Of a DNA stretch of 64,000 nt, positions 1 to 64,000 are shown piece by piece. Source of the DNA: Candidatus Aldehydirespiratoraceae bacterium (GTDB lineage: Bacteria; Actinomycetota; Acidimicrobiia; Acidimicrobiales; Aldehydirespiratoraceae); assembly GCA_965204595.1 (NCBI GenBank), contig CBDBEW010000014.1, positions 1,957,207-2,021,206 of the forward strand, written 5' to 3'. Below the pieces are notes generated by a model. It saw only the letters and a list, made by a program, of their open reading frames with translations. It did not search any database and was not told where the DNA came from. The position numbers and the translations under genes were made by a program. Positions within the stretch are counted from its first letter, which is position 1. The number at the start of each line of letters is the position of its first letter.

Positions 1-525
1 TTCATCTGGGAAAAAGGTTGAATACTTGCCCGACTCTCGAAACATCTTCAAGAATTCCTTGTTGTTTCTGCGATTCGCTGCTTGCAACGACACCAGCATC
101 ACGCACAGATAATGGTCTAAGTCTGACTTTTGGAAGTTGTCATCCTTCTCCAGCACTTTGACACGCCCACTACTTGCGCGTTCCAGAACCATCCTGTATG
201 GATGCTGTTTAGTCCACATAGCCCGTTTCGTCTGTTCATATATCGCAGTATTTGGCACCATCCACAGCACTAATCCTGTGTGTTGATGCATGCACACGAG
301 CGATTCGACTGCCAATAGCGTCTTACCTCCACCTGTGGGAATCCGCATGCAGACATGGGGGATAGGCCGGCTAGCACTGTCGAATCGCGAAAAGTGTGTT
401 GGCCTTTCACTATCCCAACTTAGATTACCCCACGCAACATCAACAGACCCGTGAGCCTCTTTCAAACATCGAAACCAGTCTGCGAACCTCTCCAAGGCAC
501 GTTCTTGATATCGCTTCAGTTCCAT
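1..525 (-). CDS. res: Type III restriction enzyme Res (SF2 helicase) subunit, N-terminal 175 codons; gene runs off the window start
   Basis: Edge-truncated, so absent from the ORF track. My reverse translation from ATG (525-523) reads MELKRYQERALERF...CMRIPTGGGKTLLAV (helicase motif I). The start lies 1 nt after the mod stop (529-527), the usual Type III mod-res order. Confidence 0.8.
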   Translation of the reverse strand, partial: MELKRYQERALERFADWFRCLKEAHGSVDVAWGNLSWDSERPTHFSRFDSASRPIPHVCMRIPTGGGKTLLAVESLVCMHQHTGLVLWMVPNTAIYEQTKRAMWTKQHPYRMVLERASSGRVKVLEKDDNFQKSDLDHYLCVMLVSLQAANRRNNKEFLKMFRESGKYSTFFPDE

Positions 526-526
526 G

Positions 527-2254
527 TCAGACCACGCTCTGGTCAATATATGGAATCTGACAAAATGTGATGCCCATGTCTGTAAGATTCCGCTGTGATA
601 TGTACTTGTGAGACGCGAACACCACCGACTTTCTCTCTGATTTGGTTAGACGCAAGGCCATTTTCTCAGTCAGTCCCGAATCTGTGCTGCACAACCAATC
701 AAGTCTCGGCCGATAATGCAGCCAGAAGTCGCGTTTGTCGTCCTGATAGAAGGGCGCATCACCAGAAGGGTCAATCAGAGTTTCATCTATGGCTCGTCCA
801 GTTGCCATATGGTACACGTATACTGCCATGTCCGCATAACTCGGAAGAGATTTGCCATCAAGTAGGGAACTTACGTCTAGGGGTGCTCCGAGAGTGCAAT
901 ATTGAAACGAACAAGCATAGCCATCTCGCAGGTTCTCGTCTTTGGCATCAGGGATGCCCTGAATGACACGGCGTATGCGTTCGGCCGTGACGTTATCGGC
1001 GTAGTCCTCACATTCGATCAAGATGAACTTCCGGTTTCCGCCATCTGCTGCGTTTAGTTCTATGACCGCCTGTGCAGTTGTGCCGCTACCCGCAAACGAA
1101 TCAAGAACTACAGCATCGGGGTTGCTGAACGATATAAGAAACCGAACTAAGTCAACGGGCTTTGGAAAGTCAAAAACGTGATCGTCAAAAATGGCTTCCA
1201 AGTCTTGCTTGCCTCTAGTCGTATTTATATCAGTAATGACATCTTTCACGGAAGTAGTGCTGTGCGTGCGAACCTTTGTGTAAATGCGGATGCCCCCGTC
1301 TGATGCTTCCTCAAATTTGAGGTTGTGACGCTCGGCCACTACCTTCTCCCGGCTCCATCGCCAAGCGTGGAAGGCACCAGACCCGCTTAGATTCGGTTTC
1401 GGACTCACCTTGACGTAGCCAGCGTGCAGATGGGCAACACTTACGTCCTCGCAGATGATGTCGCCGGTTGAAGCATTGTAGTAGATGTCATAAACGAGAT
1501 TCGGGCGGGTGTGTTCATTGAACTTGGAATTTGTGTTGTGCAGTTCGTTCTTGGTGACATATTCGCCGTAGTTGTCTTGTTGCACCTCATAATCGATGTT
1601 GCGGTAAGTGCTTGGCATGGCATTCTTTAGAAATCCAATTGCACCTGTGAATTTGGTCAGGTTGTCGATGTCTTTTGCATAGACAAGCACATACTCGTGA
1701 GTGCCAGCGGCTCCATACCTCGAGATTTGTCGGCCTTTTAGATTGTTGACCCATACGAACATATTGACGAAGTTTCGCTCTTCGAATATTTCATCCATGA
1801 GAATGCGAAGATGGTGCTGTTCGTTTTGGTCGATAGATACGAAGATCGCGCCGTCGTCAGATAGCAAATCTCGCAGCAGGTGCAGGCGTGGCCACATCAT
1901 GCAAAGCCACTTGTCGTGCCGTTCTAGATCTTCACCATCGACAGGAGCATGTTTGGTAAGCCATTGCTTTAATAATGGACTGTTGGCGTTGTCGTTGTAG
2001 ACCCAACCTTCGTTCCCTGTATTGTAGGGTGGGTCAATGTAGACACAATTGACGCGCCCTGCATACCGTGGCATCAGAGCTTTCAAAGCGTAGAGGTTGT
2101 CGCCGTGAATTATCAGGTTGTCACTCTCTTGCCCTGTGCTAGAAAGCGGGACAGACTTCTCGCGGTGAGGCACCAAGGGTGACAGTGGAACGGCTAAGTG
2201 GTGGCCATAAATGTGCTGTTTGCCTTCGAATTCCAATCTCATTTTGTTCTCCAT
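527..2254 (-). CDS. mod: Type III-like DNA methyltransferase Mod (beta-class N6A/N4C MTase)
   Basis: 575 aa. Catalytic motif 'VYIDPPYNTG' precedes the SAM motif 'VLDSFAGSGTTAQA' (beta-class order). It directly abuts res. Confidence 0.85.
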   Translation of the reverse strand: MENKMRLEFEGKQHIYGHHLAVPLSPLVPHREKSVPLSSTGQESDNLIIHGDNLYALKALMPRYAGRVNCVYIDPPYNTGNEGWVYNDNANSPLLKQWLTKHAPVDGEDLERHDKWLCMMWPRLHLLRDLLSDDGAIFVSIDQNEQHHLRILMDEIFEERNFVNMFVWVNNLKGRQISRYGAAGTHEYVLVYAKDIDNLTKFTGAIGFLKNAMPSTYRNIDYEVQQDNYGEYVTKNELHNTNSKFNEHTRPNLVYDIYYNASTGDIICEDVSVAHLHAGYVKVSPKPNLSGSGAFHAWRWSREKVVAERHNLKFEEASDGGIRIYTKVRTHSTTSVKDVITDINTTRGKQDLEAIFDDHVFDFPKPVDLVRFLISFSNPDAVVLDSFAGSGTTAQAVIELNAADGGNRKFILIECEDYADNVTAERIRRVIQGIPDAKDENLRDGYACSFQYCTLGAPLDVSSLLDGKSLPSYADMAVYVYHMATGRAIDETLIDPSGDAPFYQDDKRDFWLHYRPRLDWLCSTDSGLTEKMALRLTKSERKSVVFASHKYISQRNLTDMGITFCQIPYIDQSVV

Positions 2255-2510
2255 AGTTGCCTGGCGTGTGTCGTGTGTGGCAGTTTCTTACACTTTATTT
2301 CTCGGGTGTGACAAGGGGGAGTGAGGCACGTGAATCTTGTCGCCTTTCGGTCTAGCGAGAGTGGTATGCTAACATAACGTTTAGATGTTTGCCATTGCCT
2401 ATAGTTGTTACGAGGTATCCTTGATTCAAACTTTGAGAGACACGTTTTGACCCTATCGAGCTTAAACCCGCCATCCATGAGAACAGATCAACAATGAGAG
2501 CCGGACAACT

Positions 2511-3122
2511 ATGAGAATAGAACAGCAGCAGCACCTCAACCCGCTGGTGCTGTTTCCGCCGTTGCCTGTGGGGTTGTATCAAATCATTTACGCTGATCCA
2601 CCGTGGGATTATAAGGGACAGCTGCAGCACAGCGGCCCTAGTGGGGGTGACAGCGGGGGCGCACAACGCCATTACTCAACGGTGAAACTCGCTGACCTGA
2701 AACAGCTCAAAGTTGGCGATATTGCGGCGAAAGACAGTCTGTTGTTTATGTGGGCAACCAACCCGCATTTAGATCAAGCTATTGAACTGGGCAAGGCGTG
2801 GGGGTTCGCTTGGGGCACTGTTGCGTTCGTGTGGGACAAGCAACGTGTCAATCCAGGTTTTTACACGATGAGCCAATGCGAACTGTGCCTTGTGTTCAAA
2901 CGGGGGCGCATTCCCCGTCCGCGTGGTGCGCGCAATGTTCGTCAGTTGGTGAGCGAACCACGGCAAGCACACTCAGCAAAGCCAGACGAAGTTCGTGAGC
3001 GCATTAATGCGATGTTTCCCAAAACGTCAAAAATCGAACTCTTCGCCCGCGCAGGTAACGGTACCCACTCACTCAGCACCGGCAACTGGGAATTATGGGG
3101 GCTAGAAGCGCACGACTCGTGA
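2511..3122 (+). CDS. MT-A70 family adenine DNA methyltransferase (no adjacent nuclease)
   Basis: 203 aa with 'IIYADPPWDY' (DPPW catalytic motif) and 'LLFMWATNPHL', typical of MT-A70. Divergent from mod. Confidence 0.8.
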   Translation: MRIEQQQHLNPLVLFPPLPVGLYQIIYADPPWDYKGQLQHSGPSGGDSGGAQRHYSTVKLADLKQLKVGDIAAKDSLLFMWATNPHLDQAIELGKAWGFAWGTVAFVWDKQRVNPGFYTMSQCELCLVFKRGRIPRPRGARNVRQLVSEPRQAHSAKPDEVRERINAMFPKTSKIELFARAGNGTHSLSTGNWELWGLEAHDS

Positions 3123-3132
3123 CCGCCTCTGT

Positions 3133-4122
3133 CTAGTAGAGCGCACCGCCATCTACGATGTTGTGGTTTGATACCATCCTACGAACTTCATTGAGGCGTT
3201 TATAACACAAATCGAACCGCTCGCTATTTGTGTCAACGCCTAAGTCTTGCAACCGGTGCAGTGCTAGGTCCACCGAAGCAGCCGCAGCGTTAGCTAAGCG
3301 GACAGCAAGTTCGCCAAAAGAGGCGGGATCGGGTAAGGTCTCGAGACACATGTAAGTACCGAGGATGCGCCAACACGAAATGTCGTCGTACTCATTTTGA
3401 GCTTCGATTTCGTCGCGCAGTGTGTTGACCCGCAACGGTTCGAGAGTGGCGATAATACCTTCGGATACGTCAGGACAGTTGTTCAACAGCACGGCGATAT
3501 CGTGTGAATACTTGGCGGTGCCGCTGCTCAAAGCTGTGAGACATTTGACCGAATGCTCAACAGCCAACGCAGAGTGGGCGCACAAGCTCGATAACCGTGC
3601 TTCTCGCTCTGCGTAACCATCCGTCGAAGATTCACTAGGAGCAGCGACGCAAAAGTGTCTCAGGTCGCACAACGATTGATGCACCGATGAAAGCATCGAC
3701 GCGGCTTCTTCTAGATCTGATTTAGGCATTCCGATTCCTTTCGCCCAGTTGACACGGTCATCGCTAGGTTCGTCGCAAAACAACCAGATACCATACTGAG
3801 CGATCGCTGCTTCGATAGACGACTTGACCCGGTTGGTTCTGTATTCCCACTCCGGCCAGTCGGTAACCAACACATCAACCGGTAGATCTGTCGCTGACAT
3901 ACACAACGCGCGCAGCCGCCAAGTGCGCGGCAGTCGCTCTTCGTAGTCGATGTCGTCAAAGACCACCATCAAATCAAGATCGCTGCCAGCACGTGCGTTG
4001 CCGTTAACCACCGAACCGAACAGCAAAACACCAGACGCGCCTTGCTCACGCAACACATCTGCTGCGACCTGCGCCTGTGCCAAAGTAGGCGGCGAATCAG
4101 CAATCAGTTCACGAGTACCCAT
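3133..4122 (-). CDS. Fused nucleotidyltransferase (MNT) - HEPN domain protein
   Basis: 329 aa. The N-terminus 'LLFGSVVNGNARAGSDLDLMVV' is a minimal NTase GS...DxD motif. The C-terminal helical region 'ALAVEHSVKCLTALSSGTAKYSHDIAVLL' resembles a HEPN core. Confidence 0.65.
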   Translation of the reverse strand: MGTRELIADSPPTLAQAQVAADVLREQGASGVLLFGSVVNGNARAGSDLDLMVVFDDIDYEERLPRTWRLRALCMSATDLPVDVLVTDWPEWEYRTNRVKSSIEAAIAQYGIWLFCDEPSDDRVNWAKGIGMPKSDLEEAASMLSSVHQSLCDLRHFCVAAPSESSTDGYAEREARLSSLCAHSALAVEHSVKCLTALSSGTAKYSHDIAVLLNNCPDVSEGIIATLEPLRVNTLRDEIEAQNEYDDISCWRILGTYMCLETLPDPASFGELAVRLANAAAASVDLALHRLQDLGVDTNSERFDLCYKRLNEVRRMVSNHNIVDGGALY

Positions 4123-4189
4123 ACCACCACACTAGCCAACAACAACACCGAACGCACCACCGCCGACAGCAGAGGTAAATAAGGTGTCC

Positions 4190-4310
4190 ATTCAGCGACC
4201 ACAGCTACTAACTCTGATTTGCCATGAGAAAGCAAGAGTCAACTGCAGAACAGTGGCCTTGATGGGTGTGACAGTGGGGTTGCTGAAAGCGCGTGACTCG
4301 TGACCGTCTG
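4190..4310 (+). pseudogene. Internally deleted ghost of a second MT-A70 methylase copy
   Basis: 4239-4280 aligns at about 74% to 2618-2659 of the intact MTase. 4276-4311 aligns at about 85% to its 3' end and stop (3097-3131). The roughly 440 bp between those segments is missing. Confidence 0.5.
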
Positions 4311-4349
4311 CAGAAGCAGCAGTTGCTTATCTGAGTCTGGTGTGGGTAG

Positions 4350-6314
4350 CTAGGGTGATGGGGAGTATGTGTATTGCCCGGCTAGGTTCAGTAGAGCCTT
4401 GAAAAGGTTACTGCAGTAGCCATATCTAGTTATGCGCGGCTCGTTGGCTATCATTGTGAAAATAATCACCCCATCATTGGGCGTTACAACCATCCCCGCG
4501 AGAGATTTGGCAACATTGAGCTGTCCAGTTTTGGCTCGCAGTGTATTGGTGGTTGGTTCGTTAGGACCACAAGATCGCAGCGTTCCCCTCACTGAAGGAA
4601 CAGCTAAATTGCTCACCAGCAGAGAATCCGGGCCTGCTTGCCGCAGTAGTTCTGTGACTGCTGCACAGGTGAGCCTGTTGTGATATGACAAACCCGACCC
4701 GTCGGCGATGACTAGCCCATCCACTAAGTCCCCAAGCCTCTCATTCATTATCGCTTGAACGTTCGCTGCGCTCGTAATCCTAGAAGCATTAGCATCCCCA
4801 GCAGTCCCGCTGATGCGGCGTCCGACTTCTTTGAACAATAATTCGGCTATCGTGTTGTCGGAGCGGCTGAGCATTCGTAGCAGAATGTCTGCTACTGGTG
4901 GTGAGTGTAAATGACCCACCTCAAAACGTGCTGAGGGTTCGGGTGCGATGCCACCAACAGCCCTACGTGTGATGACCATACCCCGGTGTTCCAACAGGTC
5001 ATCAAACTGTGATGCTGCGTGCCGGGCCGGATCAGCAACCCATCTGCCGTTGGCACTGCCTCTATTTATTAGGAGTCCTGAAAGCGGCCCTACATTGTTC
5101 TGGGTAAGAAATGAGCGTTTCCAGACCGGTTCTGGGTTGCCCTCAAGGTAATGGTTAGTGTAATCAAGTTCACCGTCGAGATACCAAGAAGCGTCTCCCA
5201 CTATCCGGCCCTCGATTCGTGTTATGCCTTTCGCTTGGAGAGCAGCAAAAACTTCATCTGCGAGCGAGGTGATGTCTGTATAAACCAGCGGTTGATGAAA
5301 GCGGCTAGCGTATTCTGGGGTGGCGATCACGGGGTCGCCTCCACCGATCAAAAAGATGTCACCTTTGAACGTGTTGGTGGTTGTGGCATTCCAAGCATCA
5401 CTGCTTACCACAACGGTCGTTTCAAAGGTTTCTTCTGGTGACATCACTTCTAAAACGGCTGTGGCGGTTACGATTTTCATCAAAGATGCTGGTACAAGTG
5501 GGTCTCGAACCTTCCAATCAACTGCAACTCTGTCGTTTGCATGAACCGATAAACACATCATTTCGGGAGCTTGTGGATGTGAGATCAAGTCCGCAAATGC
5601 TGATCCTGTTGCCCTCGTGTTTTCGGCACCACAATCTAGTGCCAAAGGATTGATGTCAACAGGCGGGCTGCCCTTATAACGATACAAAAACGCAATAAAT
5701 TGGCTGCGGGTTAGGGTGTTGTCTGGTGAGAAAGTGGTTGGGGTGGTGCCGTTGGTTATGCCTTGCGTGACCATCCAGGCAACGGGTTGTTGTTGCCATT
5801 CTCGGGTCACATCCCCAAAATTGTGTTGAACCACAGAAGGCATCGGTTTGGCGAGACGGAACAGAAAAGCTGCCGCTTGAGCTCGGGTTAGGGTGTTGTC
5901 TGGTGAGAAAGTGGTTGGGGTGGTGCCGTTGGTTATGCCTTGCGTGACCATCCAGGCAACCGGTTGTTGTTGTTCGGCCGAGGCAACGTCAATGAATTGA
6001 AGATTGCTTTGCCGGAGTCGGTCTTCTTGTGCAGGTTGACCCGACATACGCCAGAGCCAGACAGCTGCTTCACCTCGAGTTACTCCTTGCGTGGGTAAGA
6101 AACAGTTGTCTGTTATCCCGGTGATGTTGTGGTCGACCGACCATTGAACGGCGTTGCTGTAGTACTGCCCTTCTACAACGTCACCGTATCCAGCTATCGC
6201 CCCAACTGGTGAAGCGGGCAACAGAAGCAATGCGATAAGCCCGAACAATCCGCTTAGTGCAGCAGTGAAACCGTTACGCCGTTGACAGACAGAAGTGATG
6301 TCGGGAGTTTTCAT
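4350..6314 (-). CDS. D-alanyl-D-alanine carboxypeptidase/endopeptidase (PBP4 family) with N-terminal signal/TM segment and three SLH domains
   Basis: 654 aa. Has SxxK 'ASLMKIV', SxN 'SRSDNT' and KTG 'AKTGQL' motifs. Three SLH-like repeats at the N-terminus ('WMVTQGITNGTTPTTFSPDNTLTR'). Confidence 0.8.
   Translation of the reverse strand: MKTPDITSVCQRRNGFTAALSGLFGLIALLLLPASPVGAIAGYGDVVEGQYYSNAVQWSVDHNITGITDNCFLPTQGVTRGEAAVWLWRMSGQPAQEDRLRQSNLQFIDVASAEQQQPVAWMVTQGITNGTTPTTFSPDNTLTRAQAAAFLFRLAKPMPSVVQHNFGDVTREWQQQPVAWMVTQGITNGTTPTTFSPDNTLTRSQFIAFLYRYKGSPPVDINPLALDCGAENTRATGSAFADLISHPQAPEMMCLSVHANDRVAVDWKVRDPLVPASLMKIVTATAVLEVMSPEETFETTVVVSSDAWNATTTNTFKGDIFLIGGGDPVIATPEYASRFHQPLVYTDITSLADEVFAALQAKGITRIEGRIVGDASWYLDGELDYTNHYLEGNPEPVWKRSFLTQNNVGPLSGLLINRGSANGRWVADPARHAASQFDDLLEHRGMVITRRAVGGIAPEPSARFEVGHLHSPPVADILLRMLSRSDNTIAELLFKEVGRRISGTAGDANASRITSAANVQAIMNERLGDLVDGLVIADGSGLSYHNRLTCAAVTELLRQAGPDSLLVSNLAVPSVRGTLRSCGPNEPTTNTLRAKTGQLNVAKSLAGMVVTPNDGVIIFTMIANEPRITRYGYCSNLFKALLNLAGQYTYSPSP
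5707..5972. repeat. 177-nt-period direct repeat inside the PBP4 gene (two SLH modules)
   Basis: 5707-5783 is identical to 5884-5960 (77 nt). The match extends to 89 nt with one mismatch. Confidence 0.9.
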
Positions 6315-6510
6315 CTAGTTGAGTTCACCAACATCTGGTTGATTTCACTAGCATTGTGCCTGAAATGTCTTGGGGTTCTTCGGCAACTCTCACAAATTCA
6401 GTATTTTAGAGAGTTCGCCACGCTGAGAGACCTATGTTGTTGAGAATTTTAGTTTAGGTTAGAGGTTTGGGTGGTTTGTTGATGCGCCACAGTCGCTAAA
6501 ATAATGTTCC

Positions 6511-6876
6511 GTGTCTGATTTTCTTCGCAGCTATCTCACTGTCGGCATCTTTGGCTTGGCTGGAGTTGCACTGGTCGCTGTTTTTCTTGGGTTGAGTCGC
6601 ATCTTTAGACCCACCAATCCAACCCCGCAAAAGCTCGCAACATACGAGTCTGGGGTTGACCCAACAGGCGATATGTGGACGCAAACCAACATTCGTTACT
6701 ATGTTTTTGCGCTTTTGTTTGTGATGTTTGATGTTGAGGCTGTGTTCATCTTCCCCTGGGCGATGCGCCTTGAGTCTTATGGCATGTTCGGCTTGATTGA
6801 GATGGCTATTTTCATTTATATTTTGTTGCTGGGTTTGCTTTATGCTTGGCGTAAGGGGATGCTGCGATGGGTTTAG
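6511..6876 (+). CDS. nuoA: NADH-quinone oxidoreductase subunit A
   Basis: 121 aa, 3 TM segments, '[10 protein letters not shown]...[23 protein letters not shown]'. Confidence 0.9.
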
Positions 6877-7367
6877 TAGAGTCGGGTAAGTTGCCCAAGT
6901 CGCTCACCACCCTTTTGAACATGAGCCGTAAATACAGTTTGTGGGCGTATCAGTGGGGGTTGGCTTGTTGTGCTATTGAGATGGGGGCTGCGTTTGGCTC
7001 TCCTCGCTACGATGTGATGCGTTTGGGTGTGATCCCTTTGCCTGCCAGCCCTCGCCAGTCCGACTTGCTTATCGTTTCGGGTACCGTCACCGACAAAATG
7101 GCACCAGCAGTGTTGCGGCTTTATGAGCAGATTCCTGAGCCTAAATACGTGATTTCGATGGGTTCGTGCGCTAATTGTGGCGGTCCATATTGGGATTCGT
7201 ATTCGGTGACTAAAGGCGTGGATCAGATTATCCCTGTGGACGTGTATGTGCCGGGTTGTCCACCTCGCCCCGAGGCTTTACTTGAGGGTATTGTGTTGCT
7301 GCAAGAACGTATCCAAAATGAGGACATGGCTAAACGGTGGAGAGGTGATCCGATTGTCGTTGACTGA
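6867..7367 (+). CDS. nuoB: NADH-quinone oxidoreductase subunit B
   Basis: 166 aa; 'LACCAIEM', '[11 protein letters not shown]' and 'VPGCPPRPE' are the N2 cluster ligands. Overlaps the nuoA stop. Confidence 0.95.
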
Positions 7368-8061
7368 TACCACCGCTGATTCCACTGCGACGGCCACCGA
7401 TGTCGCCGACGACGCTGTTGATGAAGTGCGTGAAGCGATTCTGCGAGACCTCAGTCGTGAGTTGGGTGAGGCGTTGGTTGGTTCGCACATAGCAGTTGGT
7501 GTTGATATCACGGTTCGGGTTAGTGTTGAGGCGTGGGCAACCACCGCAGCTTTTTTGAAAGACGGGCTGGGGTTTACTTTTTTCAATTTTTTGAGTGCTA
7601 TTGATTGGTTACCTGCTCTGGGTCGAGATATGGATAGTCAAGTTGATTTGCGTTTGGATGCTGCGGACAACCCAGAATCAGCCGAAAAAGACACCGAATC
7701 CGAAGCAATGGAGCAGGGTTTAGCCGGTGGCGACACAAGGTTTCAGGTTTTTGCTCGGGTTAACGATGTGGTGCAACATAGGGCGATAACGGTTAAAGCT
7801 GATGTTGACCAAGAAAGGATGTCGGTGCCAAGTTGGGTGCCGGTTTATGCGGGAGCTAACTGGCATGAGCGTGAGGCTTGGGAGATGTTTGGTATTGATT
7901 TTGTGGGGCATCCCGGGTTACGCCATATTTATTTGCCGGGTTCTTTTGAGGGGCATCCTTTACGTAAGGATTATCCATTGTTGGCAAGGCGGATAAAGCC
8001 GTGGCCAGGCATCGTGGATGTTGAGTTGATGCCTACCTCTGACGAATCGGCACCTGCATGA
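7360..8061 (+). CDS. nuoC: NADH-quinone oxidoreductase subunit C (start uncertain: TTG 7360 or GTG 7345)
   Basis: Has '[20 protein letters not shown]...LRKDYPL'. The ORF-track start at 7246 lies inside nuoB and is rejected. Confidence 0.85.
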
Positions 8062-9239
8062 CCACAGTTTCTAGCCGACGTCAGCTTGATTACATTGCTG
8101 CACAGGCGGCTGATGCGCGGGTTAATCTTGAGATCGAAACTGAGGGGATGACCCTCAATATCGGCCCGCAGCATCCTGCCACCCACGGCACGCTTCGTAT
8201 TGTGGCTAAGTTGGACGGTGAGCAAGTGGTGGCTGCTGAGCCGGTGATGGGTTATATGCATCGTGGTTACGAAAAGTTGAGCGAGGTTCGCACTTATCCT
8301 CAGGTCACCACGTTGATTAATCGGATTGATTGGTTGGGGAGTTTTGCTAACGAGGTTCCTTTTATTTTGGCGGCTGAGCAGTTGATGGAAGTTGAAGCCC
8401 CACCTCGTGCTCAGTGGATTCGTACTTTGCTTTTTGAGATGAGCCGTATCGCTAATGTGGTGTTGTTTTTGGGTGACATGGCTGTGCAGGTGGGTGCGGT
8501 AACCCCCGTTTTTTTCGCTTTCAGAGACCGTGAACACGTGCTGAACCAGATCGAGGCTGCTACGGGTGGGCGTTTTCACCCGAACTTTGATCGTATTGGC
8601 GGCTTGAAAGACGACCTTCCTAAGGGTTGGGTTGTTGAGACGAAGCAGGTGATGAAGAAGATGCGCGCGTTTTGTGATGAGATTGAAGAGTTGGTGCTAG
8701 GTAATGAGATTTTTCAAGCTCGTACCCGTGGTATTGGGGTTATCCCAGCAGATGTTGGATTAGCTTACGGGCTTTCTGGTGCGAATATTCGTGGTTCTGG
8801 GGTTGATTGGGATGTGCGGCGTGATGGTGTTACTGGTCTCGGGGGTTTAGTGCATTCTGAGCTCGATTGGCGGGTTTGGACTCATCCAGATGGCGATTCC
8901 TTTAGTCGGTTTTGGGTGCGGTTGCAGGAGGTGCGTGAAGCAACCAAGATGATTGATCAGTTGCTTGATGGTTTGCCTAGTGGTTCGATTATGGCTAAGG
9001 TGCCTCGTATTATTAAGGTGCCTGCGGGTGAAGCGTTTGTTGAGACTGAGAATCCGCTAGGGGTGATGGGTTACTATGTGGTTTCTAAAGGGGGCTTGGT
9101 ACCGTTTCGGGTGAAGATTCGTTCCGCTTCGTTTAGCAATATGTCGATAACACCGTGGTTACTGACTGGTGTGTATGTTCCCGACATCATCACTATTTTG
9201 GGTAGCTTGTATTTCATCCTTGGAGATATAGACAGGTGA
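8058..9239 (+). CDS. nuoD: NADH-quinone oxidoreductase subunit D
   Basis: 393 aa; 'LNIGPQHPATHGTLRIV', 'GYMHRGYEKL'. ATGA overlap with nuoC. Confidence 0.95.
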   Translation: MTTVSSRRQLDYIAAQAADARVNLEIETEGMTLNIGPQHPATHGTLRIVAKLDGEQVVAAEPVMGYMHRGYEKLSEVRTYPQVTTLINRIDWLGSFANEVPFILAAEQLMEVEAPPRAQWIRTLLFEMSRIANVVLFLGDMAVQVGAVTPVFFAFRDREHVLNQIEAATGGRFHPNFDRIGGLKDDLPKGWVVETKQVMKKMRAFCDEIEELVLGNEIFQARTRGIGVIPADVGLAYGLSGANIRGSGVDWDVRRDGVTGLGGLVHSELDWRVWTHPDGDSFSRFWVRLQEVREATKMIDQLLDGLPSGSIMAKVPRIIKVPAGEAFVETENPLGVMGYYVVSKGGLVPFRVKIRSASFSNMSITPWLLTGVYVPDIITILGSLYFILGDIDR

Positions 9240-10273
9240 CTGCGAGCCACATTTTTGCTGAGTTGGCGTATTGGCAACAGACGGGTATTCGTGTTGCCGT
9301 TGGTTTGGCTGCGGTTTTGTTGGTTGCTGGTGCGTTGGTGTATATGCATTTGTTTAAGGCTGTTTCGTTTATGCAGAGCCGCTTGGGGCCGATGGAGGCC
9401 GGCCCGTATGGTTCGTTGCAGTTGCTAGCTGAGGTTGGCAAACACATCCAGAAAGAAGACATCTTCCCCGCAAATGCTGATCGTTTTGTGTTTGCAGCTG
9501 CGCCTTTTGTTGTCTTGGCTTCCACGTTTTTGTTGGTGGTGGTGGTGCCGGCTGGCCCTGATGCTTGGTTTGTGAACAGTGCTTTGGGGATTTATTTGGG
9601 TTTGGCGGTTTCTTCTGTTTCGGTGTTAGGTATTTTGATGGCGGGTTGGGGTTCGTCTAATAAGTATTCTTTGTTGGGTGGTTTGCGTGCCACGGGTCAG
9701 CTTATTGCCTATGAGTTGCCTCTGATTCTTGCGGTTGTGGGTGTGGTTATTCAAGCGGGTTCGATGAACATGGCCGAGATCGTTTACGCCCAAGCAAATG
9801 GCGAGATTTTTGGTTTTGGTTTGCTGGGGAACCCATTTATTCTCACTCAGGGTGTGGCGTTTGTGATTTTTTTGATTGCGATGCAAGCAGAGTTAGCTCA
9901 AGCACCATTTGATATGCCTGTAGCTGAATCTGAGTTGGTGACTGGCTATATGACCGAGTACTCTGGTATGCGTTTCTTGCTGTTTTTTATTGGCGAGTTT
10001 GCTACCGCTGGGGTTTTCGCAGCGGTAGCTTCGGTGTTGTTTTTGGGTGGTTGGTATGTGCCCGGTATTGCTTCTGATGCTGAGATTATGAATGTGTTGG
10101 GGCCGTTGGTGATGTTGGTGAAGATTGTTGGGTTAACGTTTCTAATTTTTTGGACTAGGTTTTCGATGCCTCGTTTCCGTGAGGATCAACTTCAGCGTGT
10201 GGCTTGGAAGTTTCTTATTCCAATTGCGTTGGCTAATATCGTGGTCACGGGTGTTCTCAAGGTCACTTTTTAG
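9236..10273 (+). CDS. nuoH: NADH-quinone oxidoreductase subunit H
   Basis: 345 aa polytopic protein; '[27 protein letters not shown]'. GTGA overlap with nuoD, so no nuoEFG lies between D and H. Confidence 0.95.
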
Positions 10274-10287
10274 GCAGGTGGGTTAGC

Positions 10288-10827
10288 ATGGCTTTAGTTC
10301 CTGGTGTTCTCAAAGGGTTGGGCGTTACTGGTTCAACGATGTTACGCACGATTTTCCCTGGCGGGTTCACTAAACCGATCCCTTCACCTGTTAAGGGTGC
10401 TGAAACGGTTCAGTATCCGCATGAGAAGGAGGCTCCACCTACTCGGGCTAGAGGGGTGATTGCGTTGCATGTGGAGAACTGCACTGCCTGCATGCTTTGC
10501 GCTCGTGAATGCCCTGATTGGTGTATTTATATTGAAGGGCATAAAGAGAAAGCACCGCCTCGCCGCCCTGGTGGTAAGCCTCGGCAACGCAACAAGCTCG
10601 ACAGGTTCGACATTGATTACGCGTTGTGCATGTATTGCGGTATTTGCGTTGAGGTTTGTCCATTTGAGGCGTTGTTTTGGAGTCCTGAATATGAATATTC
10701 CGAACCGCGTATTGCTGATTTGTTGCATGACAAGGATCGTTTGGCGGACTGGATGGAAACAGTTCCCGAGTTTGAAGATTATGAGGTTGGTTCGCAACAA
10801 AAGAAGTTGAAAGTGCCGCCCACGTGA
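10288..10827 (+). CDS. nuoI: NADH-quinone oxidoreductase subunit I (2x[4Fe-4S])
   Basis: 179 aa; '[12 protein letters not shown]' and '[12 protein letters not shown]'. Confidence 0.95.
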
Positions 10828-10846
10828 TGAATGATTTGCTTACCTG

Positions 10847-11374
10847 ATGTTGCTTGCCGCGCTTTCTTCTGATGCAGACCTGTACGTAGCTCAAAACGTC
10901 TTTTTTGCGATTATTGCTCTAGCCATGATTTATTCTGCGTTTCGTGTTGTGACCACTAGCAATGTGGTCCACGCGGCACTGTGGTTGGTTGTGGTGTTGG
11001 CAGGTGTTGCTGCTCAGTTCATTTTACTTGGCTCAGAATTTGTTGCGGTGACGCAGGTGTTGGTGTATATCGGCGCGGTTGTGGTGCTGTTTTTGTTTGG
11101 GGTTATGTTGACACGCGCCTCGCTTGGTGACGATGAAACAGTGGCACAAGAGAAGCGCGGCATCGCCGCCGTGGTCGGTGTCCTGCTATTTGCGGTGATG
11201 GCCACTGCTTTGATCAATACTTTTGAAGATCTGCGTTTGGTTGTGGAACAACCTCAGCCAACTAGCACGGTTTCGGATGCGATTTTTTCTCAGTACATCG
11301 TTGCATTTGAGGCGGTGTCGGTTTTGTTGTTGGCAGCTTTGATTGGGGCCATTGTGGTGGCTCGTAAAGATTGA
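10847..11374 (+). CDS. nuoJ: NADH-quinone oxidoreductase subunit J
   Basis: 175 aa membrane protein at the conserved operon position; 'VTQVLVYIGAVVVLFLFGVML'. Confidence 0.9.
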   Translation: MLLAALSSDADLYVAQNVFFAIIALAMIYSAFRVVTTSNVVHAALWLVVVLAGVAAQFILLGSEFVAVTQVLVYIGAVVVLFLFGVMLTRASLGDDETVAQEKRGIAAVVGVLLFAVMATALINTFEDLRLVVEQPQPTSTVSDAIFSQYIVAFEAVSVLLLAALIGAIVVARKD

Positions 11375-11386
11375 GATGTGTAGCCA

Positions 11387-11686
11387 ATGTTGTTGAATCA
11401 GTTCCTGCTTTTGTCGGCTGTGTTGTTTTGCATCGGCGTTTATGGTGTTTTGGCAAGAAAAAATGGGGTGCTAGTCCTTATGTCAATTGAGCTAATTTTG
11501 AATGCCGTCAACATTAATCTGGTGGCTTTCGGAGCGCTCAATGCCGATGTTGGGGGTGAAGTGTTTGCGTTGTTTACTATTGCTGTGGCTGCCGCGGAGG
11601 TGGGTATTGGTTTGGCTATCGTGTTGCTTATCTACCGTAACCGCCGCAGTATTGACCTCACAAAAGCTGATCTTTTGAAGGGCTGA
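11387..11686 (+). CDS. nuoK: NADH-quinone oxidoreductase subunit K
   Basis: 99 aa, 3 TM; '[17 protein letters not shown]...[12 protein letters not shown]'. Confidence 0.9.
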
Positions 11687-11690
11687 GTTC

Positions 11691-13910
11691 GTGTCTGTGT
11701 TGTTTGCACTCGCTGATTCTGAGACGGTACCCACTTCATCAACAGTTGTTGATAACGCCAGTTGGTTTTTAGAAAATGCTTGGCTTGTGCCTTTGTTGCC
11801 AGCGCTGTCGTTTTTAGGCATCCTTTTCTTTGGCAAGAAGATGCGCTACCGGGGTGCTGAGTTGGGGATTGCCGCTATTTCGTTGTCTTTGATTTTGGCG
11901 ACGTGCGCTGGGGTTGCTTGGATCAATCATTACGACAATATGGGTTATTACGCGGTACAAAACTCTGTGCCGTGGCTGCAATCGAGCGGGATTGATTTTG
12001 GTGTTGGGATTTTGGTGGACGGTCTGTCGGTGATGATGTTAGTTATGGTCACGATTGTTTCGTTGCTGGTGCATATTTACAGCACAGATTATGTTAGTGA
12101 CGACAAGCGATATACACATTTCTTTGCGTTTTTGTCTTTGTTCACTTCAGCAATGCTGTTTTTTGTTCTCAGCGACAACATTTTGCAAATGATTGTTGGT
12201 TGGGAGCTAGTTGGTGTTTGTTCGTTTGTGCTGATTGGTCATTGGTGGGAAGAAAAGCCCAATTCTGATGCGGCTTTGAAGGCGTTTTTGACTAACAGGG
12301 TTGGCGACATCGGTTTGCTGATCGGCATGATCGTTTTGTTCTTCACCGCAGGTGGTGCGAGCACGTTTAGCACCGTTGCTATCAACGAAGCTGTTGTGCA
12401 AGGCAACGTTTCTCACACGGCTTTGGTGGTTGCTGCTTTGTGTTTGATGGCCGCGGTTATGTCTAAATCGGGTCAGTTTGTTTTGCATACCTGGTTGCCC
12501 GATGCGATGGCTGGGCCAACTCCTGTTTCGGCGTTGATTCATGCGGCAACAATGGTGGTGGCGGGTGTGTTTATGATCGCTCGTTTGTATCCCGTGTTTT
12601 TCGAAGGAATGCAGATTGGTGGTTCAAGTATCAATTTGATGGCAACAATAGGTGCGGTAACGCTGGTGTTTGGTGGCCTGCTAGCTTTTGTGCAAAACGA
12701 CATTAAGAAGGTGTTGGCTTATTCAACGGTTTCTCAACTTGGCTATATGGTTATGGCGCTTGGTGTGGGTGCTTGGGTGGCAGCGGTGTTTCATCTTTTC
12801 ACCCACGCGTTTTTCAAAGCAAATTTGTTTTTGGGTTCGGGTTCGGTGGCTCACGCGGTGCATTCTTTTGATATGAAACGAGATATGGGTGGCTTGCGTA
12901 AGTTTATGCCGAAAACCTATACCACGTTTGTTATTGGTTCTTTGGCTTTGGCTGGTCTGTTTCCTTTGGCGGGCTTTTGGTCCAAAGATGAAATTCTTGC
13001 TGGCACTGGTGGTTGGGGCTTGTTCGGTGCTACTGGTGGTAATGGTGCTTACACTTTTCATCTGGTGATGGGCATGTTTGGTGCGGCTTTGACCGCCGCC
13101 TACATGACCCGTTGTGTCTATTTGACTTTTCACGGTAGCTATAGAGGCGCATCTAGCCACGGCTCGGATTCAGATTCAGGAGCAGATTCAACGGCAGATC
13201 ATCATAGCGAACCACATGAATCGGGTCCACGAATTTTGGTGCCGCTATACATTCTTTCAGCTTTAGCGATAGTGGCTGGTTTTGCGAACCTTCCAAAGGG
13301 TTTTCAACTAGTGCCAAGTTCTTGGACCGAACGTTTTGGGCATTACATCGAACCAGTCGGGTCATCGTATTTCCCGAAAATCGCTCACGCTACTCCTAGT
13401 TGGTCGCTGGCGATTGCGGCTAGTTTGGTGGCTTTGGTGGGAGCAGCGGTAGCCATTCTCTACTATTTCGTCAAACTTGATCGTTTGTCGGTGTCAACAA
13501 AGCGGTCGCTCACTGAGTTGCCTGATGGAATAACCGAATCAAATGCACTGGCACACCTAGGCCATAGAGTTTTGGTCAACAAATATTACCTTGATCATCT
13601 TTATGAGCGGGTTGTGGTTGCTGCCTCGAAAGGCCCTTTGGCGCGTGCGGTTTATTGGGTTAACCAACACATGATTGATTATGCCGTTGACAAAACAGCT
13701 CAAACCTCAGTGAGTTTGGGTAGAGGTACTTACGACCGTATTGATCAAGGCCTCATTGATACTTTCGTTGATGGTTCTGGCCGAGTTTCGGATGCGACTG
13801 GTGAAGAATTACGCCAAATAAACACGGGCAAAGTTCAAAACTACGCAGCGATCCTTTTTGCAATGGCAGCGGTACTAGCCGGTGCCTTTATTATCATCTT
13901 CGCCTTCTAG
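11691..13910 (+). CDS. nuoL: NADH-quinone oxidoreductase subunit L (long form)
   Basis: 739 aa antiporter-like subunit; 'WELVGVCSFVLIGHWW', 'HTWLPDAMAGPTPVSALIHAATMV'. Confidence 0.95.
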   Translation: MSVLFALADSETVPTSSTVVDNASWFLENAWLVPLLPALSFLGILFFGKKMRYRGAELGIAAISLSLILATCAGVAWINHYDNMGYYAVQNSVPWLQSSGIDFGVGILVDGLSVMMLVMVTIVSLLVHIYSTDYVSDDKRYTHFFAFLSLFTSAMLFFVLSDNILQMIVGWELVGVCSFVLIGHWWEEKPNSDAALKAFLTNRVGDIGLLIGMIVLFFTAGGASTFSTVAINEAVVQGNVSHTALVVAALCLMAAVMSKSGQFVLHTWLPDAMAGPTPVSALIHAATMVVAGVFMIARLYPVFFEGMQIGGSSINLMATIGAVTLVFGGLLAFVQNDIKKVLAYSTVSQLGYMVMALGVGAWVAAVFHLFTHAFFKANLFLGSGSVAHAVHSFDMKRDMGGLRKFMPKTYTTFVIGSLALAGLFPLAGFWSKDEILAGTGGWGLFGATGGNGAYTFHLVMGMFGAALTAAYMTRCVYLTFHGSYRGASSHGSDSDSGADSTADHHSEPHESGPRILVPLYILSALAIVAGFANLPKGFQLVPSSWTERFGHYIEPVGSSYFPKIAHATPSWSLAIAASLVALVGAAVAILYYFVKLDRLSVSTKRSLTELPDGITESNALAHLGHRVLVNKYYLDHLYERVVVAASKGPLARAVYWVNQHMIDYAVDKTAQTSVSLGRGTYDRIDQGLIDTFVDGSGRVSDATGEELRQINTGKVQNYAAILFAMAAVLAGAFIIIFAF

Positions 13911-13928
13911 CTTAGGAACAGATTTTTT

Positions 13929-15509
13929 ATGGACACGATAGCAGACACTAATTGGTTGCTCACAGCACTGGTTTTCTCGCCACTTGTTGGAGCATTGTTT
14001 ATGGTGTTGATACCTGAAAAAGACGAATCGTCACACAAAAAGGTTGCGCTGCTCACCTCGCTGGTAACGCTTGGCTTGGCCGGGTTTATGTTGATCGAAT
14101 TTGATTACTCCTCTGCCGCGTCACTCCAATATTTTGTTGACACAACCTGGATTGATGTGATTGGTGCGGGATACACGATCGGTGTTGACGGTATGTCACT
14201 ACCGCTGATTGCGCTAACAACTTTGATTATGCCTTTGGTGTTTGTGTACTCGTGGCATCATATTCCTGAACCAGGTAATGCCAAAGCCTTCTTGATCCTT
14301 TCGCTCATTTTGGAAACAGGCATGATTGGCACTTTTGTTGCCCAAGACTTAGTACTTTTCTTTGTTTTCTTTGAGGTTGTGTTGTTGCCGATGTTCTTTA
14401 TGATCGCGGTTTGGGGCGGAGAAAATCGCCGTTATGCGTCTCTCAAGTTCTTTTTGTTTACGTTGTTCGGTTCTGCTTTGATGTTGTTGTCGTTTTTGGC
14501 GTTGTTCTTCCTGACCGGCGAGAACACATTCAACATGTTGGTGTTGACACAAAACGCCGGCGCAGGTATCGCTAGAGGCACCCAGCTGCTTATCTTCGCT
14601 GGAATGTTCTTGGGTTTTGGTGTGAAGGTGCCGATGTTTCCGTTTCATACTTGGCTTCCTGATGCCCATACCGAAGCCCCCACACAAGGTTCAGTTATTT
14701 TGGCTGCGGTGTTGTTGAAACTCGGCACTTATGGGTTCATTCGTATCGCCATCCCGATGCTTCCTGAAGCTGCGGAGGCTTGGGCACCGTGGATTGGCTT
14801 ACTAGCAGTTATCGGCATTATCTATGGAGCACTCGGATGTTTGGCGCAAACCGATATGAAACGTTTGATTGCGTTTTCCTCTGTTGCTCACATGGGTTTT
14901 GTGATGCTCGGTATTGCCACTCTCACAGACTTCGGAATCAATGCAGCCATCTTTGGGATGGTCGCTCATGGTTTGATAACGGGGATGCTGTTCTTTATTG
15001 CGGGTTCGGTGAAAGACCGCTATCACACTCTTGAGATAAAAAGACTAGGGGGGATGCTAGCGCAGGCGCCCAAGTTGGGTTGGATTTTGGGTTTTGTGTC
15101 GATGGCTTCGCTTGGTTTGCCCGGTTTAGCTGGGTTTTGGGGCGAGTTCCCTGCAATCCTCGCGGCTTATAACCCTGCTGTGGGTATACCTGAGGGAACT
15201 TTCCGTGGTTATATGGTGGTTGCAGCGGTTGGCACCGTGCTCGCTGCAGGCTACTTGTTGTGGCTTTTGCAACGAACCGCGATGGGTGAACCACCGCTTG
15301 AGTTCAGAGATGACCCCAACATTACCGATGTGTCAACCACCGAATGGATTGCTTGGACACCCTTGCTTGTGGGCATCGTTTTATTTGGCGTTGCACCAGG
15401 GCTAATTTTTGAGGTCACAGACCCAGCCGTTATCGGCTCTCTTGACAACTGTATTAGGGTTGGTTGTGAAGCTACTCAAGCGGGCGTAACTGCGGTGGTT
15501 GGTGGCTGA
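13929..15509 (+). CDS. nuoM: NADH-quinone oxidoreductase subunit M
   Basis: 526 aa; 'PFHTWLPDAHTEAPTQGSVILAAVLLKLG'. Confidence 0.95.
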   Translation: MDTIADTNWLLTALVFSPLVGALFMVLIPEKDESSHKKVALLTSLVTLGLAGFMLIEFDYSSAASLQYFVDTTWIDVIGAGYTIGVDGMSLPLIALTTLIMPLVFVYSWHHIPEPGNAKAFLILSLILETGMIGTFVAQDLVLFFVFFEVVLLPMFFMIAVWGGENRRYASLKFFLFTLFGSALMLLSFLALFFLTGENTFNMLVLTQNAGAGIARGTQLLIFAGMFLGFGVKVPMFPFHTWLPDAHTEAPTQGSVILAAVLLKLGTYGFIRIAIPMLPEAAEAWAPWIGLLAVIGIIYGALGCLAQTDMKRLIAFSSVAHMGFVMLGIATLTDFGINAAIFGMVAHGLITGMLFFIAGSVKDRYHTLEIKRLGGMLAQAPKLGWILGFVSMASLGLPGLAGFWGEFPAILAAYNPAVGIPEGTFRGYMVVAAVGTVLAAGYLLWLLQRTAMGEPPLEFRDDPNITDVSTTEWIAWTPLLVGIVLFGVAPGLIFEVTDPAVIGSLDNCIRVGCEATQAGVTAVVGG

Positions 15510-15511
15510 GA

Positions 15512-17017
15512 GTGTTCGCGTTTATTGCTCAGATTGTTAGCGAATTTAACCGGCCGGCAATAGATTGGCACGCCGCCGCGCCAGAACTCACCTTGTTGGG
15601 TTTTGGAGCACTAATTACCATGGTTGATATTGGTTGGCTTGAGCGTGGTCGCAAGGTTGCTGCCCCTCTTACCTCTTTAGCTTTGTTGGCAACGATGGTG
15701 CCGATAATTACTTTGGCTGTGTCGGGTGAAGAACGTTCTATGTTTGCTGGTGGTTTTGTTGTTGACGATTACAGCTTAATTATGAAAGCCACGTTTGTGT
15801 TGACGGGTTATATTGTGGTGCTGATCTCAACGAACTACATCGCGCAAGGTGATTACTGGGAAAATGAATACTACGGGCTTTTGTTGAGTTCGATTCTCGG
15901 GATGATTTTGATGGCTTCTGCCCGCGATCTCATCACGATTTTTGTTGCGCTTGAGTTGTTGTCAATACCTGCATACATGTTAGCTACTTGGCGCAAACGC
16001 GACCTAAAGAGTAACGAAGCTGGTCTGAAATATTATTTGATGGGTGTGTTCGCTTCGGCGATAATGCTTTACGGTATGTCGCTGCTTTATGGTGCGACTG
16101 GTTCAACTTTGTTGACAGCGATCAATATAGAGACTGCGGCGTTGGCGCAACCGTCGGCTTTGGTTGTGTTGGGCATAATTTTTGTTGTGATTGGTTTTGC
16201 GTTCAAGGTGTCTGCTTTTCCTTTTCATACTTGGGCTCCCGATACTTATGAGGGTGCCCCCACGCCTGTCACTGCATTTATTTCGGTCGCGTCTAAGGCC
16301 GCTGGTTTTGTGGCTTTGCTGAACTTGTTGTTTGTTGGTTTGCTTGGCCGCGATGACGTTTTTGAACCGTTGATGTGGGTGTTAGCGGCAGCATCAATGA
16401 CGGCAGGCAATTTGATGGCGTTGCGCCAAACGAATATTGTCAGGTTGCTCGCCTATTCGGGTGTTGCTCAAGCTGGTTACATGCTCGCTCCTTTGGCGGT
16501 TGCTGGGGCGGTGCCTGATAAGGCACTCACCGCTTCTGTGACTTACTTGGTGATTTATGCGGCTATGAACTTGGGTGCTTTCGCTATTGTGATTGCGGTG
16601 GCTCGCAAGACCCGCTCTGCTCAAATCGCTGATTATCGTGGGTTATTTCGTTACGCCCCTGGGCTAACGGTGGCGATGACTATCTTTTTGTTTTCTTTGG
16701 CTGGTATTCCCCCCTTGGGTGGTTGGTTGGCAAAGTTCCGGGTGATGGAGGCGTTGATTGAAGCCGACTCTGCGTCTGGTTTGGTGCTGGGCGTGTTCGT
16801 GGCGATAAATTCGGTGATCGCTTTGTATTATTACGCTCGCATTGGTTTGAGCATGTGGGCCGACGAGGTGCCTGACGGGGATTTGAGTCCTGTAAGTGTG
16901 CCTTTGTCTTTGGGTGTTGCTGTTACGCTCACAGCAGTATTGACGATTGCGATGGGTGTTTTGCCCGGCGATGTTGTTAGCCGATTCACAGAGGTCAGTC
17001 TTTTAGCGCAGCCGTAG
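15512..17017 (+). CDS. nuoN: NADH-quinone oxidoreductase subunit N
   Basis: 501 aa; 'FPFHTWAPDTYEGAPTPVTAFIS'. Last gene of the operon. Confidence 0.95.
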   Translation: MFAFIAQIVSEFNRPAIDWHAAAPELTLLGFGALITMVDIGWLERGRKVAAPLTSLALLATMVPIITLAVSGEERSMFAGGFVVDDYSLIMKATFVLTGYIVVLISTNYIAQGDYWENEYYGLLLSSILGMILMASARDLITIFVALELLSIPAYMLATWRKRDLKSNEAGLKYYLMGVFASAIMLYGMSLLYGATGSTLLTAINIETAALAQPSALVVLGIIFVVIGFAFKVSAFPFHTWAPDTYEGAPTPVTAFISVASKAAGFVALLNLLFVGLLGRDDVFEPLMWVLAAASMTAGNLMALRQTNIVRLLAYSGVAQAGYMLAPLAVAGAVPDKALTASVTYLVIYAAMNLGAFAIVIAVARKTRSAQIADYRGLFRYAPGLTVAMTIFLFSLAGIPPLGGWLAKFRVMEALIEADSASGLVLGVFVAINSVIALYYYARIGLSMWADEVPDGDLSPVSVPLSLGVAVTLTAVLTIAMGVLPGDVVSRFTEVSLLAQP

Positions 17018-17697
17018 AATAGGTTGCTTTGTTGACAACGAATCAAGTATATACGAGACCTCAAGACCCTCAAGTAAGGCTGGGCCTCGGCGGCGGAGGA
17101 TGTTCTGTTGGCGGTGCTCCTGACCGTAACACCAAAGCACGCTTAGGGCGTGGGTTATGGCACGATTGGTTGAAACTCTTATACGAACCCGTATTGTTCA
17201 ACCTCGCCCGAGACGCTGCGGGTAAGCCGGCCGACCGTATGGATCAGTCCATCAGGATGACACCAAGTGACGAACAGATGGTGCGTGGTCATGTGAGCCA
17301 TCCTTGCAGGCGGGTGTGACACTTGCTAGTGTACCACTATAGACCGATCTACTCGGCCAAACGGCTCCAGTCGCGTCGCAACATCCGTTCGGCGAACCAC
17401 TTTGAATCTCAACGGAGTGAACCCGCCAACTCGCCTTTTCCGACAACTTTGAGTAGCTGAGGCGGACGCGAAAATCCTCCCCTAGTGTCGGTACATTGCG
17501 TCCAGCAAGCCAAATCGTTACATCCGAATTCGGGTTGTACTTGGCTTGGAGCGACGGCAAGCTCTAGTGGTGGTTGCAGTTTAGGTGAGTGTATATGGTG
17601 TGTGCTGATTTCCAGTTGTGTAGTTTGCGTGGCATGTGGTTGAGGTTGTCGGGGACATGCTCAAGAGAGCAGCAGCGTCGCATCGTATTGCTGCATT

Positions 17698-18255
17698 TTG
17701 ATGTCTCTGGTTACGAGCGTGAGATCGTGCAGTTTCGAACTCGTCTATCAGCCATTCGGGTGTGTCGCCGAAGTCTGGTTGCTGCAGATCGTGGAGTTGA
17801 CCACGGTGACCGCTGACTCAGGCAACGACGTGAGCTTTCCCTCAGGGTCGACGCAGGTCACTTTGGACGGCACTGGGTCTGTGGTGTCATCTGGTGCCAC
17901 GCCGACTTATCAGTGGACCTAGACAGGAGGAGGCACAGTGACGCTGTCGGGTGCGACCACGGCGCAGCCGAGTTTCGTGCCGCCGACGGCGGTGGGCACC
18001 ACGTTGACGTTCCGGTTGACTGCTACTCATGCTGGTGTGTCGGCTTCTGACACGGTGACGCTCACCGTCGAGGGGTCGGGAGGCAGCGTGATGTCACTCG
18101 GTGGCGTCGTCTCGGGTGGCGCGGTGCAAACCGAGACGGTCAACAAACCCGACGGTGGCACGGCCACGTATTTGCTGATGCGTTTCACCGGCGACGACGA
18201 GTCCCAGGCGATCGGTTACCGACTCTCGTCTCAACCCTCGAACTGCTCGACCTGA
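17698..18255 (+). pseudogene. 5'-truncated fragment of a PKD/Ig-like repeat surface protein with an in-frame TAG
   Basis: The two ORFs 17698-17922 and 17938-18255 share a frame: 'TPTYQWT*TGGGTVTLSGATTAQPSF', with TAG at 17920-17922. PKD-like repeat signature; no start or signal peptide. Confidence 0.6.
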
Positions 18256-18323
18256 TCCGCCGCTACCTAGCAAACTAAAACGACTTTGAGCGTGTTGAGT
18301 CTCAGAAGGTGATGAAGAAGCTT
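18055..18323 (+). repeat. Left copy of a ~250-bp imperfect direct repeat (3' end of the PKD-like gene)
   Basis: Aligns with 19493-19740, for example 'gtgacgctcaccgtcgaggggtcgggaggcag' and 'gaactgctcgacctgatccgccgctacctagcaa'. About 80-85% identity by eye, with a divergent middle. Confidence 0.8.
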
Positions 18324-18420
18324 CATTCGTTTCGGTTGTCTAGGGTCGTGTGTGAAACGGGGGATCGTCGGGTAGCGTTGCTTCGTAGCAATCTGCTACT
18401 GATTTGAACGGAGGTGCTTT

Positions 18421-18798
18421 GTGGCTATGAGTTCGCCCATTCGGATTGATGATGACGTTCATGCTGCGGCGAAACTCATCGCACCGGTTATGAGTCGCAG
18501 CACGGCGCAGCAGATCGCTCATTGGGCGCGTATCGGCCGCGAACTGGAGGCCTCTCGGAGTGTGTCACAGCAATCGATTTTGCGGGTTCTCAGAGGCGAT
18601 GCCTGCTACGACGGCCTAAGCACTGACGAGCAGGCAGTCGTTCGCGCTGAGTGGGTTGAACGCATGACCGAGCGGCGTAAATCGCTCGACTTGGCTGCGG
18701 AGTTCGTCGCTGCGGGGCGCTCGTTCGTAGAACTTGACGAAACCGGCGATATCGTCGAGCACCGACCAGCTGCCGATGCTATTAGGCATACTGCTTGA
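18421..18798 (+). CDS. ParD-like type II antitoxin
   Basis: 125 aa; 'IRIDDDVHAAAKLIAPVMSRSTAQQIAHWARIGRELE' matches the ParD-like family pattern. The stop overlaps the toxin gene region. Confidence 0.7.
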   Translation: MAMSSPIRIDDDVHAAAKLIAPVMSRSTAQQIAHWARIGRELEASRSVSQQSILRVLRGDACYDGLSTDEQAVVRAEWVERMTERRKSLDLAAEFVAAGRSFVELDETGDIVEHRPAADAIRHTA

Positions 18799-18804
18799 CG
18801 GTCT

Positions 18805-19394
18805 GTGTCGGATCCGGTTCTCCATGTTGTCGCCGGGCCAAACGGGCGGGCAAGACAACGTTTGTTGAACGGGTTCTCGGTCCGTTGCCGCTTGAGTTCG
18901 TCAACGCGGACGCGGTCGCCGCGCAACACTGGCCGGGAGACGAGTTGAGCAACGCCTATGCTGCGGCCGAGATTGCGGCTCAACGTAGGGCGGGACTGTT
19001 TGGGCAGCGTCGGTCGTTCGTCACCGAGACCGTGTTTTCGCACGAGTCGAAGGTTGAACTCATTCGTCGGGCCGAGCGAAACGGGTACATTGTTTTGCTT
19101 CACATAATGCTTGTCCCAGAGGATTTAGCTGTTGCCCGTGTAGCGAATCGTGTCGAGAACGGCGGACATGATGTCCCAGAGGAAAAGGTGCGCTCCCGCC
19201 ATCGTCGGCTCTGGACCCATATTGTCGAAGCGATCGCCCTGGTTGCTCAAGCCGATGTCTATGATAACTCCTCGGCTTCGTCGCCGTTCAGACTTCTCGC
19301 GACATTTCGAAACGGAATGCTCGTGAAAGATCTGGATTGGCCGGCTTGGACTCCTCACGAATTGGTAAGCATCCGCCATCGAACAGAGCCTTGA
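18805..19394 (+). pseudogene. Zeta-toxin/AAA-kinase-like toxin, frameshifted inside the Walker A motif
   Basis: GTG 18805 gives 'MSDPVLHVVAGPNG'. The rest ('AGKTTFVERVL...') continues in another frame (the ORF-track ORF 18795-19394). One G is missing in the run at 18844-18846 relative to an intact GPNGAGKTT. Confidence 0.7.
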
Positions 19395-19492
19395 CACCGC
19401 ATCGTCCCTGTGAAAGAGAGTTCGCAAGAAGCCGGTGTCGTGCTGAGCGACCTAGACCTGCCCCGAGAAGTCAACCGGCTGGGTCGCACCCT

Positions 19493-19740
19493 GTGACGCT
19501 CACCGTTGAGGGGTCGGGAGGCAGTGTAACGTCGTTCGGTGGTGTCTTCTCGGGTGCTGCGGTGCGAACTGAGACGGTCAACAAGCCCGACGGTGGCACG
19601 GCGAAGTATTTGTCGATGCGTTATCACAATACGCCAACGGCGACATCACTGCCGACGAACTGCTCGACCTGATCCGCCGCTACCTAGCAAGCTAAAGCAG
19701 CCCTCCACATATGAGGTCCCCGAAGGTGATGAGGAGGCTT
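19493..19740 (+). repeat. Right copy of the ~250-bp direct repeat (second PKD-like gene tail)
   Basis: Encodes 'VTLTVEGSGGSVTSFGGVFSGAAVRTETVNKPDGGTAKY...NCST*', parallel to the copy at 18055-18255. Confidence 0.8.
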
Positions 19741-19867
19741 AGTTTGGGTCTGCCCGCGGAGCGGAGTGCTCGGAATCGTTAGTCCTAGTTGGTACACGGC
19801 GAAAGCTGCGTTGAGCATCCCGTTTAACCGGCGTGATGTTCGGAACTTGCGGAGGTGTCGACCTTGA

Positions 19868-20077
19868 AATCACCGAGGTCACTCTCGCTGCATCGCGGAA
19901 GGTCGGCGCGCCGGTCGCTGGCACCGAGAGTATGCGGTCAAGGGGGTGACGCTGCATCAGGCGGATTGCTTGATCACTGCGTCCGCACTGGGAGCGGGTG
20001 CGACATTGGCCATGGCGAACGTGGCGGACTTCCCGATGCCCGAACTAGAGGTTGAACACTGGCCCTCCCCCTGCTGA
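19868..20077 (+). pseudogene. C-terminal remnant of a PIN-domain (VapC-like) toxin
   Basis: My translation gives '...AGRWHREYAVKGVTLHQADCLITASALGAGATLAMANVADFPMPELEVEHWPSPC*', which is PIN C-terminal 'D.lIaA.A' architecture. The N-terminal half and any antitoxin are absent. Confidence 0.5.
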
Positions 20078-20122
20078 CTGTCGCCGACGGAACGCCGACT
20101 GCGACGGTGGTTTCGTGACCCT

Positions 20123-21652
20123 TTGCGAACTGAGATCGTTGTGGTTGAGATCGATACGATATTGAGAGTGGATGAAGCCGAAGTGGGACATCGATGGGTG
20201 CCGATCGCCGATTTGACAGACGCTGACCGCGCCGCTGCCAGCGAGGAACTGGTGCCACTGCTTCGTACTTGGCGAGAGGCCCGCAAGGAGATACCGGACC
20301 ATCTGGTGACGGAGTTCAACCAGAGGCTGCGGTGCGAGTGGGCCATTGAGACTGGGATCATCGAGTGCCTTTACACGCTTGACGAGGGCACGACGCGCCT
20401 CCTTATCGAACACGGTATCGACGCGTCCTTGATCCCCCCACGATGATGCGGAGACACCTCCGGAACTCGTTGCCGACATGATCGCCGACCACATCGAAGC
20501 CGTCGATTGGTTGTTCGATATCTTTACGAAGGAACGTCCATTCTCGACGTCGTTCGTCCGAGAACTGCATCAACTCATGACTCGCAAGCAGGAGTTCGCG
20601 TCTGGAGTCGATGCCCTCGGGAGAGCCACGCGGATCGAGTTGCTTCACGGCGATTACAAGCGCCGACCGAACAATCCAACTAGACCAGACGGCAAGATCC
20701 ACGAGTACTGCCCTCCAGAGCAGGTCTCCCCCGAGATGGATCGCCTGCTTGAGATGCACAAGGCACACATCAGCACCGGAACTGCGCTAGATGTGAGTGT
20801 GGACTGGTTGCATCATCGTTTCGCGCAGATCCATCCGTTCCAGGACGGCAATGCCCGAGTCGCTCGGACTCTCGCCTCTCTGTCACTCATTCGCGATGGG
20901 ATGTTCCCGTTGGTCGTCACCAACAAGGACCGCGACACTATCTGAAGGTGCTGGGCGAAGCCGACAAGGGATATCTCGCGCCACTAGTTGACTTTGTAGC
21001 CCGGCTGCAGAGAAGGTGGCTGCTGTAGGCTTTGGGGATTACCGGCGCGATGCAGCTTGAGGCTGAGCACCTAGACCAGGTCATTGCGTCTATCGGTGAG
21101 TCTTTCCATCACCGTGAGCAGGTTCTCCGACAGGAGTTGGACACCGCCAAGGAAACAGCCGGGAGGCTACTGGTGGATGCCGTCGAGGTGCTCAACGACA
21201 TCACCGACCGGCTTAAGGAGCAGGTGAGATCAGAGCTCTTTGAGCGAGAGGTCTTCGTAACTTTCAACCACGACAGAGATGCCGGCCGTCGCGGCTACTA
21301 CCGATATCAGGTGATCGACACGGCCAAGCATCTCGAATACTTCGCCAACATGCGCGACTATCACTCTTGGGCGCGGCTCGTCATAGATACCGAGCAGGGA
21401 CGTTCGGAGATCCTTCTCTCCTTTCACGGTGTCAACCGGGAGTATCGCGGCTTGATCGGCGCTTCAGCCTGTTTCTTTCGACATCAGAACGGAGATGTAG
21501 CCGAAGCGCAGATCACTGAGTTGCAGCCCGTGTGCGACGAGATGTTCCAGATAAATTACTCCGAAGACGCTGAGTCCATTCTACGTCGGTTCAAACCGTG
21601 GCTCAATCATGCGTTGTTGCGCGGCCTCGACCAGTTCCGCCGCAGCGAGTAG
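20123..21652 (+). pseudogene. Fic/DOC family protein disrupted by two frameshifts and an in-frame TAG
   Basis: Fic motif 'HPFQDGNARVAR'. There is a +1 in the C6 run at 20434-20439 ('SLIP|HDDAETPPELVADMIADH'), a second shift near 20925-20935 ('NKDRD|YLKVLGEADKGYLAPLV'), and TAG at 21026-21028 in frame with ORF 21032-21652. Confidence 0.75.
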
Positions 21653-22050
21653 CCAACAACCAACACGCGCGTCAGCAGACCATCACACCGACCGAGCCAC
21701 TGGTCGATTATCTCCAGCCAGCAGACAGACAATTTAGAACCAAGCATTGATGACTCTTCGCGAATGAGGGTGGAGTGAGGGTGGTGGCTATCCGCAAGAT
21801 CTTGAGTGTTTTACGCGACGACCATAGAAAAAAATCTAAGTGAAGCTGTCGTCGGTTATAGAGTCGTTGAGCTTCTAGGGCAGGTACCAGCCGTGGTCGT
21901 GGCTCTACAATTTGTGACCCGCTAGCTAAGCAACTCGTAGGTTACGAGCAGGTTACGAGCAGGTTCCTAACGGTTGTATCACGCTGCAGTTCGGGACATT
22001 TGTAACCCAATAGTGAATCTGGGTAACGGCGGAGGTGGTGCGAGAATCTT

Positions 22051-22783
22051 CTACGATCCAAGAAGTTGTCTCGCCCGTTGAGCCACTTCGTTAGATCGAT
22101 CGTGGGGGACGGCCCGAACACCTAGGCTCTCGAATACATACACGGCATCGGTGAACGTCGCAGAGGCCTTTGTTTGCAGTGCCGGGACATAAACCGCTTC
22201 GATTTCCACGTCCTTGCCGACATCGAATTCCTCCGCCGCGGCGAGGATTTGTCCACCAGCGTTGCGAGCCTCCTGGACGGTCCAGTCCCATGCTTTCACT
22301 TCCTCAGCGAGCGTCGCTTGATCAGGGAACTGGAACGACCATGTCTGCGTCAACTGAACCACCCGACCGTTCATAACAGCGAAGTCGAACAATGCATCGT
22401 GATGGACGGTCTTCAAGGTCACACGCTCACGCCGTTCCCTTCCTTTGGTGATTTCAACGTCGTCGTAAGCACGACGCAACTCAGCTAGTGCTGTGTTCTT
22501 CTTGGTTTAGGTTTGCTTACGAACCGCAGGATCAAGTACCATCAGGTCGAAGACTCTGGCTAGTGCATCGTCGGCTGAATCTGCAACCATCGGTGCCGGT
22601 GGGCTTAGCTGCACTATGTTCTGGTGATCGGCGTGGAGACACCACAACCAGTCTTCGGTCAACTCAGTTTTGTCGCACCTGCCACTCAGACGACTCTTCA
22701 CTACCAACGATAGCTCCAACGTTGACGAACTCGCCCCGTGCCGGGTCGGGTACGAAACGGATAAGGGAATAAATGTATCTCAC
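22051..22783 (-). pseudogene. DUF3037-like protein disrupted by a frameshift and an in-frame TAA
   Basis: SD AAGGAG then GTG (22783-22781) gives 'MRYIYSLIRFVPDPARGEFVNVGAIVGS', a DUF3037-type N-terminus. The frame changes within 22666-22719. TAA at 22509-22507 separates two same-frame ORFs. Confidence 0.6.
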
Positions 22784-22829
22784 GATGCTCCTTTTATCAA
22801 TTCTAGTCGTCAGCGACTAGTTTGTTGGT

Positions 22830-23903
22830 GTGGGGCTTGCCGACCGGATTCGTCATGAAATAGCTATGCACGGGCCTCTTGCGGTGTCGGAGTATCTGCG
22901 GTTGGCGCTTTATGACGAGAAGGGAGGGTTTTATCAGCAAGGCGGACGTGCCGGTCGAAAAGGAGACTTTTTGACCTCGCCCGAGGTGGGTCCGCTATTT
23001 GGTGCTGTGATCGCAAATGCGATCGATATATGGTGGCGAGATTGTGGCGAACCGCGCGAGTTCACGGTTTTTGAGTGGGGGGCTGGGCCCGGTACTCTAG
23101 CGAGGTCGGTGCTTGCTGCTAACCCCGAGGTTCTTCAGCATCAAGCATTGCGTTGGTATGCGATTGAGCGGTCGGCGCAGCAGCGCAGTCTTCACCCGAA
23201 ACATCCCTTGTTGAGTTCTGTGGCGGATGCGCCAACACACACGGTGGCGGCTGGTTTGGTGTTGGCTAATGAGTTTTTGGACAATTTGCCTTTTGATTTG
23301 TATCAACGCCGCGGTCAAAGCTGGGTTGAATTGCGTGTTTCCAACCACCACAATCAACGAGACTTTGTTCTTGTAGGGGCTGCGGCACTAGATGCTTCGT
23401 CGCCGCTAACCGAGGAGCTCAACAGTCTTTTTGATGGCTCGCTACCAGATGGGGTGCAGGTTGTTTACCAAAGAGCAGCGCAGGAATGGTTAACGCAGGC
23501 GTTGGGGTCGTTGATTGAGGGTAGGGTGGTGGTGTTTGACTACGCCGACACCACACCTGAGCTCGCCGCTCGTGGTTCCTGGGTCAGATCTCATGCGAAC
23601 CATAGCCGTCTTGGTGCGGGTGATTGGTTGTTGAACCCTGGGGCTTGCGACATCACTGCCGATGTGGCGATAGACCAGCTTGAGTTGGTTCGTAAAGCCG
23701 ATTTCAATCGTTCACAGAGAGCTTTCTTGCAGTACTTTGGCATAGACGAGTTTGTTGAGCAGGGGAGGCAACGCTGGCAAGCCACCGCACATGTTGGTGA
23801 TCTGGCAGCGTTGCGGGGTCTTAGTCGCGTTAGTGAGGCAAAAGCGTTGTGTGATCCCGATGGTTTGGGCAGCTTCCGTGTGCTTGAATGGCTAGGAGAG
23901 TAG
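22830..23903 (+). CDS. MidA/NDUFAF7-family SAM-dependent methyltransferase (DUF185)
   Basis: 357 aa; 'GPLAVSEYLRLALYDEKGGFYQQ' and 'GDFLTSPEVGPLFG' are hallmarks of the MidA family. Host-like GC. Confidence 0.75.
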   Translation: MGLADRIRHEIAMHGPLAVSEYLRLALYDEKGGFYQQGGRAGRKGDFLTSPEVGPLFGAVIANAIDIWWRDCGEPREFTVFEWGAGPGTLARSVLAANPEVLQHQALRWYAIERSAQQRSLHPKHPLLSSVADAPTHTVAAGLVLANEFLDNLPFDLYQRRGQSWVELRVSNHHNQRDFVLVGAAALDASSPLTEELNSLFDGSLPDGVQVVYQRAAQEWLTQALGSLIEGRVVVFDYADTTPELAARGSWVRSHANHSRLGAGDWLLNPGACDITADVAIDQLELVRKADFNRSQRAFLQYFGIDEFVEQGRQRWQATAHVGDLAALRGLSRVSEAKALCDPDGLGSFRVLEWLGE

Positions 23904-23926
23904 AGCTAAAATCGTGCCCGTGAAAG

Positions 23927-24931
23927 ATGCCGACGGGACGCGCTAGTGTGGGGGGATGCCTGGACCAACCCAACAGCGCGGCGAAGGGCATTTTATGCTG
24001 GAGCGAGTTCGAAGACGAACAGACTGGGGCGGACGATATTGCAAACTGGGTGACGCGATTGGTCGATTCTGGGATGCCTGCCGAAGCTCTAGCACACGGT
24101 GAGCCGAGTGCTTTGAACGCCGAGGACATCGCTGTGCTGGCGCGTACTGGCACCGCTCTCAACGCGACCTCGGAGGCGCTCATTGACCGCGGGCACGAGG
24201 TCGCACTCTCTCACAAGGACAGCGAACTCATGTCCAGTCGGCTCGGCACGGTGGCATTAGAGTTGATGCGTTCCCACAGCGACCGTCACCACACGCTGGC
24301 CGTGGCGGCTCTGGCTAGAGACTTCGGTATCGATCTGTCAGCCTCAGTCGACCAGACTAACGGTGCATCCTTGAGCATTTCGAGCGATGCGCTTCGGTCG
24401 GCCGATGATGAGAATTTCGTCGTTCTTGAACCGCTATTATCGACCGACGCGCCAGAATTCTTCATTGAAGCACTTAAGGACTGCCAACTAGCTGAGGACG
24501 AGAACATCAAGCTGTTAGCAAACTGGAACGCCGACTGCAATCTTGTCACGAACGCATGGTCAGAGTTCACCAACATCACGCCCGTCGCAGAACGTTCATG
24601 GACACGTTTCGTCTTACACTTCGAGCGAATGGCCCGCGGACGCGATCTCGGGCCAGGCGTGCGCCTCCTCACAGTACACAAGGCGCAAGCACGTGAGTTC
24701 AAAGCGGTGGCCATCGTTGGGATGAACGACGGGCAGTTCCCCGACTTCCGCGCCGAGTCACCTGCCGAGAAGCAAGCCGAGTTGCAGACGTTCCACGTGG
24801 CGGTCACGAGGGCTTCACGGATCCTGCGGCTTACACGCGCCCGCACACGCCCGACTCGCTACGGGGACCGTACAACAGATCCGTCACCGTTTCTGCAACT
24901 TGCATGCGACGCGGAGCATGCCGACTCGTAG
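23927..24931 (+). pseudogene. UvrD-like helicase, C-terminal portion only (ATPase N-terminus missing)
   Basis: 'VRLLTVHKAQAREFKAVAIVGMNDGQFPDF...TFHVAVTRASRILRL' corresponds to helicase motifs V/VI. No Walker A or motif I-II region lies upstream. Confidence 0.6.
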
Positions 24932-25099
24932 ACTGGGCCGTTGCGACATCACAATCCCTACCAGAGCAGCCCAATCGCGGTGCGGGACCATCCCGAGTGT
25001 GTAGCCGGTGTCGCCGTTGAGTTTCACCGTCACGTACCTGTGGCACCTACGCATTGACGTTTCATCGACCAACAACACCGTAAAGTGCTCACGGCAGCG

Positions 25100-25306
25100 A
25101 TGCCCAGCGATCATACGCGCCCAGGCCAGCACCACGGCGTTGATCACCAACCGAGCAGATCGCCTGCCACCGCGATCCGTAGTGCCGCTCATTATCGAGC
25201 ACCATCCTCACTGCCCGCTCACGCAGCTCGGCCGGATATCTTCTGGTGTTTGTCATAACTCCATCCACTCGAGTAAAAGAGTCTTCAACAAAACTTGGGT
25301 GATTCA
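25100..25306 (-). mobile_element. IS3-family left-end remnant (terminal repeat plus 5' part of orfA)
   Basis: On the minus strand, 'TGAATCACCCAAG...' (end at 25306) is followed by ATG 25256: 'MTNTRRYPAELRERAVRMVLDNERHY', a typical IS3 OrfA HTH. Similarity is lost after about 50 codons, and there is no orfB. Confidence 0.55.
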
Positions 25307-25332
25307 ACCGGCACTTTAGAGTTCTTGCTGCT

Positions 25333-25375
25333 TGTAGAACGCTGTATGTAGACAATTTGTAGATAAGACTGTAGG
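25333..25375 (+). promoter_or_regulatory. Four direct TGTAG(A/G) repeats upstream of the RHH antitoxin (candidate operator array)
   Basis: TGTAGA at 25333, 25347 and 25358, and TGTAGG at 25370 (spacing 14/11/12 nt). The array ends 9 nt before the ATG at 25384. Confidence 0.45.
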
Positions 25376-25383
25376 CTTCAACC

Positions 25384-25620
25384 ATGAACACGACGACGAT
25401 CCGGGTTGACCGCGACACTCACGCTCGACTCCTTGAGATCAGCGAGGCGAACGGCGATACGCTCACGAAAACGGTTCGCGATGCCACCGAGGCGTTAGAA
25501 CGTCTCCGCTTCGGCTTGCGGGTGCAAGAACAGATTGCCGCGCTACAGAGCGATCCCGATGCCTGGAGGGATTACCTCGCTGAAGCCGAAACGTCTTCGG
25601 TCACCGATGGCATCTGTTGA
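25384..25620 (+). CDS. Ribbon-helix-helix antitoxin (MazE-like)
   Basis: 78 aa; 'TTIRVDRDTHARLLEISEANGDTLTKTVRDA' is an RHH N-terminus. Overlaps the toxin start by 14 nt. Confidence 0.7.
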   Translation: MNTTTIRVDRDTHARLLEISEANGDTLTKTVRDATEALERLRFGLRVQEQIAALQSDPDAWRDYLAEAETSSVTDGIC

Positions 25621-25945
25621 CGATCTGTGGCTGGTCGATTTCGGCGAGCCATACCCAAGTGAACCTGCATATCAACGACCGGTGCTTGTGCTTGGTCCCC
25701 CCGACACATTCGGCCGGGGCTTCCCGATGGTCATCGTCGCCCCCCTGACCACAACGGACCGCTCCCTTCCGATTCACGTGGAGGTGGACGCCACAGATCA
25801 TACCGGCTTGCACCGAACGAGTTTCGTTCAATGCGAGTTGATCCGCTCAATCAACGAAATCCGCCTAATCCGGCGCCTCGGCATCATCGACCTAGACACA
25901 GCCCAAAGAGTGGACAAAATCGTCCGAATCCTGCTCGGCCATTGA
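25607..25945 (+). CDS. MazF/PemK-family endoribonuclease toxin
   Basis: 112 aa from ATG 25607: 'DDLWLVDFGEPYPSEPAYQRPVLVL...VIVAPLTT...FVQCELIRSI'. The ORF-track start at 25535 is rejected as an upstream extension. Confidence 0.75.
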   Translation: MASVDDLWLVDFGEPYPSEPAYQRPVLVLGPPDTFGRGFPMVIVAPLTTTDRSLPIHVEVDATDHTGLHRTSFVQCELIRSINEIRLIRRLGIIDLDTAQRVDKIVRILLGH

Positions 25946-26187
25946 GCAATGAAACGCCGGGACTCGGTCGCGGACGGTGGCGGGGGCTACTGGGCCGACC
26001 ACAGGGAGCTGATAGGGCGGGTGTGGAGGCGGGTCGCCCAAACTCAGGGCGTGGGGTCCGGTGTGCAGCAGAATCCCGGCTTGGAAGCAGGAACGTCAGC
26101 GGGTCGGACAGAACCGTCTCCCGTAGTTTCTCCTGATCGCTTGGGGGAGGGCTAGGAGAGTGTCGATTACTTCATCTTGCAACTATA

Positions 26188-26248
26188 ATAGGCAAAAAAA
26201 GTTGTATTATCGGAATATACAGTAGTTTAAAGATACTATTTTGCCTAT
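26188..26248. promoter_or_regulatory. AT-rich hipBA promoter region with a 10-nt inverted repeat
   Basis: ATAGGCAAAA (26188-26197) and TTTTGCCTAT (26239-26248) flank a 41-nt AT-rich spacer. The right arm overlaps the hipB ATG (26247). Confidence 0.45.
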
Positions 26249-26600
26249 GAACCTTACGGAACTCTCAGATGCGGCGTTGCAGGCCGAGATCGGGGCTCGA
26301 CTCCGCCATGCGCGGCTGCAGGCGAACATCTCGCAGGAGGAGCTAGCTGTCGCGGTCGGAATCAGCCGTCGGACCGTCGCCAACGCCGAGAAAGGCGCGG
26401 GTTGCACGCTTCAGACGTTGCTGGCGATTCTGCGCGGTCTCGGCCGCCTCGAAGCCATCGAAGCACTGCTCCCCACGCCTGTGCACAGCCCGGTTCAGCT
26501 TCTTCGCGATGGTGGTGTGCCCCGACAGCGTGCCAGACGCAAGACCTCGGACCCAGCCGACGATACTCCCAGGTGGAAGTGGGGAGACGAAAGGCCGTGA
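26247..26600 (+). CDS. hipB: HipB-like XRE-family HTH antitoxin
   Basis: 'LRHARLQANISQEELAVAVGISRRTVANAEKG' is an XRE HTH. GTGA overlap with hipA. Confidence 0.75.
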   Translation: MNLTELSDAALQAEIGARLRHARLQANISQEELAVAVGISRRTVANAEKGAGCTLQTLLAILRGLGRLEAIEALLPTPVHSPVQLLRDGGVPRQRARRKTSDPADDTPRWKWGDERP

Positions 26601-27904
26601 CCCAACGCGTGGAAGCAGCCGAGGTTCTGCTGTGGGGCGACTCCATCGGTGTGGTTGCGTGGAACAGCGAGAGAAGACTTGCGGCTTTCGAATACACCCC
26701 AGATTTTCAACGCAGCACGATCGAGCTCGCGCCACTTCAGATGCCGCTCGGGCCGCGAATCCATAGCTTCCCCGAACTGTCGCGCGAGAGCTACAGGGGA
26801 CTGCCTGGACTGCTCGCCGACTCGCTTCCAGACCGTTTCGGTACGCTGCTGATCAACCAGTGGGTTCAGCGCCAAGGGCGCACCGTCGAGTCGTTCACCC
26901 CGATAGAGCAGCTTTGCTACATGGGTCGCAGGGGTATGGGCGCACTCGAGTTCGAACCGGCCGTCCCGCTGGGGAGACCCTTGGAGGAGCAGAGGTTAGT
27001 TGAGATCGACCGACTGGTCGAGTTGGCAAATCAGGCGCTGTCCGACAGGTTGTCGCTGCACTCGTCGACAGAAGGCGAGGAAGCGCTCAATGACCTGATC
27101 AGAGTTGGCACGTCAGCAGGTGGTGCCCGAGCGAAAGCAGTCATCGCTTGGAACAAGAACACAGGAGAAGTGCGTTCTGGGCAAGTCGATGCGGGTCCCG
27201 GGTTCGAACACTGGCTGCTCAAGTTCGACGGACTGTCCAATAACCGTGACCGAGAGTTGGCGGACCCGCAAGGTTTCGGCCTCGCCGAGTTCGCGTACTC
27301 GGAGATGGCTCGAGCCGCCGGGATCACGATGGCCCCGACCCGGCTGTTACACGAGCATGGTCGCAGCCACTTCATGACGAAGCGGTTCGACCGTACCGAC
27401 AGCGGGGGAAAGCTCCATATGCAGACCCTGTGCGCGATGGCACACTACGACTTCAACCTCACCGGTGCCTACAGCTACGAGCAGACACTCTCTGTGATGC
27501 GCCGGCTTGGGCTTGGTCATGGCGACATTGTGGAGCAGGTCCGGCGAGCCTTCTTCAACGTGATGGCCCGCAACCAGGACGACCACACGAAGAATATCGC
27601 GTTCTTGATGGACCGCAGCGGTAGTTGGCGTCTCTCTCCCGCCTACGACGTCATGTGGGCACACAATCCCACCGGTGTCTGGACGAGTCGACATCAGATG
27701 ACGATCAATGGCAAACGCGACGATTTCACGATCGCAGACCTCCGCTACCTCGCCCGTGAGGGAGGACTCTCGCCCCCGGAAGCGGACCGGCTGCTCGCAG
27801 AAGTGAATGGCGCCGTTGGTGACTGGCCTCGTTTCGCCGCGGCCGTCAATGTCCCTCCCAAGATGGTCCGCACCATCGAGTCCTCACACCGGCACCTGCT
27901 CTGA
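26597..27904 (+). CDS. hipA: HipA-family serine/threonine kinase toxin
   Basis: 435 aa from GTG 26597; 'LPGLLADSLPDRFG' (N-domain) and 'ARNQDDHTKNIAFLM' (catalytic loop). The ORF-track start at 26402 lies inside hipB. Confidence 0.85.
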   Translation: MTQRVEAAEVLLWGDSIGVVAWNSERRLAAFEYTPDFQRSTIELAPLQMPLGPRIHSFPELSRESYRGLPGLLADSLPDRFGTLLINQWVQRQGRTVESFTPIEQLCYMGRRGMGALEFEPAVPLGRPLEEQRLVEIDRLVELANQALSDRLSLHSSTEGEEALNDLIRVGTSAGGARAKAVIAWNKNTGEVRSGQVDAGPGFEHWLLKFDGLSNNRDRELADPQGFGLAEFAYSEMARAAGITMAPTRLLHEHGRSHFMTKRFDRTDSGGKLHMQTLCAMAHYDFNLTGAYSYEQTLSVMRRLGLGHGDIVEQVRRAFFNVMARNQDDHTKNIAFLMDRSGSWRLSPAYDVMWAHNPTGVWTSRHQMTINGKRDDFTIADLRYLAREGGLSPPEADRLLAEVNGAVGDWPRFAAAVNVPPKMVRTIESSHRHLL

Positions 27905-28011
27905 ACCACGGTGCAGTCGTTCCGTCAGTGTTCGCTTGTGACATAGATATACATGATTTAATATGTGAAGAAGTGAAGAAGGCCCTCCCACGCGAACCCA
28001 TGGGTCAATGG

Positions 28012-28245
28012 CTAGTCAAGAACATGCCGCGAGGTGTGGCACTGGAACTGCCAGACCGCAACGAACCAGACCGAGGTATTTCCTTCGTCGTCCGAAGAGA
28101 CGCGTGACCGGGGGAACTCTCCTTCCGTCGGACCTGCGGGCACTCTTGCTTGCTCAAGCCAGTCCCAAAAGGCGGGGCAGAAGTCAAAGCCGTAGTGGTC
28201 TCTCTTGGCGCGAATGAACACATCTGAGTCGAGCAGATAAGCCAC
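28012..28245 (-). pseudogene. Truncated DUF4411-type PIN-like protein
   Basis: 'MAYLLDSDVFIRAKRDHYGFDFCPAFWDWLEQ' matches the DUF4411 N-terminus. The family pattern is lost after about 35 aa, and the ORF is about half the expected length. Confidence 0.5.
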
Positions 28246-29399
28246 TACAGCACCTCAAGCTGTTGTCCGAGTCTCTCGAAAGTGGCCATTTTCTTGAGAT
28301 GGAGCAGGCGGAAAGCCTGGGAATATGTGGTTCTGCCCTCGAGAGTGCTGGCAATCAGCGCACGGGTGAAGTGCTTCCCCACCTGTACTGGTTTGGTGTT
28401 GTAGAAGTTGCCGCCTTTGCCTCTCAGCACCGCGATGTCAGCGATGCGTTCGCTCTCCGCCTGCAGTGCGTCCATCAACTGGTCCCATGAGAGCATCCCA
28501 GCTTTCCGCATACGAATGAGGACTACTTGCGTGCTCACCCGGAACTCGGTGGCTAAAGGTTGTAACTGGTCGCGAACCCAAGATCTAGATTTAGTTCGGA
28601 CTGGAACTCTGCCATCGGCACCAGTAGTTCGGCTGCTACTTGATTGCACCAGCGTTCTTGTTCGTGATGTTGAGAAGATCGTGGGTCAAGGTCGGACATT
28701 GCCGTTTCGCCAAGCCAGATATGTGCCAGTTCATGGGCCAACGTGAACAATTGAGCGGCCTTGGAATCCGAGCCGTTCACGAACACCACCGGCGCATGGG
28801 GGTCGGCGAGGGCAAAGCCGCGAAACTCCGCCGGATCCAGTTTGCGGTGTGTATTGGATCCGACGATTCCACTAATCATTACGAGCACGCCAATCTCCTC
28901 CGCACTTTCGCGCAAACGTGTGAGGGCACTGTCAGAACTCGTGCATTTCTGGCGGGTTGATATCGTCCAGTTGAGGAATCGACGCATTCGTTCGGCTGTC
29001 CTCTCCGGCGGGGAAGCGAGGGTTGCGCTAGCGACGAAGTCAAGCGGTTGTTCGTTGTTCAAGAGTTGATGGTCGCGATACCATTCTTGGCGTGCTTGGC
29101 ATGTATACACCGTGTCGAGGAGGTCGGCGGTCGGCGGTCGGTGCCACCGGACGGTCGCCTACCGTATGGAAGTCGGGAATCGGCACACCCTCGGTTGGTG
29201 GTTCATCGAGAAAGAAGTGTCCGACCGGCGTGTAGGTCCTTTTGGCGAATTCCTCAACCTGCTTCAACGTCGGTGTCTTCGCTCCGCTCATCCAGGCTTC
29301 GTAGTGAGGAAAGCGTTTGCTCCAGACTTTGTCGTCGATCCCCGAACGGGTCCGCGCCCATGAGAGCAAACTAGAGGAGACCTCCACGCGGACTGTCAT
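28245..29399 (-). pseudogene. HTH-ImmA/IrrE zinc metallopeptidase split over three frames
   Basis: N-terminal HTH ('TPTLKQVEEFAKRTYTPVGHFFL'), then 'ADLLDTVYTCQARQEWYRD...FTLAHELAHIWLGE' (HExxH) in a second frame, then '...LATEFRVSTQVVLIRMRKAG' in a third. Shifts lie near 29110-29160 and 28600-28650. Confidence 0.7.
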
Positions 29400-29533
29400 G
29401 TGGTCAGGATAACAGACTGGAGCGGAGTCGTATTGCGGTGCATTGAAATCACTTCGACTAAGCAACGCTTCGCCCCTGAATCGAAGCCGTTTTCCGCACG
29501 GTGTCCACGGACCACCCTTCGGGCCGGCTTCGG

Positions 29534-29947
29534 TCAGGTCGCCACGACATCGACCAGGCCCTCGAGTGCTTCGAAATCGTCGGGATTGCGGGTGTAGAGA
29601 GGGAGTTGTGCGGCGAGGGCGGTCGCCGCGATGAGCAGGTCGACGGCGCGGGCTCCGCGAGGTTTGCGTCCTGCGCCGGCGACAGCGGCGAAGACGCGGC
29701 CGTAGGCGCGGGCTGTGTCGGCGTCGAAGGGGAGAGGGTCGAAGGTGGCTTCGGTCCGTTAGAGCCGGTCTTGGCGGCGGCTGCGTTCGGCGGGGTCGTT
29801 GGTGGCGTTTGGGCCGGCGGCGAGTTCGGCGAGGGTGATCGAACTGATGGCGACCTCGATCGGAAGGAGGTTTGCCGGGATGGCTTAGAGGTCGATGACG
29901 ACCGAGGTGTCCAGCAGGCCGCGCGCGGGGCGCTCGTTGTCAGGCAC
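29534..29947 (-). pseudogene. vapC: VapC PIN-domain toxin with two in-frame TAA codons
   Basis: GTG 29947: 'VPDNERPARGLLDTSVVIDL*AIPANLL...RRQDRL*RTEATFDPLPFDADTARAYGRV...DLLIAATALAAQLPLYTRNPDDF'. TAA at 29887-29885 and 29761-29759; a single frame throughout. Confidence 0.75.
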
Positions 29948-30194
29948 GAGGTGTGATAGTTTGCTCGGCGAAGTCGTCGAGGTCGCCGCGGAGACGGTCG
30001 TCGTCGACCGCGGGGGCGGTCCGGAACAACTCGACGGCAGCCTCGGCGCGGACGAAGCGTCGCCGGCGCAGAGGGGTGAGTTCGCCGACCGGTTCACCGT
30101 TGCGGGTCACGATGAAGGTCTCACCCTCGCCAAGGGCGCGCATGATGCACCCGCTGTCGTTCCGAAGCTCTCGCTGGTTGATCTCACTGCTCAT
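29940..30194 (-). CDS. Phd/YefM-family antitoxin
   Basis: 84 aa; 'INQRELRNDSGCIMRALGEGETFIVTRNGEPVGELTPL'. 8-nt overlap with vapC. Confidence 0.75.
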   Translation of the reverse strand: MSSEINQRELRNDSGCIMRALGEGETFIVTRNGEPVGELTPLRRRRFVRAEAAVELFRTAPAVDDDRLRGDLDDFAEQTITPRA

Positions 30195-30635
30195 GGTCGG
30201 CAGTGTAGCACGGCGTGCTACGGAACTGGCAGGCGGTCCGACTGCATCGGCGTCAGCTCACACTCAGAAGCCCAACCCAACCGCTCCGATGGCGGGGGGT
30301 TAAGGGGCTGTTCGCGACCGCTGGACCGCCGGCGCGACGCCCAACCGCCGTCAGGACCGGACAGTGCCCCCCACAGCCGTCGCGCCCGATGCCGGCTTCC
30401 AGAACGCGCCCGACACCGACCCGGCCCTGGCGGTGAACCGGCAATGGTTGAGCGAGGCACTGGCGGCATCTGACATCGAGCCTCGGGCACCCTTGGTCGA
30501 TGCCGTCAGCGAGATCGACGCGGCCCTCGAATCCGTGCGAGGCACCCTGTCACACCAGGTTCGCAGGTGATGGAGGCCGGGTGAGGTGGCACTGCAATCA
30601 GCCCCACCGACGGCGGCCGGACCCTCCAACCACCA

Positions 30636-31427
30636 TCAGGGGTTCAGGTGCGAGGTCCGCTTGCCCGCAGCGGATCCGAGGTCGTTCGAGATCTGATTCG
30701 CAAGGCGCCGGACGGTTCGGGCGGCGTCGATCAGTGAGCCCTCGAATCGGAACTTCGGGGCAGTGATGCCGAGCGCAGCCACCGCCACGCCAGAAGGGCC
30801 GCGAATCGGTGCGGAGCAGCCGACGACGCCCTCCTCGAACTCGTCGATGACAATCGAGTAGCCGGCCTCTCGGGCACGGGCGACTTCTGCCGCGAACTTC
30901 GTAGGGGTCGTGCATCGCAGCCCGGGAGCTTCGGCGATGCGTACGGGGGTGAGCCACGCGGCGGCGAGTTCGGGCGGTTCGGTCGCGAGGATCGCCCGAC
31001 AGGTCGAGCTGCCGGCGGCCGGGCCGGCCGCTCCGACGCGGGCATACGGTGCGAGCGCATGCCGCGATGCCTCTGAGGCGATGATGATCGTCTCGTCCGC
31101 GCGGAGCACGACGACCTCAGCCGTCTCGCCGTAGGCCGAGGCGAGCTGTCGGAGGTAGGGGCGGCTCGCCGCAGCGACATGCGATTCGAGGCTCTGCGCT
31201 GCGATGGTGTGTATGCGCCACCCGATCACGTAGCCCCGCGACGTGGCGTCGCGATCCAGAATGCCCGCATCGGCCAAGGTCGAGAGAGCCCGTGAGATCT
31301 GGCTCTTGTCTCGTCCGGTCTGTGCGGCCAAGTTGCTGACCGAGCTCGGTGCGCCGTCGGCAGCGACGATGTGGTCGAGGAGTTCGAGGTCTCGGCTCAG
31401 TCCAGCTGCGTTCTTCCGGGCTGCCAT
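30636..31427 (-). CDS. IclR-family transcriptional regulator
   Basis: 263 aa from ATG 31427: wHTH 'SVSNLAAQTGRDKSQISRALSTLADAGIL' plus an IclR effector domain. Divergent from the oxidoreductase operon. Confidence 0.8.
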   Translation of the reverse strand: MAARKNAAGLSRDLELLDHIVAADGAPSSVSNLAAQTGRDKSQISRALSTLADAGILDRDATSRGYVIGWRIHTIAAQSLESHVAAASRPYLRQLASAYGETAEVVVLRADETIIIASEASRHALAPYARVGAAGPAAGSSTCRAILATEPPELAAAWLTPVRIAEAPGLRCTTPTKFAAEVARAREAGYSIVIDEFEEGVVGCSAPIRGPSGVAVAALGITAPKFRFEGSLIDAARTVRRLANQISNDLGSAAGKRTSHLNP

Positions 31428-31553
31428 ATGCGCACATCCTAGAAAGCTGTTGCCATATATACAACTCTTCTTGTGTTTTGCTGAGGGGCCGGCTACGATG
31501 CCCTCAGAGTGGCTACGGACTTCTAGCCCGCGAGAAAGGTTGAGGAACTCAGG

Positions 31554-34082
31554 ATGCGAGACCACCCACGAGTCGTGGTCGTCGGCGGAGGCGTCGTCGG
31601 CGCCAGTGTGCTCTACCACCTGACCAAGAATGGCTGGACCGACGTTGTCCTACTCGAACGAACCGAACTCACCGCCGGTTCGACCTGGCACTCGGCCGGT
31701 GGCATGCACACCCTCAACGGCGACCCCAACGTCGCCAAGCTCCAGCAGTACACGATCGAGCTGTACAAGGAGATCGAGGCACTGTCCGGGCGGGACTGCG
31801 GGATTCACCTGACCGGCGGACTGATGCTCGCCGACAGCGAGGAGCGCATGGACTGGCTTCGGATGGCCCACGCTCGCGGCCGCTACCTCGGGATGGACAC
31901 CGAGCTCATCAGCGTTGCCGAGGCAAAGAAGCTCATGCCGCTGCTCGAGGAGGAGTACTTCGTGGGCGCGATGTACGACGCCCACGAGGGTCACGTCGAC
32001 CCCTCCGGCGTGACCCACGCCTACGCCCAATGCGCCCGAGACAACGGTGCTGCCATTTACCGCAACAGTTGGGTCCGCTCGCTGGCCCGTACAGCCGAGG
32101 GATGGGACGTCGAGGTCATCGAGACATCCAGCGGCGAGGTGAAGGGAACCATCAGCTGCGAACACGTCGTCAACGCCGGTGGACTCTGGGCACGCGAGGT
32201 CGGCCGGATGGCCGGTGTCGAACTGCCAGTTCTGGCCATGGAGCACATGTATCTCCTGACCGAGGACATCCCGGCGATCGCCGACTACAACACCGAACAC
32301 GGTGAGGTCCTGCACTGCATCGACTTCGGCGGTGAGATCTACATGCGTCAGGAGGGCGGCGGGCTCCTGCTCGGGACCTACGAGCAGGGCGGTAAGCCGT
32401 GGTCGGTGGAGGAGACCCCGTGGGATTTCGGCATGCGGCTCCTAAGCCCCGACCTCGACCGCATCGCGGAGTCTCTCGACGTGGGCTTCCGGCATTTCCC
32501 TGTGTTCGAAGAAGCGGGCATCAAGCAGGTCATCAACGGCCCGTTCACCTTCGCTCCCGACGGCAACCCATTGCTCGGTCCGATCCGCGGCCTTCCCGGT
32601 TTCTGGAGTGCCTGCGCGGTCATGGCCGGACTCAGCCAGGGCGGCGGGGTCGGTTTGTCGCTCGCCAACTGGATGACCGACGGCGACCCCGGCTTCGACG
32701 TCTGGGGGATGGACGTCGCCCGCTACGGCGACTTCGCGACCCGCCGATACACGAGCGAGAAGGTGCAGGAGAACTACAGCCGTCGGTTCCGCATCCAGTT
32801 CCCCAACGAGGTGCTCCCCGCCGCTCGGCCGCTCGAGACCTCGCCGATCTACGACCGTCTCGTCGCCGAGAACGCGGTCTGGGGCGACGGGTACGGGCTC
32901 GAAAGCGCTCTGTGGTTCCAGAAGCCCGGCCTCGAGCCGGTCGAGGAGGTCACGTTCGGCCGTTCCAATGCCTGGGATTCGGTGCGCGAAGAGGCCCTAG
33001 CCGTTCGCAATGGCGTCGGGGTGATGGAGACGACCGGCTTCGCCAAGTTCGTCTTCACCGGCGCGGATGCGCGGAGCTGTCTCGACTCGATCATCACCAA
33101 CCGGCTTCCGGGACCTGGCCGGATGGTGCTGGCGCCGATGGTGAACCACAACGGCAAGCTCATCGGCGACCTCACCGTCGCATGTCTCGGCCCGACCCCC
33201 GGCGAACTCGCCGGCCCGCGCACCACAACGACTGGCGGCGCGACCCAGAACACGGGGCACCAGGAACGCTTCGTCGTCTTCGGGTCGGGCGTGGCCACGC
33301 GCTTCTACGAGCGCTGGTTCGATCAGACGATCCCGTCGGAGGCTGATGTCACCTATACAACGTTGGGCTGGGACCTCTGTGGTCTCGCCATCGCCGGCCC
33401 GCGATCGCGGACCCTGCTCGAACGGCTCACCACCACCGACGTGTCCGGTGAGGCGTTCCGATTCATGGACTTCCGTCAGCTCGACCTCGGCCCGATCCCC
33501 GTGTGGTGCGGACGGGTATCGTTCTCCGGAGACCTCGGCTACGAGTTCTGGATGTCGTCGAGCCGCCAGCGAGCGGCCCTCGACCTCCTCCAACGTGAAG
33601 GGAGCGACCTCGGACTTCGCCTGTTCGGCCTGCACGCGCTCGACTCCCTTCGCCTCGACAAGGGATTCGGCACGTGGGGTCGCGAGTACCGGCCCATCTA
33701 CGACCCGTTCGAGGCCGGCCTCGAGCGATTCGTCAAGCTCGACAAGGGCGAGTTCATCGGCCGCGACGCGCTAGCCGAAGCCCACGAGGCGGACCCCGAA
33801 CGACGGCTGCTCACCTGGTCTGTCGACACCGAAGGCGGCCGCGACGGCGCCGACGTCATCGGCGACGAACCCGTCTGGTACGACGGCGTGGTCGTCGGCT
33901 GGGTCACCTCGGGCGGCTACTCGCACCACATGGACACCTCGGTGGCCATGGGCTACGCGCCTGCCCGCCTGGCAGATGCGCCTGGGCAGTTCGAGATCGA
34001 GATTCTCGGCGTCCGGAGGGCCGCGACCCTCGTCGACGGCTGTCTCTGGGACCCCGAGGGGCAACGAATGAGGAAGGGGTAA
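31554..34082 (+). CDS. FAD-dependent dehydrogenase fused to a GcvT-like folate-binding domain (dimethylglycine/sarcosine dehydrogenase family)
   Basis: 842 aa; 'VVVVGGGVVGASVLYHL' dinucleotide fold, and a C-terminal aminomethyltransferase-like region ('GYEFWMSS...LDSLRLDKGF'). Confidence 0.8.
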   Translation: MRDHPRVVVVGGGVVGASVLYHLTKNGWTDVVLLERTELTAGSTWHSAGGMHTLNGDPNVAKLQQYTIELYKEIEALSGRDCGIHLTGGLMLADSEERMDWLRMAHARGRYLGMDTELISVAEAKKLMPLLEEEYFVGAMYDAHEGHVDPSGVTHAYAQCARDNGAAIYRNSWVRSLARTAEGWDVEVIETSSGEVKGTISCEHVVNAGGLWAREVGRMAGVELPVLAMEHMYLLTEDIPAIADYNTEHGEVLHCIDFGGEIYMRQEGGGLLLGTYEQGGKPWSVEETPWDFGMRLLSPDLDRIAESLDVGFRHFPVFEEAGIKQVINGPFTFAPDGNPLLGPIRGLPGFWSACAVMAGLSQGGGVGLSLANWMTDGDPGFDVWGMDVARYGDFATRRYTSEKVQENYSRRFRIQFPNEVLPAARPLETSPIYDRLVAENAVWGDGYGLESALWFQKPGLEPVEEVTFGRSNAWDSVREEALAVRNGVGVMETTGFAKFVFTGADARSCLDSIITNRLPGPGRMVLAPMVNHNGKLIGDLTVACLGPTPGELAGPRTTTTGGATQNTGHQERFVVFGSGVATRFYERWFDQTIPSEADVTYTTLGWDLCGLAIAGPRSRTLLERLTTTDVSGEAFRFMDFRQLDLGPIPVWCGRVSFSGDLGYEFWMSSSRQRAALDLLQREGSDLGLRLFGLHALDSLRLDKGFGTWGREYRPIYDPFEAGLERFVKLDKGEFIGRDALAEAHEADPERRLLTWSVDTEGGRDGADVIGDEPVWYDGVVVGWVTSGGYSHHMDTSVAMGYAPARLADAPGQFEIEILGVRRAATLVDGCLWDPEGQRMRKG

Positions 34083-34088
34083 CCACCC

Positions 34089-35411
34089 ATGACCAACGAG
34101 AACAGCTACGACGCCATCATCATTGGTGCGGGCGTCATCGGCGCCGCCATCGGCTACGAACTCGCCAAGGCCGGCCGCCGGACGCTCAACATCGACAAGC
34201 TCCCGGCCGCCGGATACGGATCGACGAGCAGCACGTGCGCCATCATCCGCTTCAGCTACAGCACCTACGACGGGGTGGCCATGGCGTGGGAGGGGCAGCA
34301 CTACTGGGTTGATTGGCGCGACTACCTCGGTGGCGACGTCGACGAGCGTGGACTGATCGACTTCGTTCAGTGCGGCACCGCCCTGCTCAAGAAGTCCGGC
34401 GGGCACTCGCACCACGAGAAGGTCGTGCCGCTGCTCACCGAGCTCGACATTCCGTTCGAAGACTGGGACCTCGACACGCTTCTCGACCGCCTCCCGGCCC
34501 TGAACGGATCCGTGTTCGGCCCACCGAAGCGTCCCGACGACGACGAGTTCTGGGCCGAGCCGACCGAACAGCTGCTAGGCGCCGTGTGGACCCCTGACGC
34601 CGGATACATCTCGGACCCTCAACTCTCGACGCACAACCTCCAGCGCGCCTGCGAGAGCGTCGGCGGCGAGTTCGTCTTCAACACCGAGGTCACTGCGATC
34701 AAAGCGACCGACAATCGCGTCACCGGCGTCACGCTGTCGACCGGCGAGACGATTTCGGCTCCCGTCGTCGTGAATGTCGCCGGTCCCCACAGCTTCGTCG
34801 TGAACCGCATGGCCGGCCTCGAAGGCACCATGAACATCTCCACCAAGGCGCTCCGCCACGAGGTGCACCACGTGGCCTCACCCGAAGGCGTCAACTACGG
34901 CTCGACCGGCTGTCACGTACAGGACGGCGACACCGGCATCTATTTCCGTCCCGAATCCGGCGACAACATTCTCATCGGCTCCGAAGACCCCGACTGCGAC
35001 CCGCAGGAATGGATCGAGGATCCCGACAACTACGACACCGAGGTGTCCCACGCGCAATGGGAGGCCCAGGTCCTCCGGCTCGCCCGGCGCATGCCCGACC
35101 TCGGAGTGCCCAGTGTCAAGCGCGGCGTCGTCGACCTCTACGACGTCGCCGACGACTGGATTCCGATCTACGACAGGACCGATCTGGGCGGGTTCTACGC
35201 AGCGATCGGTACGTCGGGCAACCAGTACAAGAACGCCGGCGTCGCGGCCGCGGCCATGGCAGAGCTCATCGATGCGGTCGAGAGCGGCCACGATCACGAT
35301 GCCGAGCCCGTGGTCCACGTCGGTCGCTACACCGGACTGGAGATCGACATGTCGAGCTTCAGCCGGAATCGTGCGATCAACCCCGACAGCAGCTTCTCGG
35401 TGAACGGCTAG
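34089..35411 (+). CDS. FAD-dependent oxidoreductase (DAO / sarcosine-oxidase-beta-like)
   Basis: 440 aa; 'YDAIIIGAGVIGAAIGYELAKAG'. Confidence 0.7.
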   Translation: MTNENSYDAIIIGAGVIGAAIGYELAKAGRRTLNIDKLPAAGYGSTSSTCAIIRFSYSTYDGVAMAWEGQHYWVDWRDYLGGDVDERGLIDFVQCGTALLKKSGGHSHHEKVVPLLTELDIPFEDWDLDTLLDRLPALNGSVFGPPKRPDDDEFWAEPTEQLLGAVWTPDAGYISDPQLSTHNLQRACESVGGEFVFNTEVTAIKATDNRVTGVTLSTGETISAPVVVNVAGPHSFVVNRMAGLEGTMNISTKALRHEVHHVASPEGVNYGSTGCHVQDGDTGIYFRPESGDNILIGSEDPDCDPQEWIEDPDNYDTEVSHAQWEAQVLRLARRMPDLGVPSVKRGVVDLYDVADDWIPIYDRTDLGGFYAAIGTSGNQYKNAGVAAAAMAELIDAVESGHDHDAEPVVHVGRYTGLEIDMSSFSRNRAINPDSSFSVNG

Positions 35412-35426
35412 CAGGTCCGGCAAGCA

Positions 35427-36635
35427 ATGCGCCGAACCGATTTCTACGAACAACTCGAGGGAACGCTCGACGGCATCCGAACCGACGGCCTCTGGAAACA
35501 TGAACATGAACTGGTTTCTCCACAATCGGGAGAGATCACGCTGGGTGAGACGGGAACCCGCATCAATCTCTGTGCGAACAACTACCTCGGCCTGGCCGAC
35601 GATCCGAGTGTCATAGCGGCAGCCAAGGACACGATGGACCGCCTCGGTCACGGCATGGCGTCCGTGCGCTTCATCTGTGGCACGACAACAGAACACTGTC
35701 TTTTAGAGGACGACATCGCGACCTACCTCGGAACCGACGCCGCCATCACCTTCGCCGCGTGCTTCGACGCCAACGCTGCGGTATTCGAGCCGCTGCTCGG
35801 CGCCGCCGACGCCATCGTCAGCGATTCGCTGAACCACGCGTCGATCATCGACGGTGTCCGACTGTCGAAGGCGAGGCGGTACCGCTTCGCCACTCGGGAC
35901 ATGACCGATCTGCGCACCCAACTCGAAGCGGCCCGGGCCGAGGGCGACGGGGCGGTCCTGATCGTGACCGACGGGGTGTTCTCGATGGACGGCCACCTCG
36001 CCGATCTCGCCGCCATCTGTGAGCTCGCAGATGCGTTCGACGCGCTGGTGATGGTCGACGATTGTCACGCCACCGGACTCATCGGACCGGGTGGTCGTGG
36101 AACACCGACCCACTTCGAGGTCGCAGATCGCGTCGACATCGTCACGAGCACCCTCGGCAAGGCCCTCGGCGGTGCGATGGGCGGCTTCGTCGCAGCTCGT
36201 CGGCCCATCGTCGATCTGCTCCGCCAACGGGGCCGCCCGTATCTCTTCTCGAACGCACTGTCACCAGCACACGTCGGAGGTGCACGCGAGGCGATACGAA
36301 TTGCCGCCACCAGCGACGACCGCCGCGAACGCCTGATGCGCCACGCGCAACGATTCCGTTCGGCCATGACCGCAGCAGGGTTCGAGCTGACCGGAGCCGG
36401 CCACCCGATCGTTCCGGTCATGTTCGGCGATGCGACGGAGGCCGTGTCGATGGCAGAACGCGTGATGGAGTTGGGCGTCTACGTGACCCCATTCTCGTTT
36501 CCGGTCGTTCCCCACGGTCAGGCCCGCATTCGCACCCAGATGAGCGCCGCCCTTACCGATGATCACCTCGATACGGCGATCGAGGCGTTCACACGGGCCG
36601 CAGACGACCTCGGCATCGAGCGGAGCCCGCGGTGA
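35427..36635 (+). CDS. kbl: Glycine C-acetyltransferase (2-amino-3-ketobutyrate CoA ligase)
   Basis: 402 aa class-II aminotransferase; 'NNYLGLADDP', 'DDCHATG', 'STLGKALGG' (PLP lysine). Overlaps tdh. Confidence 0.85.
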   Translation: MRRTDFYEQLEGTLDGIRTDGLWKHEHELVSPQSGEITLGETGTRINLCANNYLGLADDPSVIAAAKDTMDRLGHGMASVRFICGTTTEHCLLEDDIATYLGTDAAITFAACFDANAAVFEPLLGAADAIVSDSLNHASIIDGVRLSKARRYRFATRDMTDLRTQLEAARAEGDGAVLIVTDGVFSMDGHLADLAAICELADAFDALVMVDDCHATGLIGPGGRGTPTHFEVADRVDIVTSTLGKALGGAMGGFVAARRPIVDLLRQRGRPYLFSNALSPAHVGGAREAIRIAATSDDRRERLMRHAQRFRSAMTAAGFELTGAGHPIVPVMFGDATEAVSMAERVMELGVYVTPFSFPVVPHGQARIRTQMSAALTDDHLDTAIEAFTRAADDLGIERSPR

Positions 36636-37660
36636 GAGCACTGATCAAGTCGGGCCCGGGACCAGGTCTCGAACTCGTCGAGTGGCCGGCCCCGGCGGTC
36701 GGACCGAACGACGCCGCGATCGCTGTCAGACGAGCGGCGATCTGTGGCACCGACCTCCACATCTTCGATTGGGACGACTGGGCCGCAAGCGAAGTCGTGA
36801 CACCGGTGACGGTGGGCCACGAGTTCTTCGGCGTCGTCGAAGCCGTCGGCGACCAGGTGAGTGGTATCGAGATCGGCGAGCGGGTCGCTGGTGAGGGGCA
36901 TCTGACGTGCGGAACCTGCCGCAACTGCCGCGCAGGGAGGCAGCATCTGTGCCGAAACACCATCGGCGTGGGCATCCACCGCGACGGCGGATTCGCCGAC
37001 CTGGTCGCGATCCCGGCGTCGAACGTCTACCGCGTACCTGATGAGATCGAGGACAACGCCGCGGCGATTCTCGACCCGCTCGGCAATGCCGTGCACACCG
37101 CCCTCTCGTTCGACCTCGTCGGCGAGGACGCGCTGATCACCGGCGCTGGACCCATCGGTCAGCTGGCGGCCGGCGTGGCCCGCCTCGCCGGCGCCCGCCA
37201 TGTGGTCGTCACCGACACCGTCGAGGACCGGCGCAACAATGCTCTGCGAATGGGCGCGTCGCTCGCCGTTGAACCGGGGGTCGAATCGCTCGAGTCGGCC
37301 ATGGCTGAGCTCGGGATGCGCGAAGGATTCGACGTCGGTCTCGAAATGTCCGGCCACGGTGCTGCACTCGACGACTTGATTTCGGTCATGAACCACGGTG
37401 GGCGCATCGCACTGCTCGGACTCTACGGCCGACGGCCCGACATCGACATGAACGCGCTCATCTTGAAGGGTCTGACGGTGAAGGGAATCTACGGCCGAGA
37501 GATGTTCGAGACCTGGTACAAGGCAACCGCTCTGCTCACTGCGGGTCTCGACGTCTCGCCGGTCGTCTCCCACGTGCTGCCGCTGGAGGACTTCGACGAA
37601 GCTTTCGATCTCGTCCGCACCGGCCGAGCGAGCAAGGTGGTCTTCGACCTCGGGGCCTGA
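36632..37660 (+). CDS. tdh: L-threonine 3-dehydrogenase
   Basis: 342 aa Zn-ADH; 'AICGTDLHIF', 'GHEFFGVV', 'CGTCRNCRAG'. The kbl-tdh pairing supports the call. Confidence 0.85.
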   Translation: MRALIKSGPGPGLELVEWPAPAVGPNDAAIAVRRAAICGTDLHIFDWDDWAASEVVTPVTVGHEFFGVVEAVGDQVSGIEIGERVAGEGHLTCGTCRNCRAGRQHLCRNTIGVGIHRDGGFADLVAIPASNVYRVPDEIEDNAAAILDPLGNAVHTALSFDLVGEDALITGAGPIGQLAAGVARLAGARHVVVTDTVEDRRNNALRMGASLAVEPGVESLESAMAELGMREGFDVGLEMSGHGAALDDLISVMNHGGRIALLGLYGRRPDIDMNALILKGLTVKGIYGREMFETWYKATALLTAGLDVSPVVSHVLPLEDFDEAFDLVRTGRASKVVFDLGA

Positions 37661-37689
37661 GCGGGCCAAAGAGACGCATGAGCGGAAAG

Positions 37690-38141
37690 ATCCTCAACTC
37701 CATGGAGGCGCTCGCACCAGAAGTAGTGGACGCAGGCTCGGAGTTGCATCGTCTGATCCTCGGCCGAAAGTCCACGGTCTCGTGTTGCTGGATCGTTTTC
37801 CGCAGGAATCTAACGGTGCTCAGCTTTGCTTTGCACCACTTCTGCGGGACTCCCTCGCATTCACACACGAATACTCACTGAATTCACTCCACCGTCAATC
37901 GTGAAGGGCCGTTTTCCTGACCGGCATGGAGGACGGTGTCCTCCCGCACATCCGGACCTTGGGCGAACCGCGGGAATTCGAGGAGGAGCGGCGGCTGGCG
38001 TATGTCGGGGTCACCAGAGCCATGCAGTCGCTTCATCTGACGTGGGTCAAGAGCCGCATGCTCAACGGCACGACCCAGTACAATCCGCCCAGCCGGTTAT
38101 TACATGCTGTTTGGCAATTGGAACCGATTGACGAGTGGTGA
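37690..38141 (+). pseudogene. 3' remnant of a PcrA/UvrD-type helicase
   Basis: '...[56 protein letters not shown]...PSRLL' is the motif V/VI region with an in-frame TGA. Upstream sequence is degenerate; the 5' extent is uncertain. Confidence 0.55.
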
Positions 38142-38170
38142 TGTATCGCAATATGTCATATATTATAGAC

Positions 38171-38484
38171 GTGACGCAGGCGGTCTCGGTTCGCCTTGGT
38201 GATGAAGCTACAAAGGCGCTGGGCATCCTTGAGGCATCCAGGCTGAGTCGCTCCGAGGCTATCCATTCCTCACTGGTCGAGGGCGGCGAGGCGGAGGCTC
38301 GGTCGCGCCGCTCTAGCCGCTGAAGCGGCGAAGCTGGAAGCCGACGAGGCGGATCGATCCGAGATGCTCGCTGTCGCAGAGCTGATGGAGTCGATGCGTG
38401 CTCCATGGTGATGTCTACCAGTTCAAGCTTCCGATCCGATCTCTATGCCGCGCAACGCCACACCGCTTATGCTTGGTATGGTGA
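38171..38484 (+). pseudogene. mazEF-like remnant: frameshifted RHH antitoxin plus a 28-codon toxin stub
   Basis: 'VSVRLGDEATKALGILEA...AIHSSLVE' then, after an extra G near 38281-38283, 'AARRRLGRAALAAEAAKLEADEADRSEMLAVAELMESMRAPW*'. GTG 38398 gives 'MLHGDVYQFKLP...', which ends after 28 codons. Confidence 0.5.
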
Positions 38485-39884
38485 CCACGACCGCCTCTGC
38501 CGACATCAACGCAGTCCAGCGACGCACGTTGATTGTGTTGATGCTCTCGGTGGGGCCGGCCGGGATGGGCATGGCTGGCGGTTTCTCAGCCACGAGCCTG
38601 GCTGCTGAGGACATTACCGGCAGCGATGGTCTGGCAACACTAGCTGCCACGATGATCAGCATCGGCGGTGCCGCAGCAGCGGTTCCGTTGGCGCGCCGCA
38701 TGTCCACCCACGGGCGCCGCCCGGGCCTGCGAATCGGCTGGACGATCGCTGGGGTTGGGTCACTCATTGCTTTCGTATCGGTACTCACCAACGTCTACCC
38801 GCTGTTGGTGGCGGGCGCGCTCGCCATCGGTGTCGGTAACGGCACCAACCTCGCCGCGCGTTACGCAGCGGCAGACTTGTCCGAGCCAGACCGGCGAGCC
38901 CGCACCATCGGCTTGCTGGTCTGGGCATCGTCGATTGGTTCAGTCCTTGGCCCCACAGTCGCGCTGGGACCTACCGGCTGGTTCGCTGAACAGATCGATC
39001 TGCCACGCTTGGCAGGCCCGTACCTAATGGGCGTGATGGTTTTCGCTGTCGCTGGAGTCGTAGTACACACCAAGCTCCGTCCCGACCCATTGATCCTGGC
39101 CGCGAACCTGTCTGAAAGCACGACGAACCCGCACTCGCGCTTTGACCCGCACGCCCGGTCGTCTGCGGCCGAGGTCACCGAGAGCCGGTCGGGTCGCCGT
39201 CTGGGGCGACCGCTGGCGACTCAGCGGTCCAAGTTGGTGAACGCCCCGCCAATAGTTGAGCGAAAGCGAGGCGCTGCTGACCGCGAGCCGAGCCTGCTCG
39301 ACAGCTTCTCAGCTATCGCAAAGCATCAGACGGCACTGATCGCAGTTGCAGCGATGGCGGTAGGTCAGGCGGTGATGGTGGCGATAATGACGGTCACCCC
39401 GCTGCACATGGACGACGGCGACCACAAAACTCAGGTCATCGGCCTAGTCATAAGCGTCCACATCGTCGGAATGTTCTTCTTCGCGCCCGTGGTCGGCTGG
39501 TTAGTTGACCGTCTGCCCAACGCAGCGATGGTCGCCGCCGCTGGAATCATGCTCTTCGTGGGGGGAGAACTGGCATCCCATACTGACCCTGCCGACAGTC
39601 TCGGTGTGTTCGTCGGGCTGTTTTTGGTCGGTTTGGGTTGGTCGTTTGCGATGATCGCTGGAAGTTCACTGCTCACCGGTGCTTTCCCGGTGCACGAACG
39701 TGCCAAAGTTCAGGGAGCGGCCGATTTCACGATGGTGGCATCGGGTGCTGCCGCTGGGCTTGCTTCGGGTTATATCGTTCAGGTGAGCAGCTTCGCAAGC
39801 CTCAGCCATTGGGCGGGCGTGTCCGCACTCAGCCTAGTAGCTGTCGCCTTGTACCCCTTGGCCGTGAAAATCTGGAGACTCTAA
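38445..39884 (+). CDS. MFS transporter with a long central loop (start uncertain)
   Basis: 479 aa, about 12 predicted hydrophobic segments in two halves separated by a charged loop ('SRSGRRLGRPLATQRSK'). Confidence 0.7.
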   Translation: MPRNATPLMLGMVTTTASADINAVQRRTLIVLMLSVGPAGMGMAGGFSATSLAAEDITGSDGLATLAATMISIGGAAAAVPLARRMSTHGRRPGLRIGWTIAGVGSLIAFVSVLTNVYPLLVAGALAIGVGNGTNLAARYAAADLSEPDRRARTIGLLVWASSIGSVLGPTVALGPTGWFAEQIDLPRLAGPYLMGVMVFAVAGVVVHTKLRPDPLILAANLSESTTNPHSRFDPHARSSAAEVTESRSGRRLGRPLATQRSKLVNAPPIVERKRGAADREPSLLDSFSAIAKHQTALIAVAAMAVGQAVMVAIMTVTPLHMDDGDHKTQVIGLVISVHIVGMFFFAPVVGWLVDRLPNAAMVAAAGIMLFVGGELASHTDPADSLGVFVGLFLVGLGWSFAMIAGSSLLTGAFPVHERAKVQGAADFTMVASGAAAGLASGYIVQVSSFASLSHWAGVSALSLVAVALYPLAVKIWRL

Positions 39885-39886
39885 GT

Positions 39887-40441
39887 TCAGGGTGTGAGTT
39901 TTCGTTTCTGAAGCTCACGTTGAAGGCGAGGCCCGAACTCAACCCTAAATGGTGCCGCCTGCACCGAATCTGGAGTAACTCTAACACCAGATACGTGGGC
40001 GAGTTCTTCGATCACATAGTTAACCCATCTCGTACCATCGTCTGGTTCTAGCACCAGCATCGTCTGTTTGGTGAGTTCGCGCCCGCTGATGAGCTGCCAC
40101 GGGCTGTCTCCAGATTCGCTGTAAGAACCAAGCCACCCGCGGTCGGAGCTCCAAATCACACGTCGGCCATCGCTGAGGTCAGCGAATTCCTTGAGTTGGA
40201 AATGAACACTCCCAGATTCTAGCCATTCCTCGCGCTGAGCTTGCTTCATGTTCTTTGGCACCGTAGTGAAAAATGGCCGGACTCCAGACAGACCCAAAAC
40301 GCCACCTGTCTTTAAGCGAACGTGTCTCCAAGCTGAACCCGCACGCTCCGCCATTGTCGGTGGCGACACTATCGGCGGTGAGGCCGACAGATCCTCCAGT
40401 TCACAAATCGCCCCAAGAACAATAACCCTAAGTATGTGCAT
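39887..40441 (-). CDS. Hypothetical protein
   Basis: 184-aa ORF with a GAGGAA-like SD. I recognise no motif. Confidence 0.4.
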   Translation of the reverse strand: MHILRVIVLGAICELEDLSASPPIVSPPTMAERAGSAWRHVRLKTGGVLGLSGVRPFFTTVPKNMKQAQREEWLESGSVHFQLKEFADLSDGRRVIWSSDRGWLGSYSESGDSPWQLISGRELTKQTMLVLEPDDGTRWVNYVIEELAHVSGVRVTPDSVQAAPFRVEFGPRLQRELQKRKLTP

Positions 40442-40463
40442 GATTCCTCAACTTTTGGGTGGG

Positions 40464-40481
40464 CTTCCCCGTTTGCTTGAC
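40464..40481 (-). repeat. Copy 1 of the GTCAAGCAAACGGGG motif
   Basis: The minus strand reads GTCAAGCAAACGGGGAAG. It lies in the divergent intergenic region between 39887-40441 and 40545-41360. Confidence 0.8.
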
Positions 40482-40505
40482 GTTTAGTGTAACAGTCCGT
40501 AATCT
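40477..40505 (+). promoter_or_regulatory. Candidate sigma70-type promoter for the HD-domain gene
   Basis: TTGACG (40477-82), 17-nt spacer, TAATCT (40500-05), 40 nt before ATG 40545. The -35 element is part of motif copy 1. Confidence 0.4.
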
Positions 40506-40544
40506 TCGCTTTGCTAATCCCGTTTGCGGTAAACTTGCAACACT

Positions 40545-41360
40545 ATGGGGCATTTAGTTTCACCGCTCACAGACGCAGACGCTGCGCCAAATCGTCTAGC
40601 CGACCGACTTAGTGCAATTGTGATGGCCGACGATGTGGTGGCATCTCTCCGAACCGCGCTGCAGAATGGTCAGCTTGAGGAGTTGGTGCCAGAGTTTCCT
40701 TTGTTGAGGATGGAACAACATCCCCTGCATCGCCATAAGGATGTTTTGGAACACACAATTGTGGTGGTGGCTCAAACCCCGGCTGACGAGATCGTTCGGT
40801 TGGCAGCACTTTTCCACGATATTGCGAAACCCGTTACCCGTAGTTTTGCTGGTGGCGATGTGACGTTTCGCCATCATGAGGCCGTGGGTGCTCGCATCAC
40901 CGCCGACCGTATGACAAAGCTTGGTTACCCTACACACACTGTTGTGCAGGTGAGTGACCTGGTGCGGCTTAGCGGGCGTTTCAAAGGTTACAGCGATGGT
41001 TGGTCTGATTCGGCGGTGCGCCGTTATGCCCGCGAAGCTGGTGCTTTGCTTGGTCGTCTTAATTGGTTGGTTCGTGCCGATTGCACCACTCGTAATCGTC
41101 AAAAGTTCGCCAACCTGCAAACTTCGGTGGATGAACTTGAAGCACGGATCGCCGCCCTTGCCGCGCAAGACCGTCAAGCGGCGGAACGCCCTCAGCTAGA
41201 CGGTAAAGCTGTGATGGATCATCTCGGGGTTGGCCCAGGCCCTCATATTGGTGCTGCACTCAATTGGTTGCTTGAACTGAAACGCAGCGAAGGCGTTTTG
41301 GAAGAAAAAGAGCTAATCTCCCGCCTCCAAGCATGGTGGCACCAATCCCAGCGCAGCTAA
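40545..41360 (+). CDS. HD-domain protein equivalent to the C-terminal half of an actinobacterial CCA-adding enzyme (no NTase head)
   Basis: 271 aa; 'HPLHRHKDVLEHTIVV', 'LAALFHDIAKPVTR', 'FRHHEAVGARI', 'ADCTTRNRQK', 'LDGKAVMDHLGVGPGPHIG'. There is no Pol-beta nucleotidyltransferase domain upstream. Confidence 0.7.
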   Translation: MGHLVSPLTDADAAPNRLADRLSAIVMADDVVASLRTALQNGQLEELVPEFPLLRMEQHPLHRHKDVLEHTIVVVAQTPADEIVRLAALFHDIAKPVTRSFAGGDVTFRHHEAVGARITADRMTKLGYPTHTVVQVSDLVRLSGRFKGYSDGWSDSAVRRYAREAGALLGRLNWLVRADCTTRNRQKFANLQTSVDELEARIAALAAQDRQAAERPQLDGKAVMDHLGVGPGPHIGAALNWLLELKRSEGVLEEKELISRLQAWWHQSQRS

Positions 41361-41466
41361 CCAAGTTATTGTTTGTTGAATAACAGCGATGGATTACCGC
41401 GTTGAATTACGGCTTGCCCTCCAAGTTCAACGTGTCTCAACTAGCCAACCAGAATCCTGTCTCAAG

Positions 41467-42165
41467 CTAGCTAGGGCACACGAAAGCCGTTGGAAGACGG
41501 CTCTCCAAAATTTTGGGTAAAGCGGCGAGATAGTGGGTGCGGGGCCATTGTGTTACTCCGAGCGTGGCAAGATGTGGTGTTTGCCATTGCACATCCACCA
41601 ACCTCGGTTGCCCGTCCCCCAACATGTCAATTAGGGCGACTAAAGCAACTTTAGATGCATCTCTGTGGACGTGAAACATCGATTCACCAGCGAATAGGCC
41701 GCCCAACGCCACCCCATAAAGTCCGCCGGCTAACTCGCCTTTGTACCAAGTTTCCACACTGTGAACCCAACCCATTTCTCCCAACCGCAAATAAGCATCC
41801 CGTATTCGTGAATCGATCCAGTTGTGTGGACGCCCAGAGTTAGCACACAAGTCGATCACTTCAGGCAAACACATGTTGACACTAACCTCAAAATTGCGAA
41901 CTGAACGCCGCAAAGACCGACTCACGCGCAAGGCATCTGGTTCTAGAACCCCTCGTGGGTCTGGTGACCACCAACCGATCGGTCCGGCTTCAGTGAGAGG
42001 CATCGGAAACATACCCGCTCTGTAGGCACGCAATATTGTTTCGGGTTCTAGGTCGGCACCAACCCCCACCAACCCGCCGAAGCCGCCGTCTTCGGCCAGA
42101 ACACCAGACACTCGAGTTTGTTCGTCACCCATGCCATCAGCATAGGTTTCAACACCACCTGTCAA
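41467..42165 (-). CDS. aat: Leucyl/phenylalanyl-tRNA--protein transferase
   Basis: 232 aa; 'ILRAYRAGMFPM', 'WWSPDPRGVL', 'GELAGGLYGVALGGLFAGESMFH'. Confidence 0.85.
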   Translation of the reverse strand: MTGGVETYADGMGDEQTRVSGVLAEDGGFGGLVGVGADLEPETILRAYRAGMFPMPLTEAGPIGWWSPDPRGVLEPDALRVSRSLRRSVRNFEVSVNMCLPEVIDLCANSGRPHNWIDSRIRDAYLRLGEMGWVHSVETWYKGELAGGLYGVALGGLFAGESMFHVHRDASKVALVALIDMLGDGQPRLVDVQWQTPHLATLGVTQWPRTHYLAALPKILESRLPTAFVCPS

Positions 42166-42368
42166 TAGATGGATTCCACCAGATGCATGTTTACCAATGC
42201 GCTATAAGCACTTACCAACCATGCGTTTCCTGCTGGCGATGGGGAGACCAGTAACTGCTGGTTTCGCCAGTGCTACCGTGAGGTGGCAACGCTAGAAATA
42301 ATATTTTAGATTGGTTTTGGAGCGAGTATGGTGCTAACTTGCCTAGTGTGCATAGCAGGTCTCGCGAC

Positions 42369-45300
42369 ATGGAATTGAACGAGAGCCTCGCTACGCAGAT
42401 GTTGGGCAGACGCGTACGATTGCCACGCCAAATGGGAGTGGTGGTCGTAGAGACCACGCGGGAGACTGCCGGTGGCGTGGACCTCTTTGTCTCCGAACCT
42501 TCGAACCCGGACGAGATCCGGAAAGTCAAGCTGAGTCCAGAACTTCTTCCCGAACTAGAGGTCATCGAGGCGGACTGCAGGTCAGCCCCGGAGCGGGTGT
42601 TGGCCGGCTTGTGGACGGAATGGATGCTGGACGCAGCACGCGCCGCCGCGTCCACGGTGCTGGTGTCCACCCGGCTGCGGCCCTACCCGCACCAGATGGA
42701 TGCGGTGTACGGAGTGATGCTGCCCCAGCCGTTGCTGCGCTTCCTGCTCGCCGACGAACCCGGCACGGGCAAGACGATGATGTCGGGGCTTTGGCTGCGT
42801 GAGGCTCAACGACTCGGACTCGTGAAGCGGGCGCTGGTGGTCTGTCCGGCGCACTTGGTCGGCAAGTGGCAGGCCGACTTCGAGCGGTTCCTCGGTGGCG
42901 GCCTGCGCGAAGTCACCGCCGAGACAGTGCGCTGGGACGGCTTGGCCACTGCCCAGGCCGATACCTGGGTGGTGTCGCTGCATCTGGCCGCCGCAAACCC
43001 GCAGGTGCGCGAGGCGCTGCATCCCGACCGCGCCGGTTGGGATGCCGTCATCTTCGATGAAGCGCATCGCATGACCCCGACCGCGGAGACGTTTCACCGT
43101 GTCGGTCGCGAACTGTCTGCCGATGTGCCGCACGCTCTCTTCCTCACCGCCACGCCCCACCGCGGCGACGAGCGCTACTTCCGGGAACTGCTCCATCTGG
43201 TCGACCCGACGATCTTCCCGAGCGTTGTCGACGGCGACACGCCGGCCTCGCCGTCGCAGACAGCCGGCGCACCGCTCGCCCGCAAGCTGATCCGCCCCGG
43301 CTCGTTGCACTTCCTGCGCCGCATGAAGGAGCAGTTGGTCGACTACGACTCGCGCACTCGGTTGTTCCGTGAGCGCGAGGCGGTCAATCTCAAAGTGCGG
43401 CTGAATGCCACCGAGCGGCAGTTCTACGACGCGTCGCAGCACATCGCCGATACCTATTTCCCGGTTCGCGGCCGCCAGCTCGCCGCGATGGTCTATGGCA
43501 AGCGGGCGGCCTCCTCGCTGTACGCGCTCGCCTGCACGCTACAGCGGCGCCTCGAGCGGATGGGCGCCGACGACGGACCGGCGCTCGCGGGCGACAACGA
43601 CGTCGCGGTCGTCGAACGCGAGAGCGACGACGACGCAGCCGAGGAGCAGGTCACCGCGGCCCGTTCGCTCGACGCCCGCGCCGAGCGGGAAGCGATTTCC
43701 GAACTACTGGCCGACTTGGAAGCGGCCGTAGAGACGGCATCCACTACCGCCGATACCAGTTCAGCAGTGTCCAAGTGGCAGCCTTTGAACGAATGCTTGG
43801 CCGAGCACGGCATCACCCCGGGTTCAGGCGAACAACTCGTCGTGTTCACCGAATACGCCGACACGGCCGCATGGCTCGTGCGCATGTTCACCCAAGCCGG
43901 CTACACGGCACGCAGCTACTCGGGCGCCAACAGCCACCCCGAGCGGGCTGCCACGCGCCAGCAGTTCGAGGACGGCGAGTTCGAGGTGATCGTCTCAACC
44001 GACGCCGGTAATGAGGGTATCGACCTGCAGGCCGCCCATGTGCTCGTCAACTGGGACATCCCCTGGTCGCTGGTCCGCCTCGAGCAGCGCATGGGCCGCA
44101 TCCACCGCATCGGCCAAGATGACAAGGTGTACCTCTACAATCTGGTGGCGCTGGGTACGCGCGAGGGAGACGTGCTCGCCACGCTGCTCGAGCGGCTGGT
44201 TGCCGCCGCCAACGAACTCGGCGGCCAGATGTTCGACTGTCTGGCAGCAGTGATGGAACGCGCCCGCACGAACGCAGGCACGGCAGAGCAGTCGCTGCTG
44301 CGGTGGTACGGCGATCCCCCGTTCGATCAGGCAGACCCGTGGCCGACTGTCGATGAACTCAAGCGCGCCCGAGACGACTACTTGGCGGAATCCACGCAAC
44401 TCAGCGTGGAGGTGGATACCGAGACGGCGAACGCGGCGCGAATCGACGAGATTGTCTCCCGCGTCAACCCGGTCATCGTCGAGCACTTCTTGGGACGGGT
44501 CGCCTCGGCGAGCTTGGTCGACTGTCGGCCGGCGCCGCTCGGCGACGGCTTCTACTACCTGTCTGTGGACCCGGAGGCTCACGGCTGGGACCTGCCTTCG
44601 GCTCTGGGCGGCGCCCACGACACCCAGTCGTTGGTGGTGACCCGGGGCGAAGCTCGTTCGACCGCGATGGCTCAGGGCGTGAATCGGGCTGCCGACGCCT
44701 TGATGCTCGGGCCGAGCGACGACGCCTTCGGGGCGCTGGTCGAAGGACTGCGGGCCCGGCTTGAGGTCGACATGTGGCGGGGTGCTGTGCTGTGCGACAC
44801 GGCCTCGCCGGACGATTACACGCTGTTCGTGTTTGAATGCGAGATCACTGAAGGCGGGAGCAGCGAGAGTTCGCGGCATCGTCCCAGGCGAAACACGCAG
44901 ACTTGGTTGATCGCCGTAAAGTCTGATGGCACGACGCGCAGGGTGTCGTGGGCTGAATTACCGAATCTCGCTGCTCCATCGGTTGAGACAGACTTCGTCG
45001 ACGTTGCCGGTGTAGATTCACCGACCGACGAGGCGGTTTCCGCCCTGGCATCGGCGGCGGCTCGGCAAGCGGCAGAAGCTGAGCAGAGCGAGCGCGAACA
45101 GCGGCTCGATGAGTGGGTGAGGCAGTTGCGCATCCAGATGCAGCCGCTGCCGAATCATCTGACCGACCACATCGCCGACCGCACCGTCGGCAGGCGGGAA
45201 CGCCAGCGGATCAAGTCTGCGGTCGACAGCAGACTCGCCGAAGCCCGACAGCTCGCACGGGTGACCGCGTCGGCGCCGCGCCTCATCGGTTGGGCGCGTG

Positions 45301-45737
45301 TTGTGGCCGGACTGGAAGTCGACCCAGCGGATCTGGAGTCTGCTGCTGAGAGCGAAGAGGTCTCGATGCGCTGGGTCACCGAGCATCTGGTGTCAGACGG
45401 GTGGGACGTCACCGACGTCCACACGCAGAACCGCGGCTACGACCTCGAAGCCCGCCGCGGTCCGCAAGTGCGTTGCATCGAGATCAAGGGTGTGGCCGGC
45501 CAAGCCTCTTCGAGTGGTGTGCGCTTGACATCGGGCGAACTGACCAGCGCACGTCAGCGCGGCGACGACTACTGGCTGTATGTGGTGGACAACTGCATCG
45601 ACGGCGAAGGCAGCCTGTTCGGGCATTGGCAGAACCCGGCGAGCGTGTTCCGCGACAGTCTTGAGAATGTCACCGAGTTTCGGCTCGCCGGCAGCGCACT
45701 GAGCGCAGCCCTCGAACATCAAGGCGAGGGCGCATGA
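42369..45737 (+). CDS. SNF2-family helicase with a C-terminal DUF3883-like (PD-(D/E)xK-type) domain
   Basis: 1122 aa from ATG 42369; 'LLADEPGTGKT' (motif I, ~42750-42780), 'VIFDEAHRM' (II, ~43050), 'LFLTATPHRG' (III), 'RLEQRMGRIHRIGQ' (VI). Tail: 'GYDLEARRGPQVRCIEIKG...DDYWLYVV'. Confidence 0.85.
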   Translation: MELNESLATQMLGRRVRLPRQMGVVVVETTRETAGGVDLFVSEPSNPDEIRKVKLSPELLPELEVIEADCRSAPERVLAGLWTEWMLDAARAAASTVLVSTRLRPYPHQMDAVYGVMLPQPLLRFLLADEPGTGKTMMSGLWLREAQRLGLVKRALVVCPAHLVGKWQADFERFLGGGLREVTAETVRWDGLATAQADTWVVSLHLAAANPQVREALHPDRAGWDAVIFDEAHRMTPTAETFHRVGRELSADVPHALFLTATPHRGDERYFRELLHLVDPTIFPSVVDGDTPASPSQTAGAPLARKLIRPGSLHFLRRMKEQLVDYDSRTRLFREREAVNLKVRLNATERQFYDASQHIADTYFPVRGRQLAAMVYGKRAASSLYALACTLQRRLERMGADDGPALAGDNDVAVVERESDDDAAEEQVTAARSLDARAEREAISELLADLEAAVETASTTADTSSAVSKWQPLNECLAEHGITPGSGEQLVVFTEYADTAAWLVRMFTQAGYTARSYSGANSHPERAATRQQFEDGEFEVIVSTDAGNEGIDLQAAHVLVNWDIPWSLVRLEQRMGRIHRIGQDDKVYLYNLVALGTREGDVLATLLERLVAAANELGGQMFDCLAAVMERARTNAGTAEQSLLRWYGDPPFDQADPWPTVDELKRARDDYLAESTQLSVEVDTETANAARIDEIVSRVNPVIVEHFLGRVASASLVDCRPAPLGDGFYYLSVDPEAHGWDLPSALGGAHDTQSLVVTRGEARSTAMAQGVNRAADALMLGPSDDAFGALVEGLRARLEVDMWRGAVLCDTASPDDYTLFVFECEITEGGSSESSRHRPRRNTQTWLIAVKSDGTTRRVSWAELPNLAAPSVETDFVDVAGVDSPTDEAVSALASAAARQAAEAEQSEREQRLDEWVRQLRIQMQPLPNHLTDHIADRTVGRRERQRIKSAVDSRLAEARQLARVTASAPRLIGWARVVAGLEVDPADLESAAESEEVSMRWVTEHLVSDGWDVTDVHTQNRGYDLEARRGPQVRCIEIKGVAGQASSSGVRLTSGELTSARQRGDDYWLYVVDNCIDGEGSLFGHWQNPASVFRDSLENVTEFRLAGSALSAALEHQGEGA

Positions 45738-48463
45738 GCACGCGCCTGATCGAGCGCTGGTTCCCGTGCGAGGAAGTCTCGACGCACTCGACGCGAGGCT
45801 GGGGCACTGGCTTCGCTGAGAAGAGCTTGTTCACCTGGTTCGCATCGCGACCGCTGGCCCAGGCCAAGGCGGCCGTGCTCTGCTCGTTGTTGCCGTGGCC
45901 GGATGATCCGAGCGAACAGGAAGACTTGAAGAAATTGGTGCGAAGGGCGATGGCTGACTACGACGCCGCGAACGACGAGTTGCGCACCAAGCTTGAAGAG
46001 CACCATCCAGCAGGTGCGAAGCTCTGCGATCCGTTCTCGGGCAGGGCGATGATTCCGCTTGAAGCGGCCCGTCTCGGGGTCAAGGCTTGGGGGATCGACT
46101 ACTCACCGGTCGCAACCCTCGCCGGCCGGCTGCTGGCCGACTACCCGATGCGCGACTGGGAAGACGAGCCGTCGCTGCCGTTCGAGGGGTACGAGGAGCA
46201 CGCCGCTGAGCACTTCGCCGAACCGCGGCTGTTGTGCGATGTGAGATTCGTGCTCGACGAGGTAGGGCGCCGCTACGAGTCTGCGATGGATGAGTTCTAC
46301 CCCGTGGTCGACGGCAAGCGGCCGTGGGGCTACGTGTGGGCTGTGACATTGCCCTGCACAAATTGCGGCAATCGGTTCCCGCTCACCGGGAGCCTCGCTC
46401 TACGCAACCCGAATCCCAAGAAGAATGATCCGGGGCAGTCGTACCGGATTGTCGCCGACGTTGCCGGCACATTCACCACAGAGGTTGTCGACGGCCCGCC
46501 GACAGTTCCGCCGACTCTCGTGAAATCGCCCGGTCGGCGCGGCAAGTCCGGCGTGTGTTGTTTCTGCGCCCACGTCCATCCTCTCGACACCTTGAAGCGC
46601 ATGATGCGCGACGGACTCAAGGGTGACGCGATGCTCGTTGTTGCCGATCTCGATGTCGGCGTCGGCAAGCGCTACCGGGAACCCAGCCACGTCGACCTCG
46701 ATGCGGCGGAAGGACTGGACGCATTGCTTGGCGCAGAAAGGTCGTTCGGGCCTGACTTGTCGGCAGTACCCCGCGAGCCGATGCACCCAGGCCTCTCTCG
46801 GTTCGTCGGACCTGTCAATTTCGGCTACCGCAGTTGGGGAGAACTGTGCAATGACCGCCAGACCCTCGGGTTCATTTGGATGGCATGCGCTATCAACGAG
46901 ATGAGTGAGAGGATGCTGTCCGCCGATGTCAGCGAGGACTATGTGTCGGCTCTCGCGGGCTACGCCGCTTCAAATCTCGTCCGCAAGATGAAGCGAAGCA
47001 CCCGAAGTGCCACCTTGGGAACTTTGCGCCAAGACGCCGGACATATCTTTTTCAATGACTCCGGCATTTCGCATAGCTTTGACTACTTCGAGACAGGCTG
47101 TGGCAATGGGCCGGGCACATGGAATTCGTTATCGGCCCACACTATCCGGAGTCTGAGAAAGCAACTAGATCGTGTAGATGGCAAGTCGGCCGAGGTTACC
47201 CGCGGCTCGGCGACCAGCCTGCCATTGCCCGATAGATCGCTCGACGCGGTGGTCACCGATCCGCCGTACGACTCGATGATCAACTACTGCGACTCGTCAG
47301 ACCTCATGTACGTTTGGCTCAAGCGAACGCTCGTCACCGCCGATCCGCTGTTCGGCCTGACCAGCGATCCTTGCGGTCTGCAAGACAAGACGCACGAAGC
47401 GGTCATCAAGTTCACAACGGTTGACGATCCTGATCATCGCACGGAAGAGCATTACAGGCAGACCGTCACGAAGGCGTTTGAACAGGCGCGATTGAAGGTC
47501 AAGCCCGACGGGGTTGTCAGCATCGTGTTCGGGCACGGAGACCCTGATGCCTGGGTTCGGGTGCTCACGGCCATCACCGATGCAGGGCTGGTGCTGACGG
47601 GTTCGTGGCCGTGCAGCACCGAGAAGGGCGGCAAGCAGACCGGCGAGTACATCGACAACACGATCATGATGGCGTGTCGTGCCGCTGCACAGGATCGGCC
47701 CGTCGGCGACGTCCGCATCGTAGACGAGGAGATTCGGGCGGTGATCGCGTCGCGTGTCCCCGAATGGACCGCTGACGGCTTGGCCGATTCCGACCAGCGT
47801 ATGGCGGCGATCGCGCCGGCGATGGAAGTTGTCGGCAAGTACTCCGAAGTGCGTGACTTCACCGGCCATCCGGTGCCGTTCGATCACTTCTTGGGCATGG
47901 CGCATCGCGCCGTCGAAGAAGCCGCCGATGTACGGATCGACCGGTTCAAGCTCACGGACTTCGATGTGCGCACCCGGTTCGCGCTCTCGTGGCTGCGTCA
48001 GCACGGCCGCAGCGTCGCCCCGGCGTCCGAGGCACGCTGGCTGCGGCTGTCCTACGACGTGACCGAGGATGACGTCAAGGGAGTGCTGCAGAAGGTGAAG
48101 GGTGGTCCGCGGCTGGTATTCGGCGATGAGGTTGCTGACACGCTCAGCCTCCATCCTACGAGTCCTGTGGTCGACATCGTGCTCGCCGTGGCTGCGGAAG
48201 AGCGCTCGATAAGCGACATCGCGGCGGCCCTGCACCTGCTGGAGCGGGCCGATGACGAGATGCTCTGGGCTGCGACGGCGGAGTTCGCTCGCGTGCTCGG
48301 CGAGAGCGACCGTGACGGACAGACCCTCACCTGGGCGGTGCGGCAGCGGCACCTGATTGCCGAGCGGGCCGCGCGACTGACAAAGGAGACCGTCGAGCGG
48401 CTGGCCGAAGAGGAACAACAGGATCGACAGGGCACGCTGTTCACCTACGAGGGGGCTGACTGA
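45734..48463 (+). CDS. DUF1156-type DNA methyltransferase with a Zn-ribbon insert
   Basis: 909 aa; N-terminus 'LIERWFPCEEVS...FTWFASRPLAQAKA', SAM motif 'CDPFSGRAMIPLEAARLG', Cys pairs 'CTNCGN...CCFCAH', catalytic 'VVTDPPYDSMINY' (~47250-47270). ATGA overlap with the helicase. Confidence 0.8.
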   Translation: MSTRLIERWFPCEEVSTHSTRGWGTGFAEKSLFTWFASRPLAQAKAAVLCSLLPWPDDPSEQEDLKKLVRRAMADYDAANDELRTKLEEHHPAGAKLCDPFSGRAMIPLEAARLGVKAWGIDYSPVATLAGRLLADYPMRDWEDEPSLPFEGYEEHAAEHFAEPRLLCDVRFVLDEVGRRYESAMDEFYPVVDGKRPWGYVWAVTLPCTNCGNRFPLTGSLALRNPNPKKNDPGQSYRIVADVAGTFTTEVVDGPPTVPPTLVKSPGRRGKSGVCCFCAHVHPLDTLKRMMRDGLKGDAMLVVADLDVGVGKRYREPSHVDLDAAEGLDALLGAERSFGPDLSAVPREPMHPGLSRFVGPVNFGYRSWGELCNDRQTLGFIWMACAINEMSERMLSADVSEDYVSALAGYAASNLVRKMKRSTRSATLGTLRQDAGHIFFNDSGISHSFDYFETGCGNGPGTWNSLSAHTIRSLRKQLDRVDGKSAEVTRGSATSLPLPDRSLDAVVTDPPYDSMINYCDSSDLMYVWLKRTLVTADPLFGLTSDPCGLQDKTHEAVIKFTTVDDPDHRTEEHYRQTVTKAFEQARLKVKPDGVVSIVFGHGDPDAWVRVLTAITDAGLVLTGSWPCSTEKGGKQTGEYIDNTIMMACRAAAQDRPVGDVRIVDEEIRAVIASRVPEWTADGLADSDQRMAAIAPAMEVVGKYSEVRDFTGHPVPFDHFLGMAHRAVEEAADVRIDRFKLTDFDVRTRFALSWLRQHGRSVAPASEARWLRLSYDVTEDDVKGVLQKVKGGPRLVFGDEVADTLSLHPTSPVVDIVLAVAAEERSISDIAAALHLLERADDEMLWAATAEFARVLGESDRDGQTLTWAVRQRHLIAERAARLTKETVERLAEEEQQDRQGTLFTYEGAD

Positions 48464-48465
48464 CA

Positions 48466-51402
48466 ATGAATCCAAGCATCCGAGCGCGCCCGTGGTGGGA
48501 GACCGTCGCCTTGCGCCCCGAGGTCATGGGCAGCGACGGCGCGGTCGACGACGTGCAGATGTCTTTGCACGATGCCGTGTTCGGTGTGGCAGGCGTCGAA
48601 TCCAACCAGACGCCGTACGCGTCAGCGCCCTACTACGGCGCCATCACCCACCCGACGGGCGACCTGGTCGAGCTCATGGCTCGAGTTGCGGTGCGGCTCG
48701 GTGTGGAGGGATCAACGCAGACCGCTGCTGTTTGGCGACTCGACCAGGCGATGGGAGGCGGCAAGTCGCACGGCTTGATCGGCCTCTGGCATCTCGCCGC
48801 GCATCCGACTGAACTGGCGCCGACCGATCTGGGCCGAGAGGTATTCGCCGCTGCGCGAGAGATTGCAGGTGATGGCAACGTCCGGCCCGACCTAGGCAGC
48901 CCAATTTGCGTCGTGCTTGATTGCGACAACACCACCGCCGCCAGCGAAGACTTCGGCCCTGCGCAACTGCTCGGCGAGCGCTTCCTGTGGCGGCTCTTCG
49001 ACAAGGACGGGCATCGTTACGACCAGTTCAAGGAGCACATCACCAGCAAGAAACATCTGGCCGAGGCGCTGCGGAGTACCGGTCGGCCGGTGGTGATCCT
49101 GATCGACGAGATCATGGACTACATCCGGCTGGCGGCGGCCAACGATCCTGACGGCGCACTGCGTGAGATGGCGTTCCTTCGGGCGTTGCTCGATGTCGTG
49201 AACGACGTGCCGAATTGCGTCGTTGTGGTCGTGATGATCGCGTCAGATCAGGACGACATGGCGTTGAACGAAGCGGGTGCCCAGTGCCAAACGGAGCTGG
49301 AGGCGCTCTTGACGCGCAACGGTCGCACGACGGCTGTGACGGGCGGTGGCGACTTCGCCGAGATCATCCAGCGGCGACTGTTCGAACGCCTGCCGTCGCG
49401 CGCCGAGACCGACCATGTCGCGGACCGCTTCACCGAGCACATGCGAGGTCCGTGGGCGACCAAGGTGTTCGACAAGCTCGGCGGGCCGACGGGTATCGCG
49501 TTCCGTGACGCCGTGACGCGCTGCTATCCGTTCCATCCCAGCCTGATCGCACTCGCCGAAAACGAGTGGGCGCAGCACGCGGGCTTCCAGCGTGTCCGTT
49601 CCACCATCCGGCTCTTCGCGTCGACCGCTTATGAGCAGTCGCGGCGGGCTGTCGCCGGGGAGTGGGTTCCCGAGTTGATCGACAGCGGCGACCTGCCCTT
49701 GCAGTCGCACCAGGTGCGAGACTCGCTGCTCAGCTCCGGCTTGGTGGCCGATCACCGGACCCTGTCGAACTTGCGCGAGGTAGCGAGCGTCGACGTCGTC
49801 GACCAGCACAACCCGGACCGGGGTGTGGCACGTCGGCTCGATGCGCTTCGCGCCGAGGGCTGGCGCAACGACAATCCGCGATCAGCAGAGCGGATGGCTA
49901 CAGCGCTGTTCGTCCGGTCGCTGTGTCCCCGGGCGAATGGTGCCCGGGGTGCGACCGAGGCGGAACTGCACGCCGCGTCGTTCGTGCCGGTAAGCGGCTA
50001 CGGCACCGGCGACGCCGAGGCGGTGGCCGTTGAGCTGCTGGAAACCGATGCGGGCATGGCCTCGGTCGACTCGATTGCGGGCCGTGGCAGCAGTCCCAAG
50101 CGTTGGGTCGTCGAGACTCGTAAGACGCTCGGGATGCTCACCAAAGCCGAGAAACAGGCGGTCAGCGAGGCCGACCGTGACCAGGCCGTCACGGAGCGGG
50201 CGTTCGAGCTGACTAGCTCTGGCCCATTCGGTGACGTGATTCGTGTCGATGGTGGCGAGGTGCCACCGGGGGACATTTCGTTTGCCGATGCATGCGACGT
50301 GATCGGTCAGGCCGGCATCGACCGGCAGCACCAGACGCGGTTGGTGATCTTGGACTCGCGCTGGTTCTCGTTGTTCAATGGCGACGACACGGTGACCCGA
50401 GAGGCAATCGCAGCCGCGATGGGTCGGGGTTCGTCGCCCATGAGTGTGCAGTGGGCATCGTCAGCCGTGTTTGCGGTCGCCAACACGGCAACCCGTGCAC
50501 AGGCCCGAGGCCTCGCGTCGGAGTGGCTGGCCCGCAAGCGTGTGGCTGAGTTGCCTGCTGTGCAAGCCGACGACGACATGGCTGCCCAAGCCAAGCGAGA
50601 CGCAGCCGAAGCGCTCAAAGCGCTCGATGCCCGGGTGAAGTTGTGCTACCGCCACATCGTCTATCTCGCGCCCAAGGGTGAATTCGAACGGGAAGAGCGG
50701 TTCGTGCGGCTCGCGAACGACAAGCAGGACGCCTTGAACGGCGCTCACGTGTGGGCGTTGCTGCGCGAAGAGAGCAAGGCGTTCGATGTCGGCGAGTTCG
50801 ACCACGGCGCGCTGATGCACAACCTGCGCGACAGCGACTACGGCGTGCCGCTCGCCGAGGTCCGCGACAGCTTCTGGTCGAACCCGCACAAGCCGCTGCT
50901 GCGCACCGGAGCAGGCGAGTTGTCCCATGCGATCTACGAAGCCGTCCGCCGCGGCGCTACCGAACTCATCGACGACAGCGGCAACGTCTACGCCGTCGGC
51001 CACCAAGGCGACATCAACCTGGCCTCGCGCACCGTCCGCCTCCGCCGCCCCGCGGCGCCCGATCCGCCAGACCCGGCACCGGCGCACCGCGTCGACGTAG
51101 ATGAACCGCGGCCGCAGTTCGACCCACCTCTACCGAATCCGCCGACGCCACGCCCGGCCCCCCAGCACTGGCAGCTGTCGCTGACCGCCAACACGAGCCT
51201 AGGCCCCGACGTCGACCGTGACAGCCTGGTCAACCTGCTGCGCGAGCTCATCAACCGTATCGAAGACGGTTTCGCAGCAGATGAAATCCAGCACATCACC
51301 CAGAGCACCCAGATAACCCTCACCGCTGAGCCTGCTGATATCGAAGCCCTCCGCGCCCTGGCCCGAGCCGCCGGCGTCACCATCGACGCCCGCCAGTTCT
51401 AG
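48466..51402 (+). CDS. DUF499-type AAA/P-loop ATPase
   Basis: 978 aa; Walker A 'AMGGGKSHGLIGLWHLA' (~48754-48775), Walker B 'VVILIDEIMDY'. Starts 2 nt after the methylase stop. Confidence 0.75.
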   Translation: MNPSIRARPWWETVALRPEVMGSDGAVDDVQMSLHDAVFGVAGVESNQTPYASAPYYGAITHPTGDLVELMARVAVRLGVEGSTQTAAVWRLDQAMGGGKSHGLIGLWHLAAHPTELAPTDLGREVFAAAREIAGDGNVRPDLGSPICVVLDCDNTTAASEDFGPAQLLGERFLWRLFDKDGHRYDQFKEHITSKKHLAEALRSTGRPVVILIDEIMDYIRLAAANDPDGALREMAFLRALLDVVNDVPNCVVVVVMIASDQDDMALNEAGAQCQTELEALLTRNGRTTAVTGGGDFAEIIQRRLFERLPSRAETDHVADRFTEHMRGPWATKVFDKLGGPTGIAFRDAVTRCYPFHPSLIALAENEWAQHAGFQRVRSTIRLFASTAYEQSRRAVAGEWVPELIDSGDLPLQSHQVRDSLLSSGLVADHRTLSNLREVASVDVVDQHNPDRGVARRLDALRAEGWRNDNPRSAERMATALFVRSLCPRANGARGATEAELHAASFVPVSGYGTGDAEAVAVELLETDAGMASVDSIAGRGSSPKRWVVETRKTLGMLTKAEKQAVSEADRDQAVTERAFELTSSGPFGDVIRVDGGEVPPGDISFADACDVIGQAGIDRQHQTRLVILDSRWFSLFNGDDTVTREAIAAAMGRGSSPMSVQWASSAVFAVANTATRAQARGLASEWLARKRVAELPAVQADDDMAAQAKRDAAEALKALDARVKLCYRHIVYLAPKGEFEREERFVRLANDKQDALNGAHVWALLREESKAFDVGEFDHGALMHNLRDSDYGVPLAEVRDSFWSNPHKPLLRTGAGELSHAIYEAVRRGATELIDDSGNVYAVGHQGDINLASRTVRLRRPAAPDPPDPAPAHRVDVDEPRPQFDPPLPNPPTPRPAPQHWQLSLTANTSLGPDVDRDSLVNLLRELINRIEDGFAADEIQHITQSTQITLTAEPADIEALRALARAAGVTIDARQF

Positions 51403-51534
51403 ATGGTTTTAGGATGTCCACGCTATCTAACGTAATTCTGTTAATATTCAGTTATTGTCATAGGATAGTGAAATGTGTGATGCCGTTTGTTGTCGCGCAC
51501 CACGGTAGGCCACGTCGGAAGGAGTCGCGATACC

Positions 51535-52575
51535 ATGGGTAAGGCTTCCGCCGGCAGAACGCATCGGATTCAAGCCGTCGATCTTTTCTGCGGTGTCGGA
51601 GGATTGACGCACGGACTCGTTCGATCAGGCATCGCTGTGCGAGCCGGTTTCGACAATGATGAGACATGTCAGTACTCGTATGAGGCCAACAACCCTGGTA
51701 CACGGTTCGCAGTTGCCGATATCTGTGACATTGACCGCGTCGACATCGAACCGTACTTTGCGGACGCGAACACGTCCGTGCTGGTCGGCTGCGCTCCCTG
51801 CCAGCCCTTCTCGGCTCACAACCGTAAGCTTCGGAATGAAGCTGACTGTTCCCTCGTCTACGAATTCGCCAGGCTAGTCGAAGAAACGCAACCCGACATC
51901 GTCTCTATGGAGAACGTGCCAGGCTTGGCCAAGCACGAGGCGTTCACTGATTTTCTGCACACATTGGAGCGGCTGGGGTACTGCCACGATGAGGCCGTCC
52001 TTTGGTGTCCAGACTACGGCGTCCCTCAGACGCGGAGAAGACTCGTGGTGCTTGCTTCGCGTCTAGGAGAGATTCGGGTCCCACAAGGCCGCGCCGACGG
52101 CCGTACCGTGCGCGACATCATCCAGGGGCTACCTGCGATTGAGGATGGTGAGGCCAACCGGAATGATCCGGCACATGTCACGTTGCCATTGTCTGCCCTC
52201 AACAAGCAGCGCATTCAACAATCGAAGCCGGGTGGCACTTGGCAGGACTGGGACGAGGCGCTCTTGAGCGCATGTCATAGAGACTCGTACTACCCGGCCC
52301 CGTACGGCCGGATGTCTTGGGATGATGTTGCGCCCACGATCACAACCCAGTTCTGCTACTACAGCACGGGACGCTTCGGACACCCTGACCAGGATCGAGC
52401 AATCTCTGTGCGAGAAGGGGCTCTGCTTCAGACATTTCCGTTGGACTACAAGTTCGTTGAAGATGATCAGGCACTTGTCGTGCGCGATGTCGCACGTCAG
52501 ATCGGCAATGCAGTGCCTGTAAGACTTGCCGAGGCTATCGGTGACGCAATCGTGGAGGCATGTGATGCAAGATGA
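51535..52575 (+). CDS. dcm: DNA (cytosine-5)-methyltransferase
   Basis: 346 aa from ATG 51535 (SD GGAAGGAG). Motifs I 'DLFCGVGGL', IV 'GCAPCQPFS', VI 'ENVPGL', VIII 'QTRRR', X 'GNAVP'. Confidence 0.9.
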   Translation: MGKASAGRTHRIQAVDLFCGVGGLTHGLVRSGIAVRAGFDNDETCQYSYEANNPGTRFAVADICDIDRVDIEPYFADANTSVLVGCAPCQPFSAHNRKLRNEADCSLVYEFARLVEETQPDIVSMENVPGLAKHEAFTDFLHTLERLGYCHDEAVLWCPDYGVPQTRRRLVVLASRLGEIRVPQGRADGRTVRDIIQGLPAIEDGEANRNDPAHVTLPLSALNKQRIQQSKPGGTWQDWDEALLSACHRDSYYPAPYGRMSWDDVAPTITTQFCYYSTGRFGHPDQDRAISVREGALLQTFPLDYKFVEDDQALVVRDVARQIGNAVPVRLAEAIGDAIVEACDAR

Positions 52576-54649
52576 AAATGATGCCCGCTATGAGATGGGC
52601 ATCAGCTTACGGGTTCTCGATCATCTCGGACTTAATCTCTACAGCAACACTCCCGCGGTCATTGCTGAGGCGATCGCCAACGCCTGGGATGCGGACGCTA
52701 CGCGCGTAGAGATCACTATCGACCACGACGCAAACACGATCACGGTCGCGGACAACGGATGCGGAATGGAGTTGGCAGACGTCAATAGTCGTTATCTCCT
52801 TGTCGGCTATCGCCGCCGGGATAAACAAGGGCTTGAAACTCCGAGAGGCCGAAAGCCGATGGGCAGAAAAGGCATCGGGAAACTGTCATTGTTCTCCATA
52901 GCGAACAAGATATTCGTTCACACCAAGAAAGACGAGTGTGACCCGGAGGCATTCCTCATGGACGCACACAAGATCCGTCTCACAGTTGGAGAACAGGAAG
53001 ATGCCGCAAGAGATAGTGGTGACTTCAAGACCCCACGCTATTACCCGGAGCCTGTTGACTTCGAGCCGGATCGACTCCTTGAGGAGACTGGTACGACGGT
53101 GATGATCACCGACCTCAAAAAACAACTCACCCAATCTTCTGTCATCGGCTTACGCAAGCGAGTCGCTCGCCGTTTCGGCCTTCGCGCTGATGACTTTGAA
53201 ATCTCTGTCAACGGTGACCCGGTTGGATTCACCGACCGAGACTATTTCAGTAAAGCCAGGTTCATCTTCCAGTATGGTAGCTACGACTACTCTGCACACT
53301 GCCTGAATCTCGAACGAGCGGAGGATAGTCACGAATCACCGGCCATCATCCGCAGATCAAGATTCGGTGAAGATGGCGAGGCCACTGAGGATGGACCTTA
53401 TGAGATCAGCGGTTGGATCGCAATCGCGAAACGTTCCAACGATCTTGATGATCACGCTGGGGATCAAGACGACAACCTGAACAAAATTACGATTTTGATG
53501 CGGGGAAGGGTAGCCCAAGAGGACATCCTGCAAGAATATCGCCTAGGAGGCATGATAACCAAGTATATCTTTGGTGAAATCCATGCCGATTTCCTTGACG
53601 ATGATGAAGATGATGACATCGCCACAACTAGCCGACAACGTCTCGCCGAGGACCATCCACACTATGTAGCGTTAAAGAAGTTCGTTGAAAACGAACTCCG
53701 CTATATCTGGACTAAAACAAACAAACTTAAAGAGCAAAGACAGTTCGAAACTGCGATAACCTCTAATCCACACGTAAAGAAGTGGTACGATGGGTTGCCG
53801 ACATCCCTGAAGAAGCCAGCTAGAAGCGTCTTTCGGGGTATCGACGTGGCGAATATGGATGATGAACGCCGTCACGCTTTCTATGCAACAGCAGTTCAGG
53901 CATTCGAACACCTTAAAGTAAGGGAAGCGCTCCATCAACTTGAAGAAATAGATGACCACAACATCGAGCTTTTTCTTTCGTGGTTAGTCGAAATGGACGC
54001 AATCGAAGCCGTGTCCTATTTACGTATTATTCAAGACCGCCTGACAATCATTGATGAACTTGAGCAACGAGTGGACGATAATACCTTAGAGAGAGTGCTT
54101 GAGGAATATCTTTTTGATCATCTTTGGCTCTTTGATCCTGCTTGGGAACGCGCGACTGAATATTCACACATGGAAAAGCGGATTCAAAACACAATTACCC
54201 AACGTGAAATTCGTGGCAAATCTACAGTTCGACCAGATATTCGCTATCGACGTATTTCGAATGGGCATGTCATCATAGAACTCAAGAGACCCTCGGTCAG
54301 AATAAGCAAGACTGCTATTGAGGAGCAGGTGAAAAACTATATCGACGCATTACGAGAATACAATCAAAAGGACCCAGAAGAAAGCGTGTTGCCCATTCAT
54401 GCCTATTGCATAGTGGAAAAACTCCCCTTAGGGTGGGACGACCGCAATACTCGACAACGCGACGAGGCATCGCTTAGAGTTTACGACATTCGAGTGATGA
54501 CATATACGGAATTGATCAAACGTGCAAGATCCGCGTATGCGAAGTTTATCCAAGCACATGCCCCTGTTGCAGAAATAGGAGAGACAGTCGAAGCAATCCG
54601 CACATATCAACCATCCGACCCAGCTCGTCTCGATTTAGAAGTGTCGTGA
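52565..54649 (+). CDS. GHKL (HATPase_c-type) ATPase with a C-terminal PD-(D/E)xK-like nuclease motif
   Basis: 694 aa from ATG 52565 (11-nt overlap with dcm). Bergerat-fold boxes 'EAIANAWDADA', 'ADNGCGM', 'GRKGIGKLS'. C-terminus 'RPDIRYRRISNGHVIIELKRP'. Visibly lower GC than the upstream operon. Confidence 0.7.
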   Translation: MQDENDARYEMGISLRVLDHLGLNLYSNTPAVIAEAIANAWDADATRVEITIDHDANTITVADNGCGMELADVNSRYLLVGYRRRDKQGLETPRGRKPMGRKGIGKLSLFSIANKIFVHTKKDECDPEAFLMDAHKIRLTVGEQEDAARDSGDFKTPRYYPEPVDFEPDRLLEETGTTVMITDLKKQLTQSSVIGLRKRVARRFGLRADDFEISVNGDPVGFTDRDYFSKARFIFQYGSYDYSAHCLNLERAEDSHESPAIIRRSRFGEDGEATEDGPYEISGWIAIAKRSNDLDDHAGDQDDNLNKITILMRGRVAQEDILQEYRLGGMITKYIFGEIHADFLDDDEDDDIATTSRQRLAEDHPHYVALKKFVENELRYIWTKTNKLKEQRQFETAITSNPHVKKWYDGLPTSLKKPARSVFRGIDVANMDDERRHAFYATAVQAFEHLKVREALHQLEEIDDHNIELFLSWLVEMDAIEAVSYLRIIQDRLTIIDELEQRVDDNTLERVLEEYLFDHLWLFDPAWERATEYSHMEKRIQNTITQREIRGKSTVRPDIRYRRISNGHVIIELKRPSVRISKTAIEEQVKNYIDALREYNQKDPEESVLPIHAYCIVEKLPLGWDDRNTRQRDEASLRVYDIRVMTYTELIKRARSAYAKFIQAHAPVAEIGETVEAIRTYQPSDPARLDLEVS

Positions 54650-54726
54650 CCTTGCGGGTTTGCTAACAATAGTGCCACTTCGCGATTGAGGTCTCCGAAA
54701 ACAACATGATTACCTCCTAATCGAGA

Positions 54727-54747
54727 TGTCAAGCAAACGGGGGAAGC
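54727..54747 (+). repeat. Copy 2 of the GTCAAGCAAACGGGG motif
   Basis: TGTCAAGCAAACGGGGGAAGC, located between the GHKL gene stop and the NYN gene stop. Confidence 0.8.
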
Positions 54748-54757
54748 TCAGACTCTA

Positions 54758-55384
54758 TCAAGACATTGCGCTGTAATCGGTATCGTCACGCAGGTGCGCG
54801 AACTGCGCGGCATTGAGAATGTGATTCCACAGCCGTAGGCCCGGAGCTCTCATCCGACGGTATGGCTGCTCAGGACTCCACCACATCGCGGTCTCAACTC
54901 GCTTCCCAGACTCGCGCGCAATCTCGATTGCTGGCACCATGTCTCTGTCAGCCGATACCACTACGGCCACATCGTAGGCATCGTCACGTGCTTCGAGAGC
55001 AATGTCGAGGGCCATCATCACATCAATTCCCTTCTCTTCAGCCCGCCACGAGGTTGGCTCGCCCATATTCCAAGCCGTCGGCTGATATCGCAGAGGCCTG
55101 CTTTGTACTTCTACTAAGGGCTGAGATCTCCAAAGGGCGAACTGTCGCGCGGATCCTGCCTGTATCTTGCTTCCGCTCTTAGGTCCAGCACGACCTCGGT
55201 AGACTTTCACCGCAACGAGTTCACGGGACGAGTCGACGCTCTTACCGAGTTCGGTGAGTCTCAAGCCGAGTTGCAGGGGATTTACATGCCCGAAAGTCGA
55301 CGGGTCGCGCCCGGGGTCTCCGAACACTTCACGCGCCGCAAAACGGAGATTCTCATAGTCAATGAATACCGACACCCTAGTCAT
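54758..55384 (-). CDS. NYN (LabA/PIN-like) domain protein
   Basis: 208 aa from ATG 55384; 'RVSVFIDYENLRFAA' and 'VVVSADRDMVPAIEIARESGKRVE' are NYN acidic motifs. Confidence 0.7.
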   Translation of the reverse strand: MTRVSVFIDYENLRFAAREVFGDPGRDPSTFGHVNPLQLGLRLTELGKSVDSSRELVAVKVYRGRAGPKSGSKIQAGSARQFALWRSQPLVEVQSRPLRYQPTAWNMGEPTSWRAEEKGIDVMMALDIALEARDDAYDVAVVVSADRDMVPAIEIARESGKRVETAMWWSPEQPYRRMRAPGLRLWNHILNAAQFAHLRDDTDYSAMS

Positions 55385-55576
55385 CGCTCCGCCTCCGCAA
55401 AGAATATGCCCCGCCATTCCCGGCGAACCGGGAAGGCGGGGAACTGAGACACGATTATAGCACTATTCGCGCCCGCTGCAACCATGAATCGGTGAGCATA
55501 GCGGTTCGCGAATCTGGGGTTTGATGATGCGCTACTCGCGAACTCGCAGGGCCGTGAGCATGGTTTGACTAGGTAG

Positions 55577-56659
<1,083 letters not shown>

Positions 56660-56723
56660 CAGGAAGCCTAAAAGTTTCGCTTATGTGTGTTTTAGGGCGG
56701 TGAGTAAGGCACAATAGCGGGCG

Positions 56724-58829
56724 ATGTCTACTGCGACAAGGCACTGGGTTCTTGGTATTGACACGGGTGGAACCTACACCGACGCTGTTTTATACAGTGA
56801 ACACCCCAACACCTTGCTCGCTAAAGCGAAAGCACCCACAACACATGAAAACCTCGGTGTCGGTATCGGTGAAGCGATTAGTCGGGTGCTCAAGGCCGGC
56901 ACCCTTGACCCGAGCCACATTTCGTTTGTGGCTCTGTCGACCACGTTGGCCACCAACGCGCTAGTTGAAGGTCGGGGGCGGCGAGCGGCTTTGGTGATGA
57001 TCGGGTTTGAACCTGCCGTTGTTGAGCGAGGCGGGTTGCGGGACGCGCTGCAAGATAACGCTCTCGTGATGGTGGCGGGGGGGCACACCTCACACGGGCT
57101 TGAAGCCGCACCACTTGACCGAGAGACACTTACCGAAGCCGTTATTGAGGTCGCCCCCACTGTTGACGCGTTTGCTGTTACCGCTGAATTTAGCGTGCGC
57201 AACGCCGACCACGAACTTGCCGCCCGCCATTTGATACGGGAACTTACTGCTTTGCCTGTTACTTGTAGCCACGAACTCGTCGATGCTTTGGGTGCCCCGA
57301 AGAGGTCGGTGACAGCGTTGCTCAACGCCCGTTTGATAGCTTTGGTTGACGAACTAGTGGATAGCACAACTGCGGTGCTTCGTGGTTGTGGTGTCGTTGC
57401 ACCGATTATGGTGGTTCGTGGTAACGGTTCGTTGGTGTCTGCGGCTTTTGTGCGGGAGCGGCCTGTGGAAACGATTTTGTCTGGTCCGGCTGCGAGTTTA
57501 GTGGGTGCTGTGCATCTTGTGGGCGCAAATGATGCCCTGATCGCCGACATCGGTGGCACCACCACCGATCTAGCTGCGCTTCGTGATGGCTGTTTTGATT
57601 TTGACACTAAGGGAGCGCGGGTTGGTGGACATCAAACTATGGTGGAGGCGGTAGCGATGTCAACTCACGGGCTTGGGGGTGACAGTGAGGTTTTGCTCGC
57701 GCCGCGAGCTCGTGGTGCTGAGTTGGTGATTGGTCCTCGGCGGGTTTTGCCATTGGTAGTTGCTGCTCAACAGCATTATCAGACGATGGCTGCTGCGTTG
57801 CAACGCCAACTCTCTGCCCCGACTTTGCCTCAGGAATGGAGCACGGTTTTTGTGCAGGTCACACAACGTTCTTTTGATACTCCACTTGATCTGCTAGAAA
57901 GCAAACTTGTCGCCAAGATCAAGACTGAATCACTTCGCTTCACTGCCGATACGATGCCTAGCGAACCTACGGCGCGTGACGAACCCGCGGCACCTGGCGA
58001 ACCCGCCGACACCACTTTTGTGGCTGCGGATTTGGTTGTGAACGGCAGTCGGGAAGCTTTGGCGTTGAGGCGTTTAGTTGCGCGAGGTGTGTTGAGGTTG
58101 TCGGCTTTCACTCCTACCGATGCAGCCCACGTTTTGGGAATACAAACCACACATGACCCTGAGTTGGCTTGTCGTGCAGCCGAAGTTTGGACTCGCCGCA
58201 CCGACCATCAAGGCAAGTTGATTGTTGCTTCTCCAAAAGAGTTTGCTGAAAGGGTGGTGGCACGAGTCGTGCGTTTATCAGCTGAGCATCTGCTCGCCAA
58301 AGCGTTACAAAACGATGGACTCGATGAGCGGTATGCCCGTGGCGAACTGCTGGCGGCGGCTTTAGATGCTAACACTCACACTTGCAAGCTGGTGGCAGGT
58401 TTAGCTGTTCCCCTTATCGGGCTTGGTGCGCCCGCCGCCACTTTTTATCCTGCTATTGGTAAGTTGCTGAACACCAAAGTTGTGGTCCCTGAGCATGCGG
58501 ATGTAGCGAATGCGATTGGTGCGGCTGTTGGCAAGGTGCGTTTGAGTCGTAGGGTGACGGTTTCTTCGCCTCGACGTGGGCTTTTTAGAGTTCATTCGAG
58601 AGGCAAACCCGAACCCTTCGTTGACCGTGAATTGGCTAAGGAAGCCGCTATTTCGAGAGCGAGTTCGGCGGTAGCCGAGGCGATGGTTGCAGCGGGTGCT
58701 CCCAAGCATGAACTCACCGTTCATTGGGACGAAAAGTCAGTAGACATTGGAGACCGCAAGTTATTTGTTGAGGGTGTCGCCACTGTTGTCGCCTCCGGTT
58801 CACCCCAGGCTGGCCCCGCTGTGCAATAG
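56724..58829 (+). CDS. Hydantoinase/oxoprolinase-family protein
   Basis: 701 aa; 'LGIDTGGTYTDAVL', 'ADIGGTTTDLA' (ASKHA-fold ATPase motifs of the hydantoinase A family). Confidence 0.7.
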   Translation: MSTATRHWVLGIDTGGTYTDAVLYSEHPNTLLAKAKAPTTHENLGVGIGEAISRVLKAGTLDPSHISFVALSTTLATNALVEGRGRRAALVMIGFEPAVVERGGLRDALQDNALVMVAGGHTSHGLEAAPLDRETLTEAVIEVAPTVDAFAVTAEFSVRNADHELAARHLIRELTALPVTCSHELVDALGAPKRSVTALLNARLIALVDELVDSTTAVLRGCGVVAPIMVVRGNGSLVSAAFVRERPVETILSGPAASLVGAVHLVGANDALIADIGGTTTDLAALRDGCFDFDTKGARVGGHQTMVEAVAMSTHGLGGDSEVLLAPRARGAELVIGPRRVLPLVVAAQQHYQTMAAALQRQLSAPTLPQEWSTVFVQVTQRSFDTPLDLLESKLVAKIKTESLRFTADTMPSEPTARDEPAAPGEPADTTFVAADLVVNGSREALALRRLVARGVLRLSAFTPTDAAHVLGIQTTHDPELACRAAEVWTRRTDHQGKLIVASPKEFAERVVARVVRLSAEHLLAKALQNDGLDERYARGELLAAALDANTHTCKLVAGLAVPLIGLGAPAATFYPAIGKLLNTKVVVPEHADVANAIGAAVGKVRLSRRVTVSSPRRGLFRVHSRGKPEPFVDRELAKEAAISRASSAVAEAMVAAGAPKHELTVHWDEKSVDIGDRKLFVEGVATVVASGSPQAGPAVQ

Positions 58830-59058
58830 CACTCAACCCTAAAACGCGAAGAACCATTCTATAGCGATGGCATTTTGCTGTGATATTGCAAGACATAAGG
58901 AACACTTTAAATTATTTTTGTTTTGTGTAAGCATTGTTTGTTTTGGTTTGGTATGGTTGTTTTTAGCGATGGGTGAATTATTTTGATTCGTTTGTTGTGG
59001 CTTTGTCGCCGAGTCTTACCGGCTTCCATTTACATAAAAAATATTTTTGGAGGCAGAC

Positions 59059-59604
59059 ATGGCCAACCACTTTTCCATATCAACTACTCTTAACGACCAG
59101 ATAGGTGTTATGACCAAACCCAACAAAACAAAAACGCCAACCACAACAGAAGTGGAGACTTCTTTAGAAGAGTCTGCTGATGAGGTTGTGGCGACCGCGT
59201 CGAAACCCAAGAGGTTCCAAGGGTTAAAGAACTCTGCGTTTTCTTTAGCGACCGCTTTAGTGGTTTTGTTCGCTGGTTTCACCTTCACTGCTTTGAACTA
59301 CAATATCGGACGGCTCGACACCCGCATCGACCGACTCGAAGACCGCATTGAGCAACGTTTTGAGGCGGTCGATCAACGTTTTGAGGCTCAAGACGCTAAG
59401 TTCGAGGCGCGTTTCGAAGCCCAAGATGCTAAGTTCGAGGCTCGTTTTGAGGCTCAGGATGCTAAATTTGAAGCGCGTTTTGAAGCTATCGATGAAACTT
59501 TGGGTGAGATTAATCTCAAGCTGACCGCTTTGATTGCTGCGTTGAATGCTTCAGAGGGTGTTGATGCTGCTCTTGAAGGCACGCTGCTTCCAAACCCCCC
59601 ATAG
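59059..59604 (+). CDS. Membrane-anchored coiled-coil protein with 11-aa tandem repeats
   Basis: ATG 59059 follows SD GGAGG (the ORF-track TTG at 59047 is rejected). TM 'SAFSLATALVVLFAGFTFTAL', then 'RFEAQDAKFEA' x3. Confidence 0.6.
   Translation: MANHFSISTTLNDQIGVMTKPNKTKTPTTTEVETSLEESADEVVATASKPKRFQGLKNSAFSLATALVVLFAGFTFTALNYNIGRLDTRIDRLEDRIEQRFEAVDQRFEAQDAKFEARFEAQDAKFEARFEAQDAKFEARFEAIDETLGEINLKLTALIAALNASEGVDAALEGTLLPNPP
59377..59487 (+). repeat. 33-nt tandem repeat, about 3.3 units, in frame within the coiled-coil gene
   Basis: Units at 59377-59409, 59410-59442 and 59443-59475, plus a partial unit. The copies differ mainly at synonymous positions. Confidence 0.9.
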
Positions 59605-59649
59605 AATCGACAAACCCGCAAACAACTTGTGCAAGCCGAGTGAACTAAC

Positions 59650-59671
59650 TGTCAAGCAAACGGGGGTAAGC
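59650..59671 (+). repeat. Copy 3 of the GTCAAGCAAACGGGG motif
   Basis: TGTCAAGCAAACGGGGGTAAGC, 25 nt upstream of the flavin reductase ATG (59697). Confidence 0.8.
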
Positions 59672-59696
59672 ACAAAATATCGCATAGGCTTGGTTC

Positions 59697-60206
59697 ATGG
59701 CAAAAGATGTGCAACTCAATAACGAACTAATCAATCGGGTCACTTGGAAGATTCCCAACGCCTTAGCTTTGGTGGGGTCACGGGCAGGCGATGAACGCAA
59801 CGGAATGACCACAAGTTGGATTACTCAGTTGTCTATGGAACCAGTACTGATTGGCATTGGAGTGGATAACTCAGCGGTCACCCACCGGTTGATCAGCGAG
59901 GGTGGATGCTTCACTGTTAACCTTTGGGACAGTGACGACACTCGGGTTTTTGTCAAGTTCTCAAAACCCGCTAAAGACGATGGCAGCACCCTCAACGGCC
60001 GGCTTGTGCGCTCGGGCCGCAGCGGTGCGCCAATATTTACTGAAGCGATAGCTTGGATGGATTGTGAGGTGCGCCAGTCGCTTGATTTGGGTACCCACAC
60101 CTTGTTTATTGGTGAACTTATTGATGCTGGCATTAATGACGACGAAAAACGTGCTGCCTGCATGGATGACACCCGCATGAAATATGGTGGAGTTCGACGC
60201 CATTAG
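59697..60206 (+). CDS. Flavin reductase-like domain protein
   Basis: 169 aa; 'NGMTTSWITQLSMEPVLIGIGVDNSAVTHRLI' is typical of the flavin reductase family. Confidence 0.7.
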   Translation: MAKDVQLNNELINRVTWKIPNALALVGSRAGDERNGMTTSWITQLSMEPVLIGIGVDNSAVTHRLISEGGCFTVNLWDSDDTRVFVKFSKPAKDDGSTLNGRLVRSGRSGAPIFTEAIAWMDCEVRQSLDLGTHTLFIGELIDAGINDDEKRAACMDDTRMKYGGVRRH

Positions 60207-60243
60207 GTTGTACTGTCTTTAGCTCATTGCTTGGAGGAAACTA

Positions 60244-60852
60244 ATGTTTAACAAGTTTGGGGCGCAACGAACCACGGTTGCGGCTTGTTGGTTTACGTTT
60301 GCTTATGCAGCCTTTATTGGGTTGTTTCGGTTCTTCGGTTCTGAGGGTGAGCCGGGGAGTTTGCGTATTTCGGTGTCGCTTGTGGCCCCTTTTGTGGTTG
60401 CCGCACTGGTGGCGTTGTTGGCATCCTCCTCTAAGCGCTGGATTTTTGTTGGAGTCGCTGGTGCTGGTATTTTGCCATCGGCGGTTGTCTCGTTAGTTTT
60501 GTTGCCGTTGTGGGTTCCGGCTTTGGTGTTGTTGTATTGTGGATTTAAGGAATTGAAGCTTAGTTCTCTGTTGGATCAAGTGGTGAGCGTTCTGGTGATG
60601 GTGGGTATTTTTGGTGCAATGATTAGTTTGCTGGTGATGCGTGATCCGTTGGAGTGGCGATATGGCACAACTGAACAATATTCAAACAACACCATCACTT
60701 CAACAGAGTCGTTATTGTCGGCGAGCATTCTCGGCGCAGTTCTGGTTGTGACTTTGCTGGCATTGCGCTACCCGCCCAACTCCAAAAAGGTTGCGTCACC
60801 CGCACAAGGTGAAGAGCATTCTGCCACAAGCAAAGCTGATCGCAAAGAGTAA
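60244..60852 (+). CDS. Hypothetical integral membrane protein
   Basis: 202 aa with 5-6 hydrophobic segments. No recognisable motif. Confidence 0.5.
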   Translation: MFNKFGAQRTTVAACWFTFAYAAFIGLFRFFGSEGEPGSLRISVSLVAPFVVAALVALLASSSKRWIFVGVAGAGILPSAVVSLVLLPLWVPALVLLYCGFKELKLSSLLDQVVSVLVMVGIFGAMISLLVMRDPLEWRYGTTEQYSNNTITSTESLLSASILGAVLVVTLLALRYPPNSKKVASPAQGEEHSATSKADRKE

Positions 60853-60862
60853 AACTCAGAAT

Positions 60863-60887
60863 AAAGCTCAACTTTTAGTTGAGCTTT
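60863..60887. terminator. Perfect 10-bp hairpin between convergent genes (candidate terminator)
   Basis: AAAGCTCAAC-ttTTA-GTTGAGCTTT. There is no clear T-tract on the plus strand; a T-rich run follows on the minus strand. Confidence 0.4.
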
Positions 60888-60947
60888 AGAATATGTGCGT
60901 CGGACGTAGCCTGCAAAGCTTTTGTTGCATATTGGCGGGTGGTTAGT

Positions 60948-61024
60948 TGGTCGGGCAGGCGGGATTTGAACCCACGACCTCCTCGTCCCGAACGAGGCGC
61001 GCTACCAAACTGCGCCACTGCCCG
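60948..61024 (-). tRNA. tRNA-Pro (anticodon CGG), CCA end encoded
   Basis: 77 nt. Folded by hand: acceptor CGGGCAG/CTGCCCG, D arm GCGC/GCGC, anticodon arm CCTCG-TTCGGGA-CGAGG, T arm GTGGG-TTCAAAT-CCCGC, then A-CCA. Confidence 0.9.
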
Positions 61025-61049
61025 TGTGCAGAATCGTAAGTTTAGCGTT

Positions 61050-61436
61050 TTAAACTACCGCCAAGGCTTGTTCAACTGTGCGCAGTGTTTTATACGAACT
61101 AATGGGTTTGGTTAACACCCTATCGGCCCCCGCGCGATTAGCTAAAAACGTATCCACCTCTCTGTCAAGCAGCAAATAAATCACACTCGGGTTTAGCAGC
61201 CCGGATTGTTCGGCGTAACGCACTTCAAGGCATGCAGCGACCCCTCCCATGTTGCCTATCTGAAAATCAAGGATCACTAGGTCGGGACGTATTTGCTTGA
61301 TGGCAGGTATCACGGCATCCCCGCTACGCACTCGATGTATGATTTGGGTGACATCAAGCGCGGCACCAAGTTCGCTAGCAACTGCGTCGTTTTTGGTTGC
61401 TAAGAGAATGTTTGGCACTCGCCAAAGCGTACACAA
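61050..61436 (-). CDS. Stand-alone response-regulator receiver domain protein
   Basis: 128 aa; 'PDLVILDFQIGNMGG' (phospho-acceptor Asp region) and 'LTKP'. No output domain. Confidence 0.7.
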   Translation of the reverse strand: MCTLWRVPNILLATKNDAVASELGAALDVTQIIHRVRSGDAVIPAIKQIRPDLVILDFQIGNMGGVAACLEVRYAEQSGLLNPSVIYLLLDREVDTFLANRAGADRVLTKPISSYKTLRTVEQALAVV

Positions 61437-61503
61437 ACAAAAGCCAAATCGCGTGGAGGTTTTGGTGTGAGGAGATAAGTCAGCAACGCGCTAGCATGCG
61501 CTT

Positions 61504-61848
61504 GTGTTAGAAATCTCACTCGGTCGTGTGGCTCACGAGAACGGCGAGTATGTAACCATCCAACCGAGCGGCGAACTTGATGCTTATTCTGTGGCGCAGT
61601 TTCGTGAAGCTTTTTCGCAAGTTGCTTCCGAGAAACGGTTGCTTGTTGACCTTTCGGGTGTGCAGTTTATGGACTCGGCCGGACTTGGTGCCTTGATTGG
61701 GGGGATACGCAAAGTTCGTGACAATGAGGGTTCAATCGCCGTGTTTAGCAGTCGCACACCGATCACCCGTTTGCTGCACACAACTGGTTTTGATCGGATT
61801 GTGCCAGTTAAAGAAGACCTGACAGAAGCTACCGCAGCGTTGGGGTAG
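61504..61848 (+). CDS. STAS-domain anti-sigma-factor antagonist
   Basis: 114 aa; 'LLVDLSGVQFMDSAGLGALIG'. Confidence 0.8.
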   Translation: MLEISLGRVAHENGEYVTIQPSGELDAYSVAQFREAFSQVASEKRLLVDLSGVQFMDSAGLGALIGGIRKVRDNEGSIAVFSSRTPITRLLHTTGFDRIVPVKEDLTEATAALG

Positions 61849-62974
61849 TGAGCATTTCGGCGAACTCGTTGAGTTTGTCTTGATGGCAAACATCAGTTGT
61901 TAGGAGGGGAACCGATGTGAATGAGGCATTGGGTGCCCCCATCATTAGCTTGCTTAGTTGAGCTTGGTCTCCTTTTGTTGTGTTGATCTGGTCGCAGAGT
62001 GCTTGCACTGCGGCGGCCACAGCAGCTTGCGCGAAAGCCGTGCTGTTTACCGCAACCACAGTTTCGGGAGCTTGCCGGACCTGTTCTTTGAGGATGTTGG
62101 ATTCGGTGCTGCTAAAGGAAACCTCTGGCATCATGCGGTTCACCACCACAGCTTGGGGTTCTACCCCTCTGTGAGAGAGACGGTTGAGAAAGTAGCTCGC
62201 TTCGGCAATGGCATCGTGGCGGGGTGATGCCACCAACACGAACGCTGTCTTGGCATCTGTGAGCAGTGCCAGAGTTGTGTCGGCACGTTGCAAAAACCCG
62301 TCCTCCATTCCTTGAAAGGTTTGAAAAAATTCGATGGCATCATCAACTATTTCAACCCCCACCACCCGTGTCAAACGTCGCACCAGTGCTACTGCTGCTC
62401 TGTTGACGGTTCGCATCAGCAACGGGCGAGGCGAAATCAGCATCTTGTAAATCGTGTTGTTGAGTAGTCGGATTAGTGCTTTAGGAGCTTCTAAAAAGGC
62501 AAGGGCATCGCGGGTTGGCGGAGTGTCGATCACCACCAAATCCCATTTTTGTGAGGTATGTAGTTGGTAGAGCTTTTCGCAAGCCATGTAGTCTTGTGTG
62601 CCTGGCAGTTCGGTCGACAAGTTCACATAAAACCGGTTGTTGAGTATGCGCTGTATTTGCTTTTCTGTGTTTGCGTGATCTCTAACTAAGTCGTCAAATG
62701 TTGCTTTGCTGTCAAGCATCATTGCGCTAACGGCTCCAGGCCAGTTTCCTTCGATCAGTTTTGGATTGTTGCCAAGTTCTTGTATGCCGAGGGCATCAGC
62801 TAGTCGTTTGGCGGGGTCGATGGTGACCACAATGGCATTTCGTTCGGCTTTGGCGGCGGCGATAGCGGTGGCTGCGGCAACAGTGGTTTTGCCTACACCG
62901 CCAGTTCCACATGTGATTATCACCTCTTTGTTTAAGACCAGTTGGTGGTAGCTAGTCGCTGTTTCGCTTGGCAT
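61829..62974 (-). CDS. ArsA/Get3-like P-loop ATPase
   Basis: 381 aa; deviant Walker A 'CGTGGVGKTTVAAATA'. Confidence 0.8.
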   Translation of the reverse strand: MPSETATSYHQLVLNKEVIITCGTGGVGKTTVAAATAIAAAKAERNAIVVTIDPAKRLADALGIQELGNNPKLIEGNWPGAVSAMMLDSKATFDDLVRDHANTEKQIQRILNNRFYVNLSTELPGTQDYMACEKLYQLHTSQKWDLVVIDTPPTRDALAFLEAPKALIRLLNNTIYKMLISPRPLLMRTVNRAAVALVRRLTRVVGVEIVDDAIEFFQTFQGMEDGFLQRADTTLALLTDAKTAFVLVASPRHDAIAEASYFLNRLSHRGVEPQAVVVNRMMPEVSFSSTESNILKEQVRQAPETVVAVNSTAFAQAAVAAAVQALCDQINTTKGDQAQLSKLMMGAPNASFTSVPLLTTDVCHQDKLNEFAEMLTTPTLR

Positions 62975-62984
62975 CGCAGTGTCG

Positions 62985-64000
62985 CTAACTACCGCTGTCG
63001 TTGCTGTTGGGCTGGGCAGTTTGGGTTTGCGATTCGTTGTGTTGTGTCAGGGTAAACGAGTTGAACTCGCCCTCAAGGGTTTCGTTAACAGCTTGGTTTA
63101 GAGCTTCGGTGAGCGTCTCTAGCTCACTTATGCCAACCGATGAAGTGAACAAGGCGGGCATGTGTATTTGTTTGAGGGGTAGTGTCTGACTAAGCACATT
63201 GAGATTTTTTTGTTGCAGAGCCATTCTTTGGGCACGAAAGTTTGCGGCGTTTACAAGGTCGCGAGTTTGCGTTTCGGTTAGGTTGCTCGTTTGGGTTAAT
63301 GTGGAGAGGTCTAATTCGTTGTTGAGCCCGGCTAGGTGAGGTAAGAGATTGTTGACCACCACCGGACCTAAAGCTAAGCCAACTTCATCTTCAACGGCGA
63401 AAGCAGTTTCTATGAGTTCCGCTATTGGGGTTTCTTCAGCGATTGTTACGAGTAAGGCGCGGCAGCGTCGCTCATCGTTTAGCATCTCTAGGGTCTCGGT
63501 TGCTTGTTGGCGCAGCACGCCAGTTCTTACTGTTTGGTGAACCGCTTTTGGTGCTTTTAGGAAGTGCATTGCGTGTCCAGTTGCGGGCGCGTCTACCACG
63601 ATTAGGTCAGCTTGAGAGGTTTGTTCTAGGTGTTTGATTTTGCCTAACATTAGTAGGTCTTTGATTCCGGGTGTGGCTGTGGAGATTAGTTCCAGCAAAT
63701 GTGAGCGAGTGATTTGTGTCACTAACCGCGAGAAGCCGTGGTTGGTTAGCCAGTCGACAAGTGCTCCATCGGGTGTTAGCGAACGATAACGAATCATGCC
63801 TCCATTGCCGTTTGGGCTTTGGTAAATGCTCTGCTCATCGTAACCTTTAGGGGTGACGTTAAACAAAGCGACTGCGTCAAAACGGCCGGCCAATTCGATA
63901 AGTAAAACGGTGCGACCCCTTTGGGTGGCAGCTAGAGCTAGTGTTGCAGCGAAGGTGGTTTTGCCCACTCCACCTTTGCCTGCAACGATTAGGATTTTTG
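62985..64000 (-). CDS. ArsA/Get3-like P-loop ATPase, second paralogue (N-terminus runs off the window end)
   Basis: The reading frame continues upstream of the ORF-track Met: '..KILIVAGKGGVGKTTFAATLALAA'. Tandem with the previous gene. Confidence 0.8.
   Translation of the reverse strand, partial: KILIVAGKGGVGKTTFAATLALAATQRGRTVLLIELAGRFDAVALFNVTPKGYDEQSIYQSPNGNGGMIRYRSLTPDGALVDWLTNHGFSRLVTQITRSHLLELISTATPGIKDLLMLGKIKHLEQTSQADLIVVDAPATGHAMHFLKAPKAVHQTVRTGVLRQQATETLEMLNDERRCRALLVTIAEETPIAELIETAFAVEDEVGLALGPVVVNNLLPHLAGLNNELDLSTLTQTSNLTETQTRDLVNAANFRAQRMALQQKNLNVLSQTLPLKQIHMPALFTSSVGISELETLTEALNQAVNETLEGEFNSFTLTQHNESQTQTAQPNSNDSGS

Follow-up and report, generated by a model that had tools for sequence, protein, structure and literature searches.

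The window analysed here is a 64,000-nt stretch of a marine, low-GC Acidimicrobiales genome from the neighbourhood of Ca. Aldehydirespiratoraceae. Between its 17.0 and 40.5 kb positions lie toxin–antitoxin (TA) and phage-defence genes, both intact and broken (Table 1), flanked by the conserved core genes nuoN, a MidA-type methyltransferase gene and an HD-domain gene. In relatives the methyltransferase gene directly follows nuoN, and the next conserved genes there are those found at 40.5 kb and 55.6 kb of the window. The core genes have a GC content of 49-55% (GC3 0.47-0.54), whereas the islands reach 57-66% (GC3 0.65-0.85). The Fic gene is 85% identical in nucleotide sequence to that of one other species, while the nuo operon is only 73% identical. 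Hence, from the gene order in relatives, the foreign composition and the difference between Fic and nuo identity, we suggest that this segment is very probably a mosaic accessory island of TA and phage-defence cassettes, which came in by horizontal transfer and are now decaying into pseudogenes.

Table 1. Genes, gene remnants and their lesions in the island (positions in the window).
Feature	Position	Strand	State and details
PKD-domain gene fragment, copy 1	17783..18281	+	TAG at 17920-22 and internal deletion of ~665 nt
ParD-like antitoxin	18421..18798	+	intact ORF, 125 aa; PF11903, E=5e-12
zeta/AAA_33-type toxin pseudogene	18805..19394	+	1-nt deletion at 18845/46 in Walker A (between GPNG and AGKT)
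PKD fragment, copy 2	19488..19740	+	direct repeat of 18050-18323
Fic pseudogene	20198..21652	+	+1 C at 20434, -1 at 20935, TAG at 21026-28, GGC to GCC at 20853-55
DUF3037 (PDC-M66B-like, antitoxin-type) pseudogene	22054..22783	-	~43-codon deletion and frame change ~22670-22685; TAA at 22507-09
MidA/NDUFAF7-type methyltransferase	22830..23903	+	core gene, island boundary; PF02636; dN/dS 0.21
Gabija GajB C-terminal remnant	23927..24931	+	PADLOC GajB model positions 307-621/625
OrfA remnant, presumably IS3-family	25200..25244	-	~38 codons, RRYPAELRERAVRMV motif; just upstream of mazE; weak HTH_Tnp_1 match
mazE (25384-25620) and mazF (25607-25945)	25384..25945	+	both intact; PemK model positions 4-109/109
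hipB (26241-26600) and hipA (26597-27904)	26241..27904	+	both intact; HTH_3, Couple_hipA and HipA_C full-length
DUF4411 (PIN-like toxin) remnant	28147..28245	-	~33 N-terminal codons; PF14367 model positions 1-31/159
HTH-ImmA/IrrE (M78 peptidase) pseudogene	28248..29399	-	7-nt tandem duplication 29135-41; 1-nt deletion ~28578
VapC (PIN) pseudogene	29537..29947	-	TAA at 29885-87 and 29759-61
Phd/YefM-type antitoxin	29940..30194	-	intact ORF, 84 aa; PF02604 24 bits (below gathering score); TIGR01552 weak
IclR regulator, DAO-GCV_T dehydrogenase, DAO oxidoreductase, aminotransferase, Zn-dependent alcohol dehydrogenase	30636..37660		intact block, 65% GC
UvrD/PcrA helicase C-terminal stub	37887..38141	+	UvrD_C model positions 302-349/350
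RHH-type antitoxin pseudogene	38153..38411	+	+1 G at 38281-83
MazF-like stub	38398-38433		12 codons, after the RHH pseudogene

Near the start of the island two fragments of a PKD-domain gene bracket the ParD-like/zeta cassette, with repeat families D1, D2 and D5 at 84-98% identity. Copy 1 gives a weak K319L-like PKD Pfam match and is 85% identical in nucleotide sequence to an ORF of >408 aa on contig L084 of a sister lineage, where its TAG is CAG (Gln); copy 2 matches positions 341-474 and 1160-1243 of the same contig. The ParD-like gene (dN/dS 0.08-0.21 against orthologues) has collinear counterparts of 121-122 aa in five species. It lies directly upstream of the zeta gene in a type II TA arrangement, and the same pair is found in five related species. 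The zeta ORF starting from GTG at 18805 ends after 47 codons and has no intact Walker A motif (GxxGxGKT). When 1 kb is aligned with five intact orthologues, the loss of one base from a G run, located in a preliminary description of this DNA, is the sole indel; the orthologues have VSDPVLHVVAGPNGAGKTTF at the deletion site. With the frame repaired, zeta matches AAA_33 positions 1-137/143 and Zeta_toxin.

The reconstructed Fic protein (509 aa) matches single proteins of ~495 aa (E=7e-275, 85% identity, 95-98% coverage). All three lesions described for it previously are there: the extra C, the missing G, which is not in a homopolymer, and the TAG, where homologues carry Gln or Arg. An additional Gly to Ala substitution lies in the HPFQDGNGRVAR motif, so that the catalytic motif reads HPFQDGNARVAR here and GNGR in 8/8 aligned homologues. 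With this altered motif, two frameshifts and one TAG, there is no uninterrupted ORF carrying HxFx(D/E)GN(G/K)RxxR. No antitoxin gene was found near Fic, which is solitary, and its label as a toxin is therefore an assumption.

The N-terminus of the DUF3037 pseudogene matches PDC-M66B. DUF3037 has been described as the neutraliser of the HipA_2 kinase toxin in PDC-M66 / DS-6 (PMC12548924), while the preliminary description had placed it among the conflict genes. As in that system, its ~290-aa homologues lie directly after a HipA_2 kinase gene, an order seen in contigs L088/L089. Here, in contrast, the kinase gene is wholly absent from its place immediately upstream: DUF3037 starts only ~45 nt from the methyltransferase gene, and no trace of a kinase was found beside it. 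The previously noted TAA is present and falls on a conserved Phe, while the reported shift is in fact a ~43-codon deletion with a frame change. Thus, the PDC-M66 / DS-6 system is not present.

Gabija, Hma and GmrSD-like genes were defined according to PADLOC. The GajB remnant results from a 2,732-bp deletion (junction 23962/23963), which took gajA and the first 299 gajB codons, so that neither GajA (OLD-type ATPase/TOPRIM nuclease) nor full-length GajB (UvrD-like helicase) is encoded here; both are intact on L084. The Hma defence system in the window is whole and intact. The OrfA remnant is shared with L084 at 93% nucleotide identity. The in-frame TGA of the helicase stub exists as described, at 37902-37904 and not ~37890.

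Two TA pairs are complete. A full-length PemK/MazF follows a small antitoxin gene with a 14-nt overlap (dN/dS against L084 of 0.06 for mazE and 0.27 for mazF), and mazE itself has no match to Pfam or NCBIfam profiles. HipB carries HTH_3, and HipA covers Couple_hipA positions 2-98/99 and HipA_C positions 1-210/213. The integrity of both pairs, of the ParD-like and Phd genes, of the IclR gene with the four metabolic genes and of island 3 had been reported from the ORFs and is borne out. The IclR/metabolic block is absent from the sister contig L082.

The remaining pairs are broken. The 382-aa ImmA reconstruction matches single proteins of 382-393 aa (93% and 78% identity). Of its two previously noted shifts, one is a tandem duplication of CCGACCG, whereas the other is a 1-nt deletion just outside the interval 28600-28650 given for it. 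The predicted TA-like pair with DUF4411 retains HELAH as the HExxH motif of the M78 peptidase, but ImmA has two frameshifts and DUF4411 is cut down; L082 and L083 keep a different part of DUF4411 (model positions 78-150). Both TAA codons of VapC, also known from the preliminary description, are sense codons in L082: GAG (Glu) at 29885 and CAA (Gln) at 29759. Its PIN match (44 bits, model positions 2-117/120) rises above threshold only with both stops repaired, so there is no full-length PIN toxin beside Phd. The RHH antitoxin has no match among Pfam and NCBIfam profiles; however, an intact 85-aa homologue aligns across the extra base in the GGG run with 68% identity, in agreement with the earlier placement of this lesion, and on contig L086 an intact 85-aa homologue is followed by a 105-aa MazF-like toxin.

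Altogether, 12 small lesions were confirmed against intact homologues or the sister lineage: six nonsense codons, five single-base indels and the 7-nt tandem duplication. The preliminary catalogue was essentially right, as every codon and run listed in it is present, and needed three corrections, namely the second ImmA shift, the helicase TGA and the DUF3037 shift. The reconstructed frames are homologous to single intact proteins, and the lesions are genuine pseudogenising mutations. The proposal that the stops occupy Gln, Glu or Lys sites holds for PKD, for VapC and for Fic, with Arg as the other state there, and fails for DUF3037. Missing from the catalogue were the 2.7-kb gajA/gajB deletion, the DUF4411 truncation, the 12-codon MazF stub, the loss of the HipA_2 kinase and the Fic Gly-to-Ala change.

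The sister lineage is represented by contigs L082 and L084, which have ~92% nucleotide identity to the window (85-94% by segment; dS ~0.11-0.27). In the sister ImmA is interrupted by a nonsense codon, in the window by two frameshifts; VapC is broken by a frameshift and a 3′ deletion in the sister, and by two nonsense codons in the window. Phd lacks its 5′ half and hipA an internal ~811 bp in L082, whereas both are intact here. Gabija, in turn, is intact in the sister and deleted here, and Fic and DUF3037 are mostly deleted in the sister, while they are nearly full-length pseudogenes here. Ancestral states are taken from the absence of shared lesions in this one sister lineage with short contigs, and on this basis the genes were presumably active in the common ancestor. 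Selection on the island is presumably relaxed now. The dN/dS values of the decayed genes (ImmA 0.31, GajB remnant 0.24, Fic 0.17, zeta 0.10-0.13) are like those of their functional neighbours (0.14-0.34). The low values show that the decayed genes were constrained until recently; the lesions are young and, by the comparison with the sister, postdate the split.

Errors of sequencing or assembly in genes that are in fact functional are a very improbable source of the lesions. Three indels of one base do sit in short runs of G or C (zeta 18845, Fic 20434, RHH 38281), and such indels had been noted before as possible errors. In zeta and RHH the change in the G run is the sole lesion, zeta has no sign of relaxed constraint, and an error is possible there; the extra C of Fic is open to the same doubt, yet two further Fic lesions are not. 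For the set the error reading fails, because most lesions are not in homopolymers, the intact ORFs are clean and the sister lesions differ. Six nonsense substitutions, the 7-nt tandem duplication, two single-base deletions outside homopolymers and deletions of ~130 bp to 2.7 kb stand against it. Across 49.6 kb of intact neighbouring ORFs, which include 22 homopolymers of at least 6 nt, there is not one frameshift, whereas 5.5 kb of pseudogenes hold six small indels, half of them (3/6) outside homopolymers. Moreover, in the sister lineage, which was assembled separately, the same genes are interrupted at different sites. Sequencing error thus cannot explain the lesion pattern as a set. That the interrupted genes are recoded, not dead, and are expressed by programmed frameshifting or stop-codon read-through is hardly credible: apart from the zeta frame, which is open and conserved past its single frameshift, nothing specific speaks for it, while TAG, TAA and TGA all occur among the stops and orthologues are uninterrupted at the same sites, the lesions are lineage-specific, and no Rfam element was found in the region.

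The preliminary description had also proposed that toxins and conflict genes are selectively dead. Selection would then maintain the antitoxins, for instance because they give anti-addiction immunity to related toxins that arrive from outside, an idea said to come from Saavedra De Bast et al. in 2008. We consider such selective inactivation unlikely. Its observational core stands in two cases, zeta and VapC, which are dead next to the open ParD-like and Phd ORFs, and no pair combines a live toxin with a dead antitoxin; these pair states (two with only the toxin dead, none with only the antitoxin dead) lean to selective loss, in a small sample. The two separate nonsense codons of VapC, the three lesions and catalytic-motif change of Fic, and the independent inactivation of the same modules in two lineages after long constraint point in the same direction. 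However, toxins carry 4.4 small lesions per 1000 codons and antitoxins 3.4 (binomial P=0.51; gene-level Fisher's exact test P=0.29), with no toxin excess. Short antitoxins can escape by chance: the probability that ParD, with 125 aa, and Phd, with 84 aa, both stay lesion-free is P=0.43, and length alone would make the toxin the dead partner of both discordant pairs with P=0.38. Three antitoxin-type genes are dead as well (DUF3037, and ImmA and RHH, classed so by their position upstream of the DUF4411 and MazF-like genes), as are non-conflict genes such as the PKD-domain gene, while MazF, HipA and the Hma system are intact. Since Phd itself was truncated in the sister, there is no sign of orphan antitoxin retention.

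Instead of neutral decay, active selection for loss could lie behind the several recent and independent inactivations in both lineages. A genome-reducing lineage might actively shed toxins and defence genes and keep orphan antitoxins for a while against related toxins circulating among bacteria of the same habitat, which we find quite unlikely. This idea is based on a dN/dS of only 0.2-0.3 across a dS of ~0.15 in recently inactivated modules; the core is also AT-shifted, with 49-55% GC where most relatives have 58-64%, and the source contig has 2.06 Mb versus chromosomes of 3-4.6 Mb in relatives.

The erosion of the island is nothing unusual and exemplifies a known process, with no selective purge of toxins. 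We suggest that cassettes are gained horizontally and then decay under weak or absent selection together with the usual bacterial deletion bias. Nonsense mutations, slippage indels, the 7-nt duplication and larger deletions, from hundreds to thousands of bases long, strike all classes alike, namely toxins, antitoxin-type genes, the Gabija system, helicases and the surface-protein gene. Addiction logic would order the loss within each TA pair, where the antitoxin cannot go while the toxin still works. Pairs may accordingly be placed at three stages: both genes intact (mazEF, hipBA), toxin dead with the antitoxin still open (parD-zeta, phd-vapC), and both dead (immA-DUF4411, RHH-mazF stub, and DUF3037 with the HipA_2 kinase deleted). 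These states match the known toxin-first order of decay, which may well be their cause.

Defence islands gain and lose cassettes rapidly. The segment resembles them in the clustering of TA modules, Gabija, Hma and restriction-like genes between core genes and in the gene content that differs between ~92% identical genomes; unlike in defence islands, much of it is pseudogenised and not functional. Pseudogenes accumulate in host-restricted or genome-reducing bacteria, e.g. Mycobacterium leprae. The many young pseudogenes and the AT-shifted core are similar to that type of decay; however, the core genes within the window are all intact. According to work on Klebsiella pneumoniae (Horesh et al. 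2020, PMC7192599), orphan antitoxins can stem from degrading type II TA pairs. As there, antitoxin ORFs stand beside disrupted or missing toxins in their original genetic context. Unlike there, the decay is traced here lesion by lesion with the sister lineage as an outgroup, antitoxin-type genes decay too, and nothing shows that orphans are maintained.

It is already well documented that TA modules decay, that antitoxins are orphaned and that defence islands turn over fast, and the locus is of little importance alone. Its value is that of a clean worked example, in which one 23-kb stretch and a sister lineage present every stage of TA decay and the comparison dates each lesion as younger than the split. 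It also advises caution, as the impression that toxins die and antitoxins survive can arise merely from the shortness of antitoxins. With regard to annotation, gene callers predict several short ORFs here that are pieces of pseudogenes, among them a 142-aa DUF3037 piece, a 334-aa GajB piece and antisense ORFs over VapC.

The island between 17.0 and 40.5 kb of the window is a horizontally acquired set of toxin–antitoxin (TA) and defence genes under ordinary erosion, with no targeted purge of toxins. The lesions listed in the preliminary description are confirmed, all the codons and nucleotide runs that it named being present, with small coordinate corrections and several additions; its interpretation is only partly supported.

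The host of the window is an Acidimicrobiales genome, and its NuoN shares 86–89% identity with MAG proteins labelled Ca. Aldehydirespiratoraceae, Acidimicrobiaceae or Acidimicrobiales. The conserved backbone (see table) was defined by blastn of the window against 80 related loci, and all content between the backbone genes is variable. Core genes have 49–55% GC (GC3 0.47–0.54) versus 57–66% (GC3 0.65–0.85) in the variable stretches, thus the lesions sit in compositionally foreign accessory DNA. The low-GC core spans 1–17017, 22830–23903 and 40545–42165; core regions in most relatives have 58–64% GC. The presumed source contig is 2.06 Mb long, versus chromosomes of 3–4.6 Mb in relatives. Judged from this window, the AT-shifted core and the smaller contig may reflect a lineage moving towards AT with a shrinking genome. 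The region of the intact Hma-type system, with 65% GC, also encodes a protein of 707 aa similar to a type II restriction enzyme.

Features of the window, with the state of the same genes in the sister lineage
Feature	Position	State in the window	Sister lineage
nuo operon	6.5–17.0 kb	conserved backbone	
PKD fragment	17920	TAG	CAG
PKD direct repeat	18050–18323 and 19488–19740	~290 bp, 84–98% identity, bracketing ParD–zeta	
Zeta toxin	18845	one base missing inside Walker A codons	
Fic	20152–21660	nearly full-length pseudogene; extra C at 20434, G missing at 20935 (versus closest gene), TAG at 21026	short remnants only
DUF3037	22507	nearly full-length pseudogene; TAA	short remnants only
MidA-type methyltransferase	22830–23903	backbone; directly after nuoN in several relatives	
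Gabija	23927–24931	deleted; 334-aa ORF, C-terminal half of GajB helicase	intact, GajA (614 aa) and GajB (621 aa), L084 5226–8932
IS3-family OrfA remnant	25200–25244 (−)	immediately upstream of mazE, opposite strand	common to L084
hipA		intact	~811 bp missing
DUF4411		~33 N-terminal codons	other piece, model 78–150
ImmA	~28578; 29135–41	two frameshifts: 1-nt deletion; 7-nt tandem duplication CCGACCG	nonsense codon, TAG where window has CAG
Phd		intact	5′ half missing
VapC	29759, 29885	two nonsense codons (TAA)	frameshift and 3′ deletion
Helicase stub	37902–04	in-frame TGA	
RHH antitoxin	38281	+1	
HD-domain gene	40.5–41.4 kb	conserved backbone	
Hma-type system (island 3)	42339–54649	intact; HmaA SNF2 helicase 1132 aa, HmaB methylase 909 aa, HmaC ATPase 978 aa	
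Further core genes	55.6 kb onwards	conserved backbone	

Pfam supports the family assignments (ParD_like, Zeta_toxin/AAA_33, Fic, Methyltransf_28, PemK, HTH_3 with HipA, Peptidase_M78, DUF4411, PIN, UvrD_C), with a weak match for Phd and a DUF3037 match split across two frames. Comparison with intact homologues confirmed the lesions in zeta, Fic, ImmA and RHH. The ParD–zeta pair is intact in five related species, against which the missing Walker A base is the sole indel across 1 kb; in these species the cassette lies directly after the methyltransferase, unlike in the window. The 509-aa Fic reconstruction over three lesions gives a gap-free match to single proteins of ~495 aa (E = 7e-275, 85% identity), and a GGC-to-GCC change also converts its invariant GNGR motif to GNAR. 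The 382-aa ImmA reconstruction is 93% and 78% identical to proteins of 382–393 aa, and its two lesions were placed by comparison with a 94%-identical sister contig. VapC with its stops repaired has a full PIN domain, scoring well above the PIN threshold. An intact 85-aa metagenome homologue of RHH (L086) aligns through the +1 position, with a MazF-like toxin after it; of that toxin, 12 codons are left in the window. MazE and the repaired RHH have no Pfam or NCBIfam match, and a search of PDB sequences gave chance matches only, thus the assignment of RHH is based on this homologue and its MazF-like neighbour.

The in-frame stops had been said to stand where homologues plausibly carry Q, E or K. 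This holds for the PKD fragment and for VapC, where the sister contig reads GAG at 29885 and CAA at 29759; homologues of Fic have Gln or Arg at its stop, and in DUF3037 the TAA falls on a conserved Phe. DUF3037 homologues have ~290 aa, and residues 1–38 and 82–287 fall in two frames of the window; the residues between are unmatched, therefore ~43 codons are deleted here, and this deletion with its change of frame accounts for the shift placed earlier within 22666–22719. The helicase TGA, placed earlier near 37890, lies at 37902–04 in a stub that matches the last ~50 positions of UvrD_C.

Several losses add to this list. A clean 2,732-bp deletion at 23962/23963 took gajA and 299 gajB codons, and the PIN-like gene that partners ImmA, DUF4411, is also truncated. 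The repeated PKD unit is the 3′ portion of a PKD-domain pseudogene that had already undergone deletion; a tblastn search of the other loci compared, with the PKD protein of L084 as query, turned up no more copies. DUF3037 does not count as a toxin, being reported as the neutraliser of one, a HipA-like kinase (PDC-M66/DS-6, PMC12548924). Homologues of DUF3037 come after a HipA_2 kinase gene, of which no remnant was found in the window. PADLOC gave no match for the DUF3037 C-terminal domain, HipA, the DUF4411 remnant or fragments at 21610–22121. The IS3 remnant may be a trace of the arrival of the mazEF cassette.

The sister lineage is represented by contigs L082/L083 and L084/L085, obtained from one metagenome by two assembly pipelines. 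They are syntenic with the window at 85–94% identity; dS is 0.11–0.17 in most genes, and 0.27 in the short mazE. The window has an intact mazEF pair, as does the sister lineage as far as L084 covers it, its mazF ORF running past the end of the contig. The HipA_2 kinase is missing from both lineages, with an identical junction beside the methyltransferase. The segment 30071–38454 of the window (8.4 kb, 65% GC; IclR, DAO-GCV_T dehydrogenase, DAO oxidoreductase, aminotransferase, Zn-dependent alcohol dehydrogenase, helicase stub and RHH) is missing from L082, which has there an AbiEi_1 gene and a UvrD Tudor-domain remnant (3490–4939). Two genes lie between the PKD gene and the Fic remnant of L084 (1287–2914), one of the DUF262/GmrSD_N type (NsnA-like) and its partner of 173 aa, both absent from the window; thus this site gained different cassettes in each lineage. 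At the nucleotide level, Fic is 85% identical to a copy beside nuoA in another species (L081, 9955–11463), and the nuo operon of that species is just 73% identical to that of the window, which points to a recent horizontal exchange of this gene among related bacteria. The Fic family has >2200 homologues, including those of Ca. Poriferisodalis sponge symbionts.

Since the lesions are unshared between the lineages, their common ancestor probably still had intact copies of most of the damaged genes. The low dN/dS agrees with this (ImmA 0.31, GajB remnant 0.24, Fic 0.17, zeta 0.10–0.13). Relaxed selection was sought as a sign of old pseudogenes, and for zeta, Fic and ImmA dN/dS is no different from that of functional neighbours; this test only says that the lesions are young.

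Sequencing error had been named as a rival explanation for the homopolymer indels. It keeps its place individually for zeta 18845, Fic 20434 and RHH 38281, 1-base changes in short G/C runs, each possibly an error; in zeta and RHH this base is the sole lesion. As a full account it is ruled out by six nonsense substitutions, the 7-nt duplication, two 1-base deletions that lie in no homopolymer, and several large deletions. Moreover, intact ORFs of the window (49.6 kb) contain 22 homopolymers of at least 6 nt and 0 frameshifts, versus six small indels in 5.5 kb of pseudogenes, and the sister lineage confirms the decay of these genes. Recoding is rejected as well: all three stop codons are present, the orthologues are uninterrupted, and Rfam shows just a tRNA in the window.

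The claim that toxins are selectively dead does not hold. Counted over the remaining codons, small lesions number 6 in 1375 codons of toxins (zeta, VapC, Fic, MazF, HipA) versus 3 in 873 codons of antitoxins (ParD, Phd, MazE, HipB, ImmA, RHH; binomial P = 0.51). Counted by gene, 5 of 7 toxins and 2 of 6 antitoxins are dead (Fisher P = 0.29), and with DUF3037 counted as an antitoxin the contrast is weaker still. With 209 codons between them, ParD and Phd would both stay lesion-free by chance with P = 0.43; for the two pairs whose members differ in state, length alone would make the toxin the dead member with P = 0.38. Both members are intact in two of the seven TA pairs, only the toxin is dead in two, both are dead in three, and only the antitoxin is dead in none. 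It is well known that an antitoxin can be lost only once its toxin has been disabled. The pair states fit this constraint, with numbers too small to show it. The pairs with both members dead, and the truncated Phd of the sister lineage, speak against orphan antitoxins being kept for long. We therefore favour ordinary erosion, and consider it improbable that a lineage with a shrinking genome is shedding its toxins and defence genes adaptively. The phenomenon is not new: orphan antitoxins from degrading TA pairs (PMC7192599) and defence-island turnover are both known.

Last, the public gene calls mislead where they cover these pseudogenes. The 142-aa 'protein' P0361 at 22051–22479 (−) is merely the tail of the DUF3037 pseudogene. 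In L082 a 234-aa ORF (4699–5403, −), annotated through a Tudor domain as 'PcrA_UvrD_tudor', runs antisense over the VapC/Phd remnant. It raised the idea that the VapC reading is an artefact, which we reject, as the window does not align with the part of L082 that holds the Tudor domain, and repaired VapC is a clear PIN protein.

Follow-up and report, generated by a model that had tools for sequence, protein, structure and literature searches.

A compact hmaA-hmaB-hmaC operon of the Hma (Type-1 BREX-related) anti-phage family in an uncultured Acidimicrobiales genome

We have analyzed here a 64,000-nucleotide stretch of genomic DNA (the window) in which an ORF scan finds three ORFs, intact and on the same strand, that encode 1122, 909 and 978 aa and together span 42369-51402. 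We name them after the profiles that they match best:

42369..45737, + strand: hmaA, predicted Swi2/Snf2 helicase-nuclease effector (PADLOC HmaA, Pfam, identity to P0121)
45734..48463, + strand: hmaB, DPPY amino-methyltransferase, predicted N6-adenine, 909 aa (PADLOC HmaB, 1e-39)
48466..51402, + strand: hmaC, predicted DUF499 BrxC-like ORC/Cdc6-type AAA+ ATPase, 978 aa (PADLOC, Pfam, fold)

The hmaA ORF (42339/42369..45737, + strand) encodes 1122 aa when read from the ATG at 42369, and the database protein P0121 is 100% identical to HmaA and exactly 1122 aa long. The hmaA stop and the hmaB ATG overlap as ATGA at 45734-45737 (a -4 nt junction), and hmaB and hmaC are separated by a gap of 2 nt (48464-48465). 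Each gene aligns end to end with its homologues and has no frameshift, and thus none of the three ORFs carries a lesion. The coordinates and alignments agree with an earlier note on this DNA, which had described the trio as intact and packed head to tail with these two junctions, and all of the motifs quoted there are found in the translations. The overlap and the short gap point, at the sequence level, to translational coupling, which would allow stoichiometric co-production of HmaA, HmaB and HmaC. No sigma-70-like promoter was found upstream of hmaA in a consensus scan, which is weak evidence for an actinobacterium, and the counts of promoter and terminator sites were at or below shuffle expectation. 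A search of Rfam returned no structured RNA in the locus.

The domains of HmaA are as follows:

42411..42533, + strand: N-terminal small beta-barrel, possibly Tudor/SH3-like, aa 15-55 (AF2 model)
42678..44228, + strand: Snf2 ATPase core with motifs I, II, III and VI, aa 104-620 (Pfam, invariant motifs)
45324..45719, + strand: predicted PD-(D/E)xK nuclease, NOV_C/DUF3883, aa 986-1117 (Pfam NOV_C, 2.1e-14)

Pfam recognizes SNF2-rel_dom, Helicase_C and NOV_C (formerly DUF3883) in this protein, bearing out the earlier description of an SNF2 translocase ending in a DUF3883-like D...ExK module. The ResIII/SNF2-rel_dom match covers aa 104-359 and Helicase_C aa 482-582. The helicase motifs are DEPGTGKT (aa 129-136), DEAH (aa 230-233), TATP (aa 260-263) and QRMGRIHRIGQ (aa 573-583), with GKT, DEAH, TATP and QRxGRxHRxGQ invariant across 42 HmaA homologues. 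The C-terminal motif GYDLEAR...IEIKG lies at aa 1023-1041, within a domain modeled by AF2 as an alpha-beta-beta-beta-alpha-beta core carrying D1025, E1038, K1040 and E1057, all four of which are invariant (42/42 homologues). They correspond, by motif position rather than by alignment, to D1084/E1104/K1106/E1121 of the Halomonas nickase (PMC11232893). The N-terminal barrel is modeled at pLDDT above 80, with strands at residues 15-17, 24-33, 36-43 and 46-55. RapA is the PDB entry closest to HmaA in sequence (3e-19) and also in fold (E 7.5e-21, ~1100 columns); the fold match is full-length and includes the N-terminal region, where RapA carries Tudor-like domains.

HmaB has three features of a methyltransferase with an inserted metal-binding module:

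46028..46045, + strand: motif I-like DPFSGR, aa 99-104, putative SAM binding (conservation)
46355..46567, + strand: four-Cys Zn ribbon, C208/C211/C275/C278, in the insert between motifs I and IV (conservation)
47258..47269, + strand: catalytic motif IV DPPY, aa 509-512 (invariant, 43/43 homologues)

The two cysteine pairs form the motifs CTNC (aa 208-211) and CCFC (aa 275-278). All four cysteines are invariant (43/43 homologues), as are D99, G103 and R104 in the same number of homologues. The insert agrees with the Zn-finger TRD insert of BREX-related (BR) methyltransferases (PMC12839542). The top PADLOC matches are the HmaB profiles PDLC00660 and PDLC00661 (1e-39 and 1.2e-36), a moderate match at 134 bits, and the next-ranked PADLOC profiles are Type II-like methyltransferases. 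Pfam DUF1156 scores 22.7 bits over aa 9-58, just under its gathering score of 24, and NCBIfam DUF1156_antiphage matches a different region (aa 313-708) at 1e-26, far below its cut-off. Of the earlier description of a DUF1156-type methylase with a four-Cys Zn ribbon, the DPPY motif and the ribbon stand, joined by the HmaB assignment, and the DUF1156 label is borderline. A PDB sequence search found no solved-structure relative of HmaB.

The following features are defined in HmaC:

48754..48774, + strand: Walker A GGGKSHG, aa 97-103 (invariant, 63/63 homologues)
49096..49119, + strand: Walker B ILIDEIMD, aa 211-218 (D214 and E215 invariant, 63/63 homologues)
51061..51165, + strand: Pro-rich disordered linker of ~35 aa, aa 866-900 (pLDDT below 50)
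51166..51399, + strand: small C-terminal domain of ~78 aa, possibly RRM/ferredoxin-like, aa 901-978 (AF2 model)

PADLOC PDLC00662 HmaC is the top match (6.3e-28), over profile positions 42-399 of 941 only, and the Pfam DUF499 match, at 47 bits, exceeds the gathering score of 23, which together with the Walker motifs upholds the earlier call of a DUF499-type Walker A/B ATPase. The PADLOC, Pfam and NCBIfam profiles all cover only the N-terminal ~400 aa. This limited coverage and the moderate HmaB score indicate that the actinobacterial clade is divergent from the sequences that seeded the profiles. With Walker A at aa 97 and a protein that follows the HmaC profile collinearly from profile position 42, HmaC has no extra N-terminal domain such as HEPN, and the locus therefore falls in the HEPN-less subset of Type-1 BR systems. 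A PDB sequence search with HmaC returned nothing. A Foldseek search with the AF2 model (pLDDT 78.6) gave BrxC (9zdx_C, E 1.4e-5, prob 1.0) as the best PDB match, followed by ORC2/Cdc6. The linker is the least conserved stretch of the protein (identity 0.27). It is indeed proline-rich, as the earlier note had it, but is not the long C-terminal region described there, since it is followed by a folded domain. This domain has helices at residues 918-937 and 956-968 between extended segments, with no strands called in the AF2 model; an RRM is predicted at the DUF499 C-terminus in the published architecture (PMC12839542).

The three genes are kept together and are under constraint. The order hmaA-hmaB-hmaC on one strand is found in 53/56 related genome loci, counting those with enough upstream DNA, and the -4 ATGA overlap between hmaA and hmaB is widespread among the relatives. 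The families are thus recurrent neighbors, and together with the tight gene coupling this supports the functional linkage proposed earlier. Across 42-63 homologues, no catalytic or Zn-binding residue varies. Against relatives at 75-85% nucleotide identity the dN/dS is 0.08-0.20, with hmaB and hmaC as low as or lower than hmaA, in keeping with the earlier suggestion that the genes are maintained by (purifying) selection. Distant relatives carry embedded ORFs in the space between hmaA and hmaB, and these gave no PADLOC match.

The trio has a GC content of 0.64, versus ~0.52 in the flanks, and DNA homology to relatives ends exactly at the gene boundaries (42559-51408). The cassette was probably acquired horizontally in its Acidimicrobiales MAG host, an assignment that comes from a search with NuoD. 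There are no meaningful direct or inverted repeats flanking it, profile searches detected no integrase or transposase among the scanned neighbors, and the sole tRNA found is a tRNA-Pro at 60.9 kb. As a check of plasmid origin, a PLSDB megablast of the 9 kb yielded only a 176-nt helicase match to a Rhodococcus plasmid. Elsewhere in the window are a nuo operon region (ORFs 7246-8061 and 10288-10827), an IclR-type regulator at 30636-31619 (NCBIfam only) and defense-gene remnants, among them a truncated GajB. Directly downstream of hmaC is what its sequence identifies as a separate Dcm/BbrUII-family Type II RM system:

51546..52575, + strand: C5 cytosine DNA methyltransferase, Dcm type, not part of Hma (Pfam DNA_methylase, 1.3e-57)
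52565..54649, + strand: BbrUII/HgiDII-family Type II restriction enzyme with N-terminal HATPase_c_3, not part of Hma (NCBIfam NF050001)

The Dcm gene has a GC content of 0.52 and a Shine-Dalgarno sequence, GGAAGGAG, ahead of its ATG at 51546. The restriction enzyme gene shares 11 nt with the end of the Dcm gene, and its product scores 666.9 bits with NF050001 against a cut-off of 550. The earlier statement that there is no classical endonuclease gene thus holds within the trio but not beyond it, and HmaA itself carries a nuclease. At the 3' end of hmaC, cassettes of the Type II RM, DarTG and PD-Lambda-5-like kinds appear to replace one another in close relatives.

The compositional contrast and the abrupt ends of homology could be signs of a recent passenger, silent or non-functional in its host, or of a selfish module of the addiction type, maintained by post-segregational killing instead of phage pressure, and the lack of a consensus promoter upstream of hmaA and the defense-gene remnants in the window fit such a reading. 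We nevertheless consider it very improbable. The three ORFs are full length and free of frameshifts, whereas hmaA is broken in several MAG relatives; the dN/dS is well below 1; and the promoter scan covered only the sigma-70 consensus, a weak guide in an actinobacterium.

The best PADLOC profile for each of the three proteins is, respectively, HmaA, HmaB and HmaC, and on this basis the trio is assigned to Hma. For HmaA the top profile is PDLC00659 (1.8e-87), above DrmD and BrxH. The call is made at the level of individual profiles in the PADLOC (HMM) library, by best match to each protein. The combination of SNF2-rel_dom, Helicase_C and NOV_C, and of DUF499, is the architecture published for Hma (PMC11232893, Table 2). 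The locus is almost certainly a complete, compact hmaA-hmaB-hmaC operon, that is Hma in PADLOC terms and a HEPN-less Type-1 DUF499-centred BREX-related system in the more recent classification. Hma was named in 2021 (Payne 2021, PMC8565338), HmaA was tested experimentally in 2024 (Liu 2024, PMC11232893), and the whole trio was later analyzed in silico by Rakesh & Krishnan (NAR 2026, PMC12839542), who moved it to the DUF499-centred Type 1 of the BR systems. The trio is therefore a further member of an already named anti-phage system and not a new kind of system. The domain reading of the earlier note was accurate, and its general picture of RM-like defense agrees with the published model (PMC12839542). 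Its claims to novelty fall: the PADLOC models give the supposedly unnamed and uncharacterized system a name, and it has already been studied, HmaA by experiment and the trio as a whole in silico.

The mechanism that we propose has three steps. HmaB would modify host DNA by methylating adenines within a specific motif, with the Zn-ribbon insert serving for target recognition. HmaC is pictured as a BrxC-like ORC/Cdc6-type AAA+ protein that binds DNA through winged-helix modules and whose variable C-terminal domain is held by a flexible Pro-rich tether; by analogy with BrxC it would assemble on DNA with the help of ATP, detect DNA that is foreign or unmodified, and license HmaA. HmaA, a RapA-like translocase with a PD-(D/E)xK nuclease, would then move on the invading dsDNA, nick it and block phage replication. 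We give this three-step RM-like scheme an even chance when it is taken by itself. Our main reading, Hma identity together with an RM-like mechanism, has in our estimate a probability of roughly 0.55.

Experimental work on the effector comes from Halomonas meridiana. Its HmaA lowers T4 propagation in E. coli, its C-terminal domain by itself nicks supercoiled plasmid in the presence of Mn2+, and defense is abolished by R610A (motif VI) or by quadruple mutation of the nuclease; this is the only homologue for which nicking has been demonstrated, along with a requirement for Snf2 motif VI and the D/E/K/E residues (PMC11232893). The same study found that hmaA alone is sufficient for the full anti-T4 phenotype in E. 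coli and is non-toxic without hmaB, that T4 grown on an HmaB-expressing host is not protected, and that hmaB and hmaC lie near 85% and 81% of hmaA homologues, leaving ~15-20% without one or the other. The authors call the HmaA defense 'non-canonical Abi' (PMC11232893). With these observations a simple RM model sits uneasily. They favor instead an HmaA that acts as an autonomous sensor-effector in a dormancy or abortive-infection-like response, with HmaB and HmaC as a regulatory or independent layer. We regard such autonomy as unlikely in the operon described here, where the genes appear to be translationally coupled and stay together in nearly all loci of the clade. The HmaB DPPY motif and Zn ribbon and the HmaC Walker motifs are invariant at low dN/dS, which is hard to explain if these proteins are dispensable. 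Moreover, T4 DNA carries glucosyl-hmC, and this phage is a poor test of methylation-based protection.

The kinship with BREX raises a further alternative to the RM-like reading, namely exclusion without DNA destruction, in which methylation is the self mark, an HmaC/HmaA complex blocks replication by translocation or remodeling, and nicking is incidental or a backup. The HmaC fold is closest to that of BrxC, HmaA and HmaB match PADLOC BrxHI/BrxHII (1.1e-64) and, weakly, PglXI (2.8e-7), and the HmaB core is reportedly indistinguishable from Type-3 BREX methyltransferases, with HmaA resembling BrxHII (PMC12839542). Such a mechanism would leave little reason for the PD-(D/E)xK residues to be invariant in 42/42 homologues or for the Halomonas quadruple nuclease mutant to lose defense completely (PMC11232893). 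There is also no PglZ among the ORFs of at least 150 aa on the annotated strand from 31.5 to 56.7 kb (PADLOC, Pfam and NCBIfam profiles). We judge exclusion of this kind to be improbable.

The RM-like reading can be extended, tentatively and with rather less confidence, to a minimal BREX-family machine in which HmaC reads the m6A placed by HmaB and licenses the HmaA nickase, combined with an exchange slot at the 3' end of hmaC. If this is true, the compact coupled operon would be a tractable three-protein model of BREX-type self/non-self discrimination, and cassette exchange at the 3' end of hmaC would lead to layered m6A plus m5C immunity. The predicted HmaC fold, matching the recently solved BrxC, gives independent support to the proposed link between Hma and BREX. 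Taken alone, the locus is a routine annotation, another Hma/Type-1 BR system in an uncultured Acidimicrobiales genome. Hma is widespread, with 1,638 loci in 26 phyla counted in 2021 and BR Type 1 in 2,446 taxa in 2026, and only HmaA has been experimentally tested; a clean three-gene operon free of embedded genes is therefore a good candidate for reconstitution of the complete system.

Several known systems share parts with the locus. E. coli RapA, a Swi2/Snf2 RNA-polymerase recycling ATPase, has no nuclease domain, unlike HmaA, and is a housekeeping transcription factor, not a protein encoded in one operon with a methylase and an ATPase. Type I and Type III RM are set aside, as profile searches with the trio gave no hit to HsdS/HsdM or to Type III Mod, and the DpdE matches that might suggest Dpd are confined to the helicase core. 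Class 1 DISARM DrmD shares the Snf2 core (PADLOC DrmD, 3e-70), but the NCBIfam DrmD match (224.8 bits, cut-off 610) is limited to the helicase core, as is the DrmA similarity of the same protein, and there is no DrmA/DrmB (DUF1998), DrmC or PLD gene nearby. The signature genes of Type-3 BR and of BREX types 1-6 are missing.

Type-3 BREX resembles the locus in the BrxC-like fold and the BrxH and PglXI matches given above. It differs in having six or more genes rather than three, with PglZ, BrxA and BrxB/iSTAND that the locus lacks, and the helicase here has a nuclease with intact catalytic residues. Type-2 BR systems (PLD/HKD-helicase, DUF1156, DUF3780 and DUF499) share with the locus homologous proteins of the DUF499 and DUF1156 types and a Snf2 helicase. 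Scores with the 'anti-phage-associated' NCBIfam families NF042962-NF042964 are 87.5, 93.4 and 117.5 against equivalog cut-offs of 1200, 1000 and 1100. No HKD/PLD domain is present, and the PLD_Helicase and NF042964 matches are confined to the helicase part. With junctions of -4 and +2 nt there is no room for a DUF3780 gene.

The likeness to Type-1 BR is much fuller. Both have a tripartite core made up of a Snf2 helicase with a C-terminal PD-(D/E)xK nuclease having its catalytic residues, a BrxC-like AAA+ ATPase, and a methyltransferase into which a Zn-finger TRD is inserted, and the locus has no DUF3780, HKD/PLD or PglZ. An N-terminal HEPN RNase is present on DUF499 in ~56% of Type-1 taxa and absent from HmaC here. 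The Type-1 architecture further includes a TUDOR domain at the helicase N-terminus, a DUF1156 helical domain at the methyltransferase N-terminus, an RRM/ferredoxin-like domain at the DUF499 C-terminus and an HTH triad in the methyltransferase; at the first three of these positions the locus has, respectively, the HmaA beta-barrel, the sub-threshold DUF1156 match of HmaB and the small domain that follows the HmaC linker. Within Hma, a Septu system lies between hmaA and hmaB in Halomonas meridiana SCSIO 43005, and ~63-66% of Hma loci carry insertions (10.1101/2024.01.29.577857; PMC11232893), whereas the operon here is compact and has no embedded genes. Halomonas HmaB is annotated as DUF1156, to which HmaB here is a borderline Pfam match. 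The two loci have the same three families, gene order and HmaA architecture, and both HmaA proteins retain the catalytic D/E/K/E residues and the motif VI arginines.

An ORF scan confirmed the three head-to-tail genes proposed in the earlier note, with the stop of hmaA and the start of hmaB sharing the ATGA at 45734-45737 and a gap of 2 nt between the hmaB stop and the hmaC ATG:

42339 or 42369 to 45737, forward strand, hmaA
45734 to 48463, forward strand, hmaB
48466 to 51402, forward strand, hmaC

HmaA is 1122 residues long if the ATG at 42369 is the start, and a public protein of exactly this length (P0121) is 100% identical to it. The motifs originally quoted are all found in the translations, and the domain reading proved correct in PADLOC and Pfam profile searches. 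HmaA matches SNF2-rel_dom, Helicase_C and NOV_C (once called DUF3883), HmaC matches DUF499 (47 bits), and HmaB has a methyltransferase motif together with a sub-threshold match to DUF1156 (22.7 bits against 24). What does not hold is the description of the system as uncharacterised and unnamed: the best PADLOC matches of the three proteins are HmaA (1.8e-87), HmaB (1e-39) and HmaC (6.3e-28). The name Hma (helicase, methylase, ATPase) dates from 2021, when it was given to a candidate system with 1,638 instances in 26 phyla (PMC8565338). A 2026 paper recast the trio as a 'Type-1 DUF499-centred BREX-related (BR) system', defining a domain architecture for each component and proposing an RM-like sense-modify-restrict model (PMC12839542).

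At E<=1e-10 there are 1,155 homologues of HmaC; the nearest is 92% identical, and those with names come from Acidimicrobiia MAGs. Many ~50%-identical homologues (P0081-P0119) carry PASTA (PF03793) in precomputed Pfam annotation; the domain is absent from the window's HmaC. An alignment of 18 HmaC sequences, used to scan genomes, found 73 loci. Most are from Acidimicrobiia associated with sponges, among them 'Candidatus Poriferisodalis' and 'Ca. Aldehydirespirator', and some are from cultured actinobacteria. Using the window's three proteins as tblastn queries, we located hmaA-hmaB on the same strand immediately upstream of hmaC in 53 of the 56 loci with at least 7.5 kb of DNA upstream of hmaC; the remaining three are partial or fragmentary matches. 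This retention of order bears out the proposed functional linkage, and the -4 ATGA junction between hmaA and hmaB is found again in many related loci. The window's hmaA is intact, unlike that of several MAG relatives (L036, L040, L042, L046, L054, L068 and L069), in which the gene occupies two ORFs but the tblastn alignment is still full-length; these splits are frameshifts or assembly errors. In more distant relatives, hmaA and hmaB are separated by inserts of 0.8-1.2 kb that contain ORFs of 160-340 aa:

L027, 6508-7221
L064, 3761-4438
L021, 6045-7058
L068, 6123-6608

No PADLOC model matched these ORFs, which are of the type exploited in guilt-by-embedding discovery. Embedded genes occur in 62.7% of Hma loci, and many of them are defence systems (2024 preprint, 10.1101/2024.01.29.577857).

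The cassette is under constraint, with dN/dS against relatives at 75-85% nucleotide identity of 0.12-0.20 for hmaA, 0.12-0.17 for hmaB and 0.08-0.10 for hmaC. Functional residues of all three proteins are invariant among 42-63 non-identical homologues: GKT, DEAH, TATP, QRxGRxHRxGQ, D1025, E1038, K1040 and E1057 in HmaA; D99/G103/R104, C208/C211/C275/C278 and DPPY in HmaB; and GGGKSHG and D214/E215 in HmaC. Conservation is lowest at the HmaA N-terminus, the HmaB C-terminus, and the linker and C-terminal domain of HmaC. That the trio is a silent or selfish passenger appears very improbable.

For the AlphaFold2 model of HmaC (pLDDT 78.6) the top match is BrxC, a BREX ATPase (9zdx_C, E 1.4e-5, probability 1.0), with archaeal ORC2/Cdc6 next; this gives independent support to the published BrxC-DUF499 relationship. 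A BREX-like, non-degradative exclusion by the trio nevertheless seems improbable. Since Walker A already lies at residue 97, HmaC has no N-terminal HEPN domain. The 'long proline-rich C-terminal region' originally ascribed to HmaC needs correcting: it is a disordered linker of ~35 residues (866-900), after which comes a small folded domain. In the HmaA model (pLDDT 69.7), a confident small beta-barrel (residues 15-55) precedes the two lobes of the Snf2 core, an alpha/beta domain that is well predicted (~700-870), long helices and, at the C-terminus, an alpha-beta-beta-beta-alpha-beta nuclease core bearing the invariant D/E/K/E. The predicted alpha/beta domain is consistent with the 'inactive REase' of the published architecture. 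The best PDB match of HmaA is RapA, full length, by both fold and sequence; sequence searches with HmaB and HmaC found no relative with a solved structure.

The best-supported model for the trio is the published RM-like one, in which HmaB would put m6A marks on self DNA, the BrxC-like HmaC would sense foreign or unmodified DNA and license the effector, and HmaA would then translocate on the invader and nick it. Experimental support is limited to the HmaA step in a distant homologue. Halomonas meridiana hmaA by itself protected E. coli against T4, a defence that needs Snf2 motif VI (R610) and the C-terminal PD-(D/E)xK NOV_C domain (D1084, E1104, K1106 and E1121), and the isolated NOV_C domain nicked supercoiled plasmid with Mn2+ (2024; PMC11232893). 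In that study hmaA was sufficient alone and non-toxic, and HmaB did not shield T4, which is partly against simple RM logic and favours HmaA as an autonomous effector, a reading we consider rather unlikely. With support confined to HmaA and these partly contrary data, we therefore put the full three-step RM-like model at about 0.5. Our literature search found no paper testing the complete trio, HmaB methylation or HmaC function, and the mode of action of the complete trio is a question for the whole family rather than for this locus.

NuoD, also encoded in the window, is 100% identical to a protein from the public contig that carries HmaA, and the named sequences nearest to it come from Acidimicrobiales MAGs (89-90% identity), which makes the host an uncultured member of the Acidimicrobiales. 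The trio has a GC content of 0.62-0.66 against ~0.52-0.53 in adjacent DNA, and the cassette flanks in close relatives have 0.65-0.70. Nucleotide homology to these relatives is confined to 42559-~51408, that is, to the three genes and nothing else, suggesting that a bare Hma cassette was horizontally acquired. Searches around it turned up no flanking repeats, no integrase and no tRNA nearby. GC across the window (1-64000) is mosaic. The stretch at 1-17 kb, with the nuo operon and a strong GC skew, has ~0.49, and the one at 30-40 kb, with genes for an IclR regulator, a DAO/GCV_T oxidase, an aminotransferase, ADH and MFS, has 0.65-0.67; the values are then 0.53 from 40 to 42 kb, 0.64 over Hma (42-52 kb) and 0.52 from 52 to 64 kb. 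The pattern points to two or more high-GC acquisitions or to a chimeric assembly. Other genes in the window are:

527-2254, reverse strand, Type III-like N6/N4 DNA methyltransferase at the left end (PADLOC MTase_III, 7.3e-146)
2511-3122, forward strand, small Type II-like methyltransferase, also at the left end
23927-24931, forward strand, match to the C-terminal half of Gabija GajB only (profile 307-621 of 625)
26402-27904, forward strand, HipA-family toxin kinase (HipA_C + Couple_hipA) in the stretch separating the nuo operon from the high-GC metabolic block
40545-41360, forward strand, actinobacterial CCA-adding enzyme, C-terminal HD half only (208-466 of 466; 257.7 bits, cut-off 438.8)
54758-55417, reverse strand, NYN-domain protein partially matching PADLOC HEC-09 'Hma-embedded candidate' (7.7e-11, residues 120-178 only)

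The GajB-like ORF is a truncated defence-gene remnant, which fits the earlier note's remark on dead genes elsewhere in the window. Upstream of the HD-half ORF no N-terminal nucleotidyltransferase half is visible, the position being taken by a 184-aa unknown ORF on the opposite strand; the gene is either truncated or a stand-alone HD paralogue. The NYN protein could be a defence gene or merely LabA-like.

Directly 3' of hmaC, at 51546-54649 on the forward strand, lies a separate Type II RM system with a GC of ~0.52, against 0.64 for the trio:

51546 (probable start), forward strand, Dcm-type C5 methyltransferase
52565 (probable start) to 54649, forward strand, BbrUII/HgiDII-family restriction enzyme (666.9 bits, cut-off 550)

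There is an 11-nt overlap between the two genes; the restriction enzyme has a GHKL (HATPase_c_3) N-terminus, and dcm comes after a 143-nt, AT-rich spacer that contains a good Shine-Dalgarno sequence. Among close relatives (L001-L008) the contents of this slot (about 12950-16100) differ. L006 has the same Dcm and BbrUII pair, and L008, up to the end of its contig, at least Dcm; in L004 and L007 there is a Dam-class methylase, accompanied in L004 by a PD-Lambda-5_A-like gene and an unknown ORF. In L001 the slot holds DarG of DarTG (1.9e-86), and DarG probably also follows hmaC in L005, which has the same Macro-domain ORF, and in L002, which has an ORF at identical coordinates. The slot could be a cassette-exchange hotspot. 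Upstream, L001 carries a PD-T4-5/AbiD-like gene.

Among known systems, Type-2 BR is rejected by the absence of its signature HKD and DUF3780, Type-3 BR and BREX by that of PglZ, DISARM by that of DrmA/B/C, and Type I and III RM by that of their signature components. Similarity to the NCBIfam 'anti-phage-associated' DUF1156, DUF499 and PLD-helicase equivalogs, and to DISARM DrmD, is only distant, with scores far below the cut-offs. The defining features of Hma / Type-1 BR that could be tested are present, or consistent where examined at model level only. The locus is a new member of a known, named kind; it is somewhat divergent, has no HEPN and is unusually compact.
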